From positions 46,840-110,839 of the forward strand of contig JANRJJ010000026.1 in assembly GCA_033764035.1 (NCBI GenBank): 64,000 nucleotides of DNA, given 5' to 3'. Shown one piece after another: positions 1 to 64,000 of the stretch. Made by a program: the position numbers and the translations under genes. This DNA comes from a bacterium. Lineage in GTDB: Bacteria; Chloroflexota; Anaerolineae; Aggregatilineales; Phototrophicaceae. The notes under the pieces were generated by a model. The model had not been told where the DNA came from, searched no databases, and worked only from the letters and a program-made list of their open reading frames with translations. How positions within the stretch are numbered: position 1 is the first letter of the stretch; each line of letters opens with the position of its first letter.

Positions 1-1833
1 CCGCTGTACCAGCGCCGCATGATCGACAACAACGCGATGGACTTCGATGACCTGCTCATGCAGACGGTTGTGCTGCTGCGCGACCATGAAGCCGTGCGCC
101 AGAAATACCAGCAGCGCTTCGAGCATCTGCTCGTCGATGAATTTCAGGATACCAATACCGCCCAGTACCGCATGGTCAAGCTGCTGGCCGGGCAGCGCCA
201 GAATGTGTTCGTGGTGGGCGATGAAGACCAGAGCATCTATGCCTTTCGCGGGGCGGATTACCGCAACGTGATGCAGTTCCGCAAGGATTACCCCGAAGCC
301 CGTGTGATCCTGCTCGAACAGAACTACCGCTCCACCCAGGTGGTGCTGGATGTGGCGCGCAACATCATCGATAAGAACCCGCACCGCACCAAAAAACAGT
401 TGTTCACCGAAAAAGAGGGCGGCGCGCTGGTCAAGGTGCATGAGGCGTACAGCGAAACCGAAGAAGGCGTGTGGATCGTCGATGAAATTCGGGCGCTGAT
501 GCGCGGGCGCGGCCTGAGCTACCGCGATTTCGCCGTGATGTACCGCATCAATGCCCAGTCGCGGGCGCTGGAAGATGCCTTCAAGCTGAAAGGTGTGCCA
601 TACCGCATCGTCGGCGGCGTGGGCTTCTACCAGCGGCGCGAAGTCCGCGATGTGGTGGCGTATCTGCGCGTGATCAACAACCCGACCGATGGCGTGAGCC
701 TGAACCGGATCATCAACGTCCCCACACGCGGAATCGGAGAAAAGACCGCGGCCACCTTTCATCAGTGGGTGGCGGAACGCGGCGGCGGCTATTTACAGGC
801 GCTTGAAGCGCTGGCGAGCGGGGCGCTCGCTCCGCTGACCGGACGTTCCAACAAAGCGCTGGTCGATTTTGCCCGGCTGATCGTCGAGATGCGCAAGATC
901 GCCTTTCCGGGCGACGATACCCCGACCGATCTGACCATGCTCTACGACGAGATCATGGCGCGCACCGGCTACGCCGGATATTTGTCGGAAATCAGCGATA
1001 CGCCCGAACAGATCACCGACCGCATCGAAAACTTACGGGCGCTGCGCGGGTTGATCGACAGCAAGAAGGATTTAGCGCTCGATGATTTTCTGGCCGATGT
1101 CTCGCTGAACGTGGAGGCCGATACCGACACCAGCGACGGCGACAAAGCCGCCAACAGCGTGACTCTGCTCACGCTGCACGCGGCAAAAGGCCTGGAATAC
1201 CCGGTCGTGTTCATCACCGGGGTGGAAGATGGCATCCTGCCGCATTCGCGCAGCCTGAACGAACCCGACGAGATGGCCGAAGAACGCCGCCTGATGTACG
1301 TCGGCCTCACCCGCGCCCGCGAACAACTGTACCTGACGTATGCGTTCCGGCGGTCGCTGTATGGCGAAAGCGTGCCAAGCATCCCATCGCGCTTTTTTAA
1401 GGATGTTCCCGCGCACCTGACCGAAGGATCATCGACCCAGGTCAAACACATGAGCGAACGCGAAGCTTACCGCGAAGCCACGCGCTGGGATCGGGATGAC
1501 GCACCGCGTCATCTCGACGCACCGCGTCAGGCCGAATGGCAGCCGCCCACCCGCCGCACGAAATCCGACGACGAGCCGCGCTCGAAGGTGATCGCGTTTC
1601 CGGGTACGGCAGCGTCCGGGAACGGTGCGCCGCGCACCCCGGCACCGCGCCCGCCCGACAGCGCCCTGAAATTCAAGGCGCGCATGAAGGTCTACCACCC
1701 CAAGCTGGGGATCGGCGTGGTGGTAGACAGCCAGCGATCCGGCGACGATGAACTGGTCACGGTCAAATTTGACAGCTACGGCACGAAAACCATGATGGCG
1801 GGCTTCGCCAAGATGCGCATCATCGACGGATGA
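1..1833 (+). CDS. pcrA: ATP-dependent DNA helicase PcrA/UvrD, 5'-truncated by window edge
   Basis: Motifs LLVDEFQDTN, VVGDEDQSIYAFRGA, LEQNYRS, TLHAAKGLEYP, EERRLMYVGLTRA; C-terminal Tudor-like tail (VYHPKLGIGVV). Frame is open from base 1. Confidence 0.92.
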   Translation, partial: PLYQRRMIDNNAMDFDDLLMQTVVLLRDHEAVRQKYQQRFEHLLVDEFQDTNTAQYRMVKLLAGQRQNVFVVGDEDQSIYAFRGADYRNVMQFRKDYPEARVILLEQNYRSTQVVLDVARNIIDKNPHRTKKQLFTEKEGGALVKVHEAYSETEEGVWIVDEIRALMRGRGLSYRDFAVMYRINAQSRALEDAFKLKGVPYRIVGGVGFYQRREVRDVVAYLRVINNPTDGVSLNRIINVPTRGIGEKTAATFHQWVAERGGGYLQALEALASGALAPLTGRSNKALVDFARLIVEMRKIAFPGDDTPTDLTMLYDEIMARTGYAGYLSEISDTPEQITDRIENLRALRGLIDSKKDLALDDFLADVSLNVEADTDTSDGDKAANSVTLLTLHAAKGLEYPVVFITGVEDGILPHSRSLNEPDEMAEERRLMYVGLTRAREQLYLTYAFRRSLYGESVPSIPSRFFKDVPAHLTEGSSTQVKHMSEREAYREATRWDRDDAPRHLDAPRQAEWQPPTRRTKSDDEPRSKVIAFPGTAASGNGAPRTPAPRPPDSALKFKARMKVYHPKLGIGVVVDSQRSGDDELVTVKFDSYGTKTMMAGFAKMRIIDG

Positions 1834-1863
1834 TTGACGCGGCGGGATCGAGTCTGTTACACT
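1834..1863 (+). promoter_or_regulatory. sigma70-type promoter of the tRNA
   Basis: TTGACG (1834-1839), 18-bp spacer, extended -10 TGt-TACACT (1855-1863), 20 bp before the tRNA. Confidence 0.6.
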
Positions 1864-1883
1864 GATCCCAGATAGACAAAGGC

Positions 1884-1956
1884 GGGGCTGTAGCCCAACG
1901 GCAGAGGCAGTTCACTTAAAATGAATTCAGTGTGGGTTCGAATCCCACCAGCCCTA
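1884..1956 (+). tRNA. tRNA-Leu (anticodon TAA), short variable loop, CCA not encoded
   Basis: Acceptor GGGGCTG/CAGCCCT plus A73; D arm GCC..GGC; anticodon arm GTTCA-CTTAAAA-TGAAT; T arm GTGGG-TTCGAAT-CCCAC; 73 nt. Confidence 0.93.
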
Positions 1957-1967
1957 TCAGCCAATGA

Positions 1968-2006
1968 CAGGCGCAAGGAGTCGGAAATCCTTGCGCCTGC
2001 TTTTTT
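1968..2006 (+). terminator. Rho-independent terminator after the tRNA
   Basis: 12-bp stem CAGGCGCAAGGA/TCCTTGCGCCTG, 8-nt loop, then C and T6. Confidence 0.85.
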
Positions 2007-2024
2007 GCACGGCGCTGGTAACGC

Positions 2025-2315
2025 CTAGCGCCGCCCGCGAATCATACGACCGAGCGCGATCAGCACGACCGCGCCCACCACCGCGACGACGATGCTCACC
2101 ACGAACCCGCCCAGGCCGCCTTCCACACGGTTGATCCCCAGGATGCCCAGCAGTGTGTTGCCGACGAACGAGCCGATCAACCCCAGTACGATGTCATTGA
2201 TCAACGGCTGACGCGATTCCATGATGCGGTTGGCCAGGCTGCCGGCAATCGCGCCGGCGATCAGCCAGCCAATGCAGACGAATGGGGCGGCGACGAGTTG
2301 ACCGAAAAAGTCCAT
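2025..2315 (-). CDS. GlsB/YeaQ/YmgE (transglycosylase-associated) small membrane protein
   Basis: 96 aa from MDFFGQ; Gly-rich hydrophobic helices (WLIAGAIAGSLA, IVLGLIGSFVG, VAVVGAVVLI). Confidence 0.75.
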   Translation of the reverse strand: MDFFGQLVAAPFVCIGWLIAGAIAGSLANRIMESRQPLINDIVLGLIGSFVGNTLLGILGINRVEGGLGGFVVSIVVAVVGAVVLIALGRMIRGRR

Positions 2316-2500
2316 GATCTTGTCCTTTGTGTGTGAACGACGGCGCACAGCGGCACTGGGCGAACTGTCACCACCCGGTACGACGATCATAGTGTACGCC
2401 AAAAGGCCGCCTGCCGTTGCACCATCGGCCACGCTGCCTTGCGCTGATTCGGCGCGTGTGGTCAAATGAGCAGCTCTTTTCCGGCTTCAGGCGTTTGCTT

Positions 2501-3697
2501 ATGACCGATACGACATCCACCCCCGGCGCGCTCGACGGCGTGCGCGTCCTCGATTTCACCCGCGTGCTGGCGGGCCCGTTCTGCACCATGCTGCTGGCCG
2601 ACCTGGGCGCAGAGGTGATCAAGATCGAAGACCCATTGACGGGCGATGAAACCCGCCAGTGGGGGCCGCCCTGGGCGGAAAACGGGATCAGCGCGTATTA
2701 CCTGAGCGTGAACCGCAACAAACGCGGCGTGACTCTCAACCTGAAAACGCCGGAAGGCCGCGAGATCGCCCGCGCGCTGGCCGCGCACAGCGACATCGTG
2801 ATCGAAAATTTCAAGCCGGGCGGCATGGAGGGGTTTGGCCTGGGTTATGCTGACCTGGCAGCGCTCAACCCGGCGCTGGTGTATGCCAGCATCACCGGGT
2901 TCGGGCAGACCGGACCGTATCACGATCACCCTGGGTACGATTTCGTCGTGCAGGCGATGAGCGGCCTGATGTCGATCACGGGGGAGGCAGACGGCACGCC
3001 GCACAAGGTCGGCGTGGCCATCAGCGACGTGATTGCCGGGCTGTACGCCGCCTCATCGGTGCTGGCGGCGCTGCATCATGCGCGGGCGACCGGGCGCGGC
3101 CAGCACGTCGATATTGCCCTGCTCGATACGCAGATCGCCGCGCTGGTCAATGTCGCCAGCGCCGCCCTGGTGAGCGGGCAAGCGCCCCGGCGCTATGGCA
3201 ATGCGCACCCGAACATCGTCCCATACCAGCCGTTCCAAGCCGCCGATCAACCCTTTGCGCTGGCCGTCGGCAATGATCGCCAGTTTCGCGCCCTGTGCGC
3301 GTTGATCGAACGCCCGGAATGGGGCGACGACCCGCGTTTTGCCACCAACCCCGCCCGCGTCGCACACCGGGAAACGCTGGTAGACCTGCTCGGCCAGGTC
3401 TTTCGGAGCCGCCCCGCCGCCGCCTGGGTGGAATCGCTGGTCGGCGCGGGCATCCCGGCGGGGCTGGTGAACACGATCCCGCAGATGTTCGCAGATACTC
3501 ACATGACCGCACGCGGCCTGATCGCCGACATTGACGGCCTGCCGATGATCGCGCCGCCCGTGCATTTCAGCGCGACCGCGCCCACCGTGCGCACCCCGCC
3601 GCCCGCACACGGCCAGCATACCGATTCGGTGTTACAGGCACTTTTAGGGCTGGATGCCGATACGCTGCGCGACTACCATACACGCGGCATCGTATGA
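2501..3697 (+). CDS. Family III CoA-transferase (CaiB/BaiF)
   Basis: LDGVRVLDFTRVLAGPFCTMLLADLGAEVIKIE, NRNKRG, DIVIENFKPG, GYDFVVQAMSGLMS. Confidence 0.92.
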   Translation: MTDTTSTPGALDGVRVLDFTRVLAGPFCTMLLADLGAEVIKIEDPLTGDETRQWGPPWAENGISAYYLSVNRNKRGVTLNLKTPEGREIARALAAHSDIVIENFKPGGMEGFGLGYADLAALNPALVYASITGFGQTGPYHDHPGYDFVVQAMSGLMSITGEADGTPHKVGVAISDVIAGLYAASSVLAALHHARATGRGQHVDIALLDTQIAALVNVASAALVSGQAPRRYGNAHPNIVPYQPFQAADQPFALAVGNDRQFRALCALIERPEWGDDPRFATNPARVAHRETLVDLLGQVFRSRPAAAWVESLVGAGIPAGLVNTIPQMFADTHMTARGLIADIDGLPMIAPPVHFSATAPTVRTPPPAHGQHTDSVLQALLGLDADTLRDYHTRGIV

Positions 3698-3722
3698 ATG
3701 ACCCGGAATAGAACAAAGTTTC

Positions 3723-3751
3723 TTGACCTGGGTTCGGATCAAGCGTATACT
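3723..3751 (+). promoter_or_regulatory. sigma70-type promoter
   Basis: TTGACC, 17-bp spacer, TATACT, 40 bp upstream of the VOC gene ATG. Confidence 0.6.
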
Positions 3752-3791
3752 GTTCATGTAGTTGTGCCGATGAACACCCAGGAGTCCTGAC

Positions 3792-4226
3792 ATGATCATG
3801 CCCATTCTGACCGTGAAAGATGTCGCACGCAGCATCACCTTCTACGAAAAAATCGGGTTTCGCGAACAAATGGCGCTGGACGATGCACAGGGCGTGAAGA
3901 ACTTCGCCATCGTCGAACGCGGCAGCCTGAACATCGCCCTGGGAGTCGATGAAACCCATGAATTCGACCGCTATGCCCCTGGCGTGCAGTTCATGATCTA
4001 CCTTGACCCCGCCGACCAATCCATCGACGACCACCATGCGCAAACGGTGAACAACGGCATTGCTATCGCCACTGAACTTGGGACGGCCTATTGGGGCGAC
4101 CGCACCTACTCGATTACCGATCCCGATGGCTATTTCCTCACCATCGCCCAGGAGCATCACGCGGTCGATATGGAATATGTCGCCAAAGTCCATCGCGGTG
4201 AAGCCGCGCCGGATAAAACGGAATAG
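3792..4226 (+). CDS. VOC (glyoxalase/bleomycin-resistance) family protein
   Basis: ILTVKDVARSITFYEKIGF and YWGDRTYSITDPDGY motifs; AGGAG RBS. Confidence 0.85.
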   Translation: MIMPILTVKDVARSITFYEKIGFREQMALDDAQGVKNFAIVERGSLNIALGVDETHEFDRYAPGVQFMIYLDPADQSIDDHHAQTVNNGIAIATELGTAYWGDRTYSITDPDGYFLTIAQEHHAVDMEYVAKVHRGEAAPDKTE

Positions 4227-4238
4227 ACGGGGCGCACA

Positions 4239-4781
4239 TCACGCCAGCGCGAACACCGCCTGGCGGATCGTCTCGCGCAGCGCCAGCCGTTGATCGGCAT
4301 CGTAGCGCACGATGAGTGTGGACGCGGCGGGCGGCGCACCGTCATCCTGGTAGTACAGGTCGAACTGCGTGCGGATCAGCTTGAAATACGATTCGGGATC
4401 GTAAAACGGCGCGGCGAACGGCAGCCGTTTCACGCCAACGCGCATTTCGACCGCTTCCGTTTGCCCTTCGGGATCAGGTGCGACCGCCCACACGCCCATC
4501 AGCGTGAGCGTTTTGTAGCCCAGGTATCCTGGCGGACGGTGCCAGATCATCGCGCCGACCCAGGGCTGCGGCGTGAGTCCCAGGCGCGCCGCTGCACCAT
4601 GACACAGCGCGGGCGAAAAGCGCACCCGGCGCGCATCGTCCAGCGCCCCCAGCGCATTGACCGCATCGAGCGCGGCGGCCAGCCGTTTCTGCGCTTCACG
4701 CAGCGGGGCGCGCTTCTGTTCGCGCTGGTACGCGGCGATCAGCGAGAGCAGGTCGGTTCGGGATCGTTTGGTCGGGGGCAT
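4239..4781 (-). CDS. Hypothetical protein
   Basis: 180-aa ATG ORF filling the gap between two genes; no motif recognised. Confidence 0.6.
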   Translation of the reverse strand: MPPTKRSRTDLLSLIAAYQREQKRAPLREAQKRLAAALDAVNALGALDDARRVRFSPALCHGAAARLGLTPQPWVGAMIWHRPPGYLGYKTLTLMGVWAVAPDPEGQTEAVEMRVGVKRLPFAAPFYDPESYFKLIRTQFDLYYQDDGAPPAASTLIVRYDADQRLALRETIRQAVFALA

Positions 4782-4860
4782 ATTGGTTTCGCGTTCGGGC
4801 GAACTCGCCTATACTGAACAGGATGAGGCCAATTTTAACACGCAAGGAGAACCCCTGGCG

Positions 4861-5475
4861 ATGACGCACTATCAATACCCGCTCAAGCTGCGTTTCAAGC
4901 TGTTGGCGATGTCGCCACAGATCATCATCACCGATTCGACCGAACAGCAGGTCATGTACGTACACCAGAAGGTGTTCAATATCCGCGAAGATATTCGCGT
5001 GTTCACCGATGAAAGCCGTTCGACCGAAATTTTCCGCGTCAACACCGAACGCATTCTCGACATCAATTCCAAATACCGCTTCACCAACCAGACGACGGGT
5101 GCCTACCTGGGGCATGTCCGTCCGGCATCGCTGCGCACAATCTGGCAGGCGACGTACCTGATCTACGATCAGCACGATCAGCCGCAGCATCATATCAAAG
5201 AGGACAATCCCTGGGTAAAAGTCCTGGATTCGGTGATCGGCAGCATCGAGTATATCGGCTGGTTCACCGGGTTCTTCCTCAATCCATCGTTCACGATCTA
5301 CCGGGGCAGCAGCCGCGAGGATGTCAGCCAGCCCTTGTTTCACCTGAAAAAAGAGCCATCGTTCTTTGAGAGCAGTTTCATCCTCAGCCAGGTAGGGGAA
5401 GTGTCGGCGGAAGAAGAAGCCCGCATCCTGTTGGGGACGCTGCTCATGGTGCAGTTCATGCGCCGTCGCGGGTAA
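4861..5475 (+). CDS. Hypothetical protein, LURP-one/scramblase (Tubby C-terminal)-like
   Basis: AAGGAG RBS before MTHYQYP; repeated beta-strand pattern (VMYVHQKVFNIREDIRVFTD, YLGHVRPASLRTIWQATYLI). Confidence 0.6.
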   Translation: MTHYQYPLKLRFKLLAMSPQIIITDSTEQQVMYVHQKVFNIREDIRVFTDESRSTEIFRVNTERILDINSKYRFTNQTTGAYLGHVRPASLRTIWQATYLIYDQHDQPQHHIKEDNPWVKVLDSVIGSIEYIGWFTGFFLNPSFTIYRGSSREDVSQPLFHLKKEPSFFESSFILSQVGEVSAEEEARILLGTLLMVQFMRRRG

Positions 5476-5516
5476 ACGACACCCGTTCGCGGGTAAACGA
5501 CACCCGTTCGCGGGTA
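5466..5516. repeat. Tandem 21-bp repeat x2.4, each unit a hairpin
   Basis: TCGCGGGTAAACGACACCCGT at 5466 and 5487, partial copy at 5508; internal CGGGT/ACCCG inverted repeat. Confidence 0.9.
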
Positions 5517-5791
5517 GAGGAAACCCGCAGCAAACCCCTCAGGTTTACTGGCGAACCGGGTTCGCCTTGGAGAGCGACGGCTCAACGCAGTCGTGCAGGG
5601 TGAGGGGTGGTGTCGAGCGAGCATGAATTTGATGGGTTTGCCCCGTTCGTGGGTGAATCTGGGCGTGGTCAGCGCCATGTTCAGCGCTCTGTTCAGCGCT
5701 GCATGATACGAAAGCAGGATACTGCGGCAGGTTCAACCCCTGCCGACCATATCCACTTTATTGCAGCAGGGTGCAAAGGGCTTTCATTCAC

Positions 5792-6550
5792 ATGGCACAA
5801 TTTGCGAACAAGGTAGCACTGGTCGTCGGCGGCACACTGGGCATTGGCGAACGAACGGCGGTCGAACTGGCGGCTGAGGGCGCGCACGTCGTGGTTGCCG
5901 GGCGCAGCGCGGAACATGGCCAGCGCACCGTTGACCTGATTCGTGGGCAGGGCGGCAGCGTGTCGTATCACCCGGTCGATGTGCAGGAACGCGATCAGGT
6001 GCAGGCGTTGGTACAGTATACCGTCGCTGCACATGGGCGGCTCGATTACCTGGTGCAGAGCGCCGGGCTGGAAGGGGCAGTCGCCAACACGGTTGAATGC
6101 ACCGATGAAAACTGGGCGGCGGTGATGAACACCAACGTGACCGGGACATGGTACTGTATGCGCTATGCCATCCCCGAAATGCTCAGGAACGGCGGCGGCG
6201 CAATCGTCAACGTCGCGTCGATCATCGGCTGGATCGCGTTTCCGGGCTTGCCCGCTTACACCGCCAGCAAAGCCGCCACGATTGCGCTGACCAAGACGAC
6301 GGCGCTCGAATATGCCAAGCAGAACATCCGCGTGAATGTGGTCTGCCCCGGCTCGATTCGCACGCCGATGTACAATCGTTTCAGCGGTGGCACGCCCGAA
6401 GCCGAAGCGTATATGGCGACGTTTCACCCCATTGGGCGCATTGGCGAACCGCCCGAAGTATCGAGCGCGATCCTGTGGCTGCTTTCGGATGGCGCGTCGT
6501 TCGTGACCGGGCATGTGCTGCCCGTCGCCGGCGGGTGGGAAGTGCCGTAA
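5792..6550 (+). CDS. SDR family oxidoreductase
   Basis: VALVVGGTLGIG, catalytic YTASK, NVVCPG, IGRIGEPPEV. Confidence 0.92.
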   Translation: MAQFANKVALVVGGTLGIGERTAVELAAEGAHVVVAGRSAEHGQRTVDLIRGQGGSVSYHPVDVQERDQVQALVQYTVAAHGRLDYLVQSAGLEGAVANTVECTDENWAAVMNTNVTGTWYCMRYAIPEMLRNGGGAIVNVASIIGWIAFPGLPAYTASKAATIALTKTTALEYAKQNIRVNVVCPGSIRTPMYNRFSGGTPEAEAYMATFHPIGRIGEPPEVSSAILWLLSDGASFVTGHVLPVAGGWEVP

Positions 6551-6568
6551 CGCACTCGCATCCACCAG

Positions 6569-6600
6569 TGGGAGAGCGCGCACGGCTCGCCGCTCTCCCA
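6569..6600. terminator. GC-rich hairpin between convergent genes
   Basis: 10-bp stem TGGGAGAGCG/CGCTCTCCCA; no U-tract. Confidence 0.5.
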
Positions 6601-6622
6601 TGCGTGAACCATCAGGCGCGGA

Positions 6623-7771
6623 TCAGCGCCAGTCCACCCATTCAAAATCGAACGTATCCAGGCGAATGCGTTGTTCAGCCCGGTTCGCCCGTGTGACGAT
6701 CACCAGTTCATCGTTTTCCTGGTGAACGTAGTACCGACCATCCGGCGAAAACCGCTTCTGTGGATGTTGCAGCGTTTCCCATGCTTCCACGCCAAAGCGC
6801 AGACGGTATTGTTCGCTGCCGATGTTGTCCCCGGTCACGGACAGCCGTTCCGCCGCAAACGTGATCGCGTCTCCTTCTGGTTCCCAACGCGGATTGTATT
6901 CAAACAGCACGTTGCTCGTCAAGCGTTCGGGCTGGGCGTTCGGCGTGTCCAGCCGCATCCGGTATATATCCATCAGGGTTGGCTCAAATTCGATGCTGGC
7001 GGAAAACAGCATTTCACGGCCATCCGGTGACCAGGCCGGTTCGTGTTCGCGGGCGAGCGGAGCCATAACATGGGCAGTCAGACGGCGCGGTTCGGCCTGG
7101 TCAAGCGCCCGAATGAAGATCGCGCCATATTCCTTACCCCGGCTGCTTAGGTAGGCGATCTGGCGTGAATCCGGCGACCAATCGAGATGCATTTCGTAAG
7201 CGGTATCGTTGGTCAGGTTGACGATCACTCCGCTTTCGACGTTGAGCAGGAATACATCGTGCGCGTTATCGATGGTGCGCTCGGTGATGAACGCGATCTG
7301 GCGGCGGTCTGGCGACCATGCGGCCATGCGTTCGTCGATGCTGTTGGCCGTCACCCGGCATACGCGCTCATCGCCCACCGTCACGATTACCAGCTCGCGG
7401 GCGTAGCCAAACCCGACCCCGATCATGATCCCGGACGGCAGCGGCAGATCGCACATCGGGTAGGGGGAGCGGATCAGGTCGTTTGTATTCGGTCCGGCAT
7501 CACGCGGGGCGCTGGGACTGAATGGATAGTTGTTCGGGTCTTCGCACTGGCGGCGCAAACTGCACACCCAGTACGGGTCGGTGACGGCCTTGACGATCAC
7601 CCCCGCCAGGAACACGATCATGGCCAGGCTAAGCACGACGACGATCAGGTTTTCCCCGCGCCTGGGGCGGGGCTTCGGTTTGCGCTTGCGCTGGAACGCG
7701 CCGTCTTCGACCGGGAGCAGTTCGCCATCGTCTCCCAGCCTGACCTTGAGCTTTTCCGGTTCGTGCTTCAC
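6623..7771 (-). CDS. Membrane-anchored TolB-like beta-propeller (PD40 repeats) protein
   Basis: One TM helix followed by AAWSPDRRQIAF, LDWSPDSRQIAY, PAWSPDGREMLF, PRWEPEG; GTG start after AGGAG. Confidence 0.8.
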   Translation of the reverse strand: MKHEPEKLKVRLGDDGELLPVEDGAFQRKRKPKPRPRRGENLIVVVLSLAMIVFLAGVIVKAVTDPYWVCSLRRQCEDPNNYPFSPSAPRDAGPNTNDLIRSPYPMCDLPLPSGIMIGVGFGYARELVIVTVGDERVCRVTANSIDERMAAWSPDRRQIAFITERTIDNAHDVFLLNVESGVIVNLTNDTAYEMHLDWSPDSRQIAYLSSRGKEYGAIFIRALDQAEPRRLTAHVMAPLAREHEPAWSPDGREMLFSASIEFEPTLMDIYRMRLDTPNAQPERLTSNVLFEYNPRWEPEGDAITFAAERLSVTGDNIGSEQYRLRFGVEAWETLQHPQKRFSPDGRYYVHQENDELVIVTRANRAEQRIRLDTFDFEWVDWR

Positions 7772-7815
7772 CTGGCTGTCTCTCCTGCGTTCGGTTCGTC
7801 GATGTGGTGATAGGC

Positions 7816-9429
7816 TTACATGCGGAATACCCCGTACTGCGTCTGGCGCAGGGGCGCAGCACAGACAATGCCTAATGCTAACCCCAACACCCGCCGCGTA
7901 TCCAGGGGATCGAGAATGCCGTCGTCCCACAGGCGGGCAGTCGCATAGTACGGGCTGCCTTCGCGCTCGTATTTATCGAGAATGGGCGCTTTGAAGGCGG
8001 CCTGCTCATCGGGCGTGAGGTCGGCCTTGCCTTCCCGCGCCAGTTGATCGCGCTTGACGGTGAGCAGGACGTTGGCCGCCTGTTCGCCGCCCATCACGCT
8101 GATGCGGGCGTTGGGGTACATCCACAGGAAACGCGGGGCATACGCCCGCCCGCACATGCCGTAATTGCCCGCGCCGAAACTGCCGCCGATGATGATCGTC
8201 AGCTTGGGGACGGCGGCATTGGCGACCGCGTGGACGAGTTTCGCACCATCTTTGGCGATCCCACCTGTTTCGGCCTGCTTGCCCACCATGAACCCGGTGA
8301 TGTTTTGCAGAAACAGGATCGGAATCCCCCGCGCCGTACACAATTCGACAAAATGCGCGCCTTTCAGGGCGCTTTCGCTGAACAGCACGCCGTTGTTGGC
8401 GATGATGCCGACCGGGAAACCTTCGATGTGCGCAAAGCCCGTGACCAGCGTCGTGCCGTAGTTCGCCTTGAATTCGCGGAAGCGGCTGCCATCGACGACG
8501 CGGGCGATCACCTCACGCACGTCGTAGGCTTCGCGGAACGTGGCCGGGAGGATGCCGTACAGCTCTGCCGGGTCGTAAACTGGTGGTTCGGCTGGCCGCA
8601 CTTCGACCTGAAACGACTTCGGACGGTTGAGCGTCCCGACGATCTCGCGGACGATGCGCAGTGCGTCCGCGTCATCGTGCGCAAAATGATCGGCCACGCC
8701 CGATTTTTGCGTATGCACCCATGCACCGCCCAGTTCCTCCGCGCTCACCGTTTCGCCCGTCGCCGCCTTGACCAGCGGCGGCCCGCCCAGGAAGATCGTC
8801 CCCGTCCCCTGCACGATCACGGTTTCATCGCTCATCGCCGGGACATACGCCCCGCCCGCTGTGCAGCTTCCCATCACAGCGGCGATCTGCGGGATGCGGG
8901 CAGCGCTCATCACGGCCTGATGATAGAAGATGCGCCCGAAATCGTCGGCATCCGGGAACACCTCATCCTGAAGCGGCAAAAATGCCCCGCCGCTGTCCAC
9001 CAGGTAGATGCACGGCAGATGATTTTCGAGCGCGATCTGCTGCGCCCGCAGATGCTTTTTCACCGTGATCGGGTAATACGTGCCGCCCTTTACCGTCGCA
9101 TCGTTGGCGACGATCAGGCATTCGACTCCGTTCACCCGGCCAATGCCCGTCACGATCCCGGCGGCGGGGGTATCGTCGTCGTACAAGCCCGCGCCCGCCA
9201 GCGGCGACAGCTCCAGGAACGGCGCGCCGGGGTCGATCAGCCCGTCGATGCGGTCGCGCACGAACAATTTACCCTGCTCGCGGTGGCGCTGCTGGTATTT
9301 CGTGCCGCCGCCCTGCCGTGCCATCTCCAGCCGTTGGCGCAGTTCCGCCGCCCATGCGCGCTGCTGCGCCGCATTGCGCGCGAACCCTTCGCTTGTGGTG
9401 TCTACCAGCGATTCGAGTCTGTCCATCAT
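7816..9429 (-). CDS. mccB: Acyl-CoA carboxylase carboxyltransferase, 3-methylcrotonyl-CoA carboxylase beta type
   Basis: [65 protein letters not shown]. Confidence 0.88.
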
Positions 9430-9552
9430 GTCACCCTGCCTGCTACGCCTGGTCGTGTCTTCTTAGCCATACCCAACCCCCGCCTTTTGCGCTATGATTG
9501 CCCGCGTTTCAGTCCTTCTTTCCGTGCCATTTTCCACCGGAGTTCGGTTTCT

Positions 9553-11169
9553 ATGCAGCAAAATTCAGCGAGACGAGCAAGCATCGCCCTGGGCGTGTTC
9601 ATGGTGATTGTACTGGTGGCGGGTGCGATCCTGCCGCTGTTCGGGTCGAACACCACCGTGACGACCCCGGCGGAACCGACCCAGGCTCCCCCAACGGCGA
9701 CTTTTCCGCCGCCGATCACCGATTTTTCAAATATTAGCCTTGATGCCGTTTACCTGCACCCCAGCGCCCTGTTCGCCGTCGCACAGCCCGCCGGGTGGGA
9801 CGATGCCGCCCCGAACCAGACTCTGACTCAGGCCGGGGTGAACATGGTCAACGGGACGGCGCTGAGCGTGGTCGATTATTCGGTCGAACGCCCGCCGACC
9901 CCGCTCACGCCGGAAGAACTCAGCGCCCGTTATACGGAAGATGTGCTGCGCCAAAGCTGGGCGAATTTCAGCAATTGGCGCGAAACCAACCGCCGCATGG
10001 AAGGCGAAAGCCTGCTGATCGATTTTGCCGTCACCTTCCAGGGGCAGCAGTACGTCGCCCGGCAGATTTCGCGCACCGATGGCACCTGGATTTACAACGC
10101 CCGTGTGCTTGCGCCCGAAAATGCGACCGCGCTCGTCACTTACCTCATGGATCAACTGCCGGGGTCGTTCGTGCCGTTCCAGCAGTTTGAAAACACCCCG
10201 TTCGACTGGAACAGCTATTTCGACCCCCAATTCAGCCATGTGATCCGCTTCCCAGCGGGCTGGCAGGTGGCCGATAGCGCCGCCGGTCGGCTGGCTTCGA
10301 TCACGGGGACGGACGGCGAATCGCTGCGCGTGAGCGGCGTTCCGGGGCAAACGGTAGCCGATGAAAGCGCCGCGCAGGCGTTCGTCGAAAGCGCCCGTGC
10401 GGGTGCAGAAGTGCTGAGCATTGAAGCGGTCACACGCGGGGACGTGAGCGGCTACGCAGTTGCGTATCAGTTCGCCAACATCGATGGTGAAGCGCAAAGC
10501 GGCCTGACCGTGCTGCTGAACGAACCCGATCTGCTGCACGTCGCGGACTTGTATTTTCCGGGGCGCGGAATCGACCTGAACACCTACCAGACGCTCCCCG
10601 AAGTGATCGCAGCAGAGGCAGCGACAGCGGCGGAATCCACCCCCGAAGTGGAAGCAACCGGCGAAGTCGCGGATGCATTCGGCGCGCTGGCGGACACGCT
10701 TGGGGCGGATGATGCGGCATCGCCGGACGATGTGTACATCACGTATGCCACCGTGATGGACACGTTCGGCCTGCTCCCGCGTCTGAACTGGTCAAGCGCG
10801 GTGCTGCCGCCGCCCACGCCAACCCCGCTGCCCACCCCCGCCCCGGTCAGCGAGACAACGGCTGAAGCGGAATCAACCGCTGACAGCGAGACGACGGCTG
10901 AAGGCACAGCAGAAGCGACCCCGGTAAGCGAAGCGACCCCGATAAGCGAAACGGCTCCGGTCAGCGAAACGACCCCGGTCAGCGAAACGACCCCGGTCAG
11001 CAGCGCGACGATAGCCCCGGAACCTGCACCCGCTGCGCCCGTTCAAGCGGATACGCCCGTCACGATCAATGTGCCTGTTCACACAGGTGCGCCCGTTGAA
11101 ACCAGCCTACCCGAACCCGAACCTGTTGAACCTGTCCAGCACACGTCGTCATCTGCGGAACCGGAATGA
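9553..11169 (+). CDS. Membrane-anchored or exported hypothetical protein with two similar periplasmic modules and a Pro/Thr/Glu-rich tail
   Basis: N-terminal TM (IALGVFMVIVLVAGAILPLF); FAVAQPAGW and HVIRFPAGW modules; low-complexity C-terminus. Confidence 0.7.
   Translation: MQQNSARRASIALGVFMVIVLVAGAILPLFGSNTTVTTPAEPTQAPPTATFPPPITDFSNISLDAVYLHPSALFAVAQPAGWDDAAPNQTLTQAGVNMVNGTALSVVDYSVERPPTPLTPEELSARYTEDVLRQSWANFSNWRETNRRMEGESLLIDFAVTFQGQQYVARQISRTDGTWIYNARVLAPENATALVTYLMDQLPGSFVPFQQFENTPFDWNSYFDPQFSHVIRFPAGWQVADSAAGRLASITGTDGESLRVSGVPGQTVADESAAQAFVESARAGAEVLSIEAVTRGDVSGYAVAYQFANIDGEAQSGLTVLLNEPDLLHVADLYFPGRGIDLNTYQTLPEVIAAEAATAAESTPEVEATGEVADAFGALADTLGADDAASPDDVYITYATVMDTFGLLPRLNWSSAVLPPPTPTPLPTPAPVSETTAEAESTADSETTAEGTAEATPVSEATPISETAPVSETTPVSETTPVSSATIAPEPAPAAPVQADTPVTINVPVHTGAPVETSLPEPEPVEPVQHTSSSAEPE
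10912..11001 (+). repeat. Coding 18-bp tandem repeat x5 (E[A/T][T/A]P[V/I]S)
   Basis: GAAGCGACCCCGGTAAGC, GAAGCGACCCCGATAAGC, GAAACGGCTCCGGTCAGC, GAAACGACCCCGGTCAGC x2. Confidence 0.9.
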
Positions 11170-11243
11170 CGCGATTAGCACCCAATTAGAAAGGAGGGGC
11201 GGTTTTTTCTGGCCGGGAACAGCCGGAAAACCCGCACAAGCGA

Positions 11244-11702
11244 ATGTCCGACGCGCAAAGCCAAAGCCAGCAAAGCCCCAATACCACCAGCAAGCCTATC
11301 GAGCCAAGCGAAGCGCACGTGCTGGTCGTGGAGGATAATGTCCCCAATTTCGTGCTGATCGCACGGATGTTAGCCTTCATGGGGGTTCAGCGCTGCGAAT
11401 GGAAAACGAGCGGCTGGCAGGTCGTTCAGTTTGCCGATACGCTGCCGCGAGTGGACTTGATTCTGATGGACATTCGCCTGCCTTATGAAGATGGCTACCA
11501 GGCGCTGCAAAAACTGCGCGCCAATTCCCGCCTGAAAGATACCGTCGTGTGCGCGGTGACGGCAGAAGCCAGCGAAGACCAGATGCGCCGCGCCAAAAAA
11601 GCCGGGTTCAACGGCTTTCTGGGCAAACCGCTTGATCCCGACCGTTTCCCTGCACAGATTCGCCGTCTGCTGCAAGGCGAAGAAGTATGGGAATGGAAAT
11701 AG
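11244..11702 (+). CDS. Single-domain response regulator (DivK/CheY-like receiver)
   Basis: VLVVEDN, DLILMDIRLP, AVTA, FLGKP; no output domain. Confidence 0.9.
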   Translation: MSDAQSQSQQSPNTTSKPIEPSEAHVLVVEDNVPNFVLIARMLAFMGVQRCEWKTSGWQVVQFADTLPRVDLILMDIRLPYEDGYQALQKLRANSRLKDTVVCAVTAEASEDQMRRAKKAGFNGFLGKPLDPDRFPAQIRRLLQGEEVWEWK

Positions 11703-11765
11703 CCGGGGGCGCTGCCGGATATTCAACGGTACCAACCCCCGGTCAACCCGCATAAAAGGGCATGG

Positions 11766-14081
11766 ATGATGATGAGCGACTCCGCAGGAACTGAACGCAG
11801 CCGGGAAAGTCTCGAAATCCTGTCCCTGGCACAGGCGCAGTACCAGGCTGCCGGGACGATCTACGGGTCGAACAACCCGGCGGAAATTCTGGACGCGCTG
11901 GTCAGCTTTGTCGAAACGGTCTATGAAGAAGCCGAACTGGGGTTGATTGACCCCGAAACCGACCCGCCGATCCTCTCGATCCTGGCCGAATACACCGACG
12001 GGCGCGTCACCCGTTCCCGTAAACGAGTGCGCCTGGACGAATACCCCGCCTACGACACCTACAGCGCGATTGAAGTGCTGAACATCAGCAACGTCGAAAC
12101 CGACCCGTTCATCACGCCGGAAGAACGCGATGGCCTGCGGGCGCTGAACGTGGCATCGCTGCTGGTCGTGCCGCTCGTCGTCACCCAACGGTTGATCGGC
12201 GTGCTGCGCTTCACCAGCGCCCAGCCCGTCAACCTGGGGCCTTCGCGCTTGCGGGCGCTGCGCAACCTGGTCGATCAGGCCGCGGTGGTGTTCGAAAATC
12301 AATCGCTGCTGCGCGATACCGAAATGACGCTTCAGGAAGTGCGGGCGCTGTACGATGTCAACCAGGCGATGCTGGCCGCCGTCGATACGATGGACATTCT
12401 GCGCGTGCTGCGGCAGAAACTCGCGCCGGATGCCGATACCATCCTGCATGTGGTCGCGGTCGATGCGCCAGCCGTACCGACCGATGCTGATGCAGCGCCG
12501 ATGCGGTTTCTGCTGCGGCAGATCACCACGCGCGGCTACGAAAGCGACGTGCAGCAGCCGATTTCCCTGAACGCCAGCGGCCAGCCCTTCGACTCTGACG
12601 GCAGTACCGCGACGAACATCACGCTGGTGGATGATGCCGGGCGCGTGACCGCGCAGACGCGCCACCCCCTGCATGAAACGCTCGTCGCCTACGGCATTGC
12701 CAGCTATGCCGTGATGAACATCCGCGAACGCGGGGCAATTCAGGATTACATCGCCATCACCTTCAAAAATCCGTTCACGTTCGATTCTCGCACCGCCCGC
12801 CTGTACGCCGCCGTCGCTGACCAGACCGCCATCGTGCTGCAAAACCAACGGCTGCTGGGCGAAGCGCAGATGAGCGCCGCGCAAGCGAACAACCAGCTTC
12901 GCACGCTGCAAATTCTGAACAACCTGTCCACGTCGATTGCGGCCATCAAGGCGGAAGATGAACTGCTCAACCGCGGTCTGCGCCTGGTCATCGAAACGCT
13001 CGGCGCGGATCACGGCGGGCTGATGCTGATGGACCCGGCCTTCAGCGTAGGGACGGTGGTCGCGGAATACCCGGCATTGGGGACGTTGGGACAGGAAATT
13101 CCGGTCGCCACCAACCCGATGGCGCAGATGATGCGCGAAGACCCGTACCGGTCGCTGGTGCTGGCGGATGTCGAAACCGATTCGCGCATCCCTGAACAAC
13201 TGCGGCAGTTTCTCGTCAACCATGCGGGCATTCGCGGCATGGTGATCCTGCCGCTGCAAGCGACCGATACGCTGATCGGCTCGATTGGCCTGGACATGTA
13301 CGAAAAAGGCCGCACCTTCACCGACGATCAGTTGCAGACCGCCATCACGATGGCGGCACAGATTGCGATTGCGCTGCAAAATGTGCGCCTGCTCAACGAC
13401 TCCAACCGCCGCGCCGCACAGCTTCAGCGCGTGGCGGAATTCGGCCAGTCGTTACAAGCATCGCTTCAGCAGGAAGAGATTCTCGACCTGATGGCGGGCT
13501 TCACCATGCAGATGCTCGCGGTCGATACCCTGGTGATCGGCCTGTACGACCCATTGCGCGGGGCGCTGCGCATCGTCACGCAGCGGCGTTCAGCCAGCGA
13601 TACCCAGCCGATCAGCAGCACCATCCCGCTGAGCGGCACGCTGCCAGGCCGCGCCTGGGATACGGGTCAAACGGTGGTGGTGGGGGATTTGCTCAATGAA
13701 CGCGGGCTGCCCGCGCTGCCGCATTCGCCGCTGAACACGCGCTCAGCGCTGATCGTCCCGATCATGAGCCGCAGCCAGCCAACCGGGTTGGTGATCGCCA
13801 CCTCCAGCCAGGCAAATGTTTACAACCCGACCGATGTCGCCATTTTCGAGCAGATGGTCACGCAGTTGAACGTCGCGCTGGAAAATTCGCAGGCGTTTCG
13901 CAAAAGCCAGCAGACCGCGCAGTATGAAGCGCTGATCAACGTGATTTCCGCACAGCTTCAGCAGTACACGGCATTAGATGATATGCTGCAAGTGACGCTG
14001 CGCGAACTGGGCAAAGCGCTTGGCGCACGCCGCGCCCGCGCCCGTTTTTCGACTCCGTCGCCATCGTCCGTCAGCGAGTGA
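11766..14081 (+). CDS. Cytoplasmic multi-GAF protein (4 GAF domains, no output domain)
   Basis: Four GAF-terminal helices (FENQSL, LQNQRL, LQNVRL, LENSQA), each preceded by P-x-x-x-G strands; no TM, HisKA or GGDEF motif. Confidence 0.82.
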   Translation: MMMSDSAGTERSRESLEILSLAQAQYQAAGTIYGSNNPAEILDALVSFVETVYEEAELGLIDPETDPPILSILAEYTDGRVTRSRKRVRLDEYPAYDTYSAIEVLNISNVETDPFITPEERDGLRALNVASLLVVPLVVTQRLIGVLRFTSAQPVNLGPSRLRALRNLVDQAAVVFENQSLLRDTEMTLQEVRALYDVNQAMLAAVDTMDILRVLRQKLAPDADTILHVVAVDAPAVPTDADAAPMRFLLRQITTRGYESDVQQPISLNASGQPFDSDGSTATNITLVDDAGRVTAQTRHPLHETLVAYGIASYAVMNIRERGAIQDYIAITFKNPFTFDSRTARLYAAVADQTAIVLQNQRLLGEAQMSAAQANNQLRTLQILNNLSTSIAAIKAEDELLNRGLRLVIETLGADHGGLMLMDPAFSVGTVVAEYPALGTLGQEIPVATNPMAQMMREDPYRSLVLADVETDSRIPEQLRQFLVNHAGIRGMVILPLQATDTLIGSIGLDMYEKGRTFTDDQLQTAITMAAQIAIALQNVRLLNDSNRRAAQLQRVAEFGQSLQASLQQEEILDLMAGFTMQMLAVDTLVIGLYDPLRGALRIVTQRRSASDTQPISSTIPLSGTLPGRAWDTGQTVVVGDLLNERGLPALPHSPLNTRSALIVPIMSRSQPTGLVIATSSQANVYNPTDVAIFEQMVTQLNVALENSQAFRKSQQTAQYEALINVISAQLQQYTALDDMLQVTLRELGKALGARRARARFSTPSPSSVSE

Positions 14082-14092
14082 GGGTTTACGCG

Positions 14093-15796
14093 ATGACTGC
14101 CCTGCTCAAGTGGTTGTTCAACATCGAACAGTACCCAGAACGTGCCGACCAGGATATGGCTCGCCTGACCTACGGCGTGACCTTCGTGCTGATCGTGTTC
14201 ATGCTGTTCATCAATTTCCTGGTGCCGTTCCTGGACGACGGTGGGTCGATTGCGTCGTTGTTCGGTACGTCGTTGTTCATCACCGTTTCCATGATTCTGA
14301 TGGTGGTGCTGGGCATTGGCACACTGGCCGCGGTGCGCACAGGCCGCCTGGATTTAGCCCGGTGGGGCGTGCCGCTGCTGTTCGTGGGCAGCCCGCTCTT
14401 TCAAAGCATCGGCACGGGCATTACCGGGACGGACGACGGCACACTGCTGGTCTTGTGCATCCTGGTCTTTGCGGTCTTTCAGCGCGAACGCGGCACGCTG
14501 ATCGGCTTCGTCGTGGCGATAGGTGCGCTGCTGCTGGGCAACTGGCGGCTGACAACCACCGACCCAACGCTGATCGACAGCCTGCCGAACCAGATTGCGC
14601 TGACGGTACAGCTTGTGGGCGTAGCGATGCTCATGTTCCTGTTCCTGCGCAACAACCGCATCGACGAAATGCAGCGCGTCAGTGCCGCCAGCGAAGAACG
14701 CCTGAAGCTGGCCGAGCTTACTCGTCAGATCGCCGGGAGCGTGTTACGCCGCACCGAACTGCAAGCGACTCTGACGACAGCCATCGAAGAAATTCGCACG
14801 CAGTACCCGCGTGCCTATCACGTCCAGATTTTTTTGGTCGATGAAGCGCGCCGCAACGCGAAACTGGCTGCCAGCACGGGCGAAATCGGCCAGATGCTTC
14901 TGGGACGCGGCCACAGCCTGACCGTCGGCAGCGTGAGCGTGATCGGCCAGGTGACGGCGAAAAACGAGATCGTGGTCGCCCGTTCCGGTTCGACGGCGAC
15001 GGTTCACAAGCGCAACGAATTTCTGCCGGAAACCGTCGTCGAAGCGGCGTTCCCGCTGCGCAGCGGGACGACCGTAATCGGCGCGCTGGATATGCAGAGC
15101 AAACAGGCCAATGCATTCCCGGACGACGAACTGCCGATCTTCCAGGCGCTGGCCGACAACATCGCCATCGCCATTGACAACGCCCTGCTGCTGGAACAAG
15201 CGGAAGTGCGCGTCGCGGAAAACAAACGCCTGGCCGAACAATCCGCCCAGGCGCTGCGCGAAGTCGAACGCCTGAACAGCCAGCTCACCGCCGATTCATG
15301 GCGCGACTACCTGGCCACCCAGGGCGCGGGCGGGGTGACCATCGATTTCGACAAGTATGAAACCACCACCCGCAGCGCCGATTTCACGCCCACGCTTTCT
15401 GAAGCGCTCCGTTTCAGCCATGTGGTGCAGCGTGAAACCGACGATGGGTTGATCATCGCCGCCCCGGTGCTGGTGCGCGGCCAGGTGATCGGCGCGCTGG
15501 AACTGGAACTGGAAGGCAAAGACCCGGTCGATCCCCAGGTGCTTGACCTGATCGAAACCGTGTGCGAACGGCTTGGCCTTTCGGCGGAAAGCGCCCGTCT
15601 GTATGAAGAAAGCCGCCGCGCCGCCCACCGCGAAGCCACGCTGAACGAGATCGCCAGGCAGATGCAGGCGACCAACTCGATCAACACGATCATGGCCGAA
15701 GCTGCACGCGGGATTCAAAGATCGTTCGGCGCGGAGCGCGTCGCCATTCGTCTGGGGCCGCCGCCTTCCGCGACGAACGGAACCCGGAAGGAGTAA
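14093..15796 (+). CDS. Membrane protein with about 6 TM helices, GAF and reduced GAF, no output domain
   Basis: Hydrophobic N-terminal 200 aa; YHVQIFLVD..ASTGE..SVIGQVT..GALDMQS; alternative GTG start at 14078 overlaps the upstream stop. Confidence 0.82.
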   Translation: MTALLKWLFNIEQYPERADQDMARLTYGVTFVLIVFMLFINFLVPFLDDGGSIASLFGTSLFITVSMILMVVLGIGTLAAVRTGRLDLARWGVPLLFVGSPLFQSIGTGITGTDDGTLLVLCILVFAVFQRERGTLIGFVVAIGALLLGNWRLTTTDPTLIDSLPNQIALTVQLVGVAMLMFLFLRNNRIDEMQRVSAASEERLKLAELTRQIAGSVLRRTELQATLTTAIEEIRTQYPRAYHVQIFLVDEARRNAKLAASTGEIGQMLLGRGHSLTVGSVSVIGQVTAKNEIVVARSGSTATVHKRNEFLPETVVEAAFPLRSGTTVIGALDMQSKQANAFPDDELPIFQALADNIAIAIDNALLLEQAEVRVAENKRLAEQSAQALREVERLNSQLTADSWRDYLATQGAGGVTIDFDKYETTTRSADFTPTLSEALRFSHVVQRETDDGLIIAAPVLVRGQVIGALELELEGKDPVDPQVLDLIETVCERLGLSAESARLYEESRRAAHREATLNEIARQMQATNSINTIMAEAARGIQRSFGAERVAIRLGPPPSATNGTRKE

Positions 15797-15800
15797 GCCC

Positions 15801-17459
15801 ATGAGCGCCCGTTTTTCCAGCATTTCATCGCTCGCACCCACGTTGGGCGACCTGCAAAAGCTGCGCACGCGCTTCATACAGGCGTTCAGCGCTATGCTGA
15901 CCGTTGCCTCCCTGCTGCTCTCGGTCGTGCTGTTCGCGCTGCCCGCGCTCGATACCGCCCAGCCCATCGGCCTGAATACCCGCGTGTATACCCTGGCGAT
16001 TGGGGCCGTCAGCACGGTTCTGTTGGTGCTGTCGCTGCGCGGCTATTCCCTGTTCGCGGCCATCGGCCTGATTGCGGCGCTGACGGGGATCGCGCTGGCC
16101 GCCCCGCCAGATACGCCCGCGCTGGGGCTGCTGGCGCTGATTGCGGCGGCGGCGCTGTGCAGCCGCCCGGTGTTCATCGCCCTTGCGCTGGTGATTGCCG
16201 GAAAAATGGCGCTCGAAATTGCGCAGTTGATCGCCGCGACCGAAACCCTGTCGTTCGAGCTGGTGCGGTTCATCCTCACCCGGCTGCTGCTGCTGGTCAT
16301 CCCGCTGATCATCCGCTACGTGTTCGAAGTGACCGAACGCAGCCTGGCCGAAGCGCAGCGCACATCGATTGTGCTGCGCACCAGCGCGGAAATTGGCGCG
16401 GCCAGCACCCAGCTGACCGACCTGAAAACCCTGTTCGACCGCGTGATCGACCTGGTGCAGGAACGGTTCAACTTCTACCATGTGCAGGTGTTCGTGATCA
16501 ACGAAACGGGCGACCAGGCCGTGCTGCAAGCCAGCACGGGCGAAATTGGGCGGCGGCTGCTGGCACGCAGTCATCAGCTCGCCGTCGGGTCGCAGAGCGT
16601 GATCGGCCAGGTCACGCTGCGCGGGGAACCGGTCGTCGCGCTCGATACCGACCGCGATGAAGTCCATTTTCGCAATGAACTGCTGCTGAACACCCGTTCC
16701 GAACTGGCCGTGCCAATCCGCGATGGGGCGGTGGTGGTGGGCGCGCTGGACGTGCAAAGCATCGAGCCGAATGCCTTCGACCGCACCGACGTGGAAGCGC
16801 TTCAGGTGATCGCAGACTTTTTGGGGACGGCGTTGCGCAATGCGGCGGTGTACGATGAACAGGCGCGGGTGGTGCAGCAGAATCAAGCGCTGCTGCGCGA
16901 AGCGGAGGAAAACATCCGGCTGATTCAGCGGTTGAACCGCGAACTGACCCGCGCATCGTGGGAATCGTTCAGCCAATCGGATGCATCGCCGTTGGGCATT
17001 CAGGCCAAAGGCGGCCAGGTGGTCGCCAACCCGCACTGGACGGACGCGCAAAAGACCGCCGGGGAAGAACGCCGCACGGTCACCCAGCAGGACGGGGAAA
17101 AATCGCTCGTCGCGGTGCCGCTCATGCTGCGTGGAGAGGTGATCGGCGCGCTGGAAGTGGAGAACACCGGGCAGGCCGACACCACGACCGTCGCCATGCT
17201 GGAAGATGTCGCGCAGCGCTTGGCGATCAGCCTGGAAAATGCCCGCCTGTATGAAGACTCGCGGGATGCCACCGCCCAGGAACAGTTCATCAACACGCTG
17301 GCGGCGCGCTATCAATCGGTCACATCGGTGGATGAACTGCTGCGGATGACGCTGGTCGAACTGAGCGAGACGCTCGGCGCGACGCGCGGGTCGATCCGGC
17401 TGGGCAAACTCGAACTGGCGAATGACGCGCCAGTCAGGAACGGAGCAGCCGAAACATGA
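15801..17459 (+). CDS. Membrane protein with TM bundle, GAF and reduced GAF, no output domain
   Basis: TM helices followed by FYHVQVF..ASTGE..TRSELAVP..GALDVQS. Confidence 0.82.
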   Translation: MSARFSSISSLAPTLGDLQKLRTRFIQAFSAMLTVASLLLSVVLFALPALDTAQPIGLNTRVYTLAIGAVSTVLLVLSLRGYSLFAAIGLIAALTGIALAAPPDTPALGLLALIAAAALCSRPVFIALALVIAGKMALEIAQLIAATETLSFELVRFILTRLLLLVIPLIIRYVFEVTERSLAEAQRTSIVLRTSAEIGAASTQLTDLKTLFDRVIDLVQERFNFYHVQVFVINETGDQAVLQASTGEIGRRLLARSHQLAVGSQSVIGQVTLRGEPVVALDTDRDEVHFRNELLLNTRSELAVPIRDGAVVVGALDVQSIEPNAFDRTDVEALQVIADFLGTALRNAAVYDEQARVVQQNQALLREAEENIRLIQRLNRELTRASWESFSQSDASPLGIQAKGGQVVANPHWTDAQKTAGEERRTVTQQDGEKSLVAVPLMLRGEVIGALEVENTGQADTTTVAMLEDVAQRLAISLENARLYEDSRDATAQEQFINTLAARYQSVTSVDELLRMTLVELSETLGATRGSIRLGKLELANDAPVRNGAAET

Positions 17460-19249
17460 TCGGTGAAGTGCGCATCCCTTTGCTGCAACTGAATTACCCG
17501 TATGGCGACCCGCTGATCCGCCAGCGCGCCCAGGCGCTGCTGTACATGATCGCGATTGTCGCGCTTGGATGGGCAATTCTGCTGGTCATCACGCTTTCCC
17601 AGGTCGCGGACGAGATTTACGAGCCGGGGTTCATCATCCCGACGATTGTCGCGCCGATCAGCTATGTGTTCATCTATCGCCTGGTGCAAACCGGGCAGGC
17701 GCAGTTGGCATCGCTGCTGTTCGTCAGCCTGATGCTGATCGGCACTGCGCCCGTCGCCATCATCAGCCCGGAATTGTTCCTCAGCTTCCTGCTGATCATT
17801 CCGCTGGTGGCGGCGGGGGCGCTGTTCAACCGCCTGGGCTTTCTGGTGGTGCTGGCGGTCATCCTGGTGGCGCTGCTCACACGGGCGTTCGTGCTGCTCA
17901 ACGTCGATACCGTCATCCGCTATATCCCATCCGTCAACGGCGCGGGCGAAATTGCCCTGGCCGGGCTGGTGATCGTGATCGCGGCGGTGTTCCTGTTCGG
18001 CTTCACGGGCGGCACCGAACGCATCGCGCAGAGTTCGCTCAACGACCTGCACCACTGGGAGCTTTTCGCCCGCCTGAACCTGCGCGGCGAAACCGACCCG
18101 GATCGCATCGCACAGCGCTTGATCGACTTGCTTCAGGCCGAACTCGATTACAACCTGGTGCAGATTTATTTTGCCGACGAAACCGGCAGCATCACCCGGC
18201 GGGTGCGCAGCGGCGGCGCGGTGGATCGCCAGTTCAGGGTGCGCATCGACGAACTGCCGACGATTGGCGAAGTCGCCCGCGAAAAGCGGCTGCGCGTGTT
18301 CCGGCGCGATTCCTCCACGCTGCGCGAATACCCGCTGGCTCCATCCCGCATCGGCATCGCCCTGCCCATCCTGTACAACGGAATCGTGCTGGGCATCCTG
18401 GATGTGCAAACGCGCCGCGCCGATGCGCCGTCGGAAAACCAGATCAACGCGCTGAGCGCGCTGGCCGATGCGCTGGCCGAACTGCTGATCAATGCGCGCC
18501 GCCAGACCGAACTGCAAAAGACCGTAGCCGATCAGGAAGGCGTGATCGCCACCTTCCGCACCCGGCTGACCGAACTGCAACAGCGCGGCGCACAGCTCGT
18601 CGGCGGGAACTGGATGCGCTACCTGGAAGGGCGCGGCGGCCAGGCGTTCGGCTTCGATGTCGCGGACCACACCCCGGGTGGCACCGACGGCGACTTTGGC
18701 AGAGGCGACCGCACCCCGGAAGGCAAAGCCGTCCCCCGCCCCGCCCATGACCTGCCGCCCGCCATTCGTGAGGTGCTTCAGCGCGGCGACCTGTTCATCG
18801 AACCGGGCGCGGACGGGACATCGGTCGTGCATGTGCCGATTCTGCTGCGCGAAGAAGTGTTGGGCGGCATGATGTTCACGCTGCCGCCGGAACGCCCGCT
18901 GACCGACCGCCAGATTGAAGCGCTGCGGGCGATCTCTAACCGTCTGGGGCAGTCGCTCGAAAACAACCGTCTGTTTGAACAATCCCAGGCCCAGGCGCAG
19001 CGCGAACGTAAAGCCAGCGAGATCAGCGCCCGCCTGCTGAGCGCGACGACGATTGAGAACCTGCTCGATTTGGCGGTGATGAATTTCAACGACGCGCTCG
19101 GCGCAATTTCGACACGGGTCTATATTCAGCCGGATTTCGTCCAGCCGGATACCTTCCGCCCAGACGCACCCGACCCCGCGCACCCACCCACCCGCAGCGG
19201 GAACGGGAACGGAAATGGTGCTGCATCGCACGGCGCGAACGGCGCATGA
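17456..19249 (+). CDS. Membrane protein with TM bundle, divergent GAF and reduced GAF, no output domain
   Basis: ATGA overlap with previous gene; TM helices; IALPILYNGIVLGILDVQT; VPILLREEVLG..LENNRL. Confidence 0.8.
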   Translation: MIGEVRIPLLQLNYPYGDPLIRQRAQALLYMIAIVALGWAILLVITLSQVADEIYEPGFIIPTIVAPISYVFIYRLVQTGQAQLASLLFVSLMLIGTAPVAIISPELFLSFLLIIPLVAAGALFNRLGFLVVLAVILVALLTRAFVLLNVDTVIRYIPSVNGAGEIALAGLVIVIAAVFLFGFTGGTERIAQSSLNDLHHWELFARLNLRGETDPDRIAQRLIDLLQAELDYNLVQIYFADETGSITRRVRSGGAVDRQFRVRIDELPTIGEVAREKRLRVFRRDSSTLREYPLAPSRIGIALPILYNGIVLGILDVQTRRADAPSENQINALSALADALAELLINARRQTELQKTVADQEGVIATFRTRLTELQQRGAQLVGGNWMRYLEGRGGQAFGFDVADHTPGGTDGDFGRGDRTPEGKAVPRPAHDLPPAIREVLQRGDLFIEPGADGTSVVHVPILLREEVLGGMMFTLPPERPLTDRQIEALRAISNRLGQSLENNRLFEQSQAQAQRERKASEISARLLSATTIENLLDLAVMNFNDALGAISTRVYIQPDFVQPDTFRPDAPDPAHPPTRSGNGNGNGAASHGANGA

Positions 19250-19265
19250 ACGGAGTTAGCCAACC

Positions 19266-21557
19266 ATGTTGACATCGTCCCGCCGCTTAAGCGCGCTCAA
19301 CCCCCTGTCGTACCCCATCTGGCTGAAGCTGACGCTGGGGTTCGCACTGGTGGTGGTGCTGGTGATCCTGCCCGCGCTGTTCCTGCTCAGTTCGGGTGTG
19401 GAGGCCATCGCCTTACAGAATGCGCGCTCGTTCCTTTCCGAAAATGGCACCCGCCAACTGAGCAGCGTTGCCAGTTCGTTTGAACGGGCGCGCGCCAACC
19501 TGGATCGGTTCGTGGAAACGCCCTTCAACAACCGCCAGTTGGTCGGTGCGCTGTTGGGCAATGCCGCCGAACGGTCGGATATTGGGCTGGTCGATGTGAA
19601 CCCGGCGGATACCGCCGCCCTGATGGAATCGATCCTGCTCAACCCGGCGACATCGCTGTACGACAACGTGCGCCTGCTCGACCGCGATGGGCAGGTCGTC
19701 GCGCTGGCCGGGCTGGCCCCGTTGGGCGTATCGCTGATCGATCAATCGCAGACGGCGGCCTACCAGGTCGCGGCGGGCGATACCACCGGCGAAACCAGCC
19801 TGCTGGTGATTTCGCAGCGCGGGTTTCCGGTGCTGGAATTCGTCCACAAAATTTACTGGCGCGATAATTCGGTGATCGGTTACATGGTCACCCAGTTGAG
19901 CAATGCCCGCGCCGTGTATGCGAATCTGCGGTTTCGCTTTCCCAACGATGAACCCTTTGAAGCCTATGCTTTCCTGATCGACGAACAGGCGGTACAGCTC
20001 ACCCCGGTGGAAAACCGCGAACAGGCCGCCAACAGCCTCGCATCGGAAGGGGTGCGGCGGGCGCTGGATGGTCAGAGCGGGTTGGAGGTCTACAGCCCGG
20101 CGGGCAGCGAAAACAACCCGAACGCAGAGGTGATCGGCTATTTCGCACCCGTGCCGGGGACGACGCTGGCGCTGGTGTCGGAACTTTCGCTCGACAGCGT
20201 GCGCCAGGACGTGCTGTCATTTCTGCCGCTGCGCGGCGCGGTGGTGGCCATTGGCTGGGTCGGCATGGTCATCGTGCTGGGCATCCTGTTCAATCAACTG
20301 TTCGCGCCGCCGCTGGCCCGGCTGCGCCGCGCCGCCCTGGGGATGATTGGCGGGGATTATGAAACGCCGCTGCCGGATGTGCGGCGCGGCGATGAATTCG
20401 GGGAAGCGGCCAGCGCGTTCGTGCAGATGCGTTCGCGCATGAAAACGATGGTCGATGAACTGGAATCGCGGGTTGCGCTGCGCACCCGCGATATTGAAGC
20501 CACCCAGGAAATCAGCCGCTACGCCGCCACCCAGCGCGATGCAAACGCGCTGATGCGCGACGTGGTGAACCTGATCGTGCAGCGCTTTCCGGCGATTTAC
20601 CACGCCCAGATTTTCCTGATCGACGCGGACAGGCAGTACGCCGTCGTGCGCGCCAGCACGGGCGAAGTGGGGCGGCAGCTTCTGGAACGTGGGCATCGCC
20701 TGGGCGTGGGCAGCGTGAGCGTGATCGGCCAGGTGACGGATCAGGGTCGCTATATCCTGGCGAAAGATGCCGCCGTCAGCCAGGTACACCGCCGTAACGA
20801 ATTTCTGCCCGATACGCGGTCGGAACTGGCGATTCCGCTGCGCGTGGGCGAAACGATCATCGGGGCGCTGGACGTGCAGTCGAAGCAGTCCGACGCATTC
20901 CCCGACGACATGATCCGCGTGCTGGAAACGATGGCCGACAACATCGCCATCGCCATCGAAAACGCCCGCCTGTATGAAGAATCGGTGCGGCGTGTGCGCG
21001 AAATTGAGGATACCAACCGCGAAGCCACCCGGCGCGCCTGGCAGGATTATCTGCGTGACCAGCGCGTGTTAAGTTTGAGCCGTGAAGCGGGCGTGCCGCT
21101 CACCCAGGACGATACGATCTCCGAACTGCGCCGCCGGGCGCTGGCGACGGGCGAAATTGCCGTCGGTGACCAGACAGGACGGAATACCTACCCGGTCGCG
21201 GTGCCAATTCAACTGCGCGGGCAGACGCTTGGCGCGGTAGAATGGGAGCTGCCCGCGGGCGATTTCAGCCGCGAAAAGCTCGAACTCGCCCGCGAACTGG
21301 CCAACCGTCTCGCGCTCAGCCTGGATAACACCCGGCTGTTCCAGGAAAGCCGCCGTGCGACCGAACGCGAACGGCTGGTCAACACGATTGCGGCGCGGCT
21401 GACGGCGCAGACCAGTATCGATCAGATTTTGCAGACGGCTGTCCGCGAAGTGGGTCAGGCGCTGCGTGCGCCGCAGGTGACGATCCGGCTGAAGGGCAGC
21501 GAGTCGGCGGCAGGGCTGAACCAACCTGCATCGCCATTACCGAATGATCACGAGTAG
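19266..21557 (+). CDS. Cache-like/HAMP/GAF membrane sensor without kinase domain
   Basis: TM, extracytoplasmic domain, TM, HAMP (PLARLRRAA..RGDEFGEAA), GAF with ASTGE, reduced GAF. Confidence 0.82.
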   Translation: MLTSSRRLSALNPLSYPIWLKLTLGFALVVVLVILPALFLLSSGVEAIALQNARSFLSENGTRQLSSVASSFERARANLDRFVETPFNNRQLVGALLGNAAERSDIGLVDVNPADTAALMESILLNPATSLYDNVRLLDRDGQVVALAGLAPLGVSLIDQSQTAAYQVAAGDTTGETSLLVISQRGFPVLEFVHKIYWRDNSVIGYMVTQLSNARAVYANLRFRFPNDEPFEAYAFLIDEQAVQLTPVENREQAANSLASEGVRRALDGQSGLEVYSPAGSENNPNAEVIGYFAPVPGTTLALVSELSLDSVRQDVLSFLPLRGAVVAIGWVGMVIVLGILFNQLFAPPLARLRRAALGMIGGDYETPLPDVRRGDEFGEAASAFVQMRSRMKTMVDELESRVALRTRDIEATQEISRYAATQRDANALMRDVVNLIVQRFPAIYHAQIFLIDADRQYAVVRASTGEVGRQLLERGHRLGVGSVSVIGQVTDQGRYILAKDAAVSQVHRRNEFLPDTRSELAIPLRVGETIIGALDVQSKQSDAFPDDMIRVLETMADNIAIAIENARLYEESVRRVREIEDTNREATRRAWQDYLRDQRVLSLSREAGVPLTQDDTISELRRRALATGEIAVGDQTGRNTYPVAVPIQLRGQTLGAVEWELPAGDFSREKLELARELANRLALSLDNTRLFQESRRATERERLVNTIAARLTAQTSIDQILQTAVREVGQALRAPQVTIRLKGSESAAGLNQPASPLPNDHE

Positions 21558-21575
21558 TGTAGGGGAACGACGGAC

Positions 21576-24500
21576 ATGTCGATGAGCAGCTCACCCGAAA
21601 CCCGGCGCAGAACGGCATCGGTTCGCACCCGCATCATGCGCCCGATTGCGTTCGTCGTCCTGGGCATCTTCCTGATCCTGGGGTTGTCCGGGCTGTTCGG
21701 CATTCAGGCTTCATCCCGTGCGATTATTCGCGGCGCGCATCTTACCGATATTACCCTGCTGCGCGAACAACTGAACGATGCGCTGAGCGATGTCACCACC
21801 GATGTCCGCGCCGCCGCCAATGACCCGGTGACGCGCCGTTTCGCCACGACATCGCTGGCGAGCGTGGTCGGTGAAGATGTCAACCTGGCCCAGGCAGCGC
21901 TGGCCGAACGCCTGGAAGCGCTGGTCAACGATCATCTGGATACTTACCTGGCCGTGCGCTATGTCACCTTCACCGGGGCAATCTGGACGGAAGTCACCAA
22001 CGCCGGCGGGATCACCCGTGCGGCTACGCGCATCCGCCCGAACGAACTGAACGACGACCCCACGCTCGTCACCGCGTTGGGCGGCACCAGCGGCGACGTG
22101 ATTGCCAGCGATGTCGATTTCCGCGTGAACAACGATGCGCCCGCTTCGACCCGGTTGATCCCGTTCGTGCGCTTCGCATCGCCCGTGTTCACCGAAACCA
22201 GCACGACCGACATTGCCGGGGTGATCCAGATCGATTTCGCCATCCCCCAGGTGATCAGCCAGATCAACGCGACGGGCGCGGCGGTCATCGCCGCCCAGGA
22301 AGGCCGCCGCCTGCTGGTGGTCGATGATGAAGGCCGCATCCTGGCCGACAGCGGCCAGCCGAACACGAACTTTCTGCGCAACATCGCCAATCGCGTCCCG
22401 GTGGTGTTCGACCAGGCGTACCCGGTGCTGGCTGCGGCGGTCGAAAACATCGAAACGGTCGATCTGGCCGAATCCGACGATCTGATCTACACGGTCGATC
22501 AGCTCGATTTTTCCAGCGGCGCACAGCGCTTCTGGCGGCTGATCCTGGTCGATGAACGCGGGACTGCCGCCGCCTACCAGGTTTACCTGGGGTTGGGCGT
22601 GCTGGTGCTGTTCATCGGTTTCGGCGGGGTGGTGGCCGTGCTGATTGACAGCGTGGTGTCGCGCAATCTGCGCCCGCTGCGCGATGTGGCCGACCTGACG
22701 CAGACGATAGGCCGCAGCTATACCGACAGCCGTGAGCCGCTGGAGACGGGCGACGAGTTCGGCCAGTTGATCGAAGCGTTCGAATCGATGGCTTCCGAAC
22801 AATTCCGGCTGCGCGACGAACTCGAAGCGCAGCGCGGACGCTTCACCCGCAACCTGGATATTGCCGCACGCATCGGGCGCGAAACGCTGAGCCTGCGCGA
22901 AGGCGATACGCTGATCAACCGGGCGATCAACCTGATCTGCGACGAGTTCGGCTACTACCACGCTCAGTTGTTCCGCATCGACGATGCCGGGCTGAACGCG
23001 GTGCTGGTGGTCAGCCGGGGCGTGATTGGCCAGGAACTGCTGGCGCGGGGCTACCGCGTACCGATCAACGATGCGTCGGTGATCGGCACGGTCGCCGCGC
23101 ACGGCCAGCCGATCCTGATTCCCGATGCCACGCTGAAGGCGGGCGACCAGGCCGATGAAGCCGAAGGGCTGCTGGCCGAAACGCGGTCGCAGATGGCCGT
23201 CCCGCTGCTGAGCGGCGGTGAAGTCATCGGCGTGCTGGATGTGCAAAGCCAGAACGTGAACGACTTCCGCGAAGAAGATTTGCGTATGGTGCAAATCCTG
23301 GCGGATCAGATTGCGGTGGCGCTGGAAAATGCCCGCCTGCTGAAAGAGACGAGCGAACGCCTGACCGAGATCGATTCGCTCAACCGCCAGCTTTCGAGCG
23401 GGCAGCAGCAGGCGGAGACTCTGAATACACAAATCGACAGTGTGTACCGTTACGACCTGCTCACGGTGAAGCGCGGCGGCGATACCGGGCCGCTCTCGTC
23501 CGACCAGCCGAGCATGACCATCCCGATCAGCATTCGTGGTGAGGTGATCGGTGCGCTGGAGGCCGCCGCGCCCCAGGGAATCGATTTCACTGCGGGCGAT
23601 GAGGCGATCATGCGCGCCGTCGCGGACCGCGTGGGTATTGCGCTGGAAAATGCACGCCTGTTTGAATTGCAGCAGTCCAGCCTTCAGGAAACTTCCCGGC
23701 TGTACGAACTGGTACGGGCGCTGAATGAAGCCAACAGCCTGGAAGATGTGCTGCATTCCATCGTGATGTCGGTCATCCCGGATGCGGTCAGCGTGCAGAT
23801 CGGCGTGTTCGACGAATATGCCGACTCGACTGGCCCACTGTGGATGGAAATTCTGGCCGAATGGACGAGCCAGCAGGAAACGCAGCGCGATGTGCGCATG
23901 ATGGGCATTCAATTACATGTGCCGGATCATCCGCTGCTGGCAGCCATGCAGCCCAACCAGATCACGCTGGTGAACGATACCGAACGCGATACGCGCCTGG
24001 ACGACGTGTTACGGGCGATCATCGCCACGACGGGCGGACGGTCGATGGTGCTGATCCCGGTCACGGTGCGCGGCACCTGGCGCGGGGTGATGATGGCGCA
24101 CTTCCCAGAACCCCGCACGTTCGGCCTGGAAGAAGGCCGCGTGTACAACGCACTGATCGACCAGGCGGGGGTCGTGATCGACAACCGTATGCTGCTGCGC
24201 AGCAACGAGATCACCCTCAAGCAGGTGGAGCGGTTGTACTCCGCCAGCCGTGCCATCAATATGGCGCAGACCGCGCAAGACCTGGTGCGGGCGGCAGTGG
24301 GCGGCAACGACAACCTGTACCGCGATTATGAACTGGTGATGTTTGAAGGCGACATCGATGCGAGCGGCTGGCCGACGCGCATTCGGCTGGCGGCGTATTC
24401 CGAAGGCACCGACGTTCAGGCCAGCAGCGATGTCTACGATGTGGTGATCGCCACCGATTCGCCGCTGCGCTACCGCGAACCGCAGATCATCACGCCCCAG

Positions 24501-27500
24501 GGCGAAATCGATGACGACGATACGCCGCACGCCAACAACCTGACCCAATATGTGCGGCAGCGCGGCAACCGCTTCGCCGCCGTGTTCCCGCTGTTCAGCG
24601 CCAACCAGCCGATTGCGCTGTTCCTGGTGACGAGCAAAGAAGCACGTGAAGAAATTTCATCGGAAGACTTTGACGTGTACCGCGCCCTGACCGGGCAGAT
24701 GAGTACGGTACTGCAAAACCGCCGCCTGCTCGACCAAACCGCCGCGTCGCTCGATGAAACGCGCCGCCTGTACGCCGCCAGCCGCGCCATTGCCACCGCG
24801 CCGGATAAAGAGACGGTGTACGAAATCGCGGCCCGTTATTTGAACATGACCAACGCCGCGCAAACCAGGCTTTCGGTGCTGCTTACCCCATCGCAAAGCG
24901 CAGATGCGCCGTTCGTCGAATATACACACCTGTTCACACGCGGCACGGCGTACACGTCCGATATTGATGTGGGGACGCGCATCCCGTCATCGCTCGTGCC
25001 GTTCGGGGAGCTGACGCGGCAGGCGCGTACCCAGGCGTTCAACCGCTCCAGTGAACTGGCCGTGCAGCCTGCCCTTCACGCGCTGATGCAGCGCAGCGGC
25101 AGCCTGAGCGCGGCGATCATCTCGATCCAGTCGCGTCAGCGCTGGTTCGGCGTGATCTTCTGCGAAAGCGATAAACCTGCCGCCTTCGACGATGCGTATC
25201 TGCGTTTTGCTCAGGCCGTTGGTGACCAGGTGGCGATTGCGGTCGAATCGCTCAGCCTGTTCAGCGAAGCCCAGCAGCAGGCGCAGCGTGCGCTCGCGCT
25301 GGCGGAAGCGGGACAGCTTGCCAACCAGATCGGCGCGCAGTTCGAGAAAAGCATCGGTGAAGTATTCCGCCGCGTGGCCGAACCCGCCGCCTATGACCGC
25401 TGGATACTGATGCTCCATTCGCCTGGTCAGCACGGGCTGCGCCGCGTGGCCGAATACAACGTCGATACCGGGCTGATCGACAGCGATGCGCCCGGTTCGC
25501 TCATGCCGCTCAACGTGGTGGGCGTGCCGCTGCTCGATGCCTTCCGCCTGGGACGGACGCTGCTGGTCAACGACCCGTCCAGCTACCCGAACTTCCCGCG
25601 CAACTATGCCGGGCTGGACGATTTTGGCGATTACATCGGCAAGCATGTCGCCGTCCCGGTGTTCAGCGGCAGCCAGACCATCGGCGCGCTGGCGGTTGGG
25701 CGGCGGCTGGACGCGCTCGACCTGGACGAGAGTGACGAACAGCTTGCGCGCACGCTGGCCGCCCAGGTCGGCATCGCGGTCGAAAACCGCCGCCTGTTCG
25801 TGGAAGCGGAAAGCGAACGTTCCAATCTGCGCTCGATTCTGGAAACGCTGCCAGCGGGCGTGCTGGTGCTGGATGCCCGCACCTTCACCCCGGTGCAGTT
25901 CAATCAGCAGGCGGTCGAACTCTTGGGCAGGTCGATCAGCATCAGCAGGCCGTTCGATATTGGCGAATACAACGTATACCGCGCCAGCAGCCGCCAGCCG
26001 TTCGCCAACGACGAACTGCCAATCTTTGAATCGGCGCGCAGCGGCAGGCTGGCCAGCAGCGACGATGTGATGGTCATGCTGGAAGATGGCAGCGCCAATT
26101 ACCTGCTCGTCAACGCCGCGCCCATCGTCGATGCCGGGGGTTCCACGACCGCCATCGCCGCCGCTTTCCAGGATATTTCGCGGCTGCGCGGTTTGGAAAC
26201 CACGCTGCAAGAGACGCTGAATGAAACGATGGCGCTGTACGATACCACCCGCGCCCTGGCTGCCGGCACGACGCTGGAAGCGCTGCTCGACCAGATCATC
26301 AACCGGCTGGGGACGCTGCAACCCGCGCCCGATAATGCCTTCGTGCTGCTGCTGGAACCGGAAGGGCTGCGCGTCGCCCGCGCCCTGACCACCCCCACCG
26401 ATGGCTACAGCCTGCCGGACGAACTGCTCACCCCGGACGTGACCATGTTCATCCCAGATGTGGCGGACGATCTTTCGCTCGATGATGCGGTGCGGCTGGC
26501 GCTGCTCAAACAGAACATCCGCGCCGTCGCCAGCCTGCCCATGCTCACTCGTTCCCGCGCCCAGGCTCCGCTGGGGTGGCTGGTGGTGGTGTACCAGCAA
26601 GCACAGGAATCGCTGATCGAACGGGCGGGCTTTCTGGGCAACCTGGCCGATAACGCCGCTGTCGCCATCGACAACCGCAACCTGTTCCGCGATACCCAGG
26701 CCGCTTTGCAGGAGGCCAACAACCTGTACCGCGCCACCACCACCATCAGCCGTGTGAGCGGGACGGAACAACTGAGCGAAGCGCTGCGCAGCACGATTGA
26801 ATCGCTGAAGCCGGATGTGATGGCCGCGTACCTGTTCGTGGACGAACAGGGATCGCCATTCGTGACCGAACTGTTCAACGAAAACCAGGATGGCGCGCCG
26901 CTCGATTTCGCCATGCTGATCGAACGGCACGGCCTGGGGCAGGTCAATGCGCTGTTCATCAACGATCTGCGGGCGATCACCGACCCCAACCCGTTGGAAA
27001 TGGCCTTGCAGTCCGTCGGCACGATCCGCGCCCTGGGGCTGATCCAGATGCGTTCCAAGACCCTCCCCGCTGGCTGCCTGATCGTCGGGTATCACCGCCC
27101 GCGTACCTTCGATGAAAGCATTGCCCGGTATCTCAGCGCGATCAGCGACAGCGCATCGGTCATCATCGACAACATTCTGCTGTTCGGGCAAATTCAGAAC
27201 ACGCTGGAAGAAACCAGCACGCTCTACCAGGCCAGCCGCGCCCTTTCGGATGCGGCCAACCCGGTCGATATTCTCGATGTGGTGACGGCGCATCTGCACA
27301 GCCACACCCGCACGATCAGCACGGCATTCGTGGCGATGCTGGTCACGCGCAGTTGGGAAAGCCCGAACGCGATGGTGCGCGTAGCGGCAAGCTGGCGCAA
27401 CCCCGCCGAAGCCGATGAAATCGTTGACCTGGCCGGGATCACGCTTACGGAAGAACAGTTCCCCGCGTGGAAACTGCTGGCCGTGAACGATGTGTACACG

Positions 27501-30458
27501 ATTGACGATGTGCTGTCGAATACCCAACTCGACATCATGGAACAGGCGGGGATTGAAAGCATCGGCGTGCGGTCGGTAGCGTTCCTGCCGCTGCGCGTGA
27601 GCGGTCAATCGATTGGCACGCTCGTGATCGGGTCGCGCCAGCCGTACACGTATACGGATCGTGACCTGCGCATCTACCGTTCGTTCTCTGAACAGGCATC
27701 GCTGCGCCTGGAAGCGACGCGCCTGCTGGAACAGACACAGCGCCGCGCCCGTCAGCTTGCCACCTCTGCCGAAGTGAGCAGCTACGCCAGTTCGCTGCTC
27801 GACCTGCAATTCCTGCTGCCGCGCATCGTAGACCTGATCAAAGACCAGTTCCGCTACGACCATGTGCAGATTTTCATGATGGACGATGCCGATGAATTTG
27901 CCGAACTGCGCGCCAGCACGGGCGAACCGGGGCGGCAGCTTCTGGGAATCAAGCACCGCTTGGCGAAAGGGTCGTCGTCGGTCATCGGCCAGGTGACGCT
28001 GACCGGGCAGCCGACCATCGCCGCCGATACCGCCGATGCCAGCGTGATCCACCGTCCGAACCCGTACCTGCCGAACACCCGCTCGGAAATGGCGATCCCG
28101 CTCATGCTCAAAGGCCGCATCGTCGGCGCGCTGGACGTGCAGTCGAACCAGCCGAACGCCTTCGATGAGGACGATATTTCGGTGCTGCGCACGCTGGCGG
28201 CGCAGATTTCCGTCGCCATCGACAATGCCGAATTGTACGAAGACGCGCAGCGCCGTGCGTCGGAAACCTCCTTCCTGTTCAACGTGACCAGCCGCGCCGC
28301 CGCCGCTGAATCGCTCGATGAAGCGCTGGCGAACGTGGCGGATGAAATGCTGAGCGAACTCGATGCGTCCGCGACGGTGATCTACCTGCCGCGCCAGTAC
28401 ATCGAAGGGGACGACGAAACGTCGGTGTTCACGCAGCTTGACCCGGTGGCGCTGGCGGGGAACGAGCCGTCCAATGGCGGCCAACCGCTCAGCGAGATCA
28501 ACAGCGTGCGCCTGGACGACGGCTCCAGCCTGCTGGCACAGGCGGGCGCAGCGCGGCGCTCGTTCATCCTGGGCGACCTGGAGCAGGATCGGCGCTACCT
28601 GCCCATCAACGCCGAATCGCGGTCGGCCATCATCGTACCGCTGGTGACGGGCGCGCAGTTGGTCGGGCTGGTGGTGGTCGAAAGCCTGCTGCTGGAAGCG
28701 TATGACGACAACGTGCTGCGCACGATGTTCACGCTGGCCGGGTCGCTCAGCGCCATCGTCCAGAACCAGCAGCTTCTGGAACAGGTGCAGCGCCAGAACG
28801 ACGCGCTGCGCGAACTTGACCGCCTGAAAAGCGATTTCCTGGCGAACATGAGCCACGAACTGCGTACCCCGCTCAATTCGATCATCGGGTTCAGCCGCGT
28901 GATCCTGAAGGGTATCGACGGGCCGCTGACCGAAATGCAGGAACAAGACCTGAGTACGATCTACAATTCCGGGCTGCACCTGCTTAACCTGATCAACGAC
29001 ATCCTTGACCAGGCCAAGATCGCGGCGGGCAAAATGGATTTGCAGTTCGATTACTTTGAAATGAAAACCGTGATCGACGGCGTGCGCTCCATCGGCATTG
29101 GGCTGGTGAAGGAAAAGCCCATCGATATTCAGGTGCATCTGGCTCCTGGCCTGCCCAAAGCGTTTGGCGATGAGTTCCGCACCCGCCAGGTGTTGATCAA
29201 CCTGGTTTCGAACGCGACCAAGTTCACGCGGCAGGGGACGGTCACCATCGACGTGTACACCGTGAACGAACCCGAAACCGGGCGGCTGATGATCCGCGTG
29301 GACGTGACCGATACGGGCATCGGGATTGCCGATAAAGACCTGCCGCTGCTGTTCGAAGCCTTCCGCCAGGTGGATTCGTCGCTCACGCGCACCCAGGGCG
29401 GGACGGGGCTGGGGCTGCCGATTGCAAAATCGCTCGTTGAAATGCAGGGCGGGGAAATGCTCGTGCAGTCTCAGGTGAACGTCGGTTCGACGTTCAGCAT
29501 CCTGGTGCCAACCGAACCCGTCGTCGATGCGCCGGATAAACCGGGCGATATGGCCAGAAAAAGCACCGGGCGGCTGGCCAAGACTGCGCCACTTTCGCCA
29601 ACGGGCGCGCTTCAGGCGATTGTCGATGAAACCCAGGAACGCCCGAACGTGGGCGGCGATGATACCGCCTTCCCGCCCACACCGACCCGCCCGCCGATGA
29701 TGGAAAAGCGCCAGATTCTGCTGATCGAAGACAATCCCGATATGGTCGATCAGTTCCGGCGGGCGCTTCAGCGCGAAGGCTTCGATATTTTCGCCGCGTC
29801 CATCCCGCTGGAAGCCGAAGCGATGGCCAGCGGCCTGCACCCCACCATCATCATCATGGACGTGAACTTTGCCGATGGCCAGGGCTGGCAAATGCTGAAG
29901 CGCATGAAAAGCCGCGATGATACCCGCGATATTCCCGTCGTGGTCGTCACCATCAACCCGGATAAAGAGGATATTCTTGCGGAAGGCGCGTTCCTGTACG
30001 TGGCGCGTCCGTTCGTGCCGGAACAAATCGTCGAAGCGGTGCGGCTGGCCGAAGAAGAAGCGCGCATCGACAAAATCCTGATCATCGATGACCAGCCCGA
30101 AAGCGTGCGCGTGCTGGAAGACCTGCTGAACGAACAGGGGCGCTACAAGGTGTTCGCCGCCCCCAGCGCGATGGACGGGATTTCGATGGTCGCCCGCCGC
30201 CGCCCCAACCTGGTCATCCTTGACCTGCGGATGCCGGAAATGGACGGTTTCCAGGTGATCAGCGAATTGCGCAGCAACCCGGAAACCGCTACGATCCCGA
30301 TCATCGTGGTGACGGGTGATGTGCTGAACCCGGCGGAACGCGACCAACTGACCAACTTATCGGTGCTGTACAAGGCCGACATCAACGCCGGGCAGCGCCG
30401 CCAGTTCATGGACGGGGTGAAGCAGCACCTGACCCGCACCAACGGCGAACATTCGTGA
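21576..30458 (+). CDS. Giant hybrid sensor histidine kinase (Cache-like, HAMP, about 11 GAF, PAS, HisKA, HATPase, 2 REC), 2960 aa
   Basis: H-box FLANMSHELRTPLNSIIG; N-box NLVSNATKFT; G1 DTGIGI; G2 GGTGLGL; REC IIIMDVN and VILDLRMP; PAS LETLPAGVLVLD. Confidence 0.92.
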   Translation: MSMSSSPETRRRTASVRTRIMRPIAFVVLGIFLILGLSGLFGIQASSRAIIRGAHLTDITLLREQLNDALSDVTTDVRAAANDPVTRRFATTSLASVVGEDVNLAQAALAERLEALVNDHLDTYLAVRYVTFTGAIWTEVTNAGGITRAATRIRPNELNDDPTLVTALGGTSGDVIASDVDFRVNNDAPASTRLIPFVRFASPVFTETSTTDIAGVIQIDFAIPQVISQINATGAAVIAAQEGRRLLVVDDEGRILADSGQPNTNFLRNIANRVPVVFDQAYPVLAAAVENIETVDLAESDDLIYTVDQLDFSSGAQRFWRLILVDERGTAAAYQVYLGLGVLVLFIGFGGVVAVLIDSVVSRNLRPLRDVADLTQTIGRSYTDSREPLETGDEFGQLIEAFESMASEQFRLRDELEAQRGRFTRNLDIAARIGRETLSLREGDTLINRAINLICDEFGYYHAQLFRIDDAGLNAVLVVSRGVIGQELLARGYRVPINDASVIGTVAAHGQPILIPDATLKAGDQADEAEGLLAETRSQMAVPLLSGGEVIGVLDVQSQNVNDFREEDLRMVQILADQIAVALENARLLKETSERLTEIDSLNRQLSSGQQQAETLNTQIDSVYRYDLLTVKRGGDTGPLSSDQPSMTIPISIRGEVIGALEAAAPQGIDFTAGDEAIMRAVADRVGIALENARLFELQQSSLQETSRLYELVRALNEANSLEDVLHSIVMSVIPDAVSVQIGVFDEYADSTGPLWMEILAEWTSQQETQRDVRMMGIQLHVPDHPLLAAMQPNQITLVNDTERDTRLDDVLRAIIATTGGRSMVLIPVTVRGTWRGVMMAHFPEPRTFGLEEGRVYNALIDQAGVVIDNRMLLRSNEITLKQVERLYSASRAINMAQTAQDLVRAAVGGNDNLYRDYELVMFEGDIDASGWPTRIRLAAYSEGTDVQASSDVYDVVIATDSPLRYREPQIITPQGEIDDDDTPHANNLTQYVRQRGNRFAAVFPLFSANQPIALFLVTSKEAREEISSEDFDVYRALTGQMSTVLQNRRLLDQTAASLDETRRLYAASRAIATAPDKETVYEIAARYLNMTNAAQTRLSVLLTPSQSADAPFVEYTHLFTRGTAYTSDIDVGTRIPSSLVPFGELTRQARTQAFNRSSELAVQPALHALMQRSGSLSAAIISIQSRQRWFGVIFCESDKPAAFDDAYLRFAQAVGDQVAIAVESLSLFSEAQQQAQRALALAEAGQLANQIGAQFEKSIGEVFRRVAEPAAYDRWILMLHSPGQHGLRRVAEYNVDTGLIDSDAPGSLMPLNVVGVPLLDAFRLGRTLLVNDPSSYPNFPRNYAGLDDFGDYIGKHVAVPVFSGSQTIGALAVGRRLDALDLDESDEQLARTLAAQVGIAVENRRLFVEAESERSNLRSILETLPAGVLVLDARTFTPVQFNQQAVELLGRSISISRPFDIGEYNVYRASSRQPFANDELPIFESARSGRLASSDDVMVMLEDGSANYLLVNAAPIVDAGGSTTAIAAAFQDISRLRGLETTLQETLNETMALYDTTRALAAGTTLEALLDQIINRLGTLQPAPDNAFVLLLEPEGLRVARALTTPTDGYSLPDELLTPDVTMFIPDVADDLSLDDAVRLALLKQNIRAVASLPMLTRSRAQAPLGWLVVVYQQAQESLIERAGFLGNLADNAAVAIDNRNLFRDTQAALQEANNLYRATTTISRVSGTEQLSEALRSTIESLKPDVMAAYLFVDEQGSPFVTELFNENQDGAPLDFAMLIERHGLGQVNALFINDLRAITDPNPLEMALQSVGTIRALGLIQMRSKTLPAGCLIVGYHRPRTFDESIARYLSAISDSASVIIDNILLFGQIQNTLEETSTLYQASRALSDAANPVDILDVVTAHLHSHTRTISTAFVAMLVTRSWESPNAMVRVAASWRNPAEADEIVDLAGITLTEEQFPAWKLLAVNDVYTIDDVLSNTQLDIMEQAGIESIGVRSVAFLPLRVSGQSIGTLVIGSRQPYTYTDRDLRIYRSFSEQASLRLEATRLLEQTQRRARQLATSAEVSSYASSLLDLQFLLPRIVDLIKDQFRYDHVQIFMMDDADEFAELRASTGEPGRQLLGIKHRLAKGSSSVIGQVTLTGQPTIAADTADASVIHRPNPYLPNTRSEMAIPLMLKGRIVGALDVQSNQPNAFDEDDISVLRTLAAQISVAIDNAELYEDAQRRASETSFLFNVTSRAAAAESLDEALANVADEMLSELDASATVIYLPRQYIEGDDETSVFTQLDPVALAGNEPSNGGQPLSEINSVRLDDGSSLLAQAGAARRSFILGDLEQDRRYLPINAESRSAIIVPLVTGAQLVGLVVVESLLLEAYDDNVLRTMFTLAGSLSAIVQNQQLLEQVQRQNDALRELDRLKSDFLANMSHELRTPLNSIIGFSRVILKGIDGPLTEMQEQDLSTIYNSGLHLLNLINDILDQAKIAAGKMDLQFDYFEMKTVIDGVRSIGIGLVKEKPIDIQVHLAPGLPKAFGDEFRTRQVLINLVSNATKFTRQGTVTIDVYTVNEPETGRLMIRVDVTDTGIGIADKDLPLLFEAFRQVDSSLTRTQGGTGLGLPIAKSLVEMQGGEMLVQSQVNVGSTFSILVPTEPVVDAPDKPGDMARKSTGRLAKTAPLSPTGALQAIVDETQERPNVGGDDTAFPPTPTRPPMMEKRQILLIEDNPDMVDQFRRALQREGFDIFAASIPLEAEAMASGLHPTIIIMDVNFADGQGWQMLKRMKSRDDTRDIPVVVVTINPDKEDILAEGAFLYVARPFVPEQIVEAVRLAEEEARIDKILIIDDQPESVRVLEDLLNEQGRYKVFAAPSAMDGISMVARRRPNLVILDLRMPEMDGFQVISELRSNPETATIPIIVVTGDVLNPAERDQLTNLSVLYKADINAGQRRQFMDGVKQHLTRTNGEHS

Positions 30459-32203
30459 CATCTATCCCAGGGAGGGACTTACGCCCTCCCTGGATCAGTT
30501 TTCAAGGTTGCAACGTGGTCATCGTGCATCAGCCGCAAGGCACTACCAAACATATCGAACTGGAATGTATCAACTGCCATACCCGCGTCCCGCTCGATAA
30601 GCATGTGAGCGGGTGTCCATCGTGCGGCGAAAACATTCTGGAGGCACGCTACGATCTGTCGCAGATCGACGTGATCGAATGGCTGGCGCTTCTGCGCCAG
30701 CGCCAGCCGGGGTTGTGGCGCTACCATGAAGTGCTGCCGCTGTACGATGCGCGCAATATCGTCAGCCTGGGCGAAGGCGGCACCCCGCTGATCAAATCGC
30801 GGGCGCTGGCTGCCAGCCTGGGGCTGAAACACCTGTATTTCAAGGACGAACGCCAGGGGCCGACCGCCAGCTTCAAGGATCGACAGGCGGCGGTCGCCAT
30901 TTCCGCGCTGAAAGAGATCGGCGTGGATGAGGTCGTGGTCGCCAGCACGGGCAACGTCGCCATCGCCTACGCTGCCTATGGCGCACGGGCGGGGATCAAG
31001 GTGTGGGCGTTCTTCCCCAGCCTGACCCCCGGCGACAAGATGCGCGAAGCCGCCCTGTACGGCGCGGAGGTGATCAAGATCACCGGGACGTATGACCAGA
31101 CCAAAGAGATCGCCGCCCGCTTCGCCAAGCGCAAGGGCATCTTCCTGGATCGCGGGATCAAGTCGGTGGCGGCCATCGAAGCCATGAAAACGATGGCCTA
31201 TGAAATTGGCGAACAGCTCGGCTACGAGCTGGACGGCGGGCGGACATGGCGCGCCCCGGACTGGTTCATCCAGGGGGTGAGCGGCGGCATGGGGCCGATT
31301 GGCGTGGGCAAGGGCTTCCGCGAAATGCTCGATTTTCGGCTGATCGACCAGATGCCCGCGCTCGGCGTGATTCAGTCATCGGGGTGCGCGCCGATGGTCG
31401 AAGCCTTTCAGCGCGGCCAGCGCATCGCCACCCCGGTCGAAAACCCGGAGACGATCATCGCTACGCTGGCGACGGGCAACCCAGGCCGCGCCTATGAACT
31501 GCTGTACGATTATGTGCAGGCTTACGGCGGCCATTTCATCAGCGCCAGCGATGAAGAAGCATTCCACGCCACGCGGCTGGTGGCGCGCAACGAAGGTATT
31601 TCGGTCGAACCTGCGACCGCCGTCACATTCGCGGGCGTGTTCAAGCTGGTGCAGCGCGGGATCATCAAGGCCGATGATGTCGTCGTCGTGAACGTTTCCG
31701 GCCACACCATGCCCGTCGAAACCACCATCCTGGGCGACCAGTGGCAGCAGTCGCTCGATCTGTCGCAGCGCGTGAGCGCCCCGGTCATGCCCCAGGAAGG
31801 GTTGTACGCCGCACTCGAACAGATCGAATCGCAGGTGCGGCGCGTGGTGATCATCGAAGATAACCAGGATGCCGCCCGGCTGATCCGCCGGATGCTGCAA
31901 GCCAAAGGTACGTTCGATGTGCAGATCGTCCACGATGGCAAGGAAGGGCTGGAACTGGTGCGCACCCAGCGCCCGGATATGGTGATCACCGACCTGATGA
32001 TGCCCGACGTGGACGGTTTCCAGGTGATCGAAACCCTGAAGGCCGACCCGGAACTGGCGCACATCCCGATTGTGGTGATCACGGCCAAAGAACTGACCGC
32101 CAAAGAACGGGCGCGGCTGACCGATCAGGTCGAAATGCTGCTGGCAAAGGGATCGTCGATTGACGAAAGCGTGATCGAAACGCTCGTGACCAAACTGGAA
32201 TAG
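30455..32203 (+). CDS. Threonine-synthase-family PLP enzyme with N-terminal Zn ribbon and C-terminal receiver domain
   Basis: CINC..CPSC; LGEGGTPL; PLP lysine in PTASFKDR; ASTGNVA; EPATA; REC VVIIEDN..ITDLMMP..VITA..LAK. True start may be a GTG near 30515-30524. Confidence 0.88.
   Translation: MTSIPGRDLRPPWISFQGCNVVIVHQPQGTTKHIELECINCHTRVPLDKHVSGCPSCGENILEARYDLSQIDVIEWLALLRQRQPGLWRYHEVLPLYDARNIVSLGEGGTPLIKSRALAASLGLKHLYFKDERQGPTASFKDRQAAVAISALKEIGVDEVVVASTGNVAIAYAAYGARAGIKVWAFFPSLTPGDKMREAALYGAEVIKITGTYDQTKEIAARFAKRKGIFLDRGIKSVAAIEAMKTMAYEIGEQLGYELDGGRTWRAPDWFIQGVSGGMGPIGVGKGFREMLDFRLIDQMPALGVIQSSGCAPMVEAFQRGQRIATPVENPETIIATLATGNPGRAYELLYDYVQAYGGHFISASDEEAFHATRLVARNEGISVEPATAVTFAGVFKLVQRGIIKADDVVVVNVSGHTMPVETTILGDQWQQSLDLSQRVSAPVMPQEGLYAALEQIESQVRRVVIIEDNQDAARLIRRMLQAKGTFDVQIVHDGKEGLELVRTQRPDMVITDLMMPDVDGFQVIETLKADPELAHIPIVVITAKELTAKERARLTDQVEMLLAKGSSIDESVIETLVTKLE
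30467..30493. other. GC-rich hairpin just after the giant kinase stop
   Basis: 10-bp stem CCAGGGAGGG/CCCTCCCTGG, loop ACTTACG, no U-tract. Confidence 0.6.
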
Positions 32204-32211
32204 CGGACAAC

Positions 32212-33456
32212 GTGACCAACAATCGCACCATTCTGTACATTGAAGATGACGCGGCGAGCCGTTCACTGGTTGAACGCACGTTGAAATTTCACGGGTATCA
32301 TGTGCTGGTGGCCGACTGCGGGCTGGCCGGGATCGACCTGGCGCGCAAAGAAACGCCCGACCTGATCCTGACCGACATCAACCTGCCCGACCTGACCGGG
32401 CGCGAGATCACCACGCGCTTGCGCAGCGACCCGCAGTTCGAACACACGCCGATTGTCGCGCTCACCGCGCAATCGTTGGGCGAACAGCGCGAACTGGCGC
32501 TGGCCGCTGGCCTGACCGGGTACCTGACCAAACCGCTGGATATTGAAGCGCTGCCGACCCAGGTCGATTTTTTCCTGAAGGGCGGCAGCGAAAAGCTCGA
32601 CCAGCAAAAGCTGAGCGAAGCCCAGACGCGCTACACCCGTGAAGTGGCCGAACGGCTGGAAACGCGCATCCGCGAACTGGAGGCGCTCAACCAGCAGTTG
32701 CGCCGCCTTGACCGCATGAAGGACACCTTCATCCAGATCACGGCGCACGAACTGCGCACCCCACTCACGCTCGTGTTCGGCTACAGCCGCCTGCTGGAAG
32801 ACAACCCGATGCTGAAGCCGCATTTTATGGGCGATGCCAATCTGCGCCTGCTCATGGACGGCATGAACCAGTCCATCGGGCGGATGCAGAGCATCATCGG
32901 GGAAATCGTCACCATGAGCCGCATCATGACCAACCAGATCGATCTGGTGGTGGGACCCACCGACCTGGGCAACATCGCCGCCAAAGCGATCAAGAGCTAT
33001 GAAACGGCGCTGAAGGAACGGAGCCTGAAAGTCGCCTTCGACCGGGCGACCTTCCCCAACGGGATGCGCGCCGACTGGGAACTGATCGAACTGGCGCTGA
33101 AAAACCTGATCAGCAACGCCATCAAGTACACGCCCGACGGCGGGCTGATCGAGATCACCAGCAAGACCGAAGGCGAACAGGTGCGCGTCTCCGTGCGCGA
33201 TCACGGGATCGGCATTTCCAAAGACGACCAGCGCGGCATCTTCGAGCGCTTTCATACCACGGGCGATACGCAGCTTCATTCGACCAGCAAGACCGCGTTT
33301 CGCGGCGGCGGGATTGGCCTGGGACTGGCGATCACCAAAGGGATCGTTGAAGCGCACGGCGGGCGCATCTGGGTGGAAAGCGATGGCTACGACCCGGCGG
33401 CGCTGCCAGGGAGCGCGTTCATTTTTACAATTCCTTTGATCGCTGAACGATCATGA
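32212..33456 (+). CDS. Hybrid histidine kinase, REC-HisKA-HATPase
   Basis: ILYIEDD..LILTDINLP..LTKP; AHELRTPL; NLISNAIKYT; DHGIGI; GGGIGLGL. Confidence 0.9.
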   Translation: MTNNRTILYIEDDAASRSLVERTLKFHGYHVLVADCGLAGIDLARKETPDLILTDINLPDLTGREITTRLRSDPQFEHTPIVALTAQSLGEQRELALAAGLTGYLTKPLDIEALPTQVDFFLKGGSEKLDQQKLSEAQTRYTREVAERLETRIRELEALNQQLRRLDRMKDTFIQITAHELRTPLTLVFGYSRLLEDNPMLKPHFMGDANLRLLMDGMNQSIGRMQSIIGEIVTMSRIMTNQIDLVVGPTDLGNIAAKAIKSYETALKERSLKVAFDRATFPNGMRADWELIELALKNLISNAIKYTPDGGLIEITSKTEGEQVRVSVRDHGIGISKDDQRGIFERFHTTGDTQLHSTSKTAFRGGGIGLGLAITKGIVEAHGGRIWVESDGYDPAALPGSAFIFTIPLIAERS

Positions 33457-33508
33457 TTGATGTAGAATAGGGACATCGATCCGTTGAGCGGCGCATTTTT
33501 TACGTCCC

Positions 33509-34669
33509 GTGCATATCAAAATCGTAACACCCTCTCCCCGCGCACAAGGCATCATGGCGGCGTTTCTTACCCCGCTGTTCCTGGGCGTTGCGCCGATCTT
33601 CGGCAAGGCGGCCATCAACGCGGGCGCTGATCCGTTCACGGTGGCGGCCTTTCGCACGGTCGTCGCGGTGGCGCTGCTGTGGGGGCTGTACCTGCTGTGC
33701 TTTCGCAAATATCTGTATATCTATCCGGCGGGGCTGCTCGGCTGCGTGGTCGTCGGGACGATCAACGGGATCGGGTCGCTGTTCTTCTATGGCGGCCTGG
33801 GGCTGCTCGATGCGTCGCTTTCGCAGCTTCTCAACGGCATGTACCTCATCTTCGCTATCCTGCTGGCGCACCTGGGCGGCGAACGCATCGACCGCCGCAC
33901 CGCGCTGCGCGTTGGGCTGGCAATGTCGGCGCTGATCCTGATCACCGGGTTCGGCAGTGAACCGATCAACTGGCTGGGGGTCGGGCTGATGCTGGCGAAC
34001 GCGCTCATGTTCGCCGGGACGGTGATCCTGAGCCAGTACGTGCTGCGCGAAATGCCGTCACCGACCGCCGCGCTGTACATCCTGACCACGATGGCCGTGA
34101 TCGTGATCATGGTGTGGGCGGGTGTAGGCCGCCCGGTCACCGGGGAGGTGCTGACCTCCGCGCTGCCCGCGATTGCCATTCTGGGCGTGACGACGGCGCT
34201 TTCCCGGCTGACAATGTTTGCCAGCGTGCAGGTGTTCGGCAGTTTGCGCACGGCCATCATCGCGGTGGCCGAAATTGGTGTCGCGCTTTCGCTGGCGTAC
34301 CTGGTGCTGGGGGATCGGCTTGCGCCGGTGCAGGTGATCGGCGTGGCGCTGCTGGGCATTTCGCTGCTGCTCATCCGCGCCAAAGACCTGACCCCGCGCC
34401 TGTTCAACCCCAGCAGCCTGCTCATCCGCGATGTGGCGAGCATCCAGTTTCAGCGCATCGCGTTTCACCGCGCCTTCGGCAAAGCCGAACAGGACAACGA
34501 ATTCGGCGTGATGAGCCAGATCACCACGATGGAAATGCAGATGATCCAGCGGATGATGGGCGCGAAGGAAAGCCCGGTCGATCCGTTCCCGCTATCCAAA
34601 GAGCAGGCGCTCGCCCCTGGGGATTTTGAGCGCCTGCTTCAGCCCAAACCCGCCCCGCCAGGGGATTAG
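33509..34669 (+). CDS. EamA/DMT family transporter with roughly 90-aa soluble C-terminal extension
   Basis: About 10 TM helices in two repeats; hydrophilic tail from RAKDLTPRLF. Confidence 0.85.
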   Translation: MHIKIVTPSPRAQGIMAAFLTPLFLGVAPIFGKAAINAGADPFTVAAFRTVVAVALLWGLYLLCFRKYLYIYPAGLLGCVVVGTINGIGSLFFYGGLGLLDASLSQLLNGMYLIFAILLAHLGGERIDRRTALRVGLAMSALILITGFGSEPINWLGVGLMLANALMFAGTVILSQYVLREMPSPTAALYILTTMAVIVIMVWAGVGRPVTGEVLTSALPAIAILGVTTALSRLTMFASVQVFGSLRTAIIAVAEIGVALSLAYLVLGDRLAPVQVIGVALLGISLLLIRAKDLTPRLFNPSSLLIRDVASIQFQRIAFHRAFGKAEQDNEFGVMSQITTMEMQMIQRMMGAKESPVDPFPLSKEQALAPGDFERLLQPKPAPPGD

Positions 34670-34670
34670 C

Positions 34671-35513
34671 TCATTCCGGCGCGGTCAGGTCTGCCCAATA
34701 GACCGTCTCCAGGCCGGGAAATTCGCTCAGCGCGATGACGCGCTCGTTGATGCGCGTATACGTGGTGTACGATAACCGTCCCGCGCCCTGCCGCTGAATT
34801 TCCGCGCCCGTCTCCGGCATCAGCGCCCACCCCAACGGCCCCGCCGCCCCGCCAAGCGCGATCCATACTGCGCCGAACCCGCGCACCGGGGTGAACAGGC
34901 CATCGGGCGCGGCAGCCGTTGGGTCGGGGTCGCCTTCGCGGAACGTATCGCGGAAGATCGCCCCGCGCCCATCATCGAACAGCGCGTAGATCAGCCCGGT
35001 ATCGGCAAACCACACCAGCGATCCAGCCTCGAACGGCTGGACTGCGCCATACGTCGCGGCGGGCGGGGCGGGCGGGCAAAGCGGATTCTCGATCCCGTCG
35101 ATCCAGTCGTAGGCGCATGGGGGCGCATCCGCCGGCGCTGCGTCGAGCGCCGCACCGGGCAGCCAGATCACCGCGCCCACCGGGAGCGTATTCGGGTCGT
35201 CGATGCAGTTGAGCGCCGCCGCCTGGGTGATCGTGATCGCCGCCGTCCCGTTCAACAGGGCTGCCAGCGTGTCGCCGGGCATGACGGTCACGGGGCGAAA
35301 ATCCGGCAGTTGGTAGGCCGAACACACCGCAGCCCGCGCATCTTCGGCGGCGGGGGCGGTGGTTTGGGCGGGCAGCGGCGGCGGGGTGGCTGTCGGGCGA
35401 ATCGGCACGGGCGTGATCTGCTGTGCGTCCAGCGGCACGCCTAACCCCATCATCAGCACCAGCACGGCCAGCGCTGCGCCGACCGCCCGGTTCAATCGAT
35501 CAATCGTTCCCAT
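34671..35513 (-). CDS. Secreted LysM-domain protein
   Basis: Signal-like N-terminus; LysM TVMPGDTL..LNCIDDPNTLPVGAVIWLP; C-terminal PVRGFGAVW..LGWAL module. Confidence 0.75.
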   Translation of the reverse strand: MGTIDRLNRAVGAALAVLVLMMGLGVPLDAQQITPVPIRPTATPPPLPAQTTAPAAEDARAAVCSAYQLPDFRPVTVMPGDTLAALLNGTAAITITQAAALNCIDDPNTLPVGAVIWLPGAALDAAPADAPPCAYDWIDGIENPLCPPAPPAATYGAVQPFEAGSLVWFADTGLIYALFDDGRGAIFRDTFREGDPDPTAAAPDGLFTPVRGFGAVWIALGGAAGPLGWALMPETGAEIQRQGAGRLSYTTYTRINERVIALSEFPGLETVYWADLTAPE

Positions 35514-37402
35514 TCGCGCATCGTCTCGTTCAACTCATGTTCGGTCTGTTGGTATTGTTCGGTCAGCGCCCGCACTTTGCCGCCGTCGCCCGCCGCCGTC
35601 GCCTGGTTCAGGGCGGTCAGCACGCTTTCGAGCGCGCTTTCAAGCTGCGGAATCTGCGCCTCCAGCGCGGCGATGCGCTTCTGAAGCTGGTGCGGGTTCA
35701 GGTTGTGCTTTTTCTCGCTTTTGGCCGCGTCATGCCCATTCGATGGCGTGGAATCGGCCTTGCGCGCCTTGCTTTCGGCGGCGGCGCGTGCAGAGTCGCG
35801 TGCTGCCACCCATTCGGCATACGGACCTTTGAATACGTCGAGCCTGCCGGGCGACACCGCCCATATCTGCGTCGCCAGCGCGTCGATGAGGTAGCGGTCA
35901 TGGCTGACGAGCAGGATCGTGCCGTCGAACTGCGCCAGCACATGCTGGAGGATTTCCTGGCTGGCAATATCGAGATGGTTGGTCGGCTCGTCGAGCAGGA
36001 GCAGGTTCGCTCCGGTCAGCGCCAGCTTGGCCAGCGCCACCCGCCCGCGTTCGCCGCCGCTGAGCGTATCGATGGTGCGGTACACGTCGTCGCCCGTGAA
36101 CATGAACTGCGCCAGCAGGTCACGCGCCTGGCTGATCGGCATATCTTTGGCGGCCAGCACTTCTTCGAGCAGGGTATGCGACGGCGTGAGCGATTCGTGC
36201 GCCTGCTCGAAGTAGCCGATGCTGACCGCCGCGCCGATTTTGACTTCGCCCGCCAGCGGTGGAAGCTGACCGATGGCGGTTTTCACGAACGTGCTTTTGC
36301 CCGCCCCATTCGCGCCAATCAGCGCGGCCACTTCCCCACGCCGCAGCGTGATGTCCGGCGCGTGAAAGAGCGGCTGCGGCGCATCGGGGTAGCCAACGGC
36401 CAGGCCGCGTGTTTTCAGCACCTCATCGCCGCTGCGCAGCGTATTGCCCATGCGCAGATGCATCGCCCCGCGCTGGAGCGGGCGGCGGGCGGCTTCATCG
36501 CGCAGCAGCCGCTCCAAACGGGTGCGGCGGCCTTTGGCCTGGCGCGTGTTCTGCCCGGCGATATTGCGGCGGATGTAATCCATCTCTTTGGCGATGAATT
36601 CCTGCTGCGACTCATATTCTTTGAGCAGCCGTTCATGGCGGGCTTCGCGCTGTTCGGCATAGCGGCTGTAATTGCCCCGGTAGGTTTCCAGCGTCCCGAA
36701 ATCGAGTTCCCAGACGGTGGAGGCGACCGCATCCATAAAGTAGCGGTCATGGCTGACCACCAGCACCGCGCCGGGAAATTCCTTTAAGAAGCCTTCCAGC
36801 CATTCGACCGCCTCAATATCGAGATGGTTGGTCGGCTCGTCGAGCGCGAGCAGGTCGGGCGCTTCCAGCAGCAGCCGTCCCAACAGCGCACGGGTCTTTT
36901 GGCCGCCGCTCAGCAGCGCCAGCGGCTTTTCATAATCGGCAGGCGTGAAGCTAAGTCCTTGCAGCACCCCGCGCACCCGCGATTCATAGCTGTAGCCGCC
37001 CGCATCCGCGAAAGTCTCTTGCAGTTCGCCATACCGGTCGAGCAAATCGGTATGGCGGGTGGGGTCGGTTTCGGCGGCAATGGCGTGTTCCAGCGCCGTC
37101 AGGTCGCGCTCCATCGCCCGCAGACGGTCGAACCCGCTCATGACCTCATCCCAAAGGGTGTGCGCGCCGGAAAGTTCCGGGCGCTGCGGCAGAAAGCCGA
37201 TCCGCAGCCCTTTCATCCGGCTGACCGTCCCTTCGGTGGGCGTGTCCATGCCCAACAGCAGGCCAAGCAGCGTCGTCTTGCCCGCGCCGTTGGGTCCAAC
37301 CAGCGCGATCCGTGCCTTGTGCGGAATTTCGACGCTTACGCCGCTGAAAATATCGTCCGCGCCGAACGATTTACCCAGGTTGCTGGCCGTCAGAATCGAC
37401 AT
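35492..37402 (-). CDS. ABC-F family ATP-binding protein
   Basis: Two ABC cassettes (GPNGAGKT/LSGGQ/LDEPTNHLD; GANGAGKS/LSGGE/LDEPTNHLD), no TM, coiled-coil tail. Confidence 0.92.
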   Translation of the reverse strand: MSILTASNLGKSFGADDIFSGVSVEIPHKARIALVGPNGAGKTTLLGLLLGMDTPTEGTVSRMKGLRIGFLPQRPELSGAHTLWDEVMSGFDRLRAMERDLTALEHAIAAETDPTRHTDLLDRYGELQETFADAGGYSYESRVRGVLQGLSFTPADYEKPLALLSGGQKTRALLGRLLLEAPDLLALDEPTNHLDIEAVEWLEGFLKEFPGAVLVVSHDRYFMDAVASTVWELDFGTLETYRGNYSRYAEQREARHERLLKEYESQQEFIAKEMDYIRRNIAGQNTRQAKGRRTRLERLLRDEAARRPLQRGAMHLRMGNTLRSGDEVLKTRGLAVGYPDAPQPLFHAPDITLRRGEVAALIGANGAGKSTFVKTAIGQLPPLAGEVKIGAAVSIGYFEQAHESLTPSHTLLEEVLAAKDMPISQARDLLAQFMFTGDDVYRTIDTLSGGERGRVALAKLALTGANLLLLDEPTNHLDIASQEILQHVLAQFDGTILLVSHDRYLIDALATQIWAVSPGRLDVFKGPYAEWVAARDSARAAAESKARKADSTPSNGHDAAKSEKKHNLNPHQLQKRIAALEAQIPQLESALESVLTALNQATAAGDGGKVRALTEQYQQTEHELNETMREWERLID

Positions 37403-37472
37403 GGTTGGTCTTTCTTCACCCCTTCTACACCACGACGATTATAGCAGACGGCGCGTGCCGGACGGCAGGGGG

Positions 37473-38417
37473 TCACCCCACCGTCTGCGGGGTATCGGTT
37501 GGACCGTGCATGACCGGGGTATCGCCATCCCACGTCATCGGGTCGATGTGCATCCGGCGGGCAGTGCGATCCACGTCCCAGGCGTGGTAGACGCACATCA
37601 GCGTGCGGCCATCCGGCGCGGTGACGAACGAATGATGGCCGGGACCGATCACCCGTCCGGGGCGCGTCTGCATGAGCGGCGTTCCCTGATCCGCCGGGGG
37701 CTGGTACGTCCCCAGCGGGTGATCGGCCACCACATACGCGATGCCGTAATTGTCCTGTTCCCACGCGCCGCCGCTGTAAAAACAGTATACGCGCCCGTTG
37801 TGCCGCCGCACCGCCGCGCCTTCGACGGTGTGCCAGTCGTAGACGCTGCCGTACATGCTGCGCCCGGCCTTGAACAGATGCCAATCGGCAAACGGGCGCA
37901 CCACCACACGCGGATCGCCCGCCAGCGTGAATGGGTCGATCAGCTTATCCACCACAATCCCAGTGCCGACGCGGTACGGATCATCGAGCGTGAGAAAATC
38001 GCGGCAGTAGTACAGATACCATCCGCCGTCTGCATCCTGAAACGGGTGCGGGTCGATGGAAAACGGCTGATCGGCCACCAGCACCCGCCCGGTATCGCGG
38101 AACGGGCCGAGTGGCGACGCGCTGACGGCGGCGCGCAGTTGATGATCGTTCCCATCAACGCCGCGTGCCGAATAGTACATGATGAACTGACCGCCGATGA
38201 AGGCGACTTCCGGGGCCCACCATTCAATACCCGGCGGCGCGTGCAGCGCCCAGCCTTCAGGCTGCCAAACGGCTAAATCTGGCGACGAAAGCACCACGAA
38301 CTGATGGCCATCCGGCGAACCGGGACTAGTGCCATAGGCGTAATAACGCCCGGCGTGGTGCAGGACGAACGGATCGGCAAAATAAGCGGCATAAACCGGA
38401 TTGTGGTAACGCAGCAT
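37473..38417 (-). CDS. Glycoside hydrolase family 43
   Basis: FADPFVL, WWAPEV, SIDPHPF, TVEGA, GPGHHSFV. Confidence 0.88.
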   Translation of the reverse strand: MLRYHNPVYAAYFADPFVLHHAGRYYAYGTSPGSPDGHQFVVLSSPDLAVWQPEGWALHAPPGIEWWAPEVAFIGGQFIMYYSARGVDGNDHQLRAAVSASPLGPFRDTGRVLVADQPFSIDPHPFQDADGGWYLYYCRDFLTLDDPYRVGTGIVVDKLIDPFTLAGDPRVVVRPFADWHLFKAGRSMYGSVYDWHTVEGAAVRRHNGRVYCFYSGGAWEQDNYGIAYVVADHPLGTYQPPADQGTPLMQTRPGRVIGPGHHSFVTAPDGRTLMCVYHAWDVDRTARRMHIDPMTWDGDTPVMHGPTDTPQTVG

Positions 38418-38651
38418 GGCATCCCCTTTCGCAGCGTTCGCATCGTGGTACAACCATAGCGCAAACCAGCAAAAAGGAATCCCCCAGTCCACCTAGCATC
38501 AGTCCGTGCCAACGGCACGACCCACAGCGGGACGAATCATGTACACTTTTGACATCGTGCGGCGGCAGACGGGACACACGCGGATGGTTCTCCACGCCGC
38601 ACGGCTTCGGAAAGGCGGATGAACGGCAGCCTGGCAGGGGAGTACGTGAAC

Positions 38652-39395
38652 ATGAGCCATACAATCGCGGTGATTGGCAGCGACCACACCACCCGCACCA
38701 CGTTGAAGGTGCTGTTTCAGCGGCAGGGCTACCGCGTGAACGAAATGACGCTTCTGATCAGCCTGATGGCCGCCCAGCAGCGGGAATGCTGTGACCTGGT
38801 ACTGCTCGATCTGCCGACGCTGCATACGACAGCGCAAAAAGATCAGGTTTTAGAATGGGTGCGCGAATGGCAGGACATCCCGATCCTGGTCATGATGGCA
38901 CAGGCAGACGCACATCTGGCGGTGCCGCTGCTGAACGCGGGCATCGACAATTATCTGCTCAAGCCGCTGCGCCGCGATGAACTGCTGGCGAAGGTGCGGG
39001 CGCTGCTGCGCCGTCAGGCGCGCACGGGCGATGCAGGCGACGGGCTTGCCAAAAAGATCGAGATACAAGGGCTGCACATCGACCTTGCCGGGCGGCGGGC
39101 GTTCGTCGATACCCGCGATATTCGCCTGACGCGCAAGGAATTTTATTTGCTGGCGGAACTGGCTTCGCACATCGACGCGGTGTGTACCCATGAAGAACTG
39201 CTGGCGAAAGTGTGGGGCGGCGAATACTGGGACGCGAACCATTACCTGCATGTGTATTTTGGGCGCATCCGCAAAAAAATGGGAGTCCGCTACGGCGCGT
39301 TGATCGAAACCATCCCCGGCATGGGGTATATGCTGCATTCCAACAAGCCGCTGCCACAGCCGTTGATCGCCCGACCGGCCACGCTGACGCTGTAG
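38652..39395 (+). CDS. OmpR/KdpE-type response regulator with atypical receiver
   Basis: Winged-helix LTRKEFYLL..LLAKVWG..LHVYFGRIRKK..IETIPGMGY; receiver with LLDLP and LLKP. Confidence 0.85.
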   Translation: MSHTIAVIGSDHTTRTTLKVLFQRQGYRVNEMTLLISLMAAQQRECCDLVLLDLPTLHTTAQKDQVLEWVREWQDIPILVMMAQADAHLAVPLLNAGIDNYLLKPLRRDELLAKVRALLRRQARTGDAGDGLAKKIEIQGLHIDLAGRRAFVDTRDIRLTRKEFYLLAELASHIDAVCTHEELLAKVWGGEYWDANHYLHVYFGRIRKKMGVRYGALIETIPGMGYMLHSNKPLPQPLIARPATLTL

Positions 39396-39408
39396 CCGCA
39401 CGGCGCGG

Positions 39409-40185
39409 CTAGCCCGCGATGAAGCGGAAAGCGACGAAGAACAGGAACAGCCCGTACAACCGCTTCACCGTGCTGGAGGGCAGCCCCAGCGCCAGCCGCG
39501 CCCCGCCGAACGCGCCGAACACCAGCCCGGCGGCGACGGCGACTGCCGCCCCGACATCGAGCGCGCCCTGATCGTAATAGGCGACCACCGCGCCCAGGCC
39601 GACCGGAAACAGCAGCGCGCCCAGGGATGTACCGACCGCCACTTTCTGATCGAACCGCAGCAGACCGACTAGCGCCGGGACGATCACGATGCCGCCGCCA
39701 ATGCCGAACATGCCCGACAGCACCCCGGCTCCCAGGCCGACGACGAGCAGCACCCACCATGCGACGGTGAGTTCGGCTTCTGGCGCAGGCGCAGGCGGCG
39801 GAGCCAGACCGCGCACTTCCGCGATCCACTTGCGCGGTTCGATGAAGCGCCAGCCCGCGTACAACAGAAACACCCCGTACAAGCGCTGAAGCGTGTCCGT
39901 CGGCAGGCTGAGCGCCAGCCCCGCCCCGGCCACCCCGCCGAAGATCAACCCGACCGCCACGGGAACCGCGATGCGGATGTTCAGCTTGCCCGCTTTGTAA
40001 TACTCCAGTACGGCGAAGATGCCGACGGGCATCAGCAGCGCGGTAAGCGAAGTCCCGACCGCCTGGGTGAGCGTGAAGCCCAGGAACGACACCAGCGCCG
40101 GGACGATGACCACCCCGCCGCCGATCCCGAACATGCCCGACAGCACCCCGGCCACCAGCCCAATTCCAAATAAAATCAATGGCAT
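39409..40185 (-). CDS. Sulfite exporter TauE/SafE family
   Basis: Duplicated GVLSGMFGIGGG..VPAL..AVGTSL motif. Confidence 0.88.
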   Translation of the reverse strand: MPLILFGIGLVAGVLSGMFGIGGGVVIVPALVSFLGFTLTQAVGTSLTALLMPVGIFAVLEYYKAGKLNIRIAVPVAVGLIFGGVAGAGLALSLPTDTLQRLYGVFLLYAGWRFIEPRKWIAEVRGLAPPPAPAPEAELTVAWWVLLVVGLGAGVLSGMFGIGGGIVIVPALVGLLRFDQKVAVGTSLGALLFPVGLGAVVAYYDQGALDVGAAVAVAAGLVFGAFGGARLALGLPSSTVKRLYGLFLFFVAFRFIAG

Positions 40186-40387
40186 ATCAACACTCGCTTT
40201 CAGGAGTGCCGCACACTGGCACTGTGCAGTGCCAAACGTCACGCATTTTTTGCGGCAGATTGAGGGTAGGATTATACTAGCATTTGGAATGGCATACGCC
40301 CCATAGATCATGATGCCGCCGACGTGCCGTCGGTTTGCCAATGTACCATCGACACGTCAGCATCTACCCGGTTGAGGAGAAAGCGCG

Positions 40388-40759
40388 TTGGTCAAGTCAC
40401 GGACTGAACAACTGATTCAGCGCTTGCGCGACTTGCAAGCAAATTCGGAGAATGTCGAAGCCGCCGCGATTGTCAGCGTGGATGGTCTGCCGCTTGCCTC
40501 ATCGCTTCCCGGCGGGTATGAAGAAGACCGCATCAGCGCGATGAGCGCCGCCATGCTTTCGCTGGGCGAACGAATTTCGACCGAACTGGGGCGCGGCGAT
40601 TTGCAGCAGGTGTATGTCAAAGGCGAAAACGGCTACATCATCCTCAACGCCATTGGGGAAGAAGCCGTCCTGACGGTGCTGGCGCGCAAAGAAGCCAAGC
40701 TTGGGATGATCTTTCTGGAAATTGGCCGCAGCGTGCAAGCGCTGGAGCAGTTGATCTAA
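40388..40759 (+). CDS. Roadblock/LC7 (MglB-like) protein
   Basis: AAAIVSVDGLPLAS, EDRISAMSAAMLSLG, GDLQQVYVKGENG, KLGMIFL. Confidence 0.88.
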   Translation: MVKSRTEQLIQRLRDLQANSENVEAAAIVSVDGLPLASSLPGGYEEDRISAMSAAMLSLGERISTELGRGDLQQVYVKGENGYIILNAIGEEAVLTVLARKEAKLGMIFLEIGRSVQALEQLI

Positions 40760-40763
40760 CCTT

Positions 40764-41648
40764 ATGGCGGACGAAAAACCTCGCATCCTGATCGTTGAGG
40801 ACGATCTCGACCTCTCCGAGATGCTCAACGCCTATTTTTCCGTCCAGAACTATGAGGTGCGGACGGCAGCGTGGGGGCAGGAAGCCCTGAAGATCAGCGC
40901 CGACGAGAATTTCAACCTTGTCGTGCTGGATATTCGCCTGCCCGACATCAACGGGTATGAGGTCTGCCGCCAGCTTCGCAGCCAGCGCCGCACCCAGGAC
41001 GTGCCGATCATCTTCCTGACGGAAAAACGCGACCGCGTAGACAAGCTGCAAGGGCTGGAACTGGGCGTGGTCGATTACATCACCAAGCCGTTCGATATTC
41101 AGGAACTGCGGCTGCGCGTGCGCAACGCCATTCAGCGCGCCACCCAGCAGACCATCGTCAACCCGGTGACCGAACTGCCCGAACTGCCGCTGGTCGAAGA
41201 AAAGCTGAACCACCTGGTGTACGCCGAATACCCCTGGTCGCTGCTGGCAATCAGCATCGACGGGTTGGGCATCCTGCGCGAAATTTACGGGTTCGTGGCC
41301 GCCGATGAACTGCTGCGCGCCGTCACGCTCATGATTCGCAACGCGGTGCGCGAATTCGGCAACGATGATGATTTCATCGGCCACTTAAGCGCGGAAGAAT
41401 TCCTGATCGTGACGACGGCTGACCGGGTGGGGAACATCCGCAACCGCGTGGAAACGCGCATTCGCCAGTCCATCGAACATTTCTACCGCCCAAAAGAGCG
41501 CGAAGAAACCGATCATCAGGATTTTCTCAAGCTGTATACCGGGCTGGTCGATCATGCCCACGCCAGCGCCCCTTTCAAGGATGGGGACGGCATCAAAGAC
41601 GCGCTGACCGCCGCGCTGCCCAAACCGAAACCCAAAGAGATGACCTGA
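40764..41648 (+). CDS. Response regulator with degenerate GGDEF domain
   Basis: ILIVEDD..VLDIRLP..FLT..ITKPF; GGDEF position reads IGHLSAEEF. Confidence 0.82.
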   Translation: MADEKPRILIVEDDLDLSEMLNAYFSVQNYEVRTAAWGQEALKISADENFNLVVLDIRLPDINGYEVCRQLRSQRRTQDVPIIFLTEKRDRVDKLQGLELGVVDYITKPFDIQELRLRVRNAIQRATQQTIVNPVTELPELPLVEEKLNHLVYAEYPWSLLAISIDGLGILREIYGFVAADELLRAVTLMIRNAVREFGNDDDFIGHLSAEEFLIVTTADRVGNIRNRVETRIRQSIEHFYRPKEREETDHQDFLKLYTGLVDHAHASAPFKDGDGIKDALTAALPKPKPKEMT

Positions 41649-41673
41649 TCCCGCATCGGGTCATTTCCTGATC

Positions 41674-42021
41674 TTAGCCGTTCCCCTGCCCATCGATCCA
41701 CGCCCGCCAGCCCGCTTCTTCCACCAGTTCGCCGCCCGTCACCTGGGTATCGATGATCTGGCGGGATGCGTTGAAGCCGACTTCCAGTTCCACCCGCTTG
41801 AAACACTTCACACCGCTGGCGACCTTGCGCACGAACAAGGCGCTGCCGTCGTCGCTTTCGCTCAGGTCGTTCATCGGGTCAATGCGCACGCGGATCACTT
41901 CATCGCACCCGAACGGTTTCACGTAAAAATATAGGCCGCGGTCGCCCGCCGCGCCTTTGGCCGCTTTGGGCGCGGCAGATGCGCCGCCCGCGCCGCCGAA
42001 CAGCTTCCGTAGCAAATCCAT
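41674..42021 (-). CDS. Hypothetical protein
   Basis: 115-aa ORF from MDLLRKLFGG with typical codon usage. Confidence 0.65.
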   Translation of the reverse strand: MDLLRKLFGGAGGASAAPKAAKGAAGDRGLYFYVKPFGCDEVIRVRIDPMNDLSESDDGSALFVRKVASGVKCFKRVELEVGFNASRQIIDTQVTGGELVEEAGWRAWIDGQGNG

Positions 42022-42037
42022 GTCAACCTGTCCCTTT

Positions 42038-42445
42038 TCACCAGACAACTTTGGCGATATTCGCGGTTTTGATTGCCGCATCATGTGTGATCAATGGCGC
42101 GTTTAAGCGACGTGCTAAGCCAACAATGATCCTATCGTGCATTTCAGGCACTTGAGCATCCAAAGCAAAATCCAGCACATCTACGGGTAAAAACGGAATG
42201 AATCGAAAATAGGGTTTAGTGTTCAGAAGTCGGAACACCGTATGGAAATCGTCAAACCATTTCCATTTGGTATTGGCAAAATGAAGTTCCGCTAACACCA
42301 TTGCAGGGATGAGGAGGCGTGTTTGACCGCGTTCTGCCGCGCTGAAAACCGCTCTTGCCTGCTGGCTTAGCTTTTTGTCGCCCGTTAGGTACCAGATCAA
42401 GGCATGAGTATCGATCACATGCAGCGGCTCAATTGTCGATGTCAT
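42038..42445 (-). CDS. PIN-domain (VapC-like) toxin
   Basis: VIDTHALIWY, IPAMVLAEL, MHDRIIVGLA..LITHD acidic PIN motifs. Confidence 0.85.
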   Translation of the reverse strand: MTSTIEPLHVIDTHALIWYLTGDKKLSQQARAVFSAAERGQTRLLIPAMVLAELHFANTKWKWFDDFHTVFRLLNTKPYFRFIPFLPVDVLDFALDAQVPEMHDRIIVGLARRLNAPLITHDAAIKTANIAKVVW

Positions 42446-42713
42446 CAAAATCCTGGTTCCACTCGCTGCCAATCGTCAACAAATAATCGTCCAGTTCTTC
42501 AGCACTCACGGCAGCCCGCTCACTGAACATCCCATAAAGCGAGTCTGGAACATCGAAAGCGCCTGCTGCACGCAGCGCTTCCAGTTCGGCAAGCAAGGAT
42601 TCCGCCGTCACGGGTTCCTGTTCGGGATAGCGCAGCCGCTGCATGAGCAGTGCTTTCTGGGTGCTGTTCAACTGCTGCGCCGCCTGTACCAGTTCCTCAA
42701 ATGTGATCGCCAT
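42429..42713 (-). CDS. Putative antitoxin
   Basis: 94-aa protein with acidic C-terminus, directly upstream of the PIN gene and overlapping it by 17 bp. Confidence 0.7.
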   Translation of the reverse strand: MAITFEELVQAAQQLNSTQKALLMQRLRYPEQEPVTAESLLAELEALRAAGAFDVPDSLYGMFSERAAVSAEELDDYLLTIGSEWNQDFDDIDN

Positions 42714-42801
42714 ATAACCGTCCTTTTTCACATCCCGCTGCCGTCCATTGTACATCAACCTGGCTTTCTAACCCGCTTCCTACGCTCAGGCGACGGTTTT
42801 C

Positions 42802-42851
42802 GTACACACGTTCTACGAACTTCTGTGCTACGATTGCGCGTACCTTCGTTG
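42802..42851. promoter_or_regulatory. Three LexA-box-like sites
   Basis: GTAC-acac-GTTC (42802), GAAC-ttct-GTGC (42817), GTAC-cttc-GTTG (42840) compared with GAAC-N4-GTTC. Confidence 0.35.
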
Positions 42852-42894
42852 GTTTTTTGTAACAGCACTTACCGCACGGGAAGGACATGCATTC

Positions 42895-43131
42895 ATGCCG
42901 CGCCGCACTTTAAAGGATCATCCCACCGCCCAGGCGGTGTACACGTATATCAAGACGTACCGGGCTGAACATGACGGTCAGATGCCGACGGTACGCGATA
43001 TTGGCCGCGCCTGCCATCTTGCCGTATCCAGCGTTCATCATCACCTGGAGAACCTGGAAACCTGGGGGCTAATCCGCCGCGAACGGCGGATTGCCCGTGC
43101 GATTCAGATCGTCGATGAGGATGCCGAATGA
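42895..43131 (+). CDS. Stand-alone LexA-type DNA-binding domain (78 aa)
   Basis: VYTYIKTY..G.MPTVRDIG..SSVHHHLENLETWGLIRR..ARAI; no Ala-Gly site or peptidase domain. Confidence 0.8.
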   Translation: MPRRTLKDHPTAQAVYTYIKTYRAEHDGQMPTVRDIGRACHLAVSSVHHHLENLETWGLIRRERRIARAIQIVDEDAE

Positions 43132-43155
43132 GCAGCGCATGGGGGCGTATAGCCG

Positions 43156-43983
43156 CTAGCGCCCCAACTGGTGACGTTCCAGCCAGGCCATCGAACGCAT
43201 GATATCGGCCTTGTCGTTCATCTCCAGCACCAGGCGCGGCTGGCTGGTGATGTTTTTCAGCGCCCGGAAAAACGCGAACCAGTTCAGGTTACCATCGCCC
43301 AGCGCCCAATGACGGTCGGCGTGGTAATCCAGGTCTTGCAGGTGAACATGACCGAGCAGGTCACCGACGTGTGCCAGCCAGTCCTGGGGTGATGTGCCGC
43401 CCTGGGCTTCCATGAGCGCGGCGTGTCCGGTATCGACGCTGAGGCGGACGAAATCGGAGTTGAACGACTTGACCAGCGTGGTCAGCGGCCCCGGATTCTT
43501 GTCCGCGATGCATTCGATCACCAGCGCACAGCCCATCGACTGGGCGACGGGCAGCACTTTTTCGAGCGCCAGATGCACATTTTCGATCACCATGTTCAGG
43601 ATGAGCGGGTTGGCGAAGTTGGCGAATGCCGTCCCGAACGCCATGAGCGGACTGTGAATTACCATGTGGGTCGCGCCGACCACCGCCCCGAAGTCGAGAC
43701 TTTCCAGGTAGCGTTCCTGAATCACGGCGCGCAGCTTCTTGTCGAACGTCGAAAGTTCGATGCCCTCAAAGGCGGCATGAATGCCGAGCCGGCCTGTATA
43801 ACCCTTATCGTCGAGCAGCGCCTTGCCGTGCTGCGCTTCGGCGCGCCAGTCCTGATCCAGGTAGCCGGGATAGGCCGGGTCTTGAATTTCGAGATCGCGC
43901 TGGTCTGCCGCCAGCCAGTCGGCAAATTCTGCGAGTTCATTCAGGCGCATGGCCGCGCCAATCAGCGGGAGCGTGTGCTGCAT
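43156..43983 (-). CDS. Sugar phosphate isomerase/epimerase (xylose isomerase-like TIM barrel)
   Basis: LGIHAAF, LVIEC, SVDTGHA, HVHLQD, LVLEM. Confidence 0.82.
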   Translation of the reverse strand: MQHTLPLIGAAMRLNELAEFADWLAADQRDLEIQDPAYPGYLDQDWRAEAQHGKALLDDKGYTGRLGIHAAFEGIELSTFDKKLRAVIQERYLESLDFGAVVGATHMVIHSPLMAFGTAFANFANPLILNMVIENVHLALEKVLPVAQSMGCALVIECIADKNPGPLTTLVKSFNSDFVRLSVDTGHAALMEAQGGTSPQDWLAHVGDLLGHVHLQDLDYHADRHWALGDGNLNWFAFFRALKNITSQPRLVLEMNDKADIMRSMAWLERHQLGR

Positions 43984-44081
43984 CGTGCCGTTCCTTTCCA
44001 GAATGATGAATGCGCGCCAATGCTAACGCGGGTACATTAAAGAACTGAAAAGGGACATCATCGAAAAAAGGGAAAGCCATC

Positions 44082-44861
44082 ATGAGCCGCTTTGCGGGCA
44101 AACGGGTTTTGATCACAGGCGCGGGGCAGGGGATCGGCAGGGCGATCAGCCTGGCGTTCGCCCGCGAAGGCGCATTCATCGCCCTGAACGATCTCGATGC
44201 GGGGCTGGCACAGGCCGCCGCTGATGCGATCAATGCCGAAGTGGGCGCGGCGCGGGTCACGCCGCTGGCGTTCGATACTGCCGATGTGGATGCGGTGCGG
44301 GCGGCGTTCGCGGCTTACCGCACCGTACCAGAGTCCGGCACACCGGAGATCGTGATCGCCAACGCCGGGCTGACGCACTTCTCGCCATCGCTGGCCATCA
44401 CCCCGGCGACATTCGACCGGGTGATGGCGGTGAATCTGCGCGGGACGTTTTTCACTGCCCAAACGGGCGCACAGGCGATGATCGACGCGGGCATACGCGG
44501 GCGGATTCTGCTCATGTCGTCGTGTGTGGGCGTGCGCCCGTACAACGGCCTGGGGATATACAGCGTCTCGAAGGCGGGGATCATCATGATGGCGCAAACG
44601 CTGGCAAGCGAATGGGGGCGCTACGGCATCACGGTGAACAGCATCAGCCCCGGCGCAACGCTGACCGAACGCACGCAGCGCGAAGAACCGGATTACGAGC
44701 GCGTATGGGGGACGATCAACATCACCGGGCGCGTTGGCCAGGTGGACGACATCGCGGCGGCAGCGCTGTTCCTGGCCGCACCCGAAGCCGGGCAGATCAC
44801 CGGCCATAACCTGCTGGTCGATGGCGGGTGGGCGCTGGTCACCCCGGTATCGAACGGGTGA
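44082..44861 (+). CDS. SDR family oxidoreductase
   Basis: LITGAGQGIG, ANAG, YSVSK, NSISPG. Confidence 0.92.
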   Translation: MSRFAGKRVLITGAGQGIGRAISLAFAREGAFIALNDLDAGLAQAAADAINAEVGAARVTPLAFDTADVDAVRAAFAAYRTVPESGTPEIVIANAGLTHFSPSLAITPATFDRVMAVNLRGTFFTAQTGAQAMIDAGIRGRILLMSSCVGVRPYNGLGIYSVSKAGIIMMAQTLASEWGRYGITVNSISPGATLTERTQREEPDYERVWGTINITGRVGQVDDIAAAALFLAAPEAGQITGHNLLVDGGWALVTPVSNG

Positions 44862-44871
44862 GACTTTTGTC

Positions 44872-45426
44872 TCACAGCACGTAGAGGCCAATCTCGTAAT
44901 CGGATACGCCGTCGATGCCGACCCAGAACGGGCGCACCAGTTCATACGGGCAGGTGCCTTCGACGACCAGGTCAAGTTCGATGGCGTACCGCCGGGCGGT
45001 ATCGTCACGGTCGATGCGGATCACGTCATGGCGGGCGGTGCAGCCATACCCGCGTGACCAAACGCCCGCCAGCACGCGGCCATCGGCAAAATCGAACGTT
45101 TCACGGCGGACAGGGCGGCGGCACAGACGGCTGTTATCGGCCAGGTCATAGAGCGCGGTCAGCTCGTCGGCGGAACGGATCACGAACGGGCGACCGGTCG
45201 CATCATGGACCGACTCGAAACACAGCCCGCTCATGACCGCGCTGGCATCGGTCATTTCCGGGGGGAACGGCAGCGGCGTGAACGGAGTCTCGGTCGGCGG
45301 CGGGGGAAACGTCGGGACGGGCGTGATGGCGATGGGCGGGGCGGGGATGGTCGGAAACTCGGTCGGGGCGGGTGTCGCGGCGCACGCAGCCAGGCACGCG
45401 ATCAGCAGCGCCAGGGCAAGGCGCAT
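44872..45426 (-). CDS. Putative lipoprotein
   Basis: MRLALALLIACLAAC lipobox, Pro/Thr linker, Cys-containing domain. Confidence 0.65.
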   Translation of the reverse strand: MRLALALLIACLAACAATPAPTEFPTIPAPPIAITPVPTFPPPPTETPFTPLPFPPEMTDASAVMSGLCFESVHDATGRPFVIRSADELTALYDLADNSRLCRRPVRRETFDFADGRVLAGVWSRGYGCTARHDVIRIDRDDTARRYAIELDLVVEGTCPYELVRPFWVGIDGVSDYEIGLYVL

Positions 45427-45587
45427 GACAGCGCACGCGAAACGAGCAGGCAGCATTTTCATCATTTTGGGACGGTATTCATGAATTTTGCGCATTCTTC
45501 AGTCGCCCATCCTCACAAACCATGTTATCATGATGATAATCAGAAGCGTAGACGATTTCATCCACCGCACGTTATCAGGCGTACCCA

Positions 45588-46319
45588 ATGCGTATTCTCA
45601 TCATTTCCGATATACATGCAAATCTGACAGCGTTTGAGACGGTTCTGGAAGACGCGGCCAACCAGTGGGATTACGTGTGGTGCCTGGGCGATGTCGTCGG
45701 TTATGGGCCAGACCCGAATGAGTCGGTCGAACGGCTGAAATCGCTCCCGCATTTATGTCTGGCGGGCAATCATGACTGGGCGGCATTGGGGCGGCTGGAT
45801 ATTCGCACCTTCAACCCGGACGCGCGCAAAGCCGTGAACTGGACGCGAGATACGCTGACGGCGGACAACATCGCCTATTTAGAAGCGCTGCCGACCACGT
45901 TCGTGCTGGGTGAATATACCCTGGCGCACGGCAGCCCACGCGAACCCGTGTGGGAATACATCCTGGAACCGCAAATCGCCGCGCTCAATTTTTCCCATTT
46001 TGAAACCCCGTACTGCCTGGTGGGGCATACCCATCAACCCGTGATTTATGAACTGGTGAGCGAACACGGCGATACCGAAGCGGTGATGCCCAATTACCGC
46101 CAGCAGCGCCAGTTGAACGGGCGGCGGCAGATCATCAACCCCGGCAGCGTCGGCCAGCCCCGCGATGCGAACCCGGACGCAGCTTATGCCATTCTCGATA
46201 TTGAAAAGCACATCTTCGAGCCGCGCCGCGTGCAGTACGATGTCGCCGCCGTACAAAAGCGGATGCGCGCTTACGACATGCCCGAACGGTTGATTGCCCG
46301 GCTGGAGCATGGCTGGTGA
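45588..46319 (+). CDS. Metallophosphoesterase (calcineurin-like)
   Basis: ISDIHAN, CLGDVVGYG, GNHD, HGS, VGHTH, NPGSVGQPRD. Confidence 0.92.
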   Translation: MRILIISDIHANLTAFETVLEDAANQWDYVWCLGDVVGYGPDPNESVERLKSLPHLCLAGNHDWAALGRLDIRTFNPDARKAVNWTRDTLTADNIAYLEALPTTFVLGEYTLAHGSPREPVWEYILEPQIAALNFSHFETPYCLVGHTHQPVIYELVSEHGDTEAVMPNYRQQRQLNGRRQIINPGSVGQPRDANPDAAYAILDIEKHIFEPRRVQYDVAAVQKRMRAYDMPERLIARLEHGW

Positions 46320-46347
46320 TGCGCCGTTTTCGCCCGGAACGCCCACG

Positions 46348-47148
46348 ATGAGCAAACGCCCTGCCCCCGCGCTGGACGTGATCAAGCCCCCCGACAAAGA
46401 CGGCGCAGAGCTTACGCCGACCATCCGCGATTATCTGGCGGAAATCTACCGCCTGAGTACACGTGGGAACGGGCGCGATTCGGCGGCTTATGAAGCGCCC
46501 GCCCCGCGCAGCGATGATGCCCGTCCGTATGTCAGCACATCCGCCCTGGCCGACCTGCTCAACGTGAGCGCGCCCGCCGTCAACCGCATGGTGAGCAAGC
46601 TGCGCGAAATGGGTCTGCTCGATCATGAGCCGTATCGCGGGATTGCGCTGACCGAAAGCGGACGGCGCGAAGCCCTGAAACAGCTTCGGCGGCATCGCAT
46701 CGTCGAAACGTTCCTGGTCAACGTGATGGGTTTTGGCTGGCACGAAGTGCATGAAGAAGCCGACGTGATCAGCCGGGCGCTGACCGAAACCATCGAAGCG
46801 CGCATGGCGGCGATGGCCGGAAACCCAACCGTCTGCCCGCACGGGGAGCCGATTCCCGCGCCGGATGGCACGATCCGCGAACCCGCCGACCTGCTGCTGA
46901 CCGAAGCGCCCGAAAAACAGCCGCTCGTGCTGACGCGGGTGCGCACCCGCGAACCGGATCGGCTGGAATACCTGGCCGCGCTGGGGCTGATGCCCGGCAC
47001 GCCGCTGGAAGTGATCCACATCGCGCCGTTTCATGGGCCGCTGCAACTGCGCATCGGCAAAGAATACCGCATCATCGGCCATAACCTGGCCGAAATGGTG
47101 CGCGTCGAGCCAGAGCCGCCCGATTCACCGAAGGACACCCGGTCATGA
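46348..47148 (+). CDS. DtxR/MntR-family metal-dependent regulator with FeoA-like C-terminus
   Basis: DYLAEIYRL, LTESGRREA..RRHRIVETFL, EVHEEA, CPHGEPIP, LGLMPG. Confidence 0.88.
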   Translation: MSKRPAPALDVIKPPDKDGAELTPTIRDYLAEIYRLSTRGNGRDSAAYEAPAPRSDDARPYVSTSALADLLNVSAPAVNRMVSKLREMGLLDHEPYRGIALTESGRREALKQLRRHRIVETFLVNVMGFGWHEVHEEADVISRALTETIEARMAAMAGNPTVCPHGEPIPAPDGTIREPADLLLTEAPEKQPLVLTRVRTREPDRLEYLAALGLMPGTPLEVIHIAPFHGPLQLRIGKEYRIIGHNLAEMVRVEPEPPDSPKDTRS

Positions 47149-47810
47149 TGCCGCTGCCCAATCTGCCGCTGGCTCCCGCCCCCTGGACGCTGCGCGGCGA
47201 TGCCTGGGTGCTGTTCTACGCCTTCCCGCGCCAGTTTTCCGAACGCCCTGGGGTGTTCGTTCGCCATCCCCGCGCCCGCGCACGGCTGCACATCGGCGCG
47301 GTGGCATGGGTCGATTATGCCGAAACCAACGTGGGGCCATACCGCGAACTGTTGATCGTCCCTGGCCTGTTCACGGGTGTCGATGGCAGGTGGGGCGCGA
47401 CGATCAGCCGCATCTACGTGGACAGTGCCGCGAGCGTGGTCGGCGGGCGCGGCAACTGGGGCATCCCCAAAGACCTGGCGGCGTTCGACATGCAGCGTGA
47501 GGCAAACGGAACCGAACGGCTGACCGCCCGTGTGAACGGCACGGTCATCGCCGCGATGGTGTGCCGCCCGTCCCGCGTGTCGGTCACCGGCTCGGTGCGG
47601 GCGGGGTTGGTGCCGCTCTTTCAGGAATGGGAAGGCTGCCTGTACCGTTACAGCTTCGGCGGCGGTGGGCGGCTGCACTGGCTGGATGTGCTGTCGATGC
47701 GCGGCGACGGGGAGTATTTCCCGGCGCTGACGGCTCTTTCCCCATTGGCCGCGTGCCGAATCACCGGGTTCACCACGACCATCGACGCATCGCAGGTCAC
47801 GCGGCTGTAA
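47145..47810 (+). CDS. Acetoacetate decarboxylase-like protein
   Basis: PAPWTLRG, VDYAETNVGPYREL, IYVDS..GRGNWGIPKDLA; overlaps the regulator stop. Confidence 0.75.
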   Translation: MMPLPNLPLAPAPWTLRGDAWVLFYAFPRQFSERPGVFVRHPRARARLHIGAVAWVDYAETNVGPYRELLIVPGLFTGVDGRWGATISRIYVDSAASVVGGRGNWGIPKDLAAFDMQREANGTERLTARVNGTVIAAMVCRPSRVSVTGSVRAGLVPLFQEWEGCLYRYSFGGGGRLHWLDVLSMRGDGEYFPALTALSPLAACRITGFTTTIDASQVTRL

Positions 47811-47817
47811 CGTCACG

Positions 47818-49605
47818 TCACCGGGCGATGGCGTGCTGCGCGGGAAACGGCAGTGTGATGGTGAATACGCTGCCTTTGCCGGGTTCACTTTCCGCCGTGA
47901 GCGTGCCGTTGTGCCGTTCGATCACGCGGCGGGCGACAGGCAGCCCCAACCCCAACCCCGCCGTTGAATGGGCATCATCCACGCGGTAGAAAATCTCGAA
48001 GGCGCGTTCCAGTTCGGCTTTGGTCATGCCCACCCCGGTATCGCGCACCTGAAGGCGTACGTCGGCTGCGCTTCGCATCAGCGTGACGTGAATCGTCCCA
48101 CCCTGGGGGGTGTATTGCAGCGCATTGGCGATCAGGCGGCGCACGGCATGGGTGAATTCCTGGGACGATACCGGTACGGGCGGCAGATCGAGATCGGCAT
48201 CGTACACAATCATCAGCCCTTTTTCGCTCGCCTCTGCGTTATAGCTGGCCGTGATCTCGTTGAGCAGCGCGTGCAGATCGATGGGCTGAAGGGTGAACTG
48301 GGGGTCATGTTCCAGCCGCGTCATGGTGGTCATGTCCTCCACCAGCCGCAGAATGGTATTCGCCTGGTCTTCAATGCGCTCGATCCGTGCTTCGCGGGCT
48401 GCCGGGTCAGCCGTGCGGCGCAGCAGGTATAAGCCGCTGTGAATCGTCGCCAGCGGGGTGCGAAATTCGTGCGAAATGCTGTGAATGAACGTGGTGAGCA
48501 GGTCGCGCCGTCTGCGTTCCAGTTCGAGCAGTACGGCGCGGTCTTCGGCATCCTTGAAGGCGGTGATGTCTTCGGCAATCCCGACCGACCGGTACGGCAC
48601 GCCGTCGCTGTTGTGGATCAGGTACGTGCGCGCCCATATCCAACGGATCGATCCGTCGTTCAGGATGATGCGGTAGCGGGTGTTGTAGGGTGCTTCACCT
48701 GCCAGATAGCGGCGGATCGCTTCCTGGTTGACGGCTACATCTTCCGGGTGCAGCCGCTTCAGGTACGCATCCGGGTCGATGAACAGTTCGCGTCCCGGCA
48801 GTTGAAACATCTCGTCATAGACCGGGTTGACGTACACATAGCGGCGGGTGTGCAGGTCGCGCACCCAGAACGAAACGCGGGCATGTTCGGCAATCTCGCG
48901 GATCACCTGGTCATTTTCGCGCATCTCCCGCTCGAATTCCACACGCTGGGTGATGTCTTCGCTCACGCTGCATATGCCGATCAGCACGCCGTAATCATCG
49001 TAGACCGGGTTATAACGGACGGTGAAATGGCGGGTTTTGCCATTGTTCATGTCTGCGAACGTCCAGGTTTCCTGAATCGATTCGCCAAGCTGCACCTGGG
49101 CGAAAATCGCCCAGAAGCGCTTGTAATACGGTTCGCCCAGCCGCTCCCCGCTGACTTCGCCCGGTTCCAGGCCGCGCCCGGTCAGATCGACCGCGTGCTG
49201 GTTCGCCAGCCCGTTCCAGGCGATCAGGCGGCCTTTCAGGTCGAACAGGGCATAAGCGAAGTTCGAGTGTTCCAGGATGGCGCGCATCAGCCCGCCGCTG
49301 AACGCGAGTGCCGACATGCGGGCGCGTTCGGCTTCGGTCTGTTCGGTCTGCCAGGACTCCATCATGCGGGCTTCGCGGATGCCCAACACATGCAGCAGCC
49401 CCAGAAACAGCGTGATGCCAATGCCGATCACAGCGACGGCGACCCCGCTCACCTCCTTGATCGCGTTGACATGCCACAGCAGATAGAACAGCGCCAGCAG
49501 CAGCGCCAGATACGCCGCGCCGATGAACGGCTCATGGATGCGTGGAAAAGGCACACGCGGGAACGATCCGCTATGGCCGCGGGATGGGGGAAGGGGTTGA
49601 CGCAT
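47818..49605 (-). CDS. PAS-domain sensor histidine kinase (orphan)
   Basis: 2 TM, two PAS domains, SHEFRTPL, NALQYT, DTGVG, GLGLGL. Confidence 0.88.
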   Translation of the reverse strand: MRQPLPPSRGHSGSFPRVPFPRIHEPFIGAAYLALLLALFYLLWHVNAIKEVSGVAVAVIGIGITLFLGLLHVLGIREARMMESWQTEQTEAERARMSALAFSGGLMRAILEHSNFAYALFDLKGRLIAWNGLANQHAVDLTGRGLEPGEVSGERLGEPYYKRFWAIFAQVQLGESIQETWTFADMNNGKTRHFTVRYNPVYDDYGVLIGICSVSEDITQRVEFEREMRENDQVIREIAEHARVSFWVRDLHTRRYVYVNPVYDEMFQLPGRELFIDPDAYLKRLHPEDVAVNQEAIRRYLAGEAPYNTRYRIILNDGSIRWIWARTYLIHNSDGVPYRSVGIAEDITAFKDAEDRAVLLELERRRRDLLTTFIHSISHEFRTPLATIHSGLYLLRRTADPAAREARIERIEDQANTILRLVEDMTTMTRLEHDPQFTLQPIDLHALLNEITASYNAEASEKGLMIVYDADLDLPPVPVSSQEFTHAVRRLIANALQYTPQGGTIHVTLMRSAADVRLQVRDTGVGMTKAELERAFEIFYRVDDAHSTAGLGLGLPVARRVIERHNGTLTAESEPGKGSVFTITLPFPAQHAIAR

Positions 49606-49701
49606 TTGAAGCGCTTTCCGGCGTTCATCCCATAAAATGCAAAACTATTTCATTATACCAGGAAGCAGCGCTGACAAGTATATAAGTTGTGGGTAGAAGC
49701 G

Positions 49702-49736
49702 CTCACCCCGTGTGAACGCCAGTCGCACGGGGTGAG
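49702..49736. terminator. Hairpin downstream of the decarboxylase gene
   Basis: CTCACCCCGTG/CACGGGGTGAG stem, extendable to 14 bp with one G-U pair; lies 20 bp past the stop. Confidence 0.6.
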
Positions 49737-49756
49737 GGGGTATTTTCAGATAGTTT

Positions 49757-50959
49757 TTAGTTCAGCACCGCGTGGAACATGTCCGATTCGGCGGCCAGGT
49801 CGCTGGGATGTTCAGGCAGCACGACCACCTGTGGGATGGGGAAGCCGTTGAAGGCGGCGGCGTATTCGTTGGTGTATGCACCCGCATCGTGGAACACCAG
49901 CCGATCCCCGATCTGAAGTTCGGGCAGTTCGACGTTCCGGGCGATCACGTCGCAGCTATCGCACGACGGGCCAGCCAGCGTATACGTCCGAAGCGGGCGG
50001 CCAGCGGCATCGAGCGCGCTCACCACTGGGGGAAACCCTTCATAGGTTTCCATCAGCCCGTTGAACACGCCGACATCCAGGTAGAGCCAGGTCTGGTCGC
50101 CCGTCGCGGTGCGGCGGATCGCCTTGCCTTCGATGGTGGCGAGCAGACGGCCACTTTCCCCGACCATGCCGCGCCCTGGTTCCAGCACGAACATCAGGTC
50201 ATGGCGCAGCGGGATGTACGCTTCAAGCGCGGCCATCACATCGCAGGCGATGCCTTCAATCGTCGGGATCGACGGGGTGTGGTAGCTGCCCGCCGGGAAA
50301 CCGCCGCCAATATCCAGGAAGTGGAAGTGATGACCCCGCGCTTCGGCGGCCTGCCAGACTTCACCGCACGCCCGGATCGCGTTGACCCAGTTGGCAGGGT
50401 TCAAACACTGAGAGCCGACATGGAACGACAGGCCAATCGGCTGCAAACCCAGGTCACGCGCCTGGTCGAACAGCGCGAGCGCCAGTTCCGCATCCACGCC
50501 GAACTTGCCCGCCAGGGGCAGCACGCTGCCGGTGTTATCGACCGCCAGCCGCACATAGACGCGCATTCCGGGGGCAACCTGGGCGATCTTGTCGAGTTCG
50601 TCGGCGCTGTCGGCCACGACCGCGTACACGCCTTCGGCCTGCATCCGGCGCAGGAAAGCCGGGGTTTTGACGGGGTTACTGCAAATGATCTGTTCACCTG
50701 GCGCGCCCGCCGCCAGCGCCTTATCGAGTTCGGGCAGCGAGGCGATTTCGAAGCCTGCACCTTTGCGACCGAGCAGGTCGAGGACGGCCTGGTTCGCATT
50801 GGCTTTCATGGCGTAGAAAATCAACCCTTGCACCTGGGGCGCACGGTAAGCATCGACAAAACGATCATAGGTTTGTGAAATGGCCTCGAAATCGAGGACG
50901 AGGGCGGGTGTTGCAACGAGCGGATTGTACAGTGCAGTGTCCAGACGAACCGTGTCCAA
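49757..50959 (-). CDS. Fold-type III PLP decarboxylase (ornithine/lysine decarboxylase)
   Basis: FYAMKAN, SFHVGSQ, LDIGGGF, EPGR, GPSCDSCD, GAYT; TTG start inferred 11 nt after AAGGAGG. Confidence 0.88.
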   Translation of the reverse strand: MDTVRLDTALYNPLVATPALVLDFEAISQTYDRFVDAYRAPQVQGLIFYAMKANANQAVLDLLGRKGAGFEIASLPELDKALAAGAPGEQIICSNPVKTPAFLRRMQAEGVYAVVADSADELDKIAQVAPGMRVYVRLAVDNTGSVLPLAGKFGVDAELALALFDQARDLGLQPIGLSFHVGSQCLNPANWVNAIRACGEVWQAAEARGHHFHFLDIGGGFPAGSYHTPSIPTIEGIACDVMAALEAYIPLRHDLMFVLEPGRGMVGESGRLLATIEGKAIRRTATGDQTWLYLDVGVFNGLMETYEGFPPVVSALDAAGRPLRTYTLAGPSCDSCDVIARNVELPELQIGDRLVFHDAGAYTNEYAAAFNGFPIPQVVVLPEHPSDLAAESDMFHAVLN

Positions 50960-51110
50960 CCGGACTAGATCCTCCTTGCAGGCTCTCCTGCGATACGCAG
51001 CGGGCATAAAAAAAACGGGGGCATTGCCATCCCCACGTCTTATCGTGAACAGCTTCCAGTATAGGGGAAATCGCACGGAAATTCCATTAGAATTGGGGAA
51101 ATTTCACCGA

Positions 51111-51210
51111 CATGGGTGACACGTCACCCGCATGGGTGACACATCACCGAAAGTGGTGACACGTCACCGAAAGTGGTGACACGTCAGCGAAAGTGGTGAC
51201 ACGTCAGCGT
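51111..51210. repeat. Tandem array of five 20-bp units with palindromic core GGTGAC-AC-GTCACC
   Basis: CATGGGTGACACGTCACCCG, CATGGGTGACACATCACCGA, AAGTGGTGACACGTCACCGA, AAGTGGTGACACGTCAGCGA, AAGTGGTGACACGTCAGCGT. Confidence 0.95.
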
Positions 51211-51785
51211 CCCCAGTCGATCACCCCGGTGAGCGCCCGCCATGTCTCGGTGATGCGGTCGATCATGTCGGCTTCGCTCAGCGTCGAGGTATCGATCTCG
51301 ACGATCTCCGGCAGGGTGCGTATCGCCCATTCGCGCCGCAGCGTCCCCAGCGCCAGCCCGCGCTCTTTCGGGTCATGGTAGCGTGCGCCCAATGCCAGGT
51401 GCAGCCGCTGCAAGACGGCATCGAGCGTCGCCACCAGGCAGATCACCGGGCCAGTCGCCCGCATCAGCGCGTAATGATCCGCGCCTAACAAGACCTGGCC
51501 GCTGATGTGGATCACGCTGCCGCGTGCCAGCGCGATCTCGTCCATCAGGTCGCTTTCGATGCTGCGCAGCCGGGCATCGCCATACTGCGCCCGCAGCGCG
51601 TCCGCCGTCGTGGCAGTGCGGTCTTCAAAGCGGGTGGCAAAGTCGAGAAACGGCATCCGCAGCCGTTCGGCGCAGCGGCGGGCGATGCTGAGCTGTTCCG
51701 GGCCGATATAACCCGTCAGCACCAGATTTTGATCGACGGGTGCGACTCCCGTCGTGGCCCCGTTGTACACGCCCGGCGTGACCAT
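51204..51785 (-). CDS. Shikimate kinase-like protein with degenerate P-loop
   Basis: NLVLTGYIG..ARRCAERLRMPFLD, LRSIES, VICLVAT, IDTSTLS match the SK/AAA_33 fold, but GKS/T is absent. Confidence 0.7.
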   Translation of the reverse strand: MVTPGVYNGATTGVAPVDQNLVLTGYIGPEQLSIARRCAERLRMPFLDFATRFEDRTATTADALRAQYGDARLRSIESDLMDEIALARGSVIHISGQVLLGADHYALMRATGPVICLVATLDAVLQRLHLALGARYHDPKERGLALGTLRREWAIRTLPEIVEIDTSTLSEADMIDRITETWRALTGVIDWGR

Positions 51786-52540
51786 CAGCGCCAGCCGGGG
51801 AACCAGGTATCGAGCAGCGGCAGGATGGCGTACAGGTCGCTGACGATGGCATCCGGCCTGATGCGCGCTTCATCGAGCGGGCGGCGCGGGCTGCGGCGCA
51901 ACACCGCCTTCATGCCCATCCCCTGCGCGCCGACGACATCGGCTTCGGGGTCATCGCCCACGAACACGGTTTCTTCGGGCGCAGCGCCGATCTTTTTGAG
52001 CGCCAGCTCGAAGATGGCCGGGTGCGGCTTCAGATAGCCCACGTCCGCCGCCGAAACGCGGCATTCCGGGAAATAATCAAGGATGCCGTGCTGCTCGAAC
52101 TCGACTTCGCGCAGCACCATTGGCTGAAAAGCGTTGGTGACCACCCCAACCTTGACCCCATGTTCGATCAGCGTGCGCAGCGTGGGCGGCACATCGGGAA
52201 AGACATACGTACCGGGAATTTTGCGCCAGCCGTAATGGCGCAGCAGGGTATTCTGATCGAGCTTATCGGCCAGCACGCCCAACGCAACCGCCGATTCCAT
52301 CAGCACTTTGCCGACGTGCGGCGCGATCATGGTGGTACGGGCATTCGTCCATGCAGCAATGGCGCGGTTGCGAAATTCGGTCATGTACGCTTCAAGATCG
52401 TCCAGGCCGCCGTTCAGATCGGTATTCAGATGATCGAACACGCCGCGCAGATGGTGAATTTCGTGGCTCGTCCAGTCGTCCTCGAACCGGCTCCAGTCGA
52501 TCAGCGTGTCGTCTACGTCGAACAGTACCGCTTTGAGCAT
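51785..52540 (-). CDS. HAD-family hydrolase
   Basis: VLFDVDDTL, VVTNA, KPHPAIF, FVGDD..DVVGA. Confidence 0.92.
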   Translation of the reverse strand: MLKAVLFDVDDTLIDWSRFEDDWTSHEIHHLRGVFDHLNTDLNGGLDDLEAYMTEFRNRAIAAWTNARTTMIAPHVGKVLMESAVALGVLADKLDQNTLLRHYGWRKIPGTYVFPDVPPTLRTLIEHGVKVGVVTNAFQPMVLREVEFEQHGILDYFPECRVSAADVGYLKPHPAIFELALKKIGAAPEETVFVGDDPEADVVGAQGMGMKAVLRRSPRRPLDEARIRPDAIVSDLYAILPLLDTWFPGWR

Positions 52541-52549
52541 GTTCAGCCC

Positions 52550-53512
52550 TTAAGAAACCTGCATCGCGGCGCGCCACGAAAGCAGCACGTCGTCGATACC
52601 CTGGCGATAGGTGGTGAAACGCGGCTGCCAGCCCAACAAAGTTTTGGCATCGGCATTGGAGGGGTGCGCGGCGGCGTTCAGCAGGCCGTACTGCGCCGCG
52701 CCCAACGCCAGCCGTGCCAGCGGCGCGGTCAGCGGGGAGGCGGCGGGCGCGCCAAGTCCCTGGCTTTCGCAGAAGTAGCCCAGGAAGGCGGCGGGCGCTG
52801 CCGGGTGATCATCGACCACATTCAGCCGTGCGCCGTTCACTTCGCTGGCGATGGCCGCTGCGATGGCCGCCGCCGCATCCTGCACATGGATGAACCCGGC
52901 GTGGGCATGGCTGCCACTGGTGAACACCGGGCGGCCAGCCTTGACCGATGCGATCAGCGTTTTCAGTTCCGGCACATCGCCGTAGGCATAGCCGAAGCGA
53001 AGGATGGCATAGGTCAGCCCGCTTTCGATCACCAGGGCTTCGGCGCGGGTGACCGCGTCGATCACAGGCTGGACGGCTTCATCGTCGCTGTGCAGGTCGG
53101 CAAAGGCGAAGCTGCCCTGCACGAAATACACCGCGCCCGCTTCTTTGGCGGCGGCCACGAGTGCCGCTGTGCCTTCCACCAGCAGATCGGCGGTTTCCGC
53201 CCAGTTGACGGGCATGAACGGAAGCTGGTTGGCGGCCATCGCCGCCAGGTTGACGACGACCAGGTTTTCACGACCCAGCGTCGTCATGGCGCTGCGCACT
53301 TCCCCGGCGCGGCGCAGCCCTGGATAAGCGGGCAGCCCACCATCGGCGCGGATCAGGCTGGCATCCTGGTGGCCGGCTCCCGTGCCGATCACTTTGTGTC
53401 CGGCGGCGCTGAGGTGGCGCACAACGGCGCGCCCCATCGATGTGGCCGCCCCGGTGATGAACACGCGCCTAACGGAGTCCGATGGCGACGGGGTCGTTTG
53501 TAGTTCGGTCAT
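52550..53512 (-). CDS. NAD-dependent epimerase/dehydratase family protein
   Basis: RVFITGAATSMG, ILRFGYAYG, FIHVQDAA, LLGWQPRF. Confidence 0.82.
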   Translation of the reverse strand: MTELQTTPSPSDSVRRVFITGAATSMGRAVVRHLSAAGHKVIGTGAGHQDASLIRADGGLPAYPGLRRAGEVRSAMTTLGRENLVVVNLAAMAANQLPFMPVNWAETADLLVEGTAALVAAAKEAGAVYFVQGSFAFADLHSDDEAVQPVIDAVTRAEALVIESGLTYAILRFGYAYGDVPELKTLIASVKAGRPVFTSGSHAHAGFIHVQDAAAAIAAAIASEVNGARLNVVDDHPAAPAAFLGYFCESQGLGAPAASPLTAPLARLALGAAQYGLLNAAAHPSNADAKTLLGWQPRFTTYRQGIDDVLLSWRAAMQVS

Positions 53513-53630
53513 TGGTGAACCCACTTTGTGCAAAATGGAACGGAATTGGTGCCGATTATGCCATGTTCGCGGCGGGGGTTCAACCTGTCGATCCCCTATC
53601 TGTGGGAGCGGGCGACGCAGCCGCCTTGCC

Positions 53631-54842
53631 CTAAGCAGGTTTTTCCGCTGTGATCAGATACTCAAACAATTCCTTTTTCGAGCTGCGTTTTCGCAATGGC
53701 ACGATGGAGATGTTCTGAAAGCCAGCGCCTTCCATCATCACCGCATACAGATGTTCGACCGGAACCAGCGTATCGTAAAACTTGGAATTTCCGACGACAT
53801 AGAATATTTTGCCGAAGGGTGCAACTGCCGGAAAGAGCGACTCGAAATGGACGGACATATCGACAAAATACTTATGGACGTACTTCGCCAGTACCTGGCT
53901 GTGCGCAGCAATCGACTCGACAACGGCTTGGAGATGGTCGCTTTCAAAGGCACTGCCTGCCGATGTCCAGTGCGCAACACGGCTGGTCGCAATCCCCCAT
54001 GTCCCGCCTATCGCCTGCCAGTCGAGTTCACCCGCCTGCTGCGCATTGGTCAGATATTCAAGCCAGTACATATAAGGCCGCAGTTCGCGTATGTAGCTCA
54101 TGCGGTTTGGATAAGGGGGAGACGTGATCACGCAGTCGTACAACGGGTTGGGCGGCGGTACTGCCCGCGCATCCGCGAGTTGAAACCGCGCCGTTCCAGA
54201 CAACGGCATTTGAGCGGACTCCAGAATATTTTCCACACTGGCATAGAAATCGTGAATCATGTCCTGTACGTGAAGCAGGGTCAAACCGGGATCGCTGTGG
54301 TCTTTGAATGACATGGATTGATGATTGAAGGCGGCATTTGACCATGCAATGACCTTCTGGCAAAACGCGATCAGGAGCAGATTTCGCGCATCATCTGCCC
54401 CTGCCGAAACGCGCTTGATGGCAGCATACAAACAGGACAGCGCCTGAATGGCATCGACCGACCACCACCGTGCAATGTTATGGATGGAGGGAACCCAGAG
54501 ATCGTCAGCAGATAGCAGCGTCAAGGCGGTTTTACGTACCTCATCCGCCAGGGAGTGGGCGTGCGCGATGACCAGCGGATCATAATGGCATGTTTTAACG
54601 CTGCCCAACCAGATCAAAAATGGATTGATGTCGAAAGCATCACACCAGCCGCCGCGTTCAGCCGCCACCAAAGCCGTTGTCCCGGTGCCGGAAAACGGAT
54701 CAAGAATGCGGCACAGGTGCGGATGCTGATCCAAAATGTCATTCACCACTTTGACCGAATAAGCAGGAGTCAGGCGAAGCCAACCATGACGGTTGCGCTT
54801 CAGGTTATGCTTAAAAGTCAAGTCCGTCCGGGTCGTCCGCAT
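53631..54842 (-). CDS. Amino-DNA methyltransferase, probably m4C, alpha motif order
   Basis: Motif I ILDPFSGTGTT near the N-terminus, motif IV VITSPPY at about aa 240, VVGNS. Confidence 0.85.
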   Translation of the reverse strand: MRTTRTDLTFKHNLKRNRHGWLRLTPAYSVKVVNDILDQHPHLCRILDPFSGTGTTALVAAERGGWCDAFDINPFLIWLGSVKTCHYDPLVIAHAHSLADEVRKTALTLLSADDLWVPSIHNIARWWSVDAIQALSCLYAAIKRVSAGADDARNLLLIAFCQKVIAWSNAAFNHQSMSFKDHSDPGLTLLHVQDMIHDFYASVENILESAQMPLSGTARFQLADARAVPPPNPLYDCVITSPPYPNRMSYIRELRPYMYWLEYLTNAQQAGELDWQAIGGTWGIATSRVAHWTSAGSAFESDHLQAVVESIAAHSQVLAKYVHKYFVDMSVHFESLFPAVAPFGKIFYVVGNSKFYDTLVPVEHLYAVMMEGAGFQNISIVPLRKRSSKKELFEYLITAEKPA

Positions 54843-55712
54843 CGATTTCGTCCGTCAGTTCCAACAGGTCAAGTTCCTGTGACCGGGTAGATGCAGGCAT
54901 GGTATCCGCCGGGGTGAGCAGTGCCACAAGCACAGCGCGCACTTCAGCGGCCAGCACAGGTGAACAGCGCTGAAAAAAGGCTGCTAAATCGTAATCGAGT
55001 ACCTGGGTACAAAATGCGAATGTCGAACGTGAGGCAGACGCATCCGGTACGCCTTTCAAAATCAACCAGCCCGCATTGGCATACCTCAATGTGAGATCGG
55101 TATCCATCTGTGCAGACATGAGTACCAGGACGGGCAAATAGCCCTGCATCAATGCCGTACCCGCATTGGCAATATCGGCATTTTGGCGCTTCGAGTCCTT
55201 GCTTTTGTACCCTTGTCGCACTTCAAAAACTGCGCCCTGGAGGGCGTGGGCGACCGCCGTATTCATACCCACAGCCTCCGTGACCGATCTCAGCCAGTCT
55301 TCAAGGCGTTCACGTTTGACTTCATCCTGTACATCATTGAGATCGATCCGAGCATCCAATGACAGGCTACGTCCTTTACCGGATGCCGTTGGCAGCAGAT
55401 ACGCCCAACTTGCCTGGGCTTGCGTAAGCGCCAGTTGATCGCAGATGATCTGCCGGAACAACTCCTCACTTCCGGTGCCGATCTGCCTGTAAAGCGATGT
55501 CAGCCCCCTGCCGCTTTATGCGCCGCATACAGCAGCGGGTCATCCATCCCGAACCAGGCATAAAATGGGTCAGCACCATACAATGCGGTGAATTCCTCCA
55601 GCGATGTGCTTTTGCCCTGGCCAAGTTTTGGTCGGTACGCCTTGCACACGCTGATTCTGCGCATCAACAGCGCCAGATATTCCGGATCGCGCAGTGCATC
55701 AGGCTTGAGCAT
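54811..55712 (-). pseudogene. Type II restriction endonuclease-like gene split by a 1-bp frameshift
   Basis: 70-aa ORF (55500-55712, AGGAG RBS) ends HKAAGG*; the adjacent frame continues LTSLYRQIGTGSEELFRQ..LSLDARID..FEVRQGYKSKDSKRQNAD. One extra G in the G5 run gives a 300-aa ORF overlapping the MTase. Confidence 0.72.
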
Positions 55713-56724
55713 CGACCGACTCCTGTAGGGGTCGCTTTTCGGCCTTCCCCCCCAGCATTTCGCTGAGCGAAATGCCGAGCGCCAGCAGGCTGATCATGCC
55801 GAATACGATGTAGCCGACCGCCGCCACCCCATGAAAGAGAAACCCCAGCGTGAGCGAGAGATCGGGCGGCACGCCCATCATATCGCCTGCCAGCCGCACC
55901 GCCCCTTCCCAGGGGCCAATCGACGCGACGCTGACCGGAATGGCGATGCTGAACGAGACCAGCGCCACCACGATCAGCGAGAGCGTGACCGCTTCCAGCC
56001 CATGCCCATAGATGCCGAGCGCGATCACCAGCGGGTACACCACCCCCGCCGAACCGATCCAACTAAAGATCGACCACACGATCACCCAGAACAGGCGGCG
56101 CACATCGGTCAGAATTTCCAGCCCCGACAGCACTTCTTCCAACCGCTTGATCAGCCCCAGGCGGCGCACGAACGGCAGCCGCGCTTCAATGCCGCGCAGC
56201 AGCGCCCCCGCGAACGCCGGGAACCGTGCCAGCACGATCAGCACAATCAGCCCGGTCACGGCGACCGCGCCGAACAACAGGCTGCTTTGGCCGACCACGG
56301 GCGGCACATTTTCGACCTGGGACACGCCCACCGCCAGGATCACGATGATCATCACCAGGTCGATCAGCCGTTCGACCACGACGCTGGTGGCCGCTGTGAC
56401 GAGCGGCACGCCGTAGCGCGTCGAAATGGCCAGCGTGCGCCCCACCTCCCCGGCGCGCAGCGGGAGCAGGTTGAGGAAGTTGGTCATGTTGTAGCTGTGA
56501 TGCACCCCCCACCAGCGCACCCGCCCGCCCAACAAGACCTGCCAGCGGAAGGTACGCGCCGCCGCCGCCACCCACACGAACCCGAACCCGACGATCACCC
56601 AGCCCACATCGGCCTGCCGGATGCCATCGATCACTTCTTCAAACGGGACTCCGCGCAGCGCCAGCCACAAAAACAGGCCGCTGACGATCACGCTGGCGAT
56701 GATGAACAGGCTGCGACGCGACAT
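55699..56724 (-). CDS. Lysylphosphatidylglycerol synthase TM / UPF0104 flippase-like protein
   Basis: RTFRWQVLL, NLLPLRAGEVGR, VERLID, ASIGPWEG. Confidence 0.85.
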   Translation of the reverse strand: MSRRSLFIIASVIVSGLFLWLALRGVPFEEVIDGIRQADVGWVIVGFGFVWVAAAARTFRWQVLLGGRVRWWGVHHSYNMTNFLNLLPLRAGEVGRTLAISTRYGVPLVTAATSVVVERLIDLVMIIVILAVGVSQVENVPPVVGQSSLLFGAVAVTGLIVLIVLARFPAFAGALLRGIEARLPFVRRLGLIKRLEEVLSGLEILTDVRRLFWVIVWSIFSWIGSAGVVYPLVIALGIYGHGLEAVTLSLIVVALVSFSIAIPVSVASIGPWEGAVRLAGDMMGVPPDLSLTLGFLFHGVAAVGYIVFGMISLLALGISLSEMLGGKAEKRPLQESVDAQA

Positions 56725-56731
56725 GAAGGCT

Positions 56732-58126
56732 TTACCTTTCAGCGTTGGGCTGGTGCTGCCAGGCGGCATACCCGCCCGCCAGGTTGACGGCGTGGGTGAA
56801 CCCGTGTTTGAGCAAAAGACTCATGGCGATCTGCGACCGTACCCCGCTTTGGCAGTGGACGATCAGCGGGCGATCCTGGGGCAGCGCGGCCAGATGATCG
56901 GCCAGCAGGCCATACGGCAGATTGAGCGCGCCGGGGATATGCCCTTCGGCGTATTCGCCCGCCGCCCGCACATCGATCACGAGCGCGTGCTGTTCGTCGA
57001 TCAGGCGTTGCGCGCCTTCCGGGCTGACGGACGGGAAAAACTGCTTGCTGGCCTCCACCTGTCCCGGTGGGAACACCCCCGTCACCCGGTCGATGCCGAC
57101 GGCGCGCAGTTCCTGGATCAACCGTTCGATGTTGGGCGCATCGGCGATCAGATACGTGGGCTGGTCGTAATCGACCATCCACCCGGCATACGTACTGAAC
57201 GTGCCGCCTGGCAAAATGCGGATCGTCCCGGCGATCACGCTCGAATCGCGGGCATCATAACGCGCATCGATCACGTTCGCGCCGCTCTTGATCATATCCG
57301 CCAGGGCGAACCCTTCGAGCGTTTCCGGCGTGGGCAGGTCGGCCAGCAGCGGCGGCCCTTCCCGGTTGATGCGCTTCATGTGCTGGAAATAGCGCGGCGT
57401 TTCCGGCTGATCGCTGAGCAGCCAGCGGGCAAATGCTTCGGCATCGTGGAACATGAAGCCGGGGTTGAACTGCTTTTCATAGCCGACGGTCGTCGTGGGA
57501 ACTGCGCCTAAATCCTTGCCGCACGCACTGCCCGCGCCGTGACCGGGGTAAATCTGCAAATAGTCGGGCATCTGGCGGAAGCGCTGCACATTTTCCCACT
57601 GGCCGCGCGCGCCCGCCGCTGCCGACCCATGCAGCCCCGCCGCCGTTTCGAGCAGATCGGGGCGACCCAGGTCACCGACGAACACGCAGTCCCCCGTGAA
57701 AATCCCCATCGGCTTATCGGCGTGCGCGCCATCCGTCACGGTGAAACACAGATGTTCGGGCGTATGCCCCGGCGTGTGCAGCACGCCGATGCGTACCTGG
57801 CCGATGCTGAACGTGTCGCCATCGTGCAGCGCCCGATCCCCACGCGCCGGGTCGAGAAACCGATACTGCCAGTCCGTGCCACCTGCCCCGCTGAGGTAGA
57901 GCGCCCCGCCCGTCGCAGCGGCCAGTTCGCGCGCCCCGCTCACAAAATCGGCGTGGATGTGCGTTTCGGTCACGATGCGAATCGTCAGCCCTTCTTCCTG
58001 TGCCGCCGTCAGGTACGGCTCGATGTGGCGCATCGGGTCGATGACGACGGCTTCTTTCGTCTTCTGGCAGGCGACCACATAAGAAGCCTGGGCAAGTGCT
58101 TTATCATAAAAGTACTTCAGGAGCAT
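56732..58126 (-). CDS. MBL-fold hydrolase-rhodanese fusion (persulfide dioxygenase/sulfurtransferase, CstB-like)
   Basis: ETHIHADFVSG, HTPGHTPEH, FTGD, PGHGAGSACG; C-terminal rhodanese IDVR..GHIPGA..HCQSGVRS. Confidence 0.88.
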   Translation of the reverse strand: MLLKYFYDKALAQASYVVACQKTKEAVVIDPMRHIEPYLTAAQEEGLTIRIVTETHIHADFVSGARELAAATGGALYLSGAGGTDWQYRFLDPARGDRALHDGDTFSIGQVRIGVLHTPGHTPEHLCFTVTDGAHADKPMGIFTGDCVFVGDLGRPDLLETAAGLHGSAAAGARGQWENVQRFRQMPDYLQIYPGHGAGSACGKDLGAVPTTTVGYEKQFNPGFMFHDAEAFARWLLSDQPETPRYFQHMKRINREGPPLLADLPTPETLEGFALADMIKSGANVIDARYDARDSSVIAGTIRILPGGTFSTYAGWMVDYDQPTYLIADAPNIERLIQELRAVGIDRVTGVFPPGQVEASKQFFPSVSPEGAQRLIDEQHALVIDVRAAGEYAEGHIPGALNLPYGLLADHLAALPQDRPLIVHCQSGVRSQIAMSLLLKHGFTHAVNLAGGYAAWQHQPNAER

Positions 58127-58166
58127 GGGCGCGTCTCTTTCAATGGACGAACTTGCGTCAACCCTC

Positions 58167-58197
58167 TTGACTCTCACATTATGTCAGACACTAGACT
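58167..58197 (+). promoter_or_regulatory. MerR-type promoter/operator
   Basis: TTGACT, 19-bp spacer, TAGACT, with dyad TCTcACATtATGTcAGA (58172-58188) inside the spacer. Confidence 0.8.
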
Positions 58198-58227
58198 ACG
58201 GTCAATGCATTCTGGATGGAAGCGGTC

Positions 58228-59052
58228 ATGATCCGAATCGGTGATTTTTCCAAGCTGACGAACGTCTCCATACGGATGCTGCGGCATTACGACGAGTTGG
58301 GGCTGCTGCGGCCTGCGCATGTCGATGCCGAGAGCGGCTACCGCTACTACGCGGCGGAACAACTGCCGCGCCTGCACCGCATTCGCGCCCTGCAAGACCT
58401 GGGCTTTTCGCTGGAGCAGGTCGGTGAACTGCTGAGGCAGCCGCTCACGCCGGATCAACTGCACGCCATGCTGTTGATGAAGCAGGCCGAACTACAGGAT
58501 CGGCTGCGCGCCGAAGAAGCGCGCCTGATGCGGGTGGCCGCCCGCCTGAAACAGCTTGAGAGCGATGGCCACGCCTACGATGTGGTGCTGCGCGAGATCG
58601 ACCCCCAATGGGCTGCCATGCATCGCGGCCACATCCTCACTTACAGCGGGATCAGTACGCTGTTCGATGTGCTGTTCGCGCATGTGGCGCAGTTCGTCCC
58701 GCCCCAGCACGTTGGGCTGACGGCGGCGATTTGGCACGATGACAGCGCGGTTGACAGCGGCGGCGAAATCGACGCGGAGGCCGCGATCTATCTGAAAAGC
58801 CCGATCCCCGCCAGCGCCGCCGTGCGCGTGGCCGAACTCCCCGCGCTGCCGATGGCGTGCGTCGTGCATCATGGCGCGCTGAAAGACCTGCCCGCCGCAT
58901 ATGATGCGCTGGTGCGCTGGGTGGATGCAGGCGGCTACCGCATCGCCGGGGCGAACCGCGAACTGTACCACCATTATACCCTGCCCGCCCGCCAGGATGA
59001 CCCGGGCTATATCGTCGAAATTCAACTGCCCGTCACGCGGGAAGGTGGGTGA
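58228..59052 (+). CDS. MerR-family regulator with GyrI-like effector domain (BmrR-type)
   Basis: IRIGDFSKLTNVSIRMLRHYDELGLL..SGYRYY; C-terminal ACVVHHG..YDAL..RELY. Confidence 0.92.
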   Translation: MIRIGDFSKLTNVSIRMLRHYDELGLLRPAHVDAESGYRYYAAEQLPRLHRIRALQDLGFSLEQVGELLRQPLTPDQLHAMLLMKQAELQDRLRAEEARLMRVAARLKQLESDGHAYDVVLREIDPQWAAMHRGHILTYSGISTLFDVLFAHVAQFVPPQHVGLTAAIWHDDSAVDSGGEIDAEAAIYLKSPIPASAAVRVAELPALPMACVVHHGALKDLPAAYDALVRWVDAGGYRIAGANRELYHHYTLPARQDDPGYIVEIQLPVTREGG

Positions 59053-59104
59053 ACGTCCATGAATACGTCTATTCCAATTCGGTGATCATCAAGGAGTGAA
59101 GCAC

Positions 59105-59455
59105 ATGCAGCTCAATCTGTACCTGGTCGTGCAAAACATGGATCGCGCCGTCGATTTTTACCAGGGCTTGTTTCAGAAGCCGCCGCTGATGCGCAGTGAA
59201 AGCTACACCACGTTCGACCTGAACGGCGCGCTGTGGGGGCTGTTCAACGCGCAGCACTACCCGGTTCCGGTGCAGCAGGGCGGGCAGGTCGTGCCGAACC
59301 TGCTGGTGAGCGACATCGACGCGGAACATACCCGCGTGGCCGCGCTCAACCCGGCGTTCATCACCGATATTCGCGCTAACGGCCCGTACCGCCTGTTCGT
59401 GATCAGCGACCCGGAAGGCACGCCGATTGAACTGTATGCCCATGCGGGCGCATGA
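59105..59455 (+). CDS. VOC family protein
   Basis: YLVVQNMDRAVDFYQGLF, LLVSDIDAEH, FVISDPEGTPIEL; GGAG RBS. Confidence 0.82.
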   Translation: MQLNLYLVVQNMDRAVDFYQGLFQKPPLMRSESYTTFDLNGALWGLFNAQHYPVPVQQGGQVVPNLLVSDIDAEHTRVAALNPAFITDIRANGPYRLFVISDPEGTPIELYAHAGA

Positions 59456-59480
59456 CGAGTGACGAAAGGAACGTGACATC

Positions 59481-59951
59481 ATGGCGAAAGCGAAAACCGC
59501 ACTGGAACAGCTTCACAGCGACAAGCAGCCCCACGTCGTCACGCCGATTCCCCAGGGGTTTCCCGGCTGGAAGGACGGCGATTCGATGGTGGTTTCGACC
59601 CCCGGCGAAATTGACGGGATCGTCCGGCAGATTCCACGCGGGGCGCTGGTCACGCTGAACGAAGTACGGGCGCACCTGGCGCGCAAACATGGCACGGACA
59701 TCGCCTGCCCGGTATCTACGGCCATCTTCCTGAACGTGGTCGCCCGCGCTGCCGCCGAACTGGAGTCCCTGGGCGAGACGGGCGCGCCGTACTGGCGGGT
59801 GCTGCGCCCCGGCGGGCTGCTGAACGAGAAATACCCCGGCGGCACCGATGCACACCGCGCCCTGCTTGAAAGTGAAGGATACACGGTGGTGCAGGTGCGC
59901 AAAACCTGGAAGGTGGACGGGTACGAACGCAGCCTGTTCACGCTCGATTGA
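59481..59951 (+). CDS. MGMT/alkyltransferase-like DNA-binding protein
   Basis: VRQIPRGALVT and APYWRVLRPGG (PCHRV-like, no active Cys). Confidence 0.7.
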   Translation: MAKAKTALEQLHSDKQPHVVTPIPQGFPGWKDGDSMVVSTPGEIDGIVRQIPRGALVTLNEVRAHLARKHGTDIACPVSTAIFLNVVARAAAELESLGETGAPYWRVLRPGGLLNEKYPGGTDAHRALLESEGYTVVQVRKTWKVDGYERSLFTLD

Positions 59952-59963
59952 AGGCCGGGTCGC

Positions 59964-61346
59964 TCAGTCGTTGGGGATGGCAATCGCCAACGCTTCGCCC
60001 ACGTTGCGCGCTTCAATCAGCTTCAGGCCGTCCGGCACATCGAGCGACTTCTTTTTCATCTTGGGAATCATCGCCCGTTTGAAGCCCATCTTGGCGGCTT
60101 CAAACAGGCGCATGGAAAGCTGAGCGACCGGGCGCAGTTCGCCCGCCAGCCCAATTTCGCCCACGAACGCCAGGTCGTTGGGGAGCGGCTTTTCGTAGTA
60201 GCTCGACGCAATCGCCAGCGCCGTTGCCAGGTCGCTGGCGGGTTCGTCGATCTTCATCCCGCCGATCACGTTCACGAAAATGTCATGCTCGAACAGCTTC
60301 AGACCGAACCGCTTGGTCAGCACCGCGCTGATGAGCAGCACGCGGTTCAGGTCGATGCCGTTGGGCGTGCGGCGCGGGTTGCCGAACGTGGTCGGGCTGG
60401 TGAGCGCCTGCACTTCGACCAGCAGCGGGCGTGTGCCTTCCATCGTGATGGCGATGGCCGAACCGGGCGCGTTCAGCACCCGTTCCCCGATGAACACTTC
60501 GCTGGGGTTGGTCACTTCGACCATCCCCAGGCCGCTCATCTCGAATACGCCGATCTCGCTGGTTGCGCCGAAGCGGTTTTTCACGCTGCGCAGCAGGCGG
60601 TAGGCCTGGTACGGGTCGCCTTCCAGGTACAGCACGGTATCGACGATGTGTTCCAGCACACGCGGCCCGGCGATTGCGCCTTCTTTGGTGACATGGCCGA
60701 TCAGAAAGACGCTCGTCCCGCTGGTTTTCGCCAGCATTTGCAGCCGCGACGAACATTCGCGCACCTGCGAAACGCTGCCCGGCGACGATTCGCTGTCTTC
60801 AGTATAGATCGTCTGGATCGAATCGATCACCAGCACTGCCGGGTCAAGCTGGTTGACCTGTTCGAGAATATCGCCCAGGTTGGTTTCGGTCAGCAGGAAC
60901 AGATCCTCCGCCGTCAGCCCTAAACGGTCGGCGCGCATCTTGATCTGCCGCGTGCTTTCTTCCCCGCTCACGTACAGCACCCGCCCGACATGGTTGGCAA
61001 TCGCCGCGCACGTCTGAATCAGCAGGGTCGATTTGCCGATGCCGGGGTCACCGCTGATCAGCGTGATGCTGCCGGGGACGAGTCCGCCGCCCAACACGCG
61101 GTTGAATTCGCCAATCGGCACGTAATGGCGCTTCATTTCTTCCAGGGCAATTTCGCCCAACCGCTGAGGCCGCGAACTGGGCAGCACCACGCGGGTGCGG
61201 TCGCCTGTGCGCGTCCCCGCTTTGCTGACTTCGGTCACTTCTTCGACCATCGTATTGAATTCGCCGCAGGAGGGGCAGCGCCCCATGTAGCGCGGGGACT
61301 GCCGCCCGCAGTTCTGACACACGTAGCGCGACTGTGTTTTCGCCAT
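59964..61346 (-). CDS. radA: DNA repair protein RadA/Sms
   Basis: Zn finger CQNC..CPSC, GDPGIGKST, IDSIQT, KNRFG, Lon-like C-terminus (GEIGLAGE). Confidence 0.95.
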   Translation of the reverse strand: MAKTQSRYVCQNCGRQSPRYMGRCPSCGEFNTMVEEVTEVSKAGTRTGDRTRVVLPSSRPQRLGEIALEEMKRHYVPIGEFNRVLGGGLVPGSITLISGDPGIGKSTLLIQTCAAIANHVGRVLYVSGEESTRQIKMRADRLGLTAEDLFLLTETNLGDILEQVNQLDPAVLVIDSIQTIYTEDSESSPGSVSQVRECSSRLQMLAKTSGTSVFLIGHVTKEGAIAGPRVLEHIVDTVLYLEGDPYQAYRLLRSVKNRFGATSEIGVFEMSGLGMVEVTNPSEVFIGERVLNAPGSAIAITMEGTRPLLVEVQALTSPTTFGNPRRTPNGIDLNRVLLISAVLTKRFGLKLFEHDIFVNVIGGMKIDEPASDLATALAIASSYYEKPLPNDLAFVGEIGLAGELRPVAQLSMRLFEAAKMGFKRAMIPKMKKKSLDVPDGLKLIEARNVGEALAIAIPND

Positions 61347-61536
61347 CGTCCGGTTTCCAGATGTGAACAAGTGGTCTAAAAATCATAGCACAGCCGCCGC
61401 CCGAAAACGAGCAGCGGTATCCACGGAATCGAAGCGCTGATCCTGCTGTTGCCCACAGCTTCCCCGCCTGGTGGCCCTTGCACTGCGCTCGCGCCCCGTC
61501 TACAGTGAGCATTATTCACATCATGGGGTCGAAAAC

Positions 61537-62442
61537 ATGCTCAAGAGCCGCCGTGCGCTGCTGTTCATGCCAGGGGATGACCGCCGCAAGATCGAGAAAG
61601 GCGCGGCATTAGGACGCGCTGAACCCGGCGTGGATGCGGTAATCATGGATTTTGAGGACGGCGCAGCGCTGAACGCCAAAGACAGCGCCCGCGCCGTGAC
61701 CGCCGCCGCGCTGCGCGAACTCGATTTCGGGCGGGCGGAAACGTGGGTGCGCATCAACCCCGTCAGCCGCGATCACTTCCCCGAAGCCGACCTGGAGGCG
61801 GTGCTGGACGCACGCCCCGACGGGATCATGATCCCCAAAGTGGAAGCGGCCTGGCATGTCGCGCAGGTGAGCGAACGCCTGACCCAGGCCGAACAGCGCA
61901 ACGGGTGGGAAGCGGGCAGCCTGGCCGTGATCGCGATTGTGGAAAGCGCCGTCGGGCTGGTCAACATCCGCGATACCGCCGAAAACGCGCCGCGCCTGGT
62001 CGGGCTGGCGTTCGGGGCGGAGGATTATGCCGGGGATGTGGGCGCGGTGCGCACCGCCGAAGGGACGGAAGTGCTGTTCGCCCGTTCCAGCGTGGTGCTG
62101 CACGCCAAAGCCTTCGGCCTGGAGGCGCTCGATACCCCGTACACCAACCTGACCGACGAACCCGGCCTGATCCGCGATACGACGACGGCGCTCATGCTCG
62201 GCTTTACGGGCAAGCTGGCGATCCATCCCGGCCAGGTCACGCCGATTCAGAACGTTTTCACCCCCACACCGCATCAGATCGATCAGGCGCTGCGGCTGAT
62301 CCGCGCACATGATGCGCACCAGGCGCAGGGGACGGGCGTATTCGCGTTTGAAGGCAGCATGGTCGATATGCCGATGGTGCGCGCCGCGCAGACCGTGATC
62401 GCACGGGCGCGGGCGGCGGGAATCGCGGCCTCTCAGGAATAG
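61537..62442 (+). CDS. CitE/HpcH-family acyl-CoA lyase (citrate lyase beta / malyl-CoA lyase-like)
   Basis: RRALLFMPGD, MDFEDG, WVRIN, IPKVE, FGAEDY, GKLAIHP, MVDMP. Confidence 0.9.
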   Translation: MLKSRRALLFMPGDDRRKIEKGAALGRAEPGVDAVIMDFEDGAALNAKDSARAVTAAALRELDFGRAETWVRINPVSRDHFPEADLEAVLDARPDGIMIPKVEAAWHVAQVSERLTQAEQRNGWEAGSLAVIAIVESAVGLVNIRDTAENAPRLVGLAFGAEDYAGDVGAVRTAEGTEVLFARSSVVLHAKAFGLEALDTPYTNLTDEPGLIRDTTTALMLGFTGKLAIHPGQVTPIQNVFTPTPHQIDQALRLIRAHDAHQAQGTGVFAFEGSMVDMPMVRAAQTVIARARAAGIAASQE

Positions 62443-62455
62443 GTGCTTGACGTTT

Positions 62456-62473
62456 TTGTGACTTTATTCACAA
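62456..62473 (+). promoter_or_regulatory. Rex operator (ROP) overlapping the ndh promoter
   Basis: TTGTGACTTTATTCACAA has 1 mismatch to TTGTGAA-N4-TTCACAA and lies just downstream of TTGACG (-35, 62447). Confidence 0.75.
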
Positions 62474-62514
62474 TGAGAGATGCACAACATTCATTTGAGC
62501 GGGGACGACAGACC

Positions 62515-63813
62515 ATGACCGAACACCGGAAACCGCAGATCGTGATCATTGGCGGCGGCTTCGGCGGGCTGAACGCGGCCAAAGCGCTGCGCGATGCGCC
62601 CGCCGACGTGACGCTGATCGACAAACGGAATTTTCATCTGTTTCAGCCGCTTTTGTACCAGGTGGCCACCGGGGCGCTTTCCCCGGCGAACATCGCCGCG
62701 CCGCTGCGCGCACTGGTGGCAGGCCAGGCGAATACCCGCGTGGTACTGGGCGAAGTCGCCGGCTTCGCGCCAGCCGAAAACCGGGTGATCCTGGGCGATG
62801 GCAGCGCGATTCCCTACGACAGCCTGATCGTGGCGGCGGGGATGCGCAACAGCTATTTCGGCAACGATCAATGGGAGCAGTACGCACCGGGGCTGAAAAC
62901 CATCGAGGATGCAACCGATATTCGCGGCCAGTTGTTGACAGCCTTCGAGCGCGCCGAACAGGAACCCGACCCGGATCGGGTGCGGTCGCTGCTCACGTTC
63001 GTGGTGGTGGGCGGCGGGCCAACGGGCGTGGAGCTGGCGGGTGCGCTTTCGGAGATCGCCCGGTACACGCTGCGCGGCAATTTCCGGCGCATCGACCCGG
63101 CGGCAGCACGGATCATCCTGGTCGAAGGGCTGGATCGCGTGTTGTCGAGCTATACCGAAAACCTGTCGGCCTATGCGCGCCGCACCCTGGAAAGCATGGG
63201 AATCGAAGTGCGCCTGGGGACGTTCGTCCAGGCGGTGGATGCCGAAGGCGTGACGGTCAAAACCGGGGAGACGCTCGACCGCATTGAAGCGCAAACCGTG
63301 CTGTGGGGGGCAGGCGTGCGCGCCAGCGAACTGGGCGCGGCGCTGGCGGCAGCCACCAGCGCGGAAACCGACCGCCCAGGCCGCGTGATCGTCGCGCCGG
63401 ATACCAGCATCCCCGGCCACCCGAACATTTTCGTGATTGGCGATCTGGCACACTTCAAAGGCAGTGATGGCAAGCCGCTGCCCGGCGTGGCACAGGTCGC
63501 CATTCAACAGGGCAAATTCGCGGCGGCGGTGATCAAAGCGCGGCTGCGCGGCCAGCCCGCACCGACCCGGTTCGTCTACCGTGATTTAGGCAACATGGCG
63601 ACGATTGGCCGGGCGGCGGCGGTGGCCGACCTGCATCTGTTCAAGCTGAAGGGCGTGATCGGCTGGCTAGCATGGCTGTTCATCCACCTGATGCAGTTGG
63701 TTTCGTTTCAAAACCGGATGCTGGTGTTTCTGCAATGGGCGTGGAGCTACTTCACGCGCAACCGCGCCGCCCGGCTGATCACGGCGGAATACGAGCCGTA
63801 CCGCCCGCAGTGA
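62515..63813 (+). CDS. ndh: Type II NADH dehydrogenase
   Basis: IIGGGFGGL, FQPLLYQVATG, VVGGGPTGVELAG, VIGDLA, QVAIQQG, YRDLGNMATIGR. Confidence 0.92.
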   Translation: MTEHRKPQIVIIGGGFGGLNAAKALRDAPADVTLIDKRNFHLFQPLLYQVATGALSPANIAAPLRALVAGQANTRVVLGEVAGFAPAENRVILGDGSAIPYDSLIVAAGMRNSYFGNDQWEQYAPGLKTIEDATDIRGQLLTAFERAEQEPDPDRVRSLLTFVVVGGGPTGVELAGALSEIARYTLRGNFRRIDPAAARIILVEGLDRVLSSYTENLSAYARRTLESMGIEVRLGTFVQAVDAEGVTVKTGETLDRIEAQTVLWGAGVRASELGAALAAATSAETDRPGRVIVAPDTSIPGHPNIFVIGDLAHFKGSDGKPLPGVAQVAIQQGKFAAAVIKARLRGQPAPTRFVYRDLGNMATIGRAAAVADLHLFKLKGVIGWLAWLFIHLMQLVSFQNRMLVFLQWAWSYFTRNRAARLITAEYEPYRPQ

Positions 63814-63880
63814 CCCTATCAGGCCGAATCGTGGCTATAATCAACCGCAAAGTGACCGTTTTCCGGTAAAGGTCTGGTTT

Positions 63881-64000
63881 ATGCCGCGCGTCGAACATGC
63901 GATTGAAATCCACGCCGCGCCCGACCGGGTGTTCGCAATGGTGGCGAACAACCCGGAACGGATGCCCGATTGGTGGGAATCGTTTGAACTGCAACAGCGT
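63881..64000 (+). CDS. SRPBCC/polyketide cyclase family protein, 3'-truncated
   Basis: Hand translation MPRVEHAIEIHAAPDRVFAMVANNPERMPDWW, a typical SRPBCC N-terminus. Confidence 0.7.
   Translation, partial: MPRVEHAIEIHAAPDRVFAMVANNPERMPDWWESFELQQR

Follow-up and report, generated by a model that had tools for sequence, protein, structure and literature searches.

The region of interest lies within a 64,000-nucleotide stretch of Chloroflexota DNA (the window). Positions 11244–34669 hold a 23-kb signalling cluster: ten co-directional genes, all on the + strand. An earlier, sequence-only reading had proposed the same ten open reading frames, each of which was found in place. The gene junctions range from −4 to +63 nt, with GTGA and ATGA overlaps at 14078 and 17456, bearing out the tight, ATGA/GTGA-type spacing described earlier. 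One correction concerns the gene for a PLP enzyme with a fused receiver (REC) domain: the fusion is present as described, but its start is the GTG at 30515 (public gene call and orthologs) rather than 30455, which leaves a 56-nt gap behind the preceding kinase gene. A scan for terminator-like elements places a GC-rich hairpin in this gap (30467–30493; stem of 10 bp with 8 G-C pairs, followed by a weak T tail). Of the 40 listed, at least seven relatives have, in the same gap, a strong hairpin (−20 kcal/mol or stronger) whose sequence is unrelated.

Apart from such small corrections, the Pfam domain make-up of all the reading frames matches what had been claimed. There are five REC domains across the cluster, the number counted previously. 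Likewise, no HTH, GGDEF, EAL, MCPsignal, CheW or Hpt match is obtained for any of the ten proteins at E≤0.01, in agreement with the reported absence of DNA-binding, GGDEF/EAL, methyl-accepting, CheW and Hpt domains. A chemoreceptor array (MCP-CheW-CheA) is ruled out, given that the ten proteins contain no Pfam match to an MCP signalling domain, CheW or CheA.

The cluster opens with REC1 (11244–11702), a single-domain receiver (Pfam Response_reg, 1.8e-19) that has the ED, D, T and K-P residues. REC1 is the slowest-evolving protein of the cluster, with orthologs 82–97% identical in 80 genomes. A second receiver of the ancestral cluster, REC0, lies on another contig in this genome; the REC0-REC1 head is found in nearly every cluster (71/75).

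Five proteins without an output domain follow. The first (11766–14081) is soluble, with no TM helix and 3–4 GAF domains: three stretches are confidently assigned by Pfam (GAF_2/GAF/GAF_3), while the N-terminal fourth of the originally proposed four is plausible by eye only. It ends in a cluster-specific C-terminal tail (tail HMM 37 bits) and is syntenic in 48 of 62 loci. The next, mGAF_A (14078–15796; Pfam), consists of 5–6 TM helices, a signature GAF, a long helix, a reduced GAF and the tail. Its AF2 model (pLDDT 88.7) shows two GAF folds linked by the long helix, and Foldseek returns only GAF or tandem-GAF matches (PDE2A, PDE5A, CyaB2, phytochrome GAF-PHY). Two paralogs share this architecture by Pfam and HMM searches: mGAF_B (15801–17459; signature-GAF HMM 158 bits, tail HMM 65 bits), whose layout is identical, and the more divergent mGAF_C (17456–19249; 86 and 51 bits). 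Orthologs of mGAF_A, mGAF_B and mGAF_C occur in 57, 49 and 57 of 62 loci, respectively. The fifth protein (19266–21557; Pfam HAMP and GAF) runs TM, periplasmic domain, TM, HAMP, signature GAF (HMM 157 bits), reduced GAF, tail; its periplasmic domain is weakly dCache-like (dCache_1, E=0.002, below the cut-off). No catalytic or DNA-binding output stands behind the GAFs of these proteins, which stop ~50 aa past the second GAF, in the conserved tail. The five inserted proteins have this GAF subtype and tail in common, and beyond the kinases that carry the signature GAF the genome has no other instance. The five are probably accessory co-sensors, which would modulate the kinase by way of this homologous GAF/helix module.

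The kinase in question is a hybrid histidine kinase of 2960 aa (21576–30458), ordered by Pfam as TM-periplasmic-TM-HAMP, at least eight GAFs, PAS, HisKA, HATPase, REC-a and REC-b. Its H-box, N, G1 and G2 boxes were read directly, two of its GAFs are of the signature type (~aa 444–560 and 2076–2192), and in REC-a an Arg replaces the conserved Lys. A second, smaller kinase (32212–33456), located downstream of the enzyme gene in 43/73 loci, has the Pfam layout REC-HisKA-HATPase and no input domain besides REC. A search for Hpt (PF01627) finds nothing in this 95%-complete genome, nor in 19 of 31 relatives; the same search finds Hpt in 9 of 14 control genomes. Direct transfer from the kinase His to receivers is therefore the most likely route. 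An Hpt-dependent multistep phosphorelay of the ArcB/BarA/TorS or LuxQ-LuxU kind was rejected on the same grounds: there is no Hpt in the kinase, cluster or genome, and no terminal DNA-binding response regulator in the cluster. An OmpR-type gene at 38619–39395 is not syntenic elsewhere.

Directly behind the hybrid kinase lies the gene for the PLP enzyme (30515–32203; Pfam PALP 3.2e-72, REC 5.8e-20). The protein is a fold-type-II PLP enzyme, related to threonine synthase (ThrC), that consists of a Zn ribbon and PALP domain, a low-confidence or disordered linker of ~40 aa (aa 399–439) and a C-terminal receiver (aa 441–562). Threonine synthases 2D1F, 6CGQ and 2ZSJ are the top Foldseek matches of its AF2 model (pLDDT 85; target TM 0.85). 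The sequence motifs of the PLP and alpha-carboxylate sites are kept: K121 (SFKDR), N147 (STGN), the Gly-rich loop 256–261 (SGGxGP) and S395 vary little or not at all across 71 orthologs. In the same set, receiver residues E448, D449, D493, T523 and K545 range from at least 90% conserved to invariant; the receiver as a whole is less conserved than the PLP domain. What has gone is the site for the phosphate of O-phosphohomoserine. In the Thermus AP5 complex (1V7C), the residues reported to hold this phosphate are the Thr of STGNT, NSxNPxR and the Asn of GNAGN; the enzyme has STGNV (V148), DRGIKSVAA (including D212, G214 and K216) and SGGMGP in their place, whereas both 2ZSJ and the canonical ThrC of this genome retain the motifs. 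The enzyme scores 172.0 with TIGR00260 (cut-off 167.1) and 289.8 with NF006050 (cut-off 303). Two other ThrC-family genes in the genome pass NCBIfam threonine-synthase cut-offs and are better matches (C20, 260 bits; C3, 198 bits, NF006050 306 against 303). Because the phosphate-binding motifs are all lost and these two genes exist, we reject the enzyme as the housekeeping threonine synthase (EC 4.2.3.1).

The last gene (33509–34669) encodes an EamA/DMT transporter with two EamA repeats (two Pfam stretches), ~10 TM helices (10–11 hydropathy segments) and a partly conserved cytoplasmic tail of ~90 aa, the motifs of which are kept in 47 orthologs. With no NCBIfam family at E≤0.001 and no PDB sequence match, it was rejected as an ortholog of the characterised exporters RhtA, YdeD and YddG. 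An EamA exporter had been proposed here. The transporter gene and its linkage stand, but the tightest link is to the REC-kinase, which lies directly upstream in 61/73 loci, and the protein could be an importer or co-sensor instead of an exporter output.

How firmly do these genes belong together? Across ~160 related loci, drawn from different species, gene order is kept within the cluster and lost in its flanks, and the same order is found in 57–71 of 62–75 assessable related loci, an arrangement far beyond chance. The enzyme-REC and EamA genes are thus syntenic with the GAF genes in other genomes. In 57/65 loci the immediate upstream neighbour of the enzyme-REC gene is a kinase ortholog, and in 46/70 EamA is found on its downstream side; in the reciprocal test, the enzyme is upstream of 55/73 EamA orthologs. 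In 301 Chloroflexota genomes, the cluster-specific GAF subtype and the ThrC-receiver fusion are both present in 32, discordant in 1+1 and both absent from 267, a statistic inflated by shared ancestry, with few independent gains or losses behind it. A broader Chloroflexota set contains 71 complete enzyme family members, 70 of which are fusions, with a kinase upstream of the fusion in 53/66. The source genome itself carries a second kinase-ThrC/REC module, in which the kinase again adjoins the enzyme paralog and bears the cluster's signature GAF. Distant genomes contain a compact core, REC0-REC1-kinase-ThrC/REC-EamA, and a class-level variant consists of four HAMP-GAF proteins-kinase-ThrC/REC-EamA; it is into this core, between REC1 and the kinase, that the output-less GAF genes were inserted in the present lineage. 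Across genomes the enzyme domain is 58–87% identical and the sensors only 27–58%. These data support the cluster as one conserved Chloroflexota unit, and it is undescribed in the searched literature: no paper on it was found there, in line with the earlier statement that no characterised system of this composition was known.

Our preferred explanation, to which we assign a probability of roughly 0.58 as a whole, is a conserved module in which a kinase controls a PLP enzyme, together with a transporter. The ancestral core would have comprised REC0, REC1, a GAF-rich histidine kinase, the ThrC-like PLP enzyme-REC, the receiver-kinase and EamA; the five output-less proteins added in this lineage would tune the kinase as co-sensors. 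The kinase would most likely pass phosphate directly from its His to the receivers, that of the enzyme among them. Phosphorylation of this receiver would act as a switch for a PLP-dependent reaction whose substrate is an alpha-amino acid other than O-phosphohomoserine, and EamA may move, inward or outward, the substrate or product of the enzyme. This suggests a two-component signal that switches an amino-acid reaction directly, not a gene. Of the sequence-only reading, the idea of a single system is supported by the conservation of the unit and by the phylum-wide co-occurrence of the GAF subtype with the enzyme-REC fusion. Its list of outputs stands less well: the enzyme-REC and transporter genes are present, but they are not necessarily the sole outputs, as single-domain receivers (here REC1 and REC0) can themselves be outputs, a point that had been overlooked.

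Several observations count against the preferred explanation. In 25–35% of loci EamA does not adjoin the enzyme, and the enzyme stands alone in a few genomes. A search of RNA runs turned up none that covers the locus. The hairpin between the kinase and enzyme genes could split transcription. The enzyme's receiver is C-terminal and flexibly tethered, unlike that of CheB or PleD, and the model suggests no way in which it would dock. Finally, with the phosphate-binding site gone, the enzyme domain might bind, rather than convert, its ligand.

This last point leads to an alternative that we consider unlikely: the ThrC-like domain would serve as input, a PLP-dependent, ligand-binding pseudo-enzyme that senses an amino acid, while its receiver would drain phosphate under the control of a metabolite or modulate the kinase, and the true output would be REC1 (with REC0), acting on a partner protein in the manner of CheY or DivK. 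The aminotransferase-like domain of MocR/GabR regulators is an analogue for a ligand-binding PLP domain. The extreme conservation of REC1, the near-constant REC0-REC1 head, the loose tether and lower conservation of the enzyme's receiver and the loss of every O-phosphohomoserine phosphate motif all fit this alternative, as does the lack of Hpt, from which it follows that extra receivers likely compete for phosphate. However, the PLP domain is as conserved as expected of an enzyme and none of its PLP-contacting motifs is disrupted, most genomes have a transporter linked to it, and no REC1 partner is encoded nearby.

A second alternative, compatible with the preferred explanation and in our view quite unlikely, concerns EamA: by analogy, it may be a "trigger transporter", a co-sensor whose flux the sensor-less REC-kinase would read via the conserved cytoplasmic tail. 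DctA-DcuS and BceAB-BceS are transporter-kinase pairs of this kind. The REC-kinase/EamA pair is the tightest of the cluster, and in at least 12 genomes the two lie together on another contig when parted from the enzyme; the kinase's lack of any input domain but REC and the motifs in the EamA tail also agree. Against this, the argument is one of adjacency and analogy.

The autoinducer-like loop originally envisaged is speculation, and we regard it as improbable. Here, the enzyme would make an amino-acid-derived signal, EamA would export it and the cluster's sensors would detect it, following the logic of CqsA/CqsS and LqsA/LqsS. The many sensors are indeed co-inherited with a PLP enzyme and a transporter, and a GAF subtype that occurs only with the enzyme-REC fusion fits an enzyme-linked ligand. 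The 5–6-TM sensor domains lack loops (by hydropathy and the mGAF_A model), which by our own analogy may suit membrane-soluble ligands, and CqsS/LqsS-type sensor kinases are also built on trans-membrane helices (PMC3376566). Yet nothing indicates that a product diffuses or which way EamA transports, and EamA is often not next to the enzyme. The GAF domains, which had been suggested to sense the exported signal, are placed behind HAMP or behind the final TM helix, presumably in the cytoplasm; the weakly dCache-like periplasmic domains or the membrane domains would more plausibly sense an exported product. The cluster does resemble Cqs/Lqs alpha-hydroxyketone quorum-sensing clusters in that a PLP-dependent enzyme is encoded beside TM-helix sensors, but CqsA and LqsA are fold-type-I, acyl-CoA-using synthases without a receiver (PMC3376566), whereas the enzyme here is of fold type II, ThrC-like and receiver-bearing. 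In Vibrio, the pathway runs through the phosphorelay protein LuxU.

A further alternative, for which the possible terminator ahead of the enzyme gene could be cited, is that a metabolic gene and unrelated signalling operons lie side by side by chance and form no functional unit. It is hardly credible, being already contradicted by order and content kept in ~160 loci without the flanks, by near-perfect co-occurrence across the phylum and by the duplicate kinase-enzyme pair.

Parts of the cluster recall known systems. The predicted GAF-long helix-GAF layout is that of the tandem-GAF segments of PDE2/5/6 and cyanobacterial CyaB1/2. The cluster proteins differ from these in having (i) no catalytic domain behind the GAFs, (ii) an N-terminal 5–6-TM or dCache-like/HAMP input and a reduced second GAF, and (iii) a conserved alpha1-beta1 "half-GAF" tail. 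The putative convergence of several sensor proteins on one kinase resembles the GacS/RetS/LadS multikinase networks of Pseudomonas, in which some sensors act through direct protein-protein contact, not phosphotransfer; the accessory proteins here contain no kinase, DHp or receiver domain, and what they have in common with each other and with the kinase, their putative interaction partner, is only the GAF/helix module and tail. The kinase itself is, like ArcB/BarA/TorS and LuxQ-LuxU, a hybrid with attached receivers (HisKA-HATPase-REC-REC).

With ThrC (2ZSJ, 2D1F, 6CGQ/6NMX, 1UIM/1V7C), the enzyme has in common the fold, the SFKDR Schiff-base Lys motif and the STGN loop, and its N-terminal Zn ribbon is as in PRK08197-type ThrC; it departs from canonical ThrC in its receiver, its lost phosphate motifs and its score below the NF006050 cut-off. 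As in the response regulators CheB (a methylesterase), PleD/WspR (diguanylate cyclases) and RpfG (HD-GYP), a canonical receiver (acidic pair, phospho-Asp, Thr, Lys) and an enzyme are joined in one polypeptide, and the gene adjoins that of a histidine kinase. A response regulator with a fold-type-II PLP amino-acid enzyme as its output appears in no paper in the searched literature. Compared with those enzymatic response regulators, the present protein carries its receiver C-terminally, behind a flexible linker, rather than N-terminal to the effector, and its product would be neither a known signalling nucleotide nor a modification of a signalling protein.

The sequence-only reading had proposed ten co-directional genes between positions 11244 and 34669, and the ORF list does contain ten, all on the + strand and with internal junctions of -4 to +63 nt. 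Pfam, together with hydropathy for the three mGAF proteins, resolves them as (i) REC1, a single receiver (11244-11702), (ii) a soluble GAF protein (11766-14081), earlier credited with four GAF domains, in which Pfam sees three confident GAF stretches, (iii) mGAF_A, mGAF_B and mGAF_C (14078-15796, 15801-17459 and 17456-19249), with 5-6 N-terminal transmembrane (TM) segments and then a GAF domain, (iv) HAMP-GAF (19266-21557), arranged TM-periplasmic-TM-HAMP-GAF, (v) a 2960-aa hybrid kinase (the big kinase; 21576-30458), in which an N-terminal input like that of HAMP-GAF is followed by at least eight GAF domains, PAS, HisKA, HATPase and two receivers (REC-a and REC-b), (vi) an enzyme-receiver fusion (30515-32203), with a threonine synthase (ThrC)-like PALP domain and then a receiver, (vii) REC-kinase (32212-33456), arranged REC-HisKA-HATPase, and (viii) an EamA transporter (33509-34669), the last gene of the cluster. 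The claimed absence of HTH, GGDEF, EAL, MCP, CheW and Hpt domains holds for all ten proteins (Pfam, E<=0.01).

The limits originally drawn around the cluster also stand: the conserved unit ends there, because the flanking genes, which encode the membrane protein at 9553-11169, the carboxyltransferase, ABC-F, GH43, the OmpR-type regulator and TauE, show no synteny with the unit in other genomes and were rejected as members. An ORF at 8044-11169 (1041 aa) is an artefact, its first half lying antisense to the carboxyltransferase gene (7816-9429, minus strand); the real gene upstream of REC1 begins near 9553, and its product has one TM segment and matches no Pfam family. Genes downstream of the cluster are convergent. 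The OmpR-type response regulator (38619-39395) has no adjoining kinase and sits beside the TauE-family gene, which is on the opposite strand. Within the cluster, the public gene call and the orthologs make GTG 30515 the most likely start of the enzyme, which leaves a gap of 56 nt behind the big kinase. This gap holds a GC-rich hairpin (30467-30493) whose 10-bp stem is followed by a weak T tail, and strong hairpins (-20 kcal/mol or stronger) of unrelated sequence occur in the same gap in at least seven relatives among the 40 listed. The hairpin may be a partial terminator or mRNA-stability element that would uncouple the expression of sensor and output. No RNA run containing the locus was found; only three sediment DNA runs match, each at ~5% of words.

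Gene order was compared in two sets of 80 loci, one centred on enzyme orthologs and the other on REC1 orthologs, with each locus drawn from its own species-level genome. All are labelled Chloroflexota except a few, apparently mis-binned. Contigs carrying the cluster at 60-95% identity are found in MAGs labelled Bacteroidetes, Pleurocapsa, Oceanobacillus, Vicinamibacterales and Pseudanabaena (L024, L036, L093, L162, L227, L282 and others); these labels are probably binning errors of the public records. The order 3' of REC1 is invariable (soluble GAF protein, mGAF_A, sometimes mGAF_B, mGAF_C, HAMP-GAF, big kinase), each of these genes occurs at 48-57 of the 62 loci that could be assessed, and REC1 and the enzyme, on shared contigs, lie 16-22 kb apart. 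Immediately before the enzyme, 57 of 65 assessable loci have a homolog of the kinase C-terminus; REC-kinase follows the enzyme in 43/73, and EamA lies at most 2.5 kb downstream of it in 46/70. The reciprocal test, beginning from EamA, places REC-kinase directly upstream in 61/73 and the enzyme within 2.2 kb in 55/73. Where the enzyme has no adjacent EamA, a REC-kinase-EamA pair is located on another contig in at least 12 genomes. The earlier proposal had hinged in part on the enzyme-receiver and EamA genes being syntenic with the GAF genes in other genomes, and it survives this test, since kinase, GAF genes, enzyme and EamA keep their neighbourhood order in most of the assessable loci.

Distant genomes (L076, L083) carry a compact form: REC0 (a second single receiver), REC1, one ~1900-aa GAF kinase, enzyme-receiver and EamA. 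Another family has four HAMP-GAF proteins, kinase, enzyme-receiver and EamA, and another class has REC, kinase, enzyme-receiver and REC. Within a wider set, which takes in Caldilineaceae, Ardenticatenaceae and Anaerolineales, fusions account for 70 of the 71 complete members of the enzyme family, with a kinase upstream in 53 of 66. By these comparisons, the kinase-enzyme/receiver pair is the invariant core; single-domain receivers and the REC-kinase-EamA pair are its frequent companions, and the output-less GAF genes are an expansion specific to this lineage. Hundreds of genomes from Anaerolineae and related groups contain the module, and wastewater and sediment are the source of many. In a Caldilinea aerophila MAG, REC-kinase follows the fusion; with a cultured genus thus among the carriers, the predictions made here are open to bench testing. 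The genome under study has a second module on the minus strand of contig C22 (C22:118000-137999, L167), in which a 1627-aa GAF/PAS kinase precedes a paralogous enzyme-REC-REC gene (its ThrC-like enzyme, with two receivers, is 49% identical to that of the window), two single receivers, a GNAT acetyltransferase and a LuxR-type HTH protein.

Of 75 related loci, 71 have REC0 ahead of REC1; at the window's locus it is missing. Its ortholog (78% identity) is found on contig C8 of the same genome (C8:43357-43731), behind two GAF-PAS kinases. Over 49 nt, the 3' tail of REC0 on C8 is 94% identical to a set of 18-nt tandem repeats (10848-11001) in the 3' end of the gene that starts at ~9553, just upstream of REC1. 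Given that relatives have REC0 directly before REC1, the ancestral cluster seems to have been split, through a rearrangement at this repeat or through mis-assembly. In the ancestral arrangement, the two kinases and REC0 are preceded by a true Wzy_C (O-antigen ligase) protein at 11/80 loci (L168:13255-14604). The TM region of mGAF_A (14078-14740) itself gives a weak Wzy_C match (E about 1e-3), which we do not trust; the conjunction of the two may be a coincidence.

The AF2 model of mGAF_A (pLDDT 88.7) consists of five long N-terminal helices, a GAF domain, a 65-residue helix, a reduced GAF and two more helices, and ends in a poorly placed tail with a nearly invariant IRLG motif. Foldseek matches the model to GAF and tandem-GAF proteins only, and a concealed output domain is, by this prediction, absent. 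The TM domains of mGAF_A-C have no Pfam family. The periplasmic domains of HAMP-GAF and the big kinase are weakly dCache-like (dCache_1 E=0.002, below cut-off), and no amino-acid motif of the R-x-W-Y type was seen in them by eye.

Common to mGAF_A, mGAF_B, HAMP-GAF and the big kinase is a GAF domain with the long signature YHxQIF...ASTGExG...VGSxSVIGQVT...RNExLP...GALDxQS. An HMM of this signature GAF, run against all six-frame ORFs of the genome, matches only the four membrane proteins, two GAFs of the big kinase and three of the C22 kinase, at 73-182 bits (next best match, 12 bits); a second HMM, built on the last 50 residues, matches only the five output-less proteins. Among 301 genomes sampled evenly across the phylum, with the signature GAF called at E<=1e-25, fusion and signature GAF are each present in 33: 32 have both, one has the fusion alone, one the GAF alone, and 267 have neither (Fisher p = 8e-41, which overstates independence because genomes share ancestry). 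Where the two co-occur, up to 14 or more signature-GAF domains are strung together on the contig next to the enzyme. Nothing else argues as strongly as this co-occurrence for sensors and enzyme belonging to one pathway.

Publicly annotated simply as 'threonine synthase', the enzyme lies nearest to that family in NCBIfam (TIGR00260, 172 vs cut-off 167; NF006050, 290 vs 303), and two better ThrC genes exist elsewhere in the genome. Its AF2 model (pLDDT 85) overlays the solved structures of threonine synthase with TM 0.85, the receiver being attached via a low-confidence linker (399-439). Across 71 orthologs, the Schiff-base lysine K121, the STGN loop, the Gly-rich SGGxGP loop and S395 are invariant or nearly so, as are D449, D493, T523 and K545 of the receiver. 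Family-specific invariant residues replace three canonical motifs: V148 in STGNT, D212/G214/K216 in NSxNPxR, and SGGxGP for GNAGN. We take these, from the Thermus substrate-analogue complex, to be the motifs that bind the phosphate of O-phosphohomoserine; since they are replaced and the PLP motifs kept, the domain very probably binds PLP and an alpha-amino acid, not O-phosphohomoserine. The active-site signature (STGN[VI], D/x-G-x-K, SGGxGP, GCxPM) recurs without a receiver in stand-alone metagenome proteins of 376-435 aa (P0121, P0131, P0132, P0134, P0136, P0139); the genome collection returned no receiver-less relatives with it, only Chloroflexota fusions, and gene neighbours gave no functional hint.

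The H, N, G1 and G2 boxes of the big kinase are intact. Its first receiver (29600-30050) has Arg for the conserved Lys (YVARPF) and, as most orthologs share this change, may be a pseudo-receiver. No Hpt domain was found across the 95%-complete genome, nor in 19 of 31 relatives; with no Hpt domain in the genome, a classical His-Asp-His-Asp relay is unlikely, and the simplest reading is that phosphate passes directly to several receivers that compete for it. Past the His, the DHp helices of the big kinase and REC-kinase differ at most positions, which suggests different partners. Among the receivers, that of the enzyme most resembles REC-b (39%) and that of REC-kinase most resembles REC0 (41%), similarities too weak for partners to be assigned. 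EamA, searched for a hint of its substrate, has no NCBIfam match and no PDB sequence match.

Measured against the same genomes, identity is 82-97% for REC1, 58-87% for the enzyme-receiver, about 44-79% for REC-kinase and EamA, 59-73% for REC0, and 27-66% for the GAF sensor proteins. Constraint is much stronger on the output half than on the sensors. With a probability of roughly 0.6, we favour a conserved sensory module in which kinase phosphate would be passed directly to receivers in competition and, as one output, phosphorylation would act on the PLP amino-acid enzyme itself, with this output coupled to the transporter and the output-less GAF proteins serving as co-sensors. The main rival reverses these roles: the PLP domain is a ligand sensor and REC1 the actual output, which we consider rather unlikely. 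The sequence-only reading had envisaged an autoinducer-like loop, in which the array controls synthesis and export of an amino-acid-derived signal that the GAF domains sense in turn. The data are compatible with such a loop, and the co-occurrence lends some substance to the idea that the GAF ligand may be related to the enzyme's chemistry; the loop is a distinctly improbable account. The characterised system closest to it in logic is Cqs/Lqs (PMC3376566). The very tight REC-kinase-EamA pairing suggests that EamA could be a co-sensor for REC-kinase, which is not exclusive of the other readings. Chance juxtaposition of the genes is excluded.

The favoured module, with the enzyme as a phospho-controlled output, could be extended to a self-contained make-and-sense circuit of filamentous Chloroflexota. 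Here, phosphorylation by the kinase would turn on a remodelled ThrC-fold enzyme, whose non-proteinogenic amino-acid-type product would cross the membrane through EamA; this product or its precursor would bind the signature GAF in feedback. We regard this as a long shot; if true, the signal, cell-cell or cell-state, would be of a chemical class new to bacteria, and its receptor of a new type. Two further items merit study: a membrane GAF family that lacks output domains and co-evolves with a kinase, and a lineage with many hybrid kinases and no Hpt domain.

The literature searched returned no account of a ThrC- or PLP-receiver fusion, or of this cluster. The system falls within two-component signalling, as a new variant rather than a separate category. 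Two-component systems are known to target transcription, second-messenger enzymes and motors; direct phospho-control of a transporter-paired PLP amino-acid enzyme, if true, would add a metabolic class of output to these.

Follow-up and report, generated by a model that had tools for sequence, protein, structure and literature searches.

Five neighbouring sensor genes in a 64,000-nucleotide stretch of a Phototrophicaceae genome (the window) end in one and the same module, which is the opening third of a GAF domain: two helices and the first strand (α1, α2 and β1). We call this module the stub. Because it is structured, strongly conserved and almost exclusively C-terminal, the stub is a functional module rather than debris. 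It identifies a gene cluster that is widespread in Anaerolineae and unstudied, and in which several kinase-less sensors are followed by one giant kinase. Sensors without an output domain are usually dismissed as incomplete or uninterpretable; here, 3–12 of them are kept in fixed order before a single kinase, and their common feature is a deliberately retained domain fragment. Full-text searches of the literature found no description of the stub or of the operon.

A shared terminal module in five sensors

The five genes, T1–T5, lie one after another on the forward strand at positions 11766–21557 (Table 1). The gene following each of them starts −4 to +19 nucleotides from its stop, and neighbours thus overlap or abut. 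Pfam and NCBIfam revealed no output domain in T1–T5, only GAF domains and, in T5, HAMP; the NCBIfam matches were just sub-threshold, partial hits to GAF-containing regulators. The last GAF of T1 is complete (Pfam profile positions 5–136 of 136 at residues 570–706). The domain preceding the stub in T2–T5, by contrast, matches the C-terminal part of GAF profiles only, and we refer to it as a reduced GAF.

Table 1. Genes of the cluster in the window and the regions discussed in the text.
Feature	Position	Strand	Description and basis
Single-domain response regulator	11244..11702	+	Opens the operon; Pfam Response_reg 1.8e-19
T1	11766..14081	+	771 aa; cytoplasmic, multi-GAF, no output domain, stub at end (Pfam: GAF only)
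Stub 1 (T1 aa 718-761)	13917..14048	+	Follows complete GAF; 43 bits, E 6e-11 with HMM built without T1
T2	14078..15796	+	572 aa; polytopic membrane protein, GAF, coiled coil, reduced GAF, stub
T2 coiled-coil end and reduced GAF	15305..15622	+	Pfam GAF profile positions 90-131 only; alignment
Stub 2 (T2 aa 516-559)	15623..15754	+	Exact peptide position; HMM
T3	15801..17459	+	552 aa; polytopic membrane protein, GAF, coiled coil, reduced GAF, stub
T3 coiled-coil end and reduced GAF	16920..17270	+	AF2; Foldseek matches are GAF domains
Stub 3 (T3 aa 491-534)	17271..17402	+	83 bits in HMM; lowest-entropy region
T4	17456..19249	+	597 aa; polytopic membrane protein, GAF, coiled coil, reduced GAF, stub
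T4 reduced GAF	18662..18994	+	Pfam GAF_3 profile 46-129 at aa 427-503; alignment
Stub 4 (T4 aa 514-557)	18995..19126	+	Most divergent class; lacks the Asn and the IRL
T5	19266..21557	+	763 aa; 2 TM helices and periplasmic domain, HAMP, GAF, coiled coil, reduced GAF, stub
T5 coiled-coil end and reduced GAF	20997..21359	+	Alignment; GAF HMM
Stub 5 (T5 aa 699-742)	21360..21491	+	Exact peptide position; HMM
Giant hybrid histidine kinase	21576..30458	+	2960 aa; no stub; Pfam on sliding pieces
Stub-homologous kinase segment (by position)	23682..23813	+	Opens complete third GAF; T5/kinase alignment
PLP enzyme (threonine-synthase-like) fused to receiver	30455..32203	+	Pfam PALP 3e-72 and Response_reg 6e-20

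A preliminary description, made from the DNA sequence alone, had recognized five neighbouring GAF proteins without output domains and had aligned their C-termini; both observations hold. The five peptides that it quoted were all located exactly, each stub comprising 44 residues. We built a 44-column HMM from T3 relatives together with T2, T4 and T5, leaving T1 out. Among the 38,746 six-frame open reading frames of the 4.7-Mb genome, this HMM matches exactly T1–T5 (43–83 bits), the next-best match reaching only 10.6 bits, and none of the other GAF starts of the same genome scores. The likeness of the five tails therefore far exceeds chance. Searched alone against Pfam, the tails match no family at E≤10, the GAF models (PF01590, PF13185 and PF13492) included. 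It had also been stated that each protein stops after the first strand. This is true in the sense that nothing structured lies beyond the strand, but 10, 13, 18, 40 and 21 further residues, low in complexity and variable, precede the stop in T1–T5, respectively.

The cut-short look of the domain might suggest artefact or decay, that is, frameshifted, pseudogenised or recently truncated GAF genes. Nothing else speaks for this explanation, to which we give next to no credence. GAF HMM matches are confined to the annotated frames and the genes abut, so a frameshifted remainder of the GAF, which the preliminary description had named as a finding that would undo its case, was looked for and not found. 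Moreover, the same end point recurs in hundreds of protein clusters and in 39 of 41 related genomes, and no other part of the protein is as strongly constrained as the stub. These conservation data refute the reading as artefact or decay.

Origin, structure and conservation of the stub

That the tail represents the helix-helix-first-strand start of a GAF domain, as originally proposed, is supported by several comparisons. T5 and residues 337–733 of the kinase share 32% identity over 418 residues, and their collinear alignment passes through the stub into the third GAF of the kinase. In a distant kinase (G136), a stub-like sequence likewise opens a complete GAF, and hhalign places the stub in register with a GAF start. 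Compared within the AF2 model of T1, the GAF start (H2-23/H27-41/E46-53) and the stub (..-189/H195-210/coil) have the same α1-loop-α2 lengths. The motif is that of a canonical GAF start of the GAF_2 type (PF13185): a helix, a turn at S/T-h-D, a second helix and an L-G-A-x-x-G-x-I-x-L strand. The rest of the domain, a complete five- or six-stranded sheet with a closing C-terminal helix, is absent, and the chain ends 10–40 residues past the strand.

We obtained two AF2 models, both of monomers (T1 and T3). The best Foldseek matches of the whole T1 model are GAF-PHY and GAF-GAF tandems (8w26, 5lly and 3lfv; 219–237 aligned columns, TMq 0.59–0.71), and with 3ibj included the superposition covers 213–237 columns. 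At such junctions of phytochromes and phosphodiesterases, the last helix (α5) of one GAF continues into the first helix of the following domain. The same is seen in both models: α5 of the preceding GAF runs without a break into the stub as a long spine helix, and a 16-residue helix folds back. In T1, α5 extends into a 44-residue helix, followed by a turn, the 16-residue helix and an unpaired segment. Unlike canonical tandems, however, stub proteins have no next domain and hence no sheet for the strand to join, and the stub alone has no Pfam match. Accordingly, DSSP assigns no strand in the stub of either model, and the strand segment is unpaired. The stub itself is structured (pLDDT about 80–90). 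Conserved hydrophobic residues occupy eight of the 13 positions 141–153 in helix 2 and, in the strand, the I and L sites, leaving a conserved hydrophobic surface that exceeds what the stub hairpin buries in the models.

The stub profile matches 2215 protein clusters (E≤1e-3). Within the T3 family, which has more than 640 homologue clusters of about 535–555 residues, the stub is the region of lowest entropy, at 0.90 bits; GAF1 reaches 1.20, the reduced GAF 1.69 and the sequence beyond the stub 2.57 bits. The G-x-I-R-L strand of the stub is nearly invariant. Disorder or lack of conservation of the tails, either of which would have spoken against the preliminary description, is thus not what we find. 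The C-terminal enrichment that an HMM of the tail had been expected to reveal is pronounced: 388 of 391 stubs in 95 related loci and the window end within 80 residues of the stop (median 14), as do 139 of 143 among representative proteins. All of the about 40 T1 orthologue clusters have kept the stub. It also occurs on unrelated architectures, including PAS/GAF proteins of 1200–1550 residues. Gene-specific stub signatures are retained over 34 five-gene operons.

One argument of the preliminary description fails, namely that five independent truncations at the same point would be unlikely. T1–T5 are ancient paralogues, found in the same order in an operon of dozens of Anaerolineae genomes. Since their operon is order-conserved and T5 and the kinase are collinear through the stub, the truncation probably happened only once, the stub then being inherited by the paralogues.

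A different origin of the arrangement could be envisaged for T2–T5, where a domain resembling only the C-terminal part of a GAF precedes the stub: by circular permutation or strand complementation in cis, the two might form one complete GAF. P0275, in which a reduced GAF directly follows the stub in canonical order, fits this idea, and some DCA pairs join helix 2 of the stub to α5, β5 and the incoming helix of the reduced GAF. However, the stub follows a complete GAF in T1, in P0262, P0297, P0310 and P0312, and in many large PAS/GAF proteins. The reduced GAF of T3 is modelled as a self-contained fold of five strands, one helix and α5 (pLDDT 94–96), and the strand of the stub pairs with nothing. 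Reduced GAFs also exist without stubs, for example three in a row in one 624-residue kinase. Nor does covariation help (477 sequences, Meff 397; mean-field and pseudolikelihood DCA). Known-type contacts and the stub hairpin contact stand out clearly, the strongest coupling in the whole domain being intra-stub contact 132-145 (z 8.7, pseudolikelihood). Tail-body couplings exceed a free shuffle but are matched by a within-subfamily shuffle (maximum 1.42 against 1.12–1.53; top-10 mean 1.21 against 0.97–1.19). They are thus mostly explained by subfamily structure and yield no usable contact information; since the within-subfamily shuffle is hardly exceeded, we did not use them as contact evidence. 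Permutation in cis is improbable, and because the stub also follows complete GAFs, we rule it out as a general explanation.

The gene cluster

The cluster is kept throughout one bacterial order and also occurs here and there elsewhere in the class Anaerolineae. Clustered arrays of 3–9 stub genes are present in 39 of the 41 related genomes. Of 78 arrays with downstream sequence, 70 are followed by a stub-less hybrid kinase, 61 directly and nine after a ParA-like gene, and the kinase downstream of the array never carries a stub in related loci. A ParA-like ATPase is also encoded in Anaerolineales-type clusters; the window has no ParA gene. As in the window, a small response regulator gene precedes the array in several related loci, and the receiver-fused PLP enzyme, located after the kinase, is the conserved last member. 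The related loci include Aggregatilineales, Phototrophicaceae and Anaerolineales.

According to Pfam searches with sliding pieces, the kinase in the window is built, in order, of TM, HAMP, GAF, reduced GAF, many GAFs, PAS, GAFs, HisKA, HATPase and two REC domains. Its one reduced GAF (residues about 600–703) has no stub after it. Stubs and reduced GAFs therefore number five each in the window (four reduced GAFs in T2–T5, one in the kinase), whereas reduced GAFs outnumber stubs in other operons. One related kinase starts with only the last third of a GAF.

Possible roles of the stub

We tentatively favour, with not quite even confidence, the idea that the stub is the output end of the kinase-less sensors, an interface that pairs sensors and/or couples them to the kinase. 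What the stub is, how conserved it is, its place at the terminus, its setting in the operon and its monomer fold are established; all contacts and the direction of signalling we infer. On this proposal, one ancestral truncation of a kinase-like sensor would have produced the stub, which was then inherited as an independent end module. Today it characterises a large family of Anaerolineae sensors that lack an enzymatic output and differ in their inputs: cytoplasmic GAF/PAS rods, polytopic membrane domains, or a periplasmic domain with HAMP. The conserved hydrophobic face of the hairpin, normally packed on the GAF sheet, would instead serve as a protein-protein interface, pairing sensors stub-to-stub (as homo- or heterodimers) and/or linking them to the one hybrid kinase encoded alongside. 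A single kinase, together with its receiver-fused PLP enzyme, would in this way collect several different inputs. If so, the stub would exemplify a piece of a domain turned into an interaction module, and the cluster a new many-sensors-to-one-kinase architecture.

Against this stands a simpler possibility, which we take seriously while leaning against it: the stub may be a mere structural end cap that closes off and stabilises the helical spine in (homo)dimeric GAF rods, packs on its own or an identical chain and transmits no signal, the sensors acting via other surfaces or as ligand buffers. A plain cap accounts for most of the same facts, which counts against an interaction end. So does the absence of a stub from the kinase: any spine must be terminated unless a kinase follows on from it, and in the kinase itself, where the spine passes on into the DHp domain, no terminator is required. 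The unbroken spine helix in both models and the dominance of the intra-stub hairpin coupling also fit a cap, and the gene-specific signatures are compatible with co-adaptation of each stub with its own body. These signatures also argue against a single common docking site, and no acceptor site for the stub was found in the window's kinase. On the other hand, one would not expect a passive cap to be conserved more strongly than any other part of the protein, nor to have an unpaired, nearly invariant I-R-L strand and a hydrophobic surface beyond what the hairpin buries. The sensors must also deliver their output through some interface, and there is no other obvious candidate that they all share. 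Even as a mere cap, the stub would be a clean marker outside Pfam that could annotate more than 2000 protein clusters.

A more elaborate arrangement, which we consider rather unlikely, would make the stubs trans-acting plugs of a GAF-based receptor array, each sensor docking through its gene-specific stub on some other cluster member, be it a stub, a reduced GAF or the rod of the giant kinase. Because five stubs face five reduced GAFs in the window, T1 would be left as the sole orphan donor, with the kinase as the sole orphan acceptor. The result would be 5–12 different inputs feeding one kinase, which would control a receiver-fused PLP enzyme.

The stub has an architectural counterpart in the DHp (HisKA) hairpin of histidine kinases. 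It occupies the same place, directly continuing the last helix of a sensor domain, and a stub dimer would form a DHp-like four-helix bundle. In contrast to DHp, the stub has no phospho-acceptor His, H-box or sequence similarity, its second helix is short (16 residues) and no catalytic domain follows; the stub consensus contains no conserved His, and the tails have no HisKA match in Pfam. Some histidine kinases are controlled through direct contact with kinase-less partners, for example NreB by the GAF-only nitrate sensor NreA, and GacS by RetS. As in the array, the gene of a sensor that lacks a kinase output lies next to that of the kinase it would modulate. Here, however, there are 3–12 paralogous sensors with a common dedicated terminal module, whose contact with the kinase is putative.

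Chemoreceptor arrays, with many MCPs and one CheA, follow the same logic of varied inputs, one shared, highly conserved distal module and one kinase. The analogy is functional only: Pfam and NCBIfam detected no MCP signalling domain, CheW or CheA in the cluster, but only GAF, HAMP, PAS, HisKA, HATPase and REC domains. Were the stubs indeed plugs of a receptor array, they would represent an MCP-unrelated solution to the problem that chemoreceptor arrays solve. The ParA-like ATPase of Anaerolineales-type stub clusters also has a parallel in chemoreceptor clusters that are positioned by ParA.

Five sensors with a common C-terminal tail

A single forward-strand gene cluster occupies 11.2–32.2 kb of the window, and neighbouring genes in it either share 4 nt or lie no more than 19 nt apart. 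Five consecutive genes encode proteins (T1–T5) in which Pfam and NCBIfam recognize only GAF domains, plus HAMP in T5; they are followed by a hybrid histidine kinase and by a PLP enzyme fused to a receiver. The two genes directly after the latter may be part of the same cluster. Just upstream of the operon (9541–11169) lies a gene for a secreted or membrane-anchored protein that has a repetitive, Thr/Pro/Glu-rich C-terminus and no Pfam match.

Genes of the cluster, positions in the window, and the C-terminal stubs of T1–T5 (membrane topology from a simple hydropathy scan)
Gene product	Position	Strand	Stub (aa)	Features
Single-domain response regulator (rr)	11244–11702	+		First gene of the cluster
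T1, GAF protein	11766–14081	+	718–761	Cytoplasmic
T2, GAF protein	14078–15796	+	516–559	About five N-terminal membrane helices
T3, GAF protein	15801–17459	+	491–534	About five N-terminal membrane helices
T4, GAF protein	17456–19249	+	514–557	About five N-terminal membrane helices
T5, GAF protein with HAMP	19266–21557	+	699–742	Two membrane helices flanking a domain of about 280 aa
Hybrid histidine kinase, 2960 aa	21576–30458	+		Two membrane helices flanking a domain of about 280 aa
PLP enzyme (threonine-synthase-like) fused to receiver (PLP-enzyme-REC)	30455–32203	+		After the kinase
REC-HisKA-HATPase protein (414 aa), then EamA-family transporter	32212–34669			Directly after the PLP-enzyme-REC gene

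The five C-terminal peptides quoted in the preliminary description were found exactly as written. Each of these 44-aa tails, hereafter stubs, is followed by 10–40 low-complexity residues and a stop codon. A 44-column HMM, built from T3 homologues together with T2, T4 and T5, matched exactly T1–T5 (43–83 bits) among the 38,746 six-frame ORFs of the 4.7-Mb assembly, with the next best score at 10.6 bits; T1, which had been left out of the HMM, was matched at E 6e-11. This indicates a specific relationship among the tails, which are not just generic beginnings of GAF domains. Frameshifts that would have separated the remainder of the domain from its beginning, a possibility raised in the preliminary description, are excluded, since a GAF HMM found no GAF-like sequence outside the annotated frames. 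In T3 (17403–17456) and its homologues, the variable extension after the stub frequently terminates in an N-G-(A/G/S)-rich motif of loose conservation, such as NGAAET, NGGSPS or NGGSSHE.

The stub as the first third of a GAF domain

The stub is the opening third of a GAF domain; several lines of evidence bore out the view that it corresponds to the initial helix-helix-strand of the fold, one of them from the kinase of the same operon. T5 (aa 319–729) is collinear with the kinase (aa 337–733), with 32% identity over 418 aa. Their alignment spans TM2, HAMP, GAF, a coiled coil and an incomplete GAF-like domain (reduced GAF), present ahead of the stub in T2–T5 and also in the kinase, and then the stub itself, whose counterpart in the kinase is where the third GAF, a complete one, starts. 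A distant Chloroflexota kinase likewise has a stub-like sequence (27.6 bits) as the N-terminus of a complete GAF, and hhalign matched the register of the stub, albeit weakly (P 0.014), to that of the T3-family GAF start. As for the remaining GAFs of the operon's kinase, a late one (aa 2061–2228; window 27738–28241) scored 189.8 bits with an HMM of the main GAF of the T proteins, outscoring the kinase's own first GAF (153.3 bits), which hints that sensors and kinase have exchanged domains.

AlphaFold2 models, which are monomer predictions from shallow alignments of 21–29 sequences, agree with this assignment. In the model of the last GAF of T1 together with its tail (pLDDT 87, pTM 0.76), the tail repeats the geometry of the real GAF start (H2–23, H27–41, E46–53): α5 extends as a single 44-residue helix (146–189), followed by a loop, a second helix (H195–210) and a segment that is unpaired at the expected β1 position. 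The top Foldseek matches of the whole model were GAF-PHY and GAF-GAF tandems (8w26, 5lly, 6ptx, 3lfv and 3ibj; 213–237 aligned columns, TMq 0.59–0.71), so the tail coincides in the superposition with the start of the next domain. The T3 C-terminal model (pLDDT 82), assigned by Foldseek to GAF domains, presents the same picture. Its reduced GAF is compact, with five strands, one helix and α5 (pLDDT 94–96). Next come a helix of 45 residues, one of 16 residues and the G-x-x-G-x-I-R-L segment, which is unpaired (pLDDT about 88).

Inheritance of the stub and the conserved operon

The preliminary description had considered five independent truncations unlikely, and shared inheritance does account for the tails: the truncation probably occurred once and was passed on. 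All T3 homologue clusters (more than 640, with lengths tightly grouped around 535–555 aa) and T1 homologue clusters (about 40, around 750 aa) retain the stub, with 5–46 residues remaining after it. At E≤1e-3, a profile of 12 stub sequences matched 2215 clusters (representatives at 50% identity), of which 178 reached E≤1e-10. The stub lies within 80 residues of the C-terminus in 139 of 143 matches among the proteins listed, and in 388 of 391 (median 14 residues left) across the window and 95 related loci, which include members of Aggregatilineales, Phototrophicaceae and Anaerolineales. It also terminates other architectures, including PAS/GAF proteins of 978–1545 aa, where it follows a complete GAF. 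Of 41 genomes from the same genus or order, 39 have clusters of 3–9 stubs within about 10–15 kb, but only 13 of 121 genomes evenly sampled from the phylum have them. Internal stubs are rare. One (aa 718–760, 30 bits), in a protein of 1274 aa (P0275), has a reduced GAF immediately after it, which places both pieces in canonical GAF order in one chain. In one locus (L096; G012:C7, 3391–6780), T3-like and T4-like genes form one 1130-aa open frame with no intervening stop, making the first stub internal through either genuine fusion or loss of the stop codon.

Dozens of loci share the gene order rr, T1, T2, T3, T4, T5, kinase, PLP-enzyme-REC, and in other Anaerolineae families the arrays reach about a dozen stub genes. 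In 61 of the 78 arrays with at least 900 nt of downstream sequence, the next ORF is kinase-like; among the other 17, 9 have a 261-aa ParA/MinD-type ATPase in between, with a kinase found beyond it. None of the kinases carries a stub. The ATPase (AAA_31, 2.8e-51; 9428–10216 on the minus strand of L009) occurs in Anaerolineales-type clusters (L009, L066, L067, L068, L069, L076, L077, L081, L085, L087 and L090), where it follows the last stub gene and precedes the kinase where one is found; the window has no such gene. The PLP-enzyme-REC gene follows the kinase in the window and also in all related operons whose downstream sequence is long enough (L001, L005, L007, L009, L011, L067, L080 and L087), and this receiver-fused enzyme is likely the end point of the pathway.

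Constraint on the stub and its possible roles

A full-text literature search found no published description of either the stub or the operon, and databases name these proteins merely 'GAF domain-containing protein'. Among the regions of T3-family proteins, the stub varies least: its mean column entropy is 0.90 bits, compared to 1.20 in the main GAF, 1.31 in the coiled coil, 1.69 in the reduced GAF, 2.55 in the membrane part and 2.57 in the sequence beyond the stub. Every gene position has a stub signature of its own (for example, LGArraRiRl in T1 and R.PqVsIRL in T5), kept across 34 five-gene operons, the T4 class being degenerate, without the Asn and IRL. Helix 1 displays a heptad-like seam of conserved positions, including a Glu conserved at 95%, helix 2 a broad conserved hydrophobic face (8 of 13 positions, 141–153), and in the strand I and L show 80–82% conservation. 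This conserved surface is more than a two-helix hairpin can bury.

We tentatively prefer the interpretation that the stub is the output end of the sensors, where stub-stub pairing and/or coupling to the co-encoded kinase takes place. No other element is common to all kinase-less members; the stub is located where output domains sit, it is the most conserved part of the protein, and its conserved hydrophobic surface and unpaired strand are exposed. The stub would then extend the spine and bear a sticky hairpin, through which kinase-less sensors might pair with each other and/or couple with the kinase. A somewhat less likely alternative is that the stub merely terminates the dimeric spine as a passive cap, which explains the absence of the stub from the kinase equally well.

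Circular permutation in cis, with the stub completing the reduced GAF of its own chain, does not work as the general explanation. T1 and many other proteins have a complete GAF ahead of the stub, the reduced GAF is self-sufficient in the model, and reduced GAFs exist without stubs, as in a 624-aa kinase (G059:C2, L011/L012; ORF 13353–15227) composed of three consecutive 'coiled coil + reduced GAF' units and a kinase core. A plug-and-socket array of stubs and reduced GAFs is the boldest reading that fits the data. The window contains five of each; among the donors only T1 has no reduced GAF of its own, and among the acceptors only the kinase has no stub. The equal count does not hold in other operons.

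Direct couplings, confounded by paralogy, were computed from 477 distinct 'reduced GAF + stub' segments (Meff 397). They are structurally sensible, comprising β-hairpin pairs (67–76, 68–75, 27–34), sheet-to-α5 pairs (70–103, 71–108) and a pair between the incoming helix and α5 (8–112), and the strongest of all is a contact within the stub hairpin (132–145, z 8.7). Body-tail pairs, including 106–141, 5–149, 80–146 and 44–135, exceed as a set a free shuffle of tails. However, a shuffle confined to subfamilies matches the observed values (maximum 1.42 observed versus 1.12–1.53 shuffled; top-10 mean 1.21 versus 0.97–1.19), and therefore we attribute this signal mostly to shared ancestry and do not count it as evidence of contact. 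A different fragment of the fold is seen in a related 1049-aa kinase (G081, L009; ORF 28183–31332), which opens with about 80 low-complexity residues and then only the last third of a GAF domain.

Follow-up and report, generated by a model that had tools for sequence, protein, structure and literature searches.

Organization of the locus

The DNA analyzed (the window) is a 64,000-nt bacterial stretch (GCA_033764035.1 JANRJJ010000026.1:46840-110839), and the gene of interest lies on its + strand. The reading frame at 30455-32203 is translated without a stop and encodes a Cys4 zinc ribbon, a PLP domain with the threonine synthase (ThrC) fold and a C-terminal receiver, in that order. In this one polypeptide, residues 103-416 match Pfam PALP (E 3e-72) and residues 464-569 match Response_reg (E 6e-20). 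A preliminary description of the window had noted the PLP lysine motif, the zinc ribbon and an intact receiver on a single chain, and each of the motifs that it named was found by translation and Pfam. Two numberings are used below: P0001 is the 582-aa translation from GTG 30455, and P0005 is the 562-aa database copy.

The start codon given in that description, GTG 30455, was revised. P0005 and all homologues start 10-17 residues ahead of the IELEC zinc-ribbon motif, and a hairpin at 30467-30493 sits between the stop codon of the upstream kinase gene and GTG 30515. For both reasons the likely start is GTG 30515, 60 nt downstream, which gives a protein of 562 aa (30515-32203, + strand). The hairpin, CCAGGGAGGG-ACTTACG-CCCTCCCTGG followed by ATCAGTTTTC on the + strand, was detected in a scan for terminator-like elements; its stem is 10 bp long and G+C-rich, with an RNAfold energy of -22.1 kcal/mol. 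In loci L020, L035, L045, L059 and L047, a strong hairpin is likewise present at this intergenic position, but its sequence is unrelated. Between the two genes, the element might act in partial termination or in RNA stability.

The upstream gene (21576-30458, + strand) encodes a giant hybrid histidine kinase of 2960 aa, in which translation and Pfam revealed an N-terminal membrane/extracytoplasmic part followed by HAMP, GAF, a weak PAS match, HisKA, HATPase_c, REC1 and REC2. Pfam matched GAF in six stretches of this protein, for which about 11 GAF-like units had been counted earlier. Five GAF proteins with no output domain are encoded upstream of the kinase. On the other side of the enzyme gene, a soluble 414-aa kinase of REC-HisKA-HATPase_c architecture (32212-33456, + strand) starts 8 nt past the enzyme stop codon, and translation and Pfam identified the next product (33509-34669, + strand) as a 386-aa membrane transporter of the EamA/DMT family. 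There are four receivers and two kinases in the cassette as a whole. Neither a DNA-binding nor an Hpt domain was detected by Pfam in the 2960-aa kinase, the enzyme or the REC-kinase, so that the enzyme is the sole non-kinase output of the cassette.

Conservation of the fusion and its neighborhood

The PALP-plus-receiver architecture is common to more than 120 database proteins of 74-87% identity. Relatives are encoded in at least 584 stretches found by a pattern scan of species-representative genomes, and tblastn showed the receiver directly following the PALP domain in 124 non-redundant Chloroflexota loci. The fusion is therefore neither a chance event nor an assembly artefact. It is common in Chloroflexota, and no one-off of the source genome. 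Databases name the receiver-fused proteins "threonine synthase".

The preliminary description had left room for the receiver being absent from homologues. It was present in every Chloroflexota member of the clade that was examined, from Anaerolineae, Caldilineae, Thermoflexia and Herpetosiphon; only an offshoot in filamentous cyanobacteria and more distant relatives are without it. In the tree, a 23-row clade (SH-aLRT 97) far from canonical ThrC holds all of the receiver-fused proteins, and the receiver-less cyanobacterial copies nest within it. These orthologues, at 60-67% identity, have the same pocket residues and end just after PVEE.

In 97 of 115 loci (54 of 71 in a first set, 43 of 44 in a second), the gene immediately upstream of the enzyme gene encodes a histidine kinase, with a kinase core orthologous to that of the 2960-aa protein. 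The first set represents the orthologue group of the source genome; a kinase flanks the enzyme gene on at least one side in 67 of its 71 loci, and the REC-kinase follows directly in 45. An EamA transporter gene was found within 6 kb downstream in 54/71 and 34/44 loci of the two sets and in 0/67 of the Herpetosiphon-type group. Roughly a quarter to a third of orthologous loci lack the transporter and the REC-kinase, as does the entire Herpetosiphon-type group, so that the transporter link does not hold for the family as a whole. A search of RNA runs gave none containing the locus. The same four-gene arrangement occurs in two distant MAGs, and the source genome itself carries a second cassette in which a kinase gene precedes one for a ThrC-like-REC-REC protein.

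PLP domain and rebuilt substrate site

The zinc ribbon (30566-30625, + strand), seen in the sequence and as a weak DUF7129 match, is formed by CINC (residues 38-41) and CPSC (54-57; P0001 numbering), and all four cysteines are invariant in alignments A1-A4. The fold-type II PLP domain (30761-31702, + strand) was delimited by Pfam, PDB alignments and invariant columns. It contains SFKDR at residues 139-143 with the PLP lysine K141 (P0001 numbering; Schiff-base codon 30875-30877), STGNV (30944-30958), the glycine loop SGGMGP (31280-31297) and GCAPMV (31382-31399), all on the + strand. The cofactor site is kept: the SFKDR lysine, the STGN asparagine, the glycine loop and SGHT are invariant in the family alignments, one of which, of 36 sequences, has about 100 columns without variation. 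An AlphaFold model of the fused enzyme has a mean pLDDT of 78.5. As searched with Foldseek, its best matches were threonine synthases (target-normalised TM 0.83-0.86, 29-34% identity), and the closest sequence matches among solved structures were likewise ThrC chains.

The preliminary description had pointed to an altered NSxNPxR segment, and the change proved to extend to all five variable positions of the substrate-phosphate site. In place of the canonical N-S-x-N-P-x-R-x-E-G-Q-K-T, the enzyme has DRGIKSVAAIEAMKT (31148-31192, + strand; residues 232-246, P0001 numbering), which HMMER aligned opposite NSVNP-YRIEGQKT of 2zsj, 2d1f and 6cgq. The phosphate of O-phosphohomoserine is taken to be bound by T88, N154, S155, R160 and N188 (T. 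thermophilus numbering; Omi et al. 2003), a list checked here only for conservation in solved ThrCs. Four solved ThrCs and the canonical ThrC of the same genome retain these five positions. In the fused enzyme all five are changed: T to V148, N to R213, S to G214, R to A220 and N to G257 (P0005 numbering). Compared with 2zsj, 2d1f, 6cgq and the genome's canonical ThrC (P0125), STGNT has become STGNV, NS.NP.R has become RG.KS.A and GNAGN has become SGGMG. The five replacements are invariant or nearly so across the family, and in the rebuilt loop D212, G214, E222 and M224 do not vary among 36 relatives. The loop keeps two conserved basic residues, R/K213 and K/R216, and because of these the substrate may still be phosphorylated or otherwise anionic, even O-phosphohomoserine.

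Relation to threonine synthase

The fused enzyme scored just above the cut-off of the threonine synthase model TIGR00260 (172 versus 167.1 bits) and below that of its best-matching model, NF006050 (PRK08197; 289.8 versus 303). Two other assignments were rejected: the cysteate synthase model TIGR03844 gave 130 bits against a cut-off of 324.9, and the serine/threonine ammonia-lyase models (IlvA/TdcB), with cut-offs of 331-496, gave no more than 76 bits, their fold matches being weaker than those to ThrC.

A search for a separate canonical thrC, as the preliminary description had suggested, located one on contig C20 (C20:5465-6763; 260 bits against TIGR00260; motif LNSINPFRLEGQKS). It is divergently adjacent to thrB (C20:4388-5299; 233 bits), to which the receiver-fused gene has no linkage. 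A canonical ThrC of 258-260 bits and the fused gene coexist in the source genome and in a relative of the same genus, and a ThrC match above the cut-off was obtained for 39 of the 41 genomes of the class. Given the replaced phosphate site, the canonical thrC beside thrB and the separate clade, the fused enzyme is probably not the threonine synthase of the cell.

Receiver and linker

The receiver (31844-32161, + strand; Pfam Response_reg) has the acidic pair E468/D469, the phospho-acceptor D513 in ITDLMMP (codon 31991-31993), T543 and K565 (P0001 numbering). The equivalent E448, D449, D493 and K545 do not vary among 36 relatives, down to 52% identity, and conservation of T523 is 90% or higher. 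The lysine is followed by glycine, versus the common proline, and the usual aromatic switch position is leucine. The best PDB match is DivK (1m5t). The likeness to REC2 of the upstream kinase proposed earlier is real but modest: of 49 receivers matched in the genome, only that of the paralogous enzyme scores higher than REC2 (38% identity, 83 bits). The C-terminal location is an unusual one for response regulators.

Between the two domains, the end of the catalytic domain runs into a conserved linker motif, SGHTxPVExxILGDxW (31697-31744, + strand), at which the model is disordered. H397, T398, V401, E402 and L406 are invariant and G407 and W410 nearly so in the 36 relatives, and the ILGDxW part was seen only in receiver-fused members. 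As pLDDT is below 50 for residues 397-430, the model has no confident receiver-enzyme interface.

Proposed function and alternatives

The reading that we favor, with reasonable if incomplete confidence, is that of a response regulator with a ThrC-fold PLP enzyme as its output, set by the kinases and distinct from threonine synthase. It is in line with the preliminary description, which had proposed a different substrate and possible gating by phosphorylation. The GAF-rich 2960-aa hybrid kinase upstream and the REC-kinase downstream would set the phosphorylation of Asp513, and the phosphorylated receiver would alter the activity of the PLP domain. A likely route is dimerisation or docking through the conserved alpha4 region of the receiver and the conserved ILGDxW linker. 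Its substrate would be a different amino acid from O-phosphohomoserine, and the reaction most probably an elimination or replacement at the beta or gamma position. In this orthologue group the EamA transporter, whose gene is the second one downstream, may import the substrate or export the product. The receiver, unusually placed at the C-terminus, could also be a phosphate sink or relay instead of a switch for the enzyme.

Alternatively, the PLP domain might be a ligand sensor. An amino acid bound as an external aldimine, as in the aminotransferase-like domain of MocR/GabR, would change gain or loss of phosphate by the receiver, and the protein would be a connector or phosphate sink. The receiver is C-terminal as in hybrid kinases, and its resemblance to REC2 would be expected if the two competed for one phosphodonor. 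A cassette of four receivers and two kinases, with no Hpt or DNA-binding output, also fits, and the PLP-binding residues would be expected to be conserved here too. Nevertheless, we regard this as rather unlikely. The receiver-less cyanobacterial orthologues keep the same pocket residues, and their persistence indicates that the PLP domain has a function of its own without a signaling partner; the very tight conservation of the active site is typical of catalysis; and the transporter gene, which follows in most loci of the source genome's group, fits metabolite turnover.

The EamA family includes E. coli RhtA, an exporter of threonine and homoserine. With such exporters in the family, the database name might be right, and the enzyme a true threonine synthase isozyme under two-component control, perhaps linked to export of threonine through EamA. 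The TIGR00260 score, the nearest solved structures, all of them threonine synthases, and the basic residues persisting in the rebuilt loop are consistent with this. It is nevertheless quite improbable, as T88, N154, S155, R160 and N188, which canonical ThrC keeps, are all replaced, the PRK08197 score is below cut-off, the canonical thrC adjoins thrB elsewhere in the genome and the clade stands well apart from true ThrCs. That the receiver is a pseudo-receiver, a structural or dimerisation module no longer phosphorylated on a constitutive enzyme, might be suggested by the glycine after the lysine, the leucine at the switch position and receiver loss without enzyme loss in cyanobacteria, but is scarcely credible given the conserved acidic pair, aspartate, lysine and threonine and the histidine kinase gene directly upstream in most loci.

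The favored reading, a response regulator with a PLP enzyme as output, also has a more speculative form, to which we give little credence: on command of the kinase, the ThrC-like domain would make a non-proteinogenic molecule derived from an amino acid, which EamA would export and the GAF domains of the kinase and of the five GAF proteins would sense. A signal-making enzyme clustered with two-component genes has an analogy in the PLP autoinducer synthases of the CqsA/LqsA type, whose genes adjoin those of sensor kinases (Vibrio cqsA-cqsS, Legionella lqsA-lqsR-lqsS). These synthases are of fold-type I, are not fused to receivers and have known products, whereas a signal product of the fused enzyme is hypothetical. 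If it were made, the cassette would be a self-contained cell-to-cell or filament-wide circuit in filamentous Chloroflexota, with synthesis of its own signal as the direct output of a two-component system.

Comparison with known systems

The fused enzyme has the fold, SFKDR, STGN loop and catalytic-domain length of canonical ThrC (EC 4.2.3.1; A. aeolicus 2ZSJ, M. tuberculosis 2D1F, B. subtilis 6CGQ/6NMX, T. thermophilus 1UIM/1V7C), and shares the N-terminal zinc ribbon with its own genome's canonical ThrC. It differs in its phosphate ligands (T to V, N to R/K, S to G, R to A, N to G), in the PLP-phosphate loop (SGGMGP versus GNAGN), in the new invariant motifs DERQ, DRQA and GCAPMV, and in its C-terminal receiver, separate clade and lack of thrB linkage. 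From its sequence, the rebuilt pocket appears to mark a ThrC-derived enzyme family set apart from threonine synthase chemistry. Cysteate synthase (CapA2, Alistipes finegoldii, 9K3C) is a precedent for such neofunctionalisation, being ThrC-derived with a zinc-ribbon N-terminus and a changed reaction; unlike the fused enzyme, it has no receiver.

Plant threonine synthase (A. thaliana 1E5X/2C2B) is activated allosterically by S-adenosylmethionine. This enzyme, which was among the structure matches, is a precedent for allosteric activation of a ThrC-fold dimer through an extra regulatory element. It is, however, a true threonine synthase without a phospho-receiver, and its regulation depends on a small ligand bound between the subunits of the dimer and on an N-terminal extension.

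In regulators with enzymatic outputs (CheB methylesterase, PleD/WspR GGDEF, RpfG HD-GYP and RsbU-type PP2C), a phosphorylatable receiver is likewise fused to an enzyme and the gene lies beside a kinase gene. The fused enzyme extends this theme to a PLP enzyme, and by analogy with CheB/PleD-type regulators it is likely to share phosphorylation-dependent activation through relief of inhibition or dimerisation. Its receiver is C-terminal whereas theirs are N-terminal, and its output is a PLP-dependent amino-acid enzyme with chemistry like that of primary metabolism, in contrast to the signaling proteins or nucleotide second messengers on the CheB/PleD side. PLP enzymes had been described at the outset as not among the usual receiver outputs, and the literature searched contained no report of a ThrC or other PLP enzyme in this role. 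If the favored reading holds, a PLP-dependent amino-acid enzyme joins the short list of response-regulator enzymatic outputs, and a two-component system acts on metabolism post-translationally, with no transcription step.

The analysis also flags a systematic misannotation, in that hundreds of Chloroflexota proteins named "threonine synthase" are without the substrate-phosphate site and coexist with true thrC. The family occurs in cultured strains, and the question is therefore directly testable. It was seen in the isolate genomes of Herpetosiphon aurantiacus DSM 785, H. giganteus DSM 589 and H. geysericola DSM 7119, and in species-labelled MAGs of Caldilinea aerophila and Anaerolinea thermophila.

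A receiver-fused relative of threonine synthase

The gene lies on the + strand in a stop-free ORF (30455–32203) and encodes a PALP domain (residues 103–416 of the 582-aa reading; Pfam, E = 3e-72) joined to a C-terminal receiver (residues 464–569; Pfam, E = 6e-20). At the N-terminus, CxxC...CxxC matches a zinc ribbon weakly. Every motif quoted in the preliminary description was found at its expected position in the translated ORF. In the numbering of the 582-aa reading, the protein carries SFKDR (residues 139–143, + strand; PLP lysine codon 30875–30877), a rebuilt substrate loop DRGIKSVAAIEAMKT (residues 232–246), the phospho-acceptor Asp513 of the receiver within ITDLMMP (codon 31991–31993), and the receiver residues T543 and K565. 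The start proposed in that description, GTG 30455, probably needs revision. The 562-aa database copy (P0005) and all homologs begin 10–17 residues ahead of the IELEC motif, so the true start is probably GTG 30515. Between the stop codon of the upstream kinase (30456–30458) and the start at 30515 lies a hairpin (30467–30493, + strand, -22 kcal/mol) with a perfect, G+C-rich 10-bp stem and a weak T tract after it. It may uncouple expression of kinase and enzyme, either as a partial terminator or as an RNA-stability element. In five relatives (L020, L035, L045, L059 and L047) this intergenic position also has a strong hairpin, though the sequences are unrelated.

We consider it rather likely that the fused protein functions as a response regulator, its output being a PLP enzyme that acts on an amino acid other than O-phosphohomoserine. 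As in CheB, PleD and RpfG, a receiver is joined to an enzyme. A chance or assembly fusion was ruled out because the architecture is kept in hundreds of species.

Gene neighborhood

Upstream of the enzyme is a 2960-aa hybrid kinase (21576–30458) with HAMP, multiple GAF, HisKA and HATPase_c domains, a weak PAS match and two receivers (REC1 and REC2). A REC–HisKA–HATPase_c kinase (32212–33456) begins eight nucleotides past the enzyme gene and is followed by an EamA-family transporter (33509–34669), to which NCBIfam assigned no subfamily. Pfam detected neither an Hpt nor a DNA-binding domain in either kinase or in the enzyme, and the PLP enzyme is the sole non-kinase output. Several membrane HAMP-GAF proteins without an output domain, including a 763-aa ORF (19266–21557), are encoded ahead of the giant kinase (13912–21557, + strand); they may belong to the same signaling locus, as similar genes precede the kinase at two other loci (L019 and L020).

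Among 71 non-redundant fused loci with both flanks, a kinase was directly upstream in 54, a REC-kinase was downstream in 45 and an EamA gene was within 6 kb in 54; 67 of the 71 had a kinase on at least one side. The corresponding counts for 44 Anaerolineales/Caldilineae loci (50–55% identity) were 43, 14 and 34. Herpetosiphon-type loci (67) showed no REC-kinase and no EamA gene in the flank searched, about 2.3 kb past the gene, and a separate single receiver followed the enzyme in 22 of them. What stays constant across the family is a sensor-kinase partner; the REC-kinase and EamA transporter are features of the orthologue group found here. The genes of this genome's second cassette (contig C22, locus L018) encode, in order, a PAS/GAF kinase (1627 aa), an enzyme with two receivers directly after it, a single receiver, a GNAT acetyltransferase and a GerE-type regulator. 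Linkage of GNAT to this second paralogue type is weak (3/5 and 4/67 loci).

Distribution and phylogeny

The possibility had been raised that homologs lack the receiver; the PALP–receiver architecture proved to be widespread, occurring in more than 120 proteins at 74–87% identity. A scan with one genome per species gave at least 584 stretches encoding a relative. Among the 80 titles listed, almost all were from Anaerolineae, Aggregatilineales, Phototrophicaceae, Thermoflexia or unclassified Chloroflexota, and further scans added Caldilineae. Cultured carriers are Herpetosiphon aurantiacus DSM 785, H. giganteus DSM 589 and H. geysericola DSM 7119, and the family is also present in MAGs labelled Caldilinea aerophila and Anaerolinea thermophila. 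Full-length fused copies were found in about 40 of 301 genomes of the phylum, many of these with two.

In a maximum-likelihood tree of 98 catalytic domains, the receiver-fused proteins all fell within one 23-row clade (SH-aLRT 97), itself nested in a 33-row clade (SH-aLRT 97). Both are far from canonical ThrCs. In most members of the larger clade the loop is rebuilt as D-x-G-x-[KR]-S...E-x-[MK]-K-T, together with an SGGxGP loop and GCxPMV. Zinc-ribbon ThrC-like proteins of 611–620 aa (P0168, P0185, P0203, P0207 and P0256), which end in a non-receiver extension of about 230 aa, formed a well-supported separate clade (SH-aLRT 100).

Five receiver-less proteins lie inside the fused clade, sister to the subgroup of the gene studied here (SH-aLRT 99). 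Among genome records, those nearest to them come from Microcoleaceae and Pseudanabaena MAGs (60–67% identity). Such receiver-less orthologs of filamentous cyanobacteria, with the same rebuilt pocket, are found at L113 and L114/L117 (Microcoleaceae) and at L115/L141 (Pseudanabaena). Their nesting is most simply read as transfer to cyanobacteria followed by receiver loss, and the catalytic domain thus has a role independent of the receiver. In Microcoleaceae the gene order is DUF2301, PALP, an SDF transporter and an amino-acid-binding protein that also has a peptidoglycan-binding domain, and in Pseudanabaena housekeeping genes flank the copy; this hints at amino-acid transport, but the two contexts do not agree. 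A scan for receiver-less sister clades (P0139, P0142 and others) returned mostly receiver-fused Anaerolineae genes, and the sole receiver-less match was a Limisphaerales MAG on a short contig. Alternatively, the PLP domain could be a ligand sensor feeding the phosphorelay. We regard this reading as unlikely, given the cyanobacterial copies that lack a receiver and the link to a transporter.

Substrate site

Threonine synthases are the solved proteins closest to the fused enzyme both in sequence (phmmer E-values of 1e-39 to 1e-46 against 2zsj, 2d1f, 6cgq and 1uim) and in fold (Foldseek target-normalised TM of 0.83–0.86 for a predicted model with mean pLDDT 78.5). Nevertheless, alignment to the solved ThrCs and the genome's own canonical ThrC (P0125) bore out the altered substrate site noted in the preliminary description. 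STGNT is replaced by STGNV, N-S-x-N-P-x-R by R-G-x-K-S-x-A and GNAGN by SGGMG, so that all residues common to the solved ThrCs and P0125 at this site differ. We take the replaced positions, whose conservation in the solved ThrCs and P0125 was checked, to be the O-phosphohomoserine phosphate site; the residue list reportedly stems from the T. thermophilus ThrC structure of Omi and colleagues in 2003. Judged by its substrate site, the fused enzyme falls outside the threonine synthase family. The rebuilt loop retains two basic residues that are conserved, R/K213 and K/R216 (P0005 numbering), and because of them the leaving group of the substrate could still be anionic and might even be a phosphate ester.

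The best NCBIfam model for the fused enzyme is PRK08197, whose cut-off it misses (289.8 vs 303); it barely exceeds that of TIGR00260 (172 vs 167.1). The latter accounts for the name "threonine synthase", which is given to the fused proteins wherever the source names them and is probably wrong. Scores far under the cut-offs excluded membership of the Ser/Thr dehydratases and of cysteate synthase, which is ThrC-derived, as is the output domain here. The fused proteins are already public in databases under that name; literature searches found no paper on a fusion of ThrC or a PLP enzyme to a receiver, and the cyanobacterial ThrC treated in PMC12172450 is a different one.

Four ThrC-like genes are present in the genome (4.73 Mb, 95% complete). 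Whether one was a separate canonical thrC had been an outstanding question: it is on contig C20 (LNSINPFRLEGQKS, 260 bits), as the divergent neighbor of thrB (233 bits). Because this copy coexists with the fused gene, the latter is not the only thrC. The same coexistence (canonical copy 258–260 bits, fused gene 173 bits) is seen in a same-genus relative, and 39 of 41 genomes sampled from the class have a ThrC match above cut-off. The paralogue with two C-terminal receivers (C22:126996–129140, - strand; L018 7997–10141, - strand) is 48% identical and carries FDRGAKAIPGKESMKT. A third ThrC-like type (C3:234333–235580, + strand, locus L017) has a zinc ribbon and RNTGINPYTTEGKKS; it scores just over the PRK08197 cut-off (306 bits), and here too the canonical Arg is missing. 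Another PALP gene (C3:237090–237941, + strand) lies 1.5 kb downstream of it. That the fused protein is a true threonine synthase under regulation is distinctly improbable in view of the lost phosphate ligands, the separate thrB–thrC pair and its position in the tree.

Receiver and proposed regulation

In the receiver, the acidic pair, the phospho-acceptor Asp and the Lys do not vary among 36 relatives, the most distant at 52% identity, and conservation of the Thr is at least 90%. The β4–α4 stretch TAKELTxxERxRL is strongly conserved, as is the linker motif ILGDxW, which occurs in fused members only. Given the invariant phosphorylation residues and the kinase linkage, a pseudo-receiver is very hard to credit. 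When the 49 receiver matches in the genome are ranked by closeness to the enzyme's receiver, the paralogous enzyme's first receiver leads (100 bits). Second, at a modest 38% identity (83 bits), is indeed REC2 of the upstream kinase, whose likeness had been pointed out earlier; scores were 68 bits for the downstream REC-kinase's receiver and 44 bits for REC1.

For a response regulator with a PLP-enzyme output, the neighboring kinases would set the phosphorylation state of Asp513. In turn, the receiver would modulate ThrC-fold dimer activity; the probable route is dimerisation or docking of α4 and the linker. Plant ThrC is a precedent for allosteric switching of this fold. The AlphaFold model gave no usable receiver–enzyme interface because the linker is disordered. 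In the orthologue group found here, the EamA protein may carry the enzyme's substrate or product.

No RNA run with the locus was found, and one sediment-metagenome DNA run contains 5% of its words. A related cassette is present in the cultured, fully sequenced H. aurantiacus DSM 785 (L252, CP000875.1 about 1402537–1411308). Its order is GNAT, a dCache-HAMP-GAF-PAS kinase (1877 aa), a ThrC-like–receiver protein (545 aa, about 1409294–1410931) and an overlapping single receiver, and it offers a practical experimental system.
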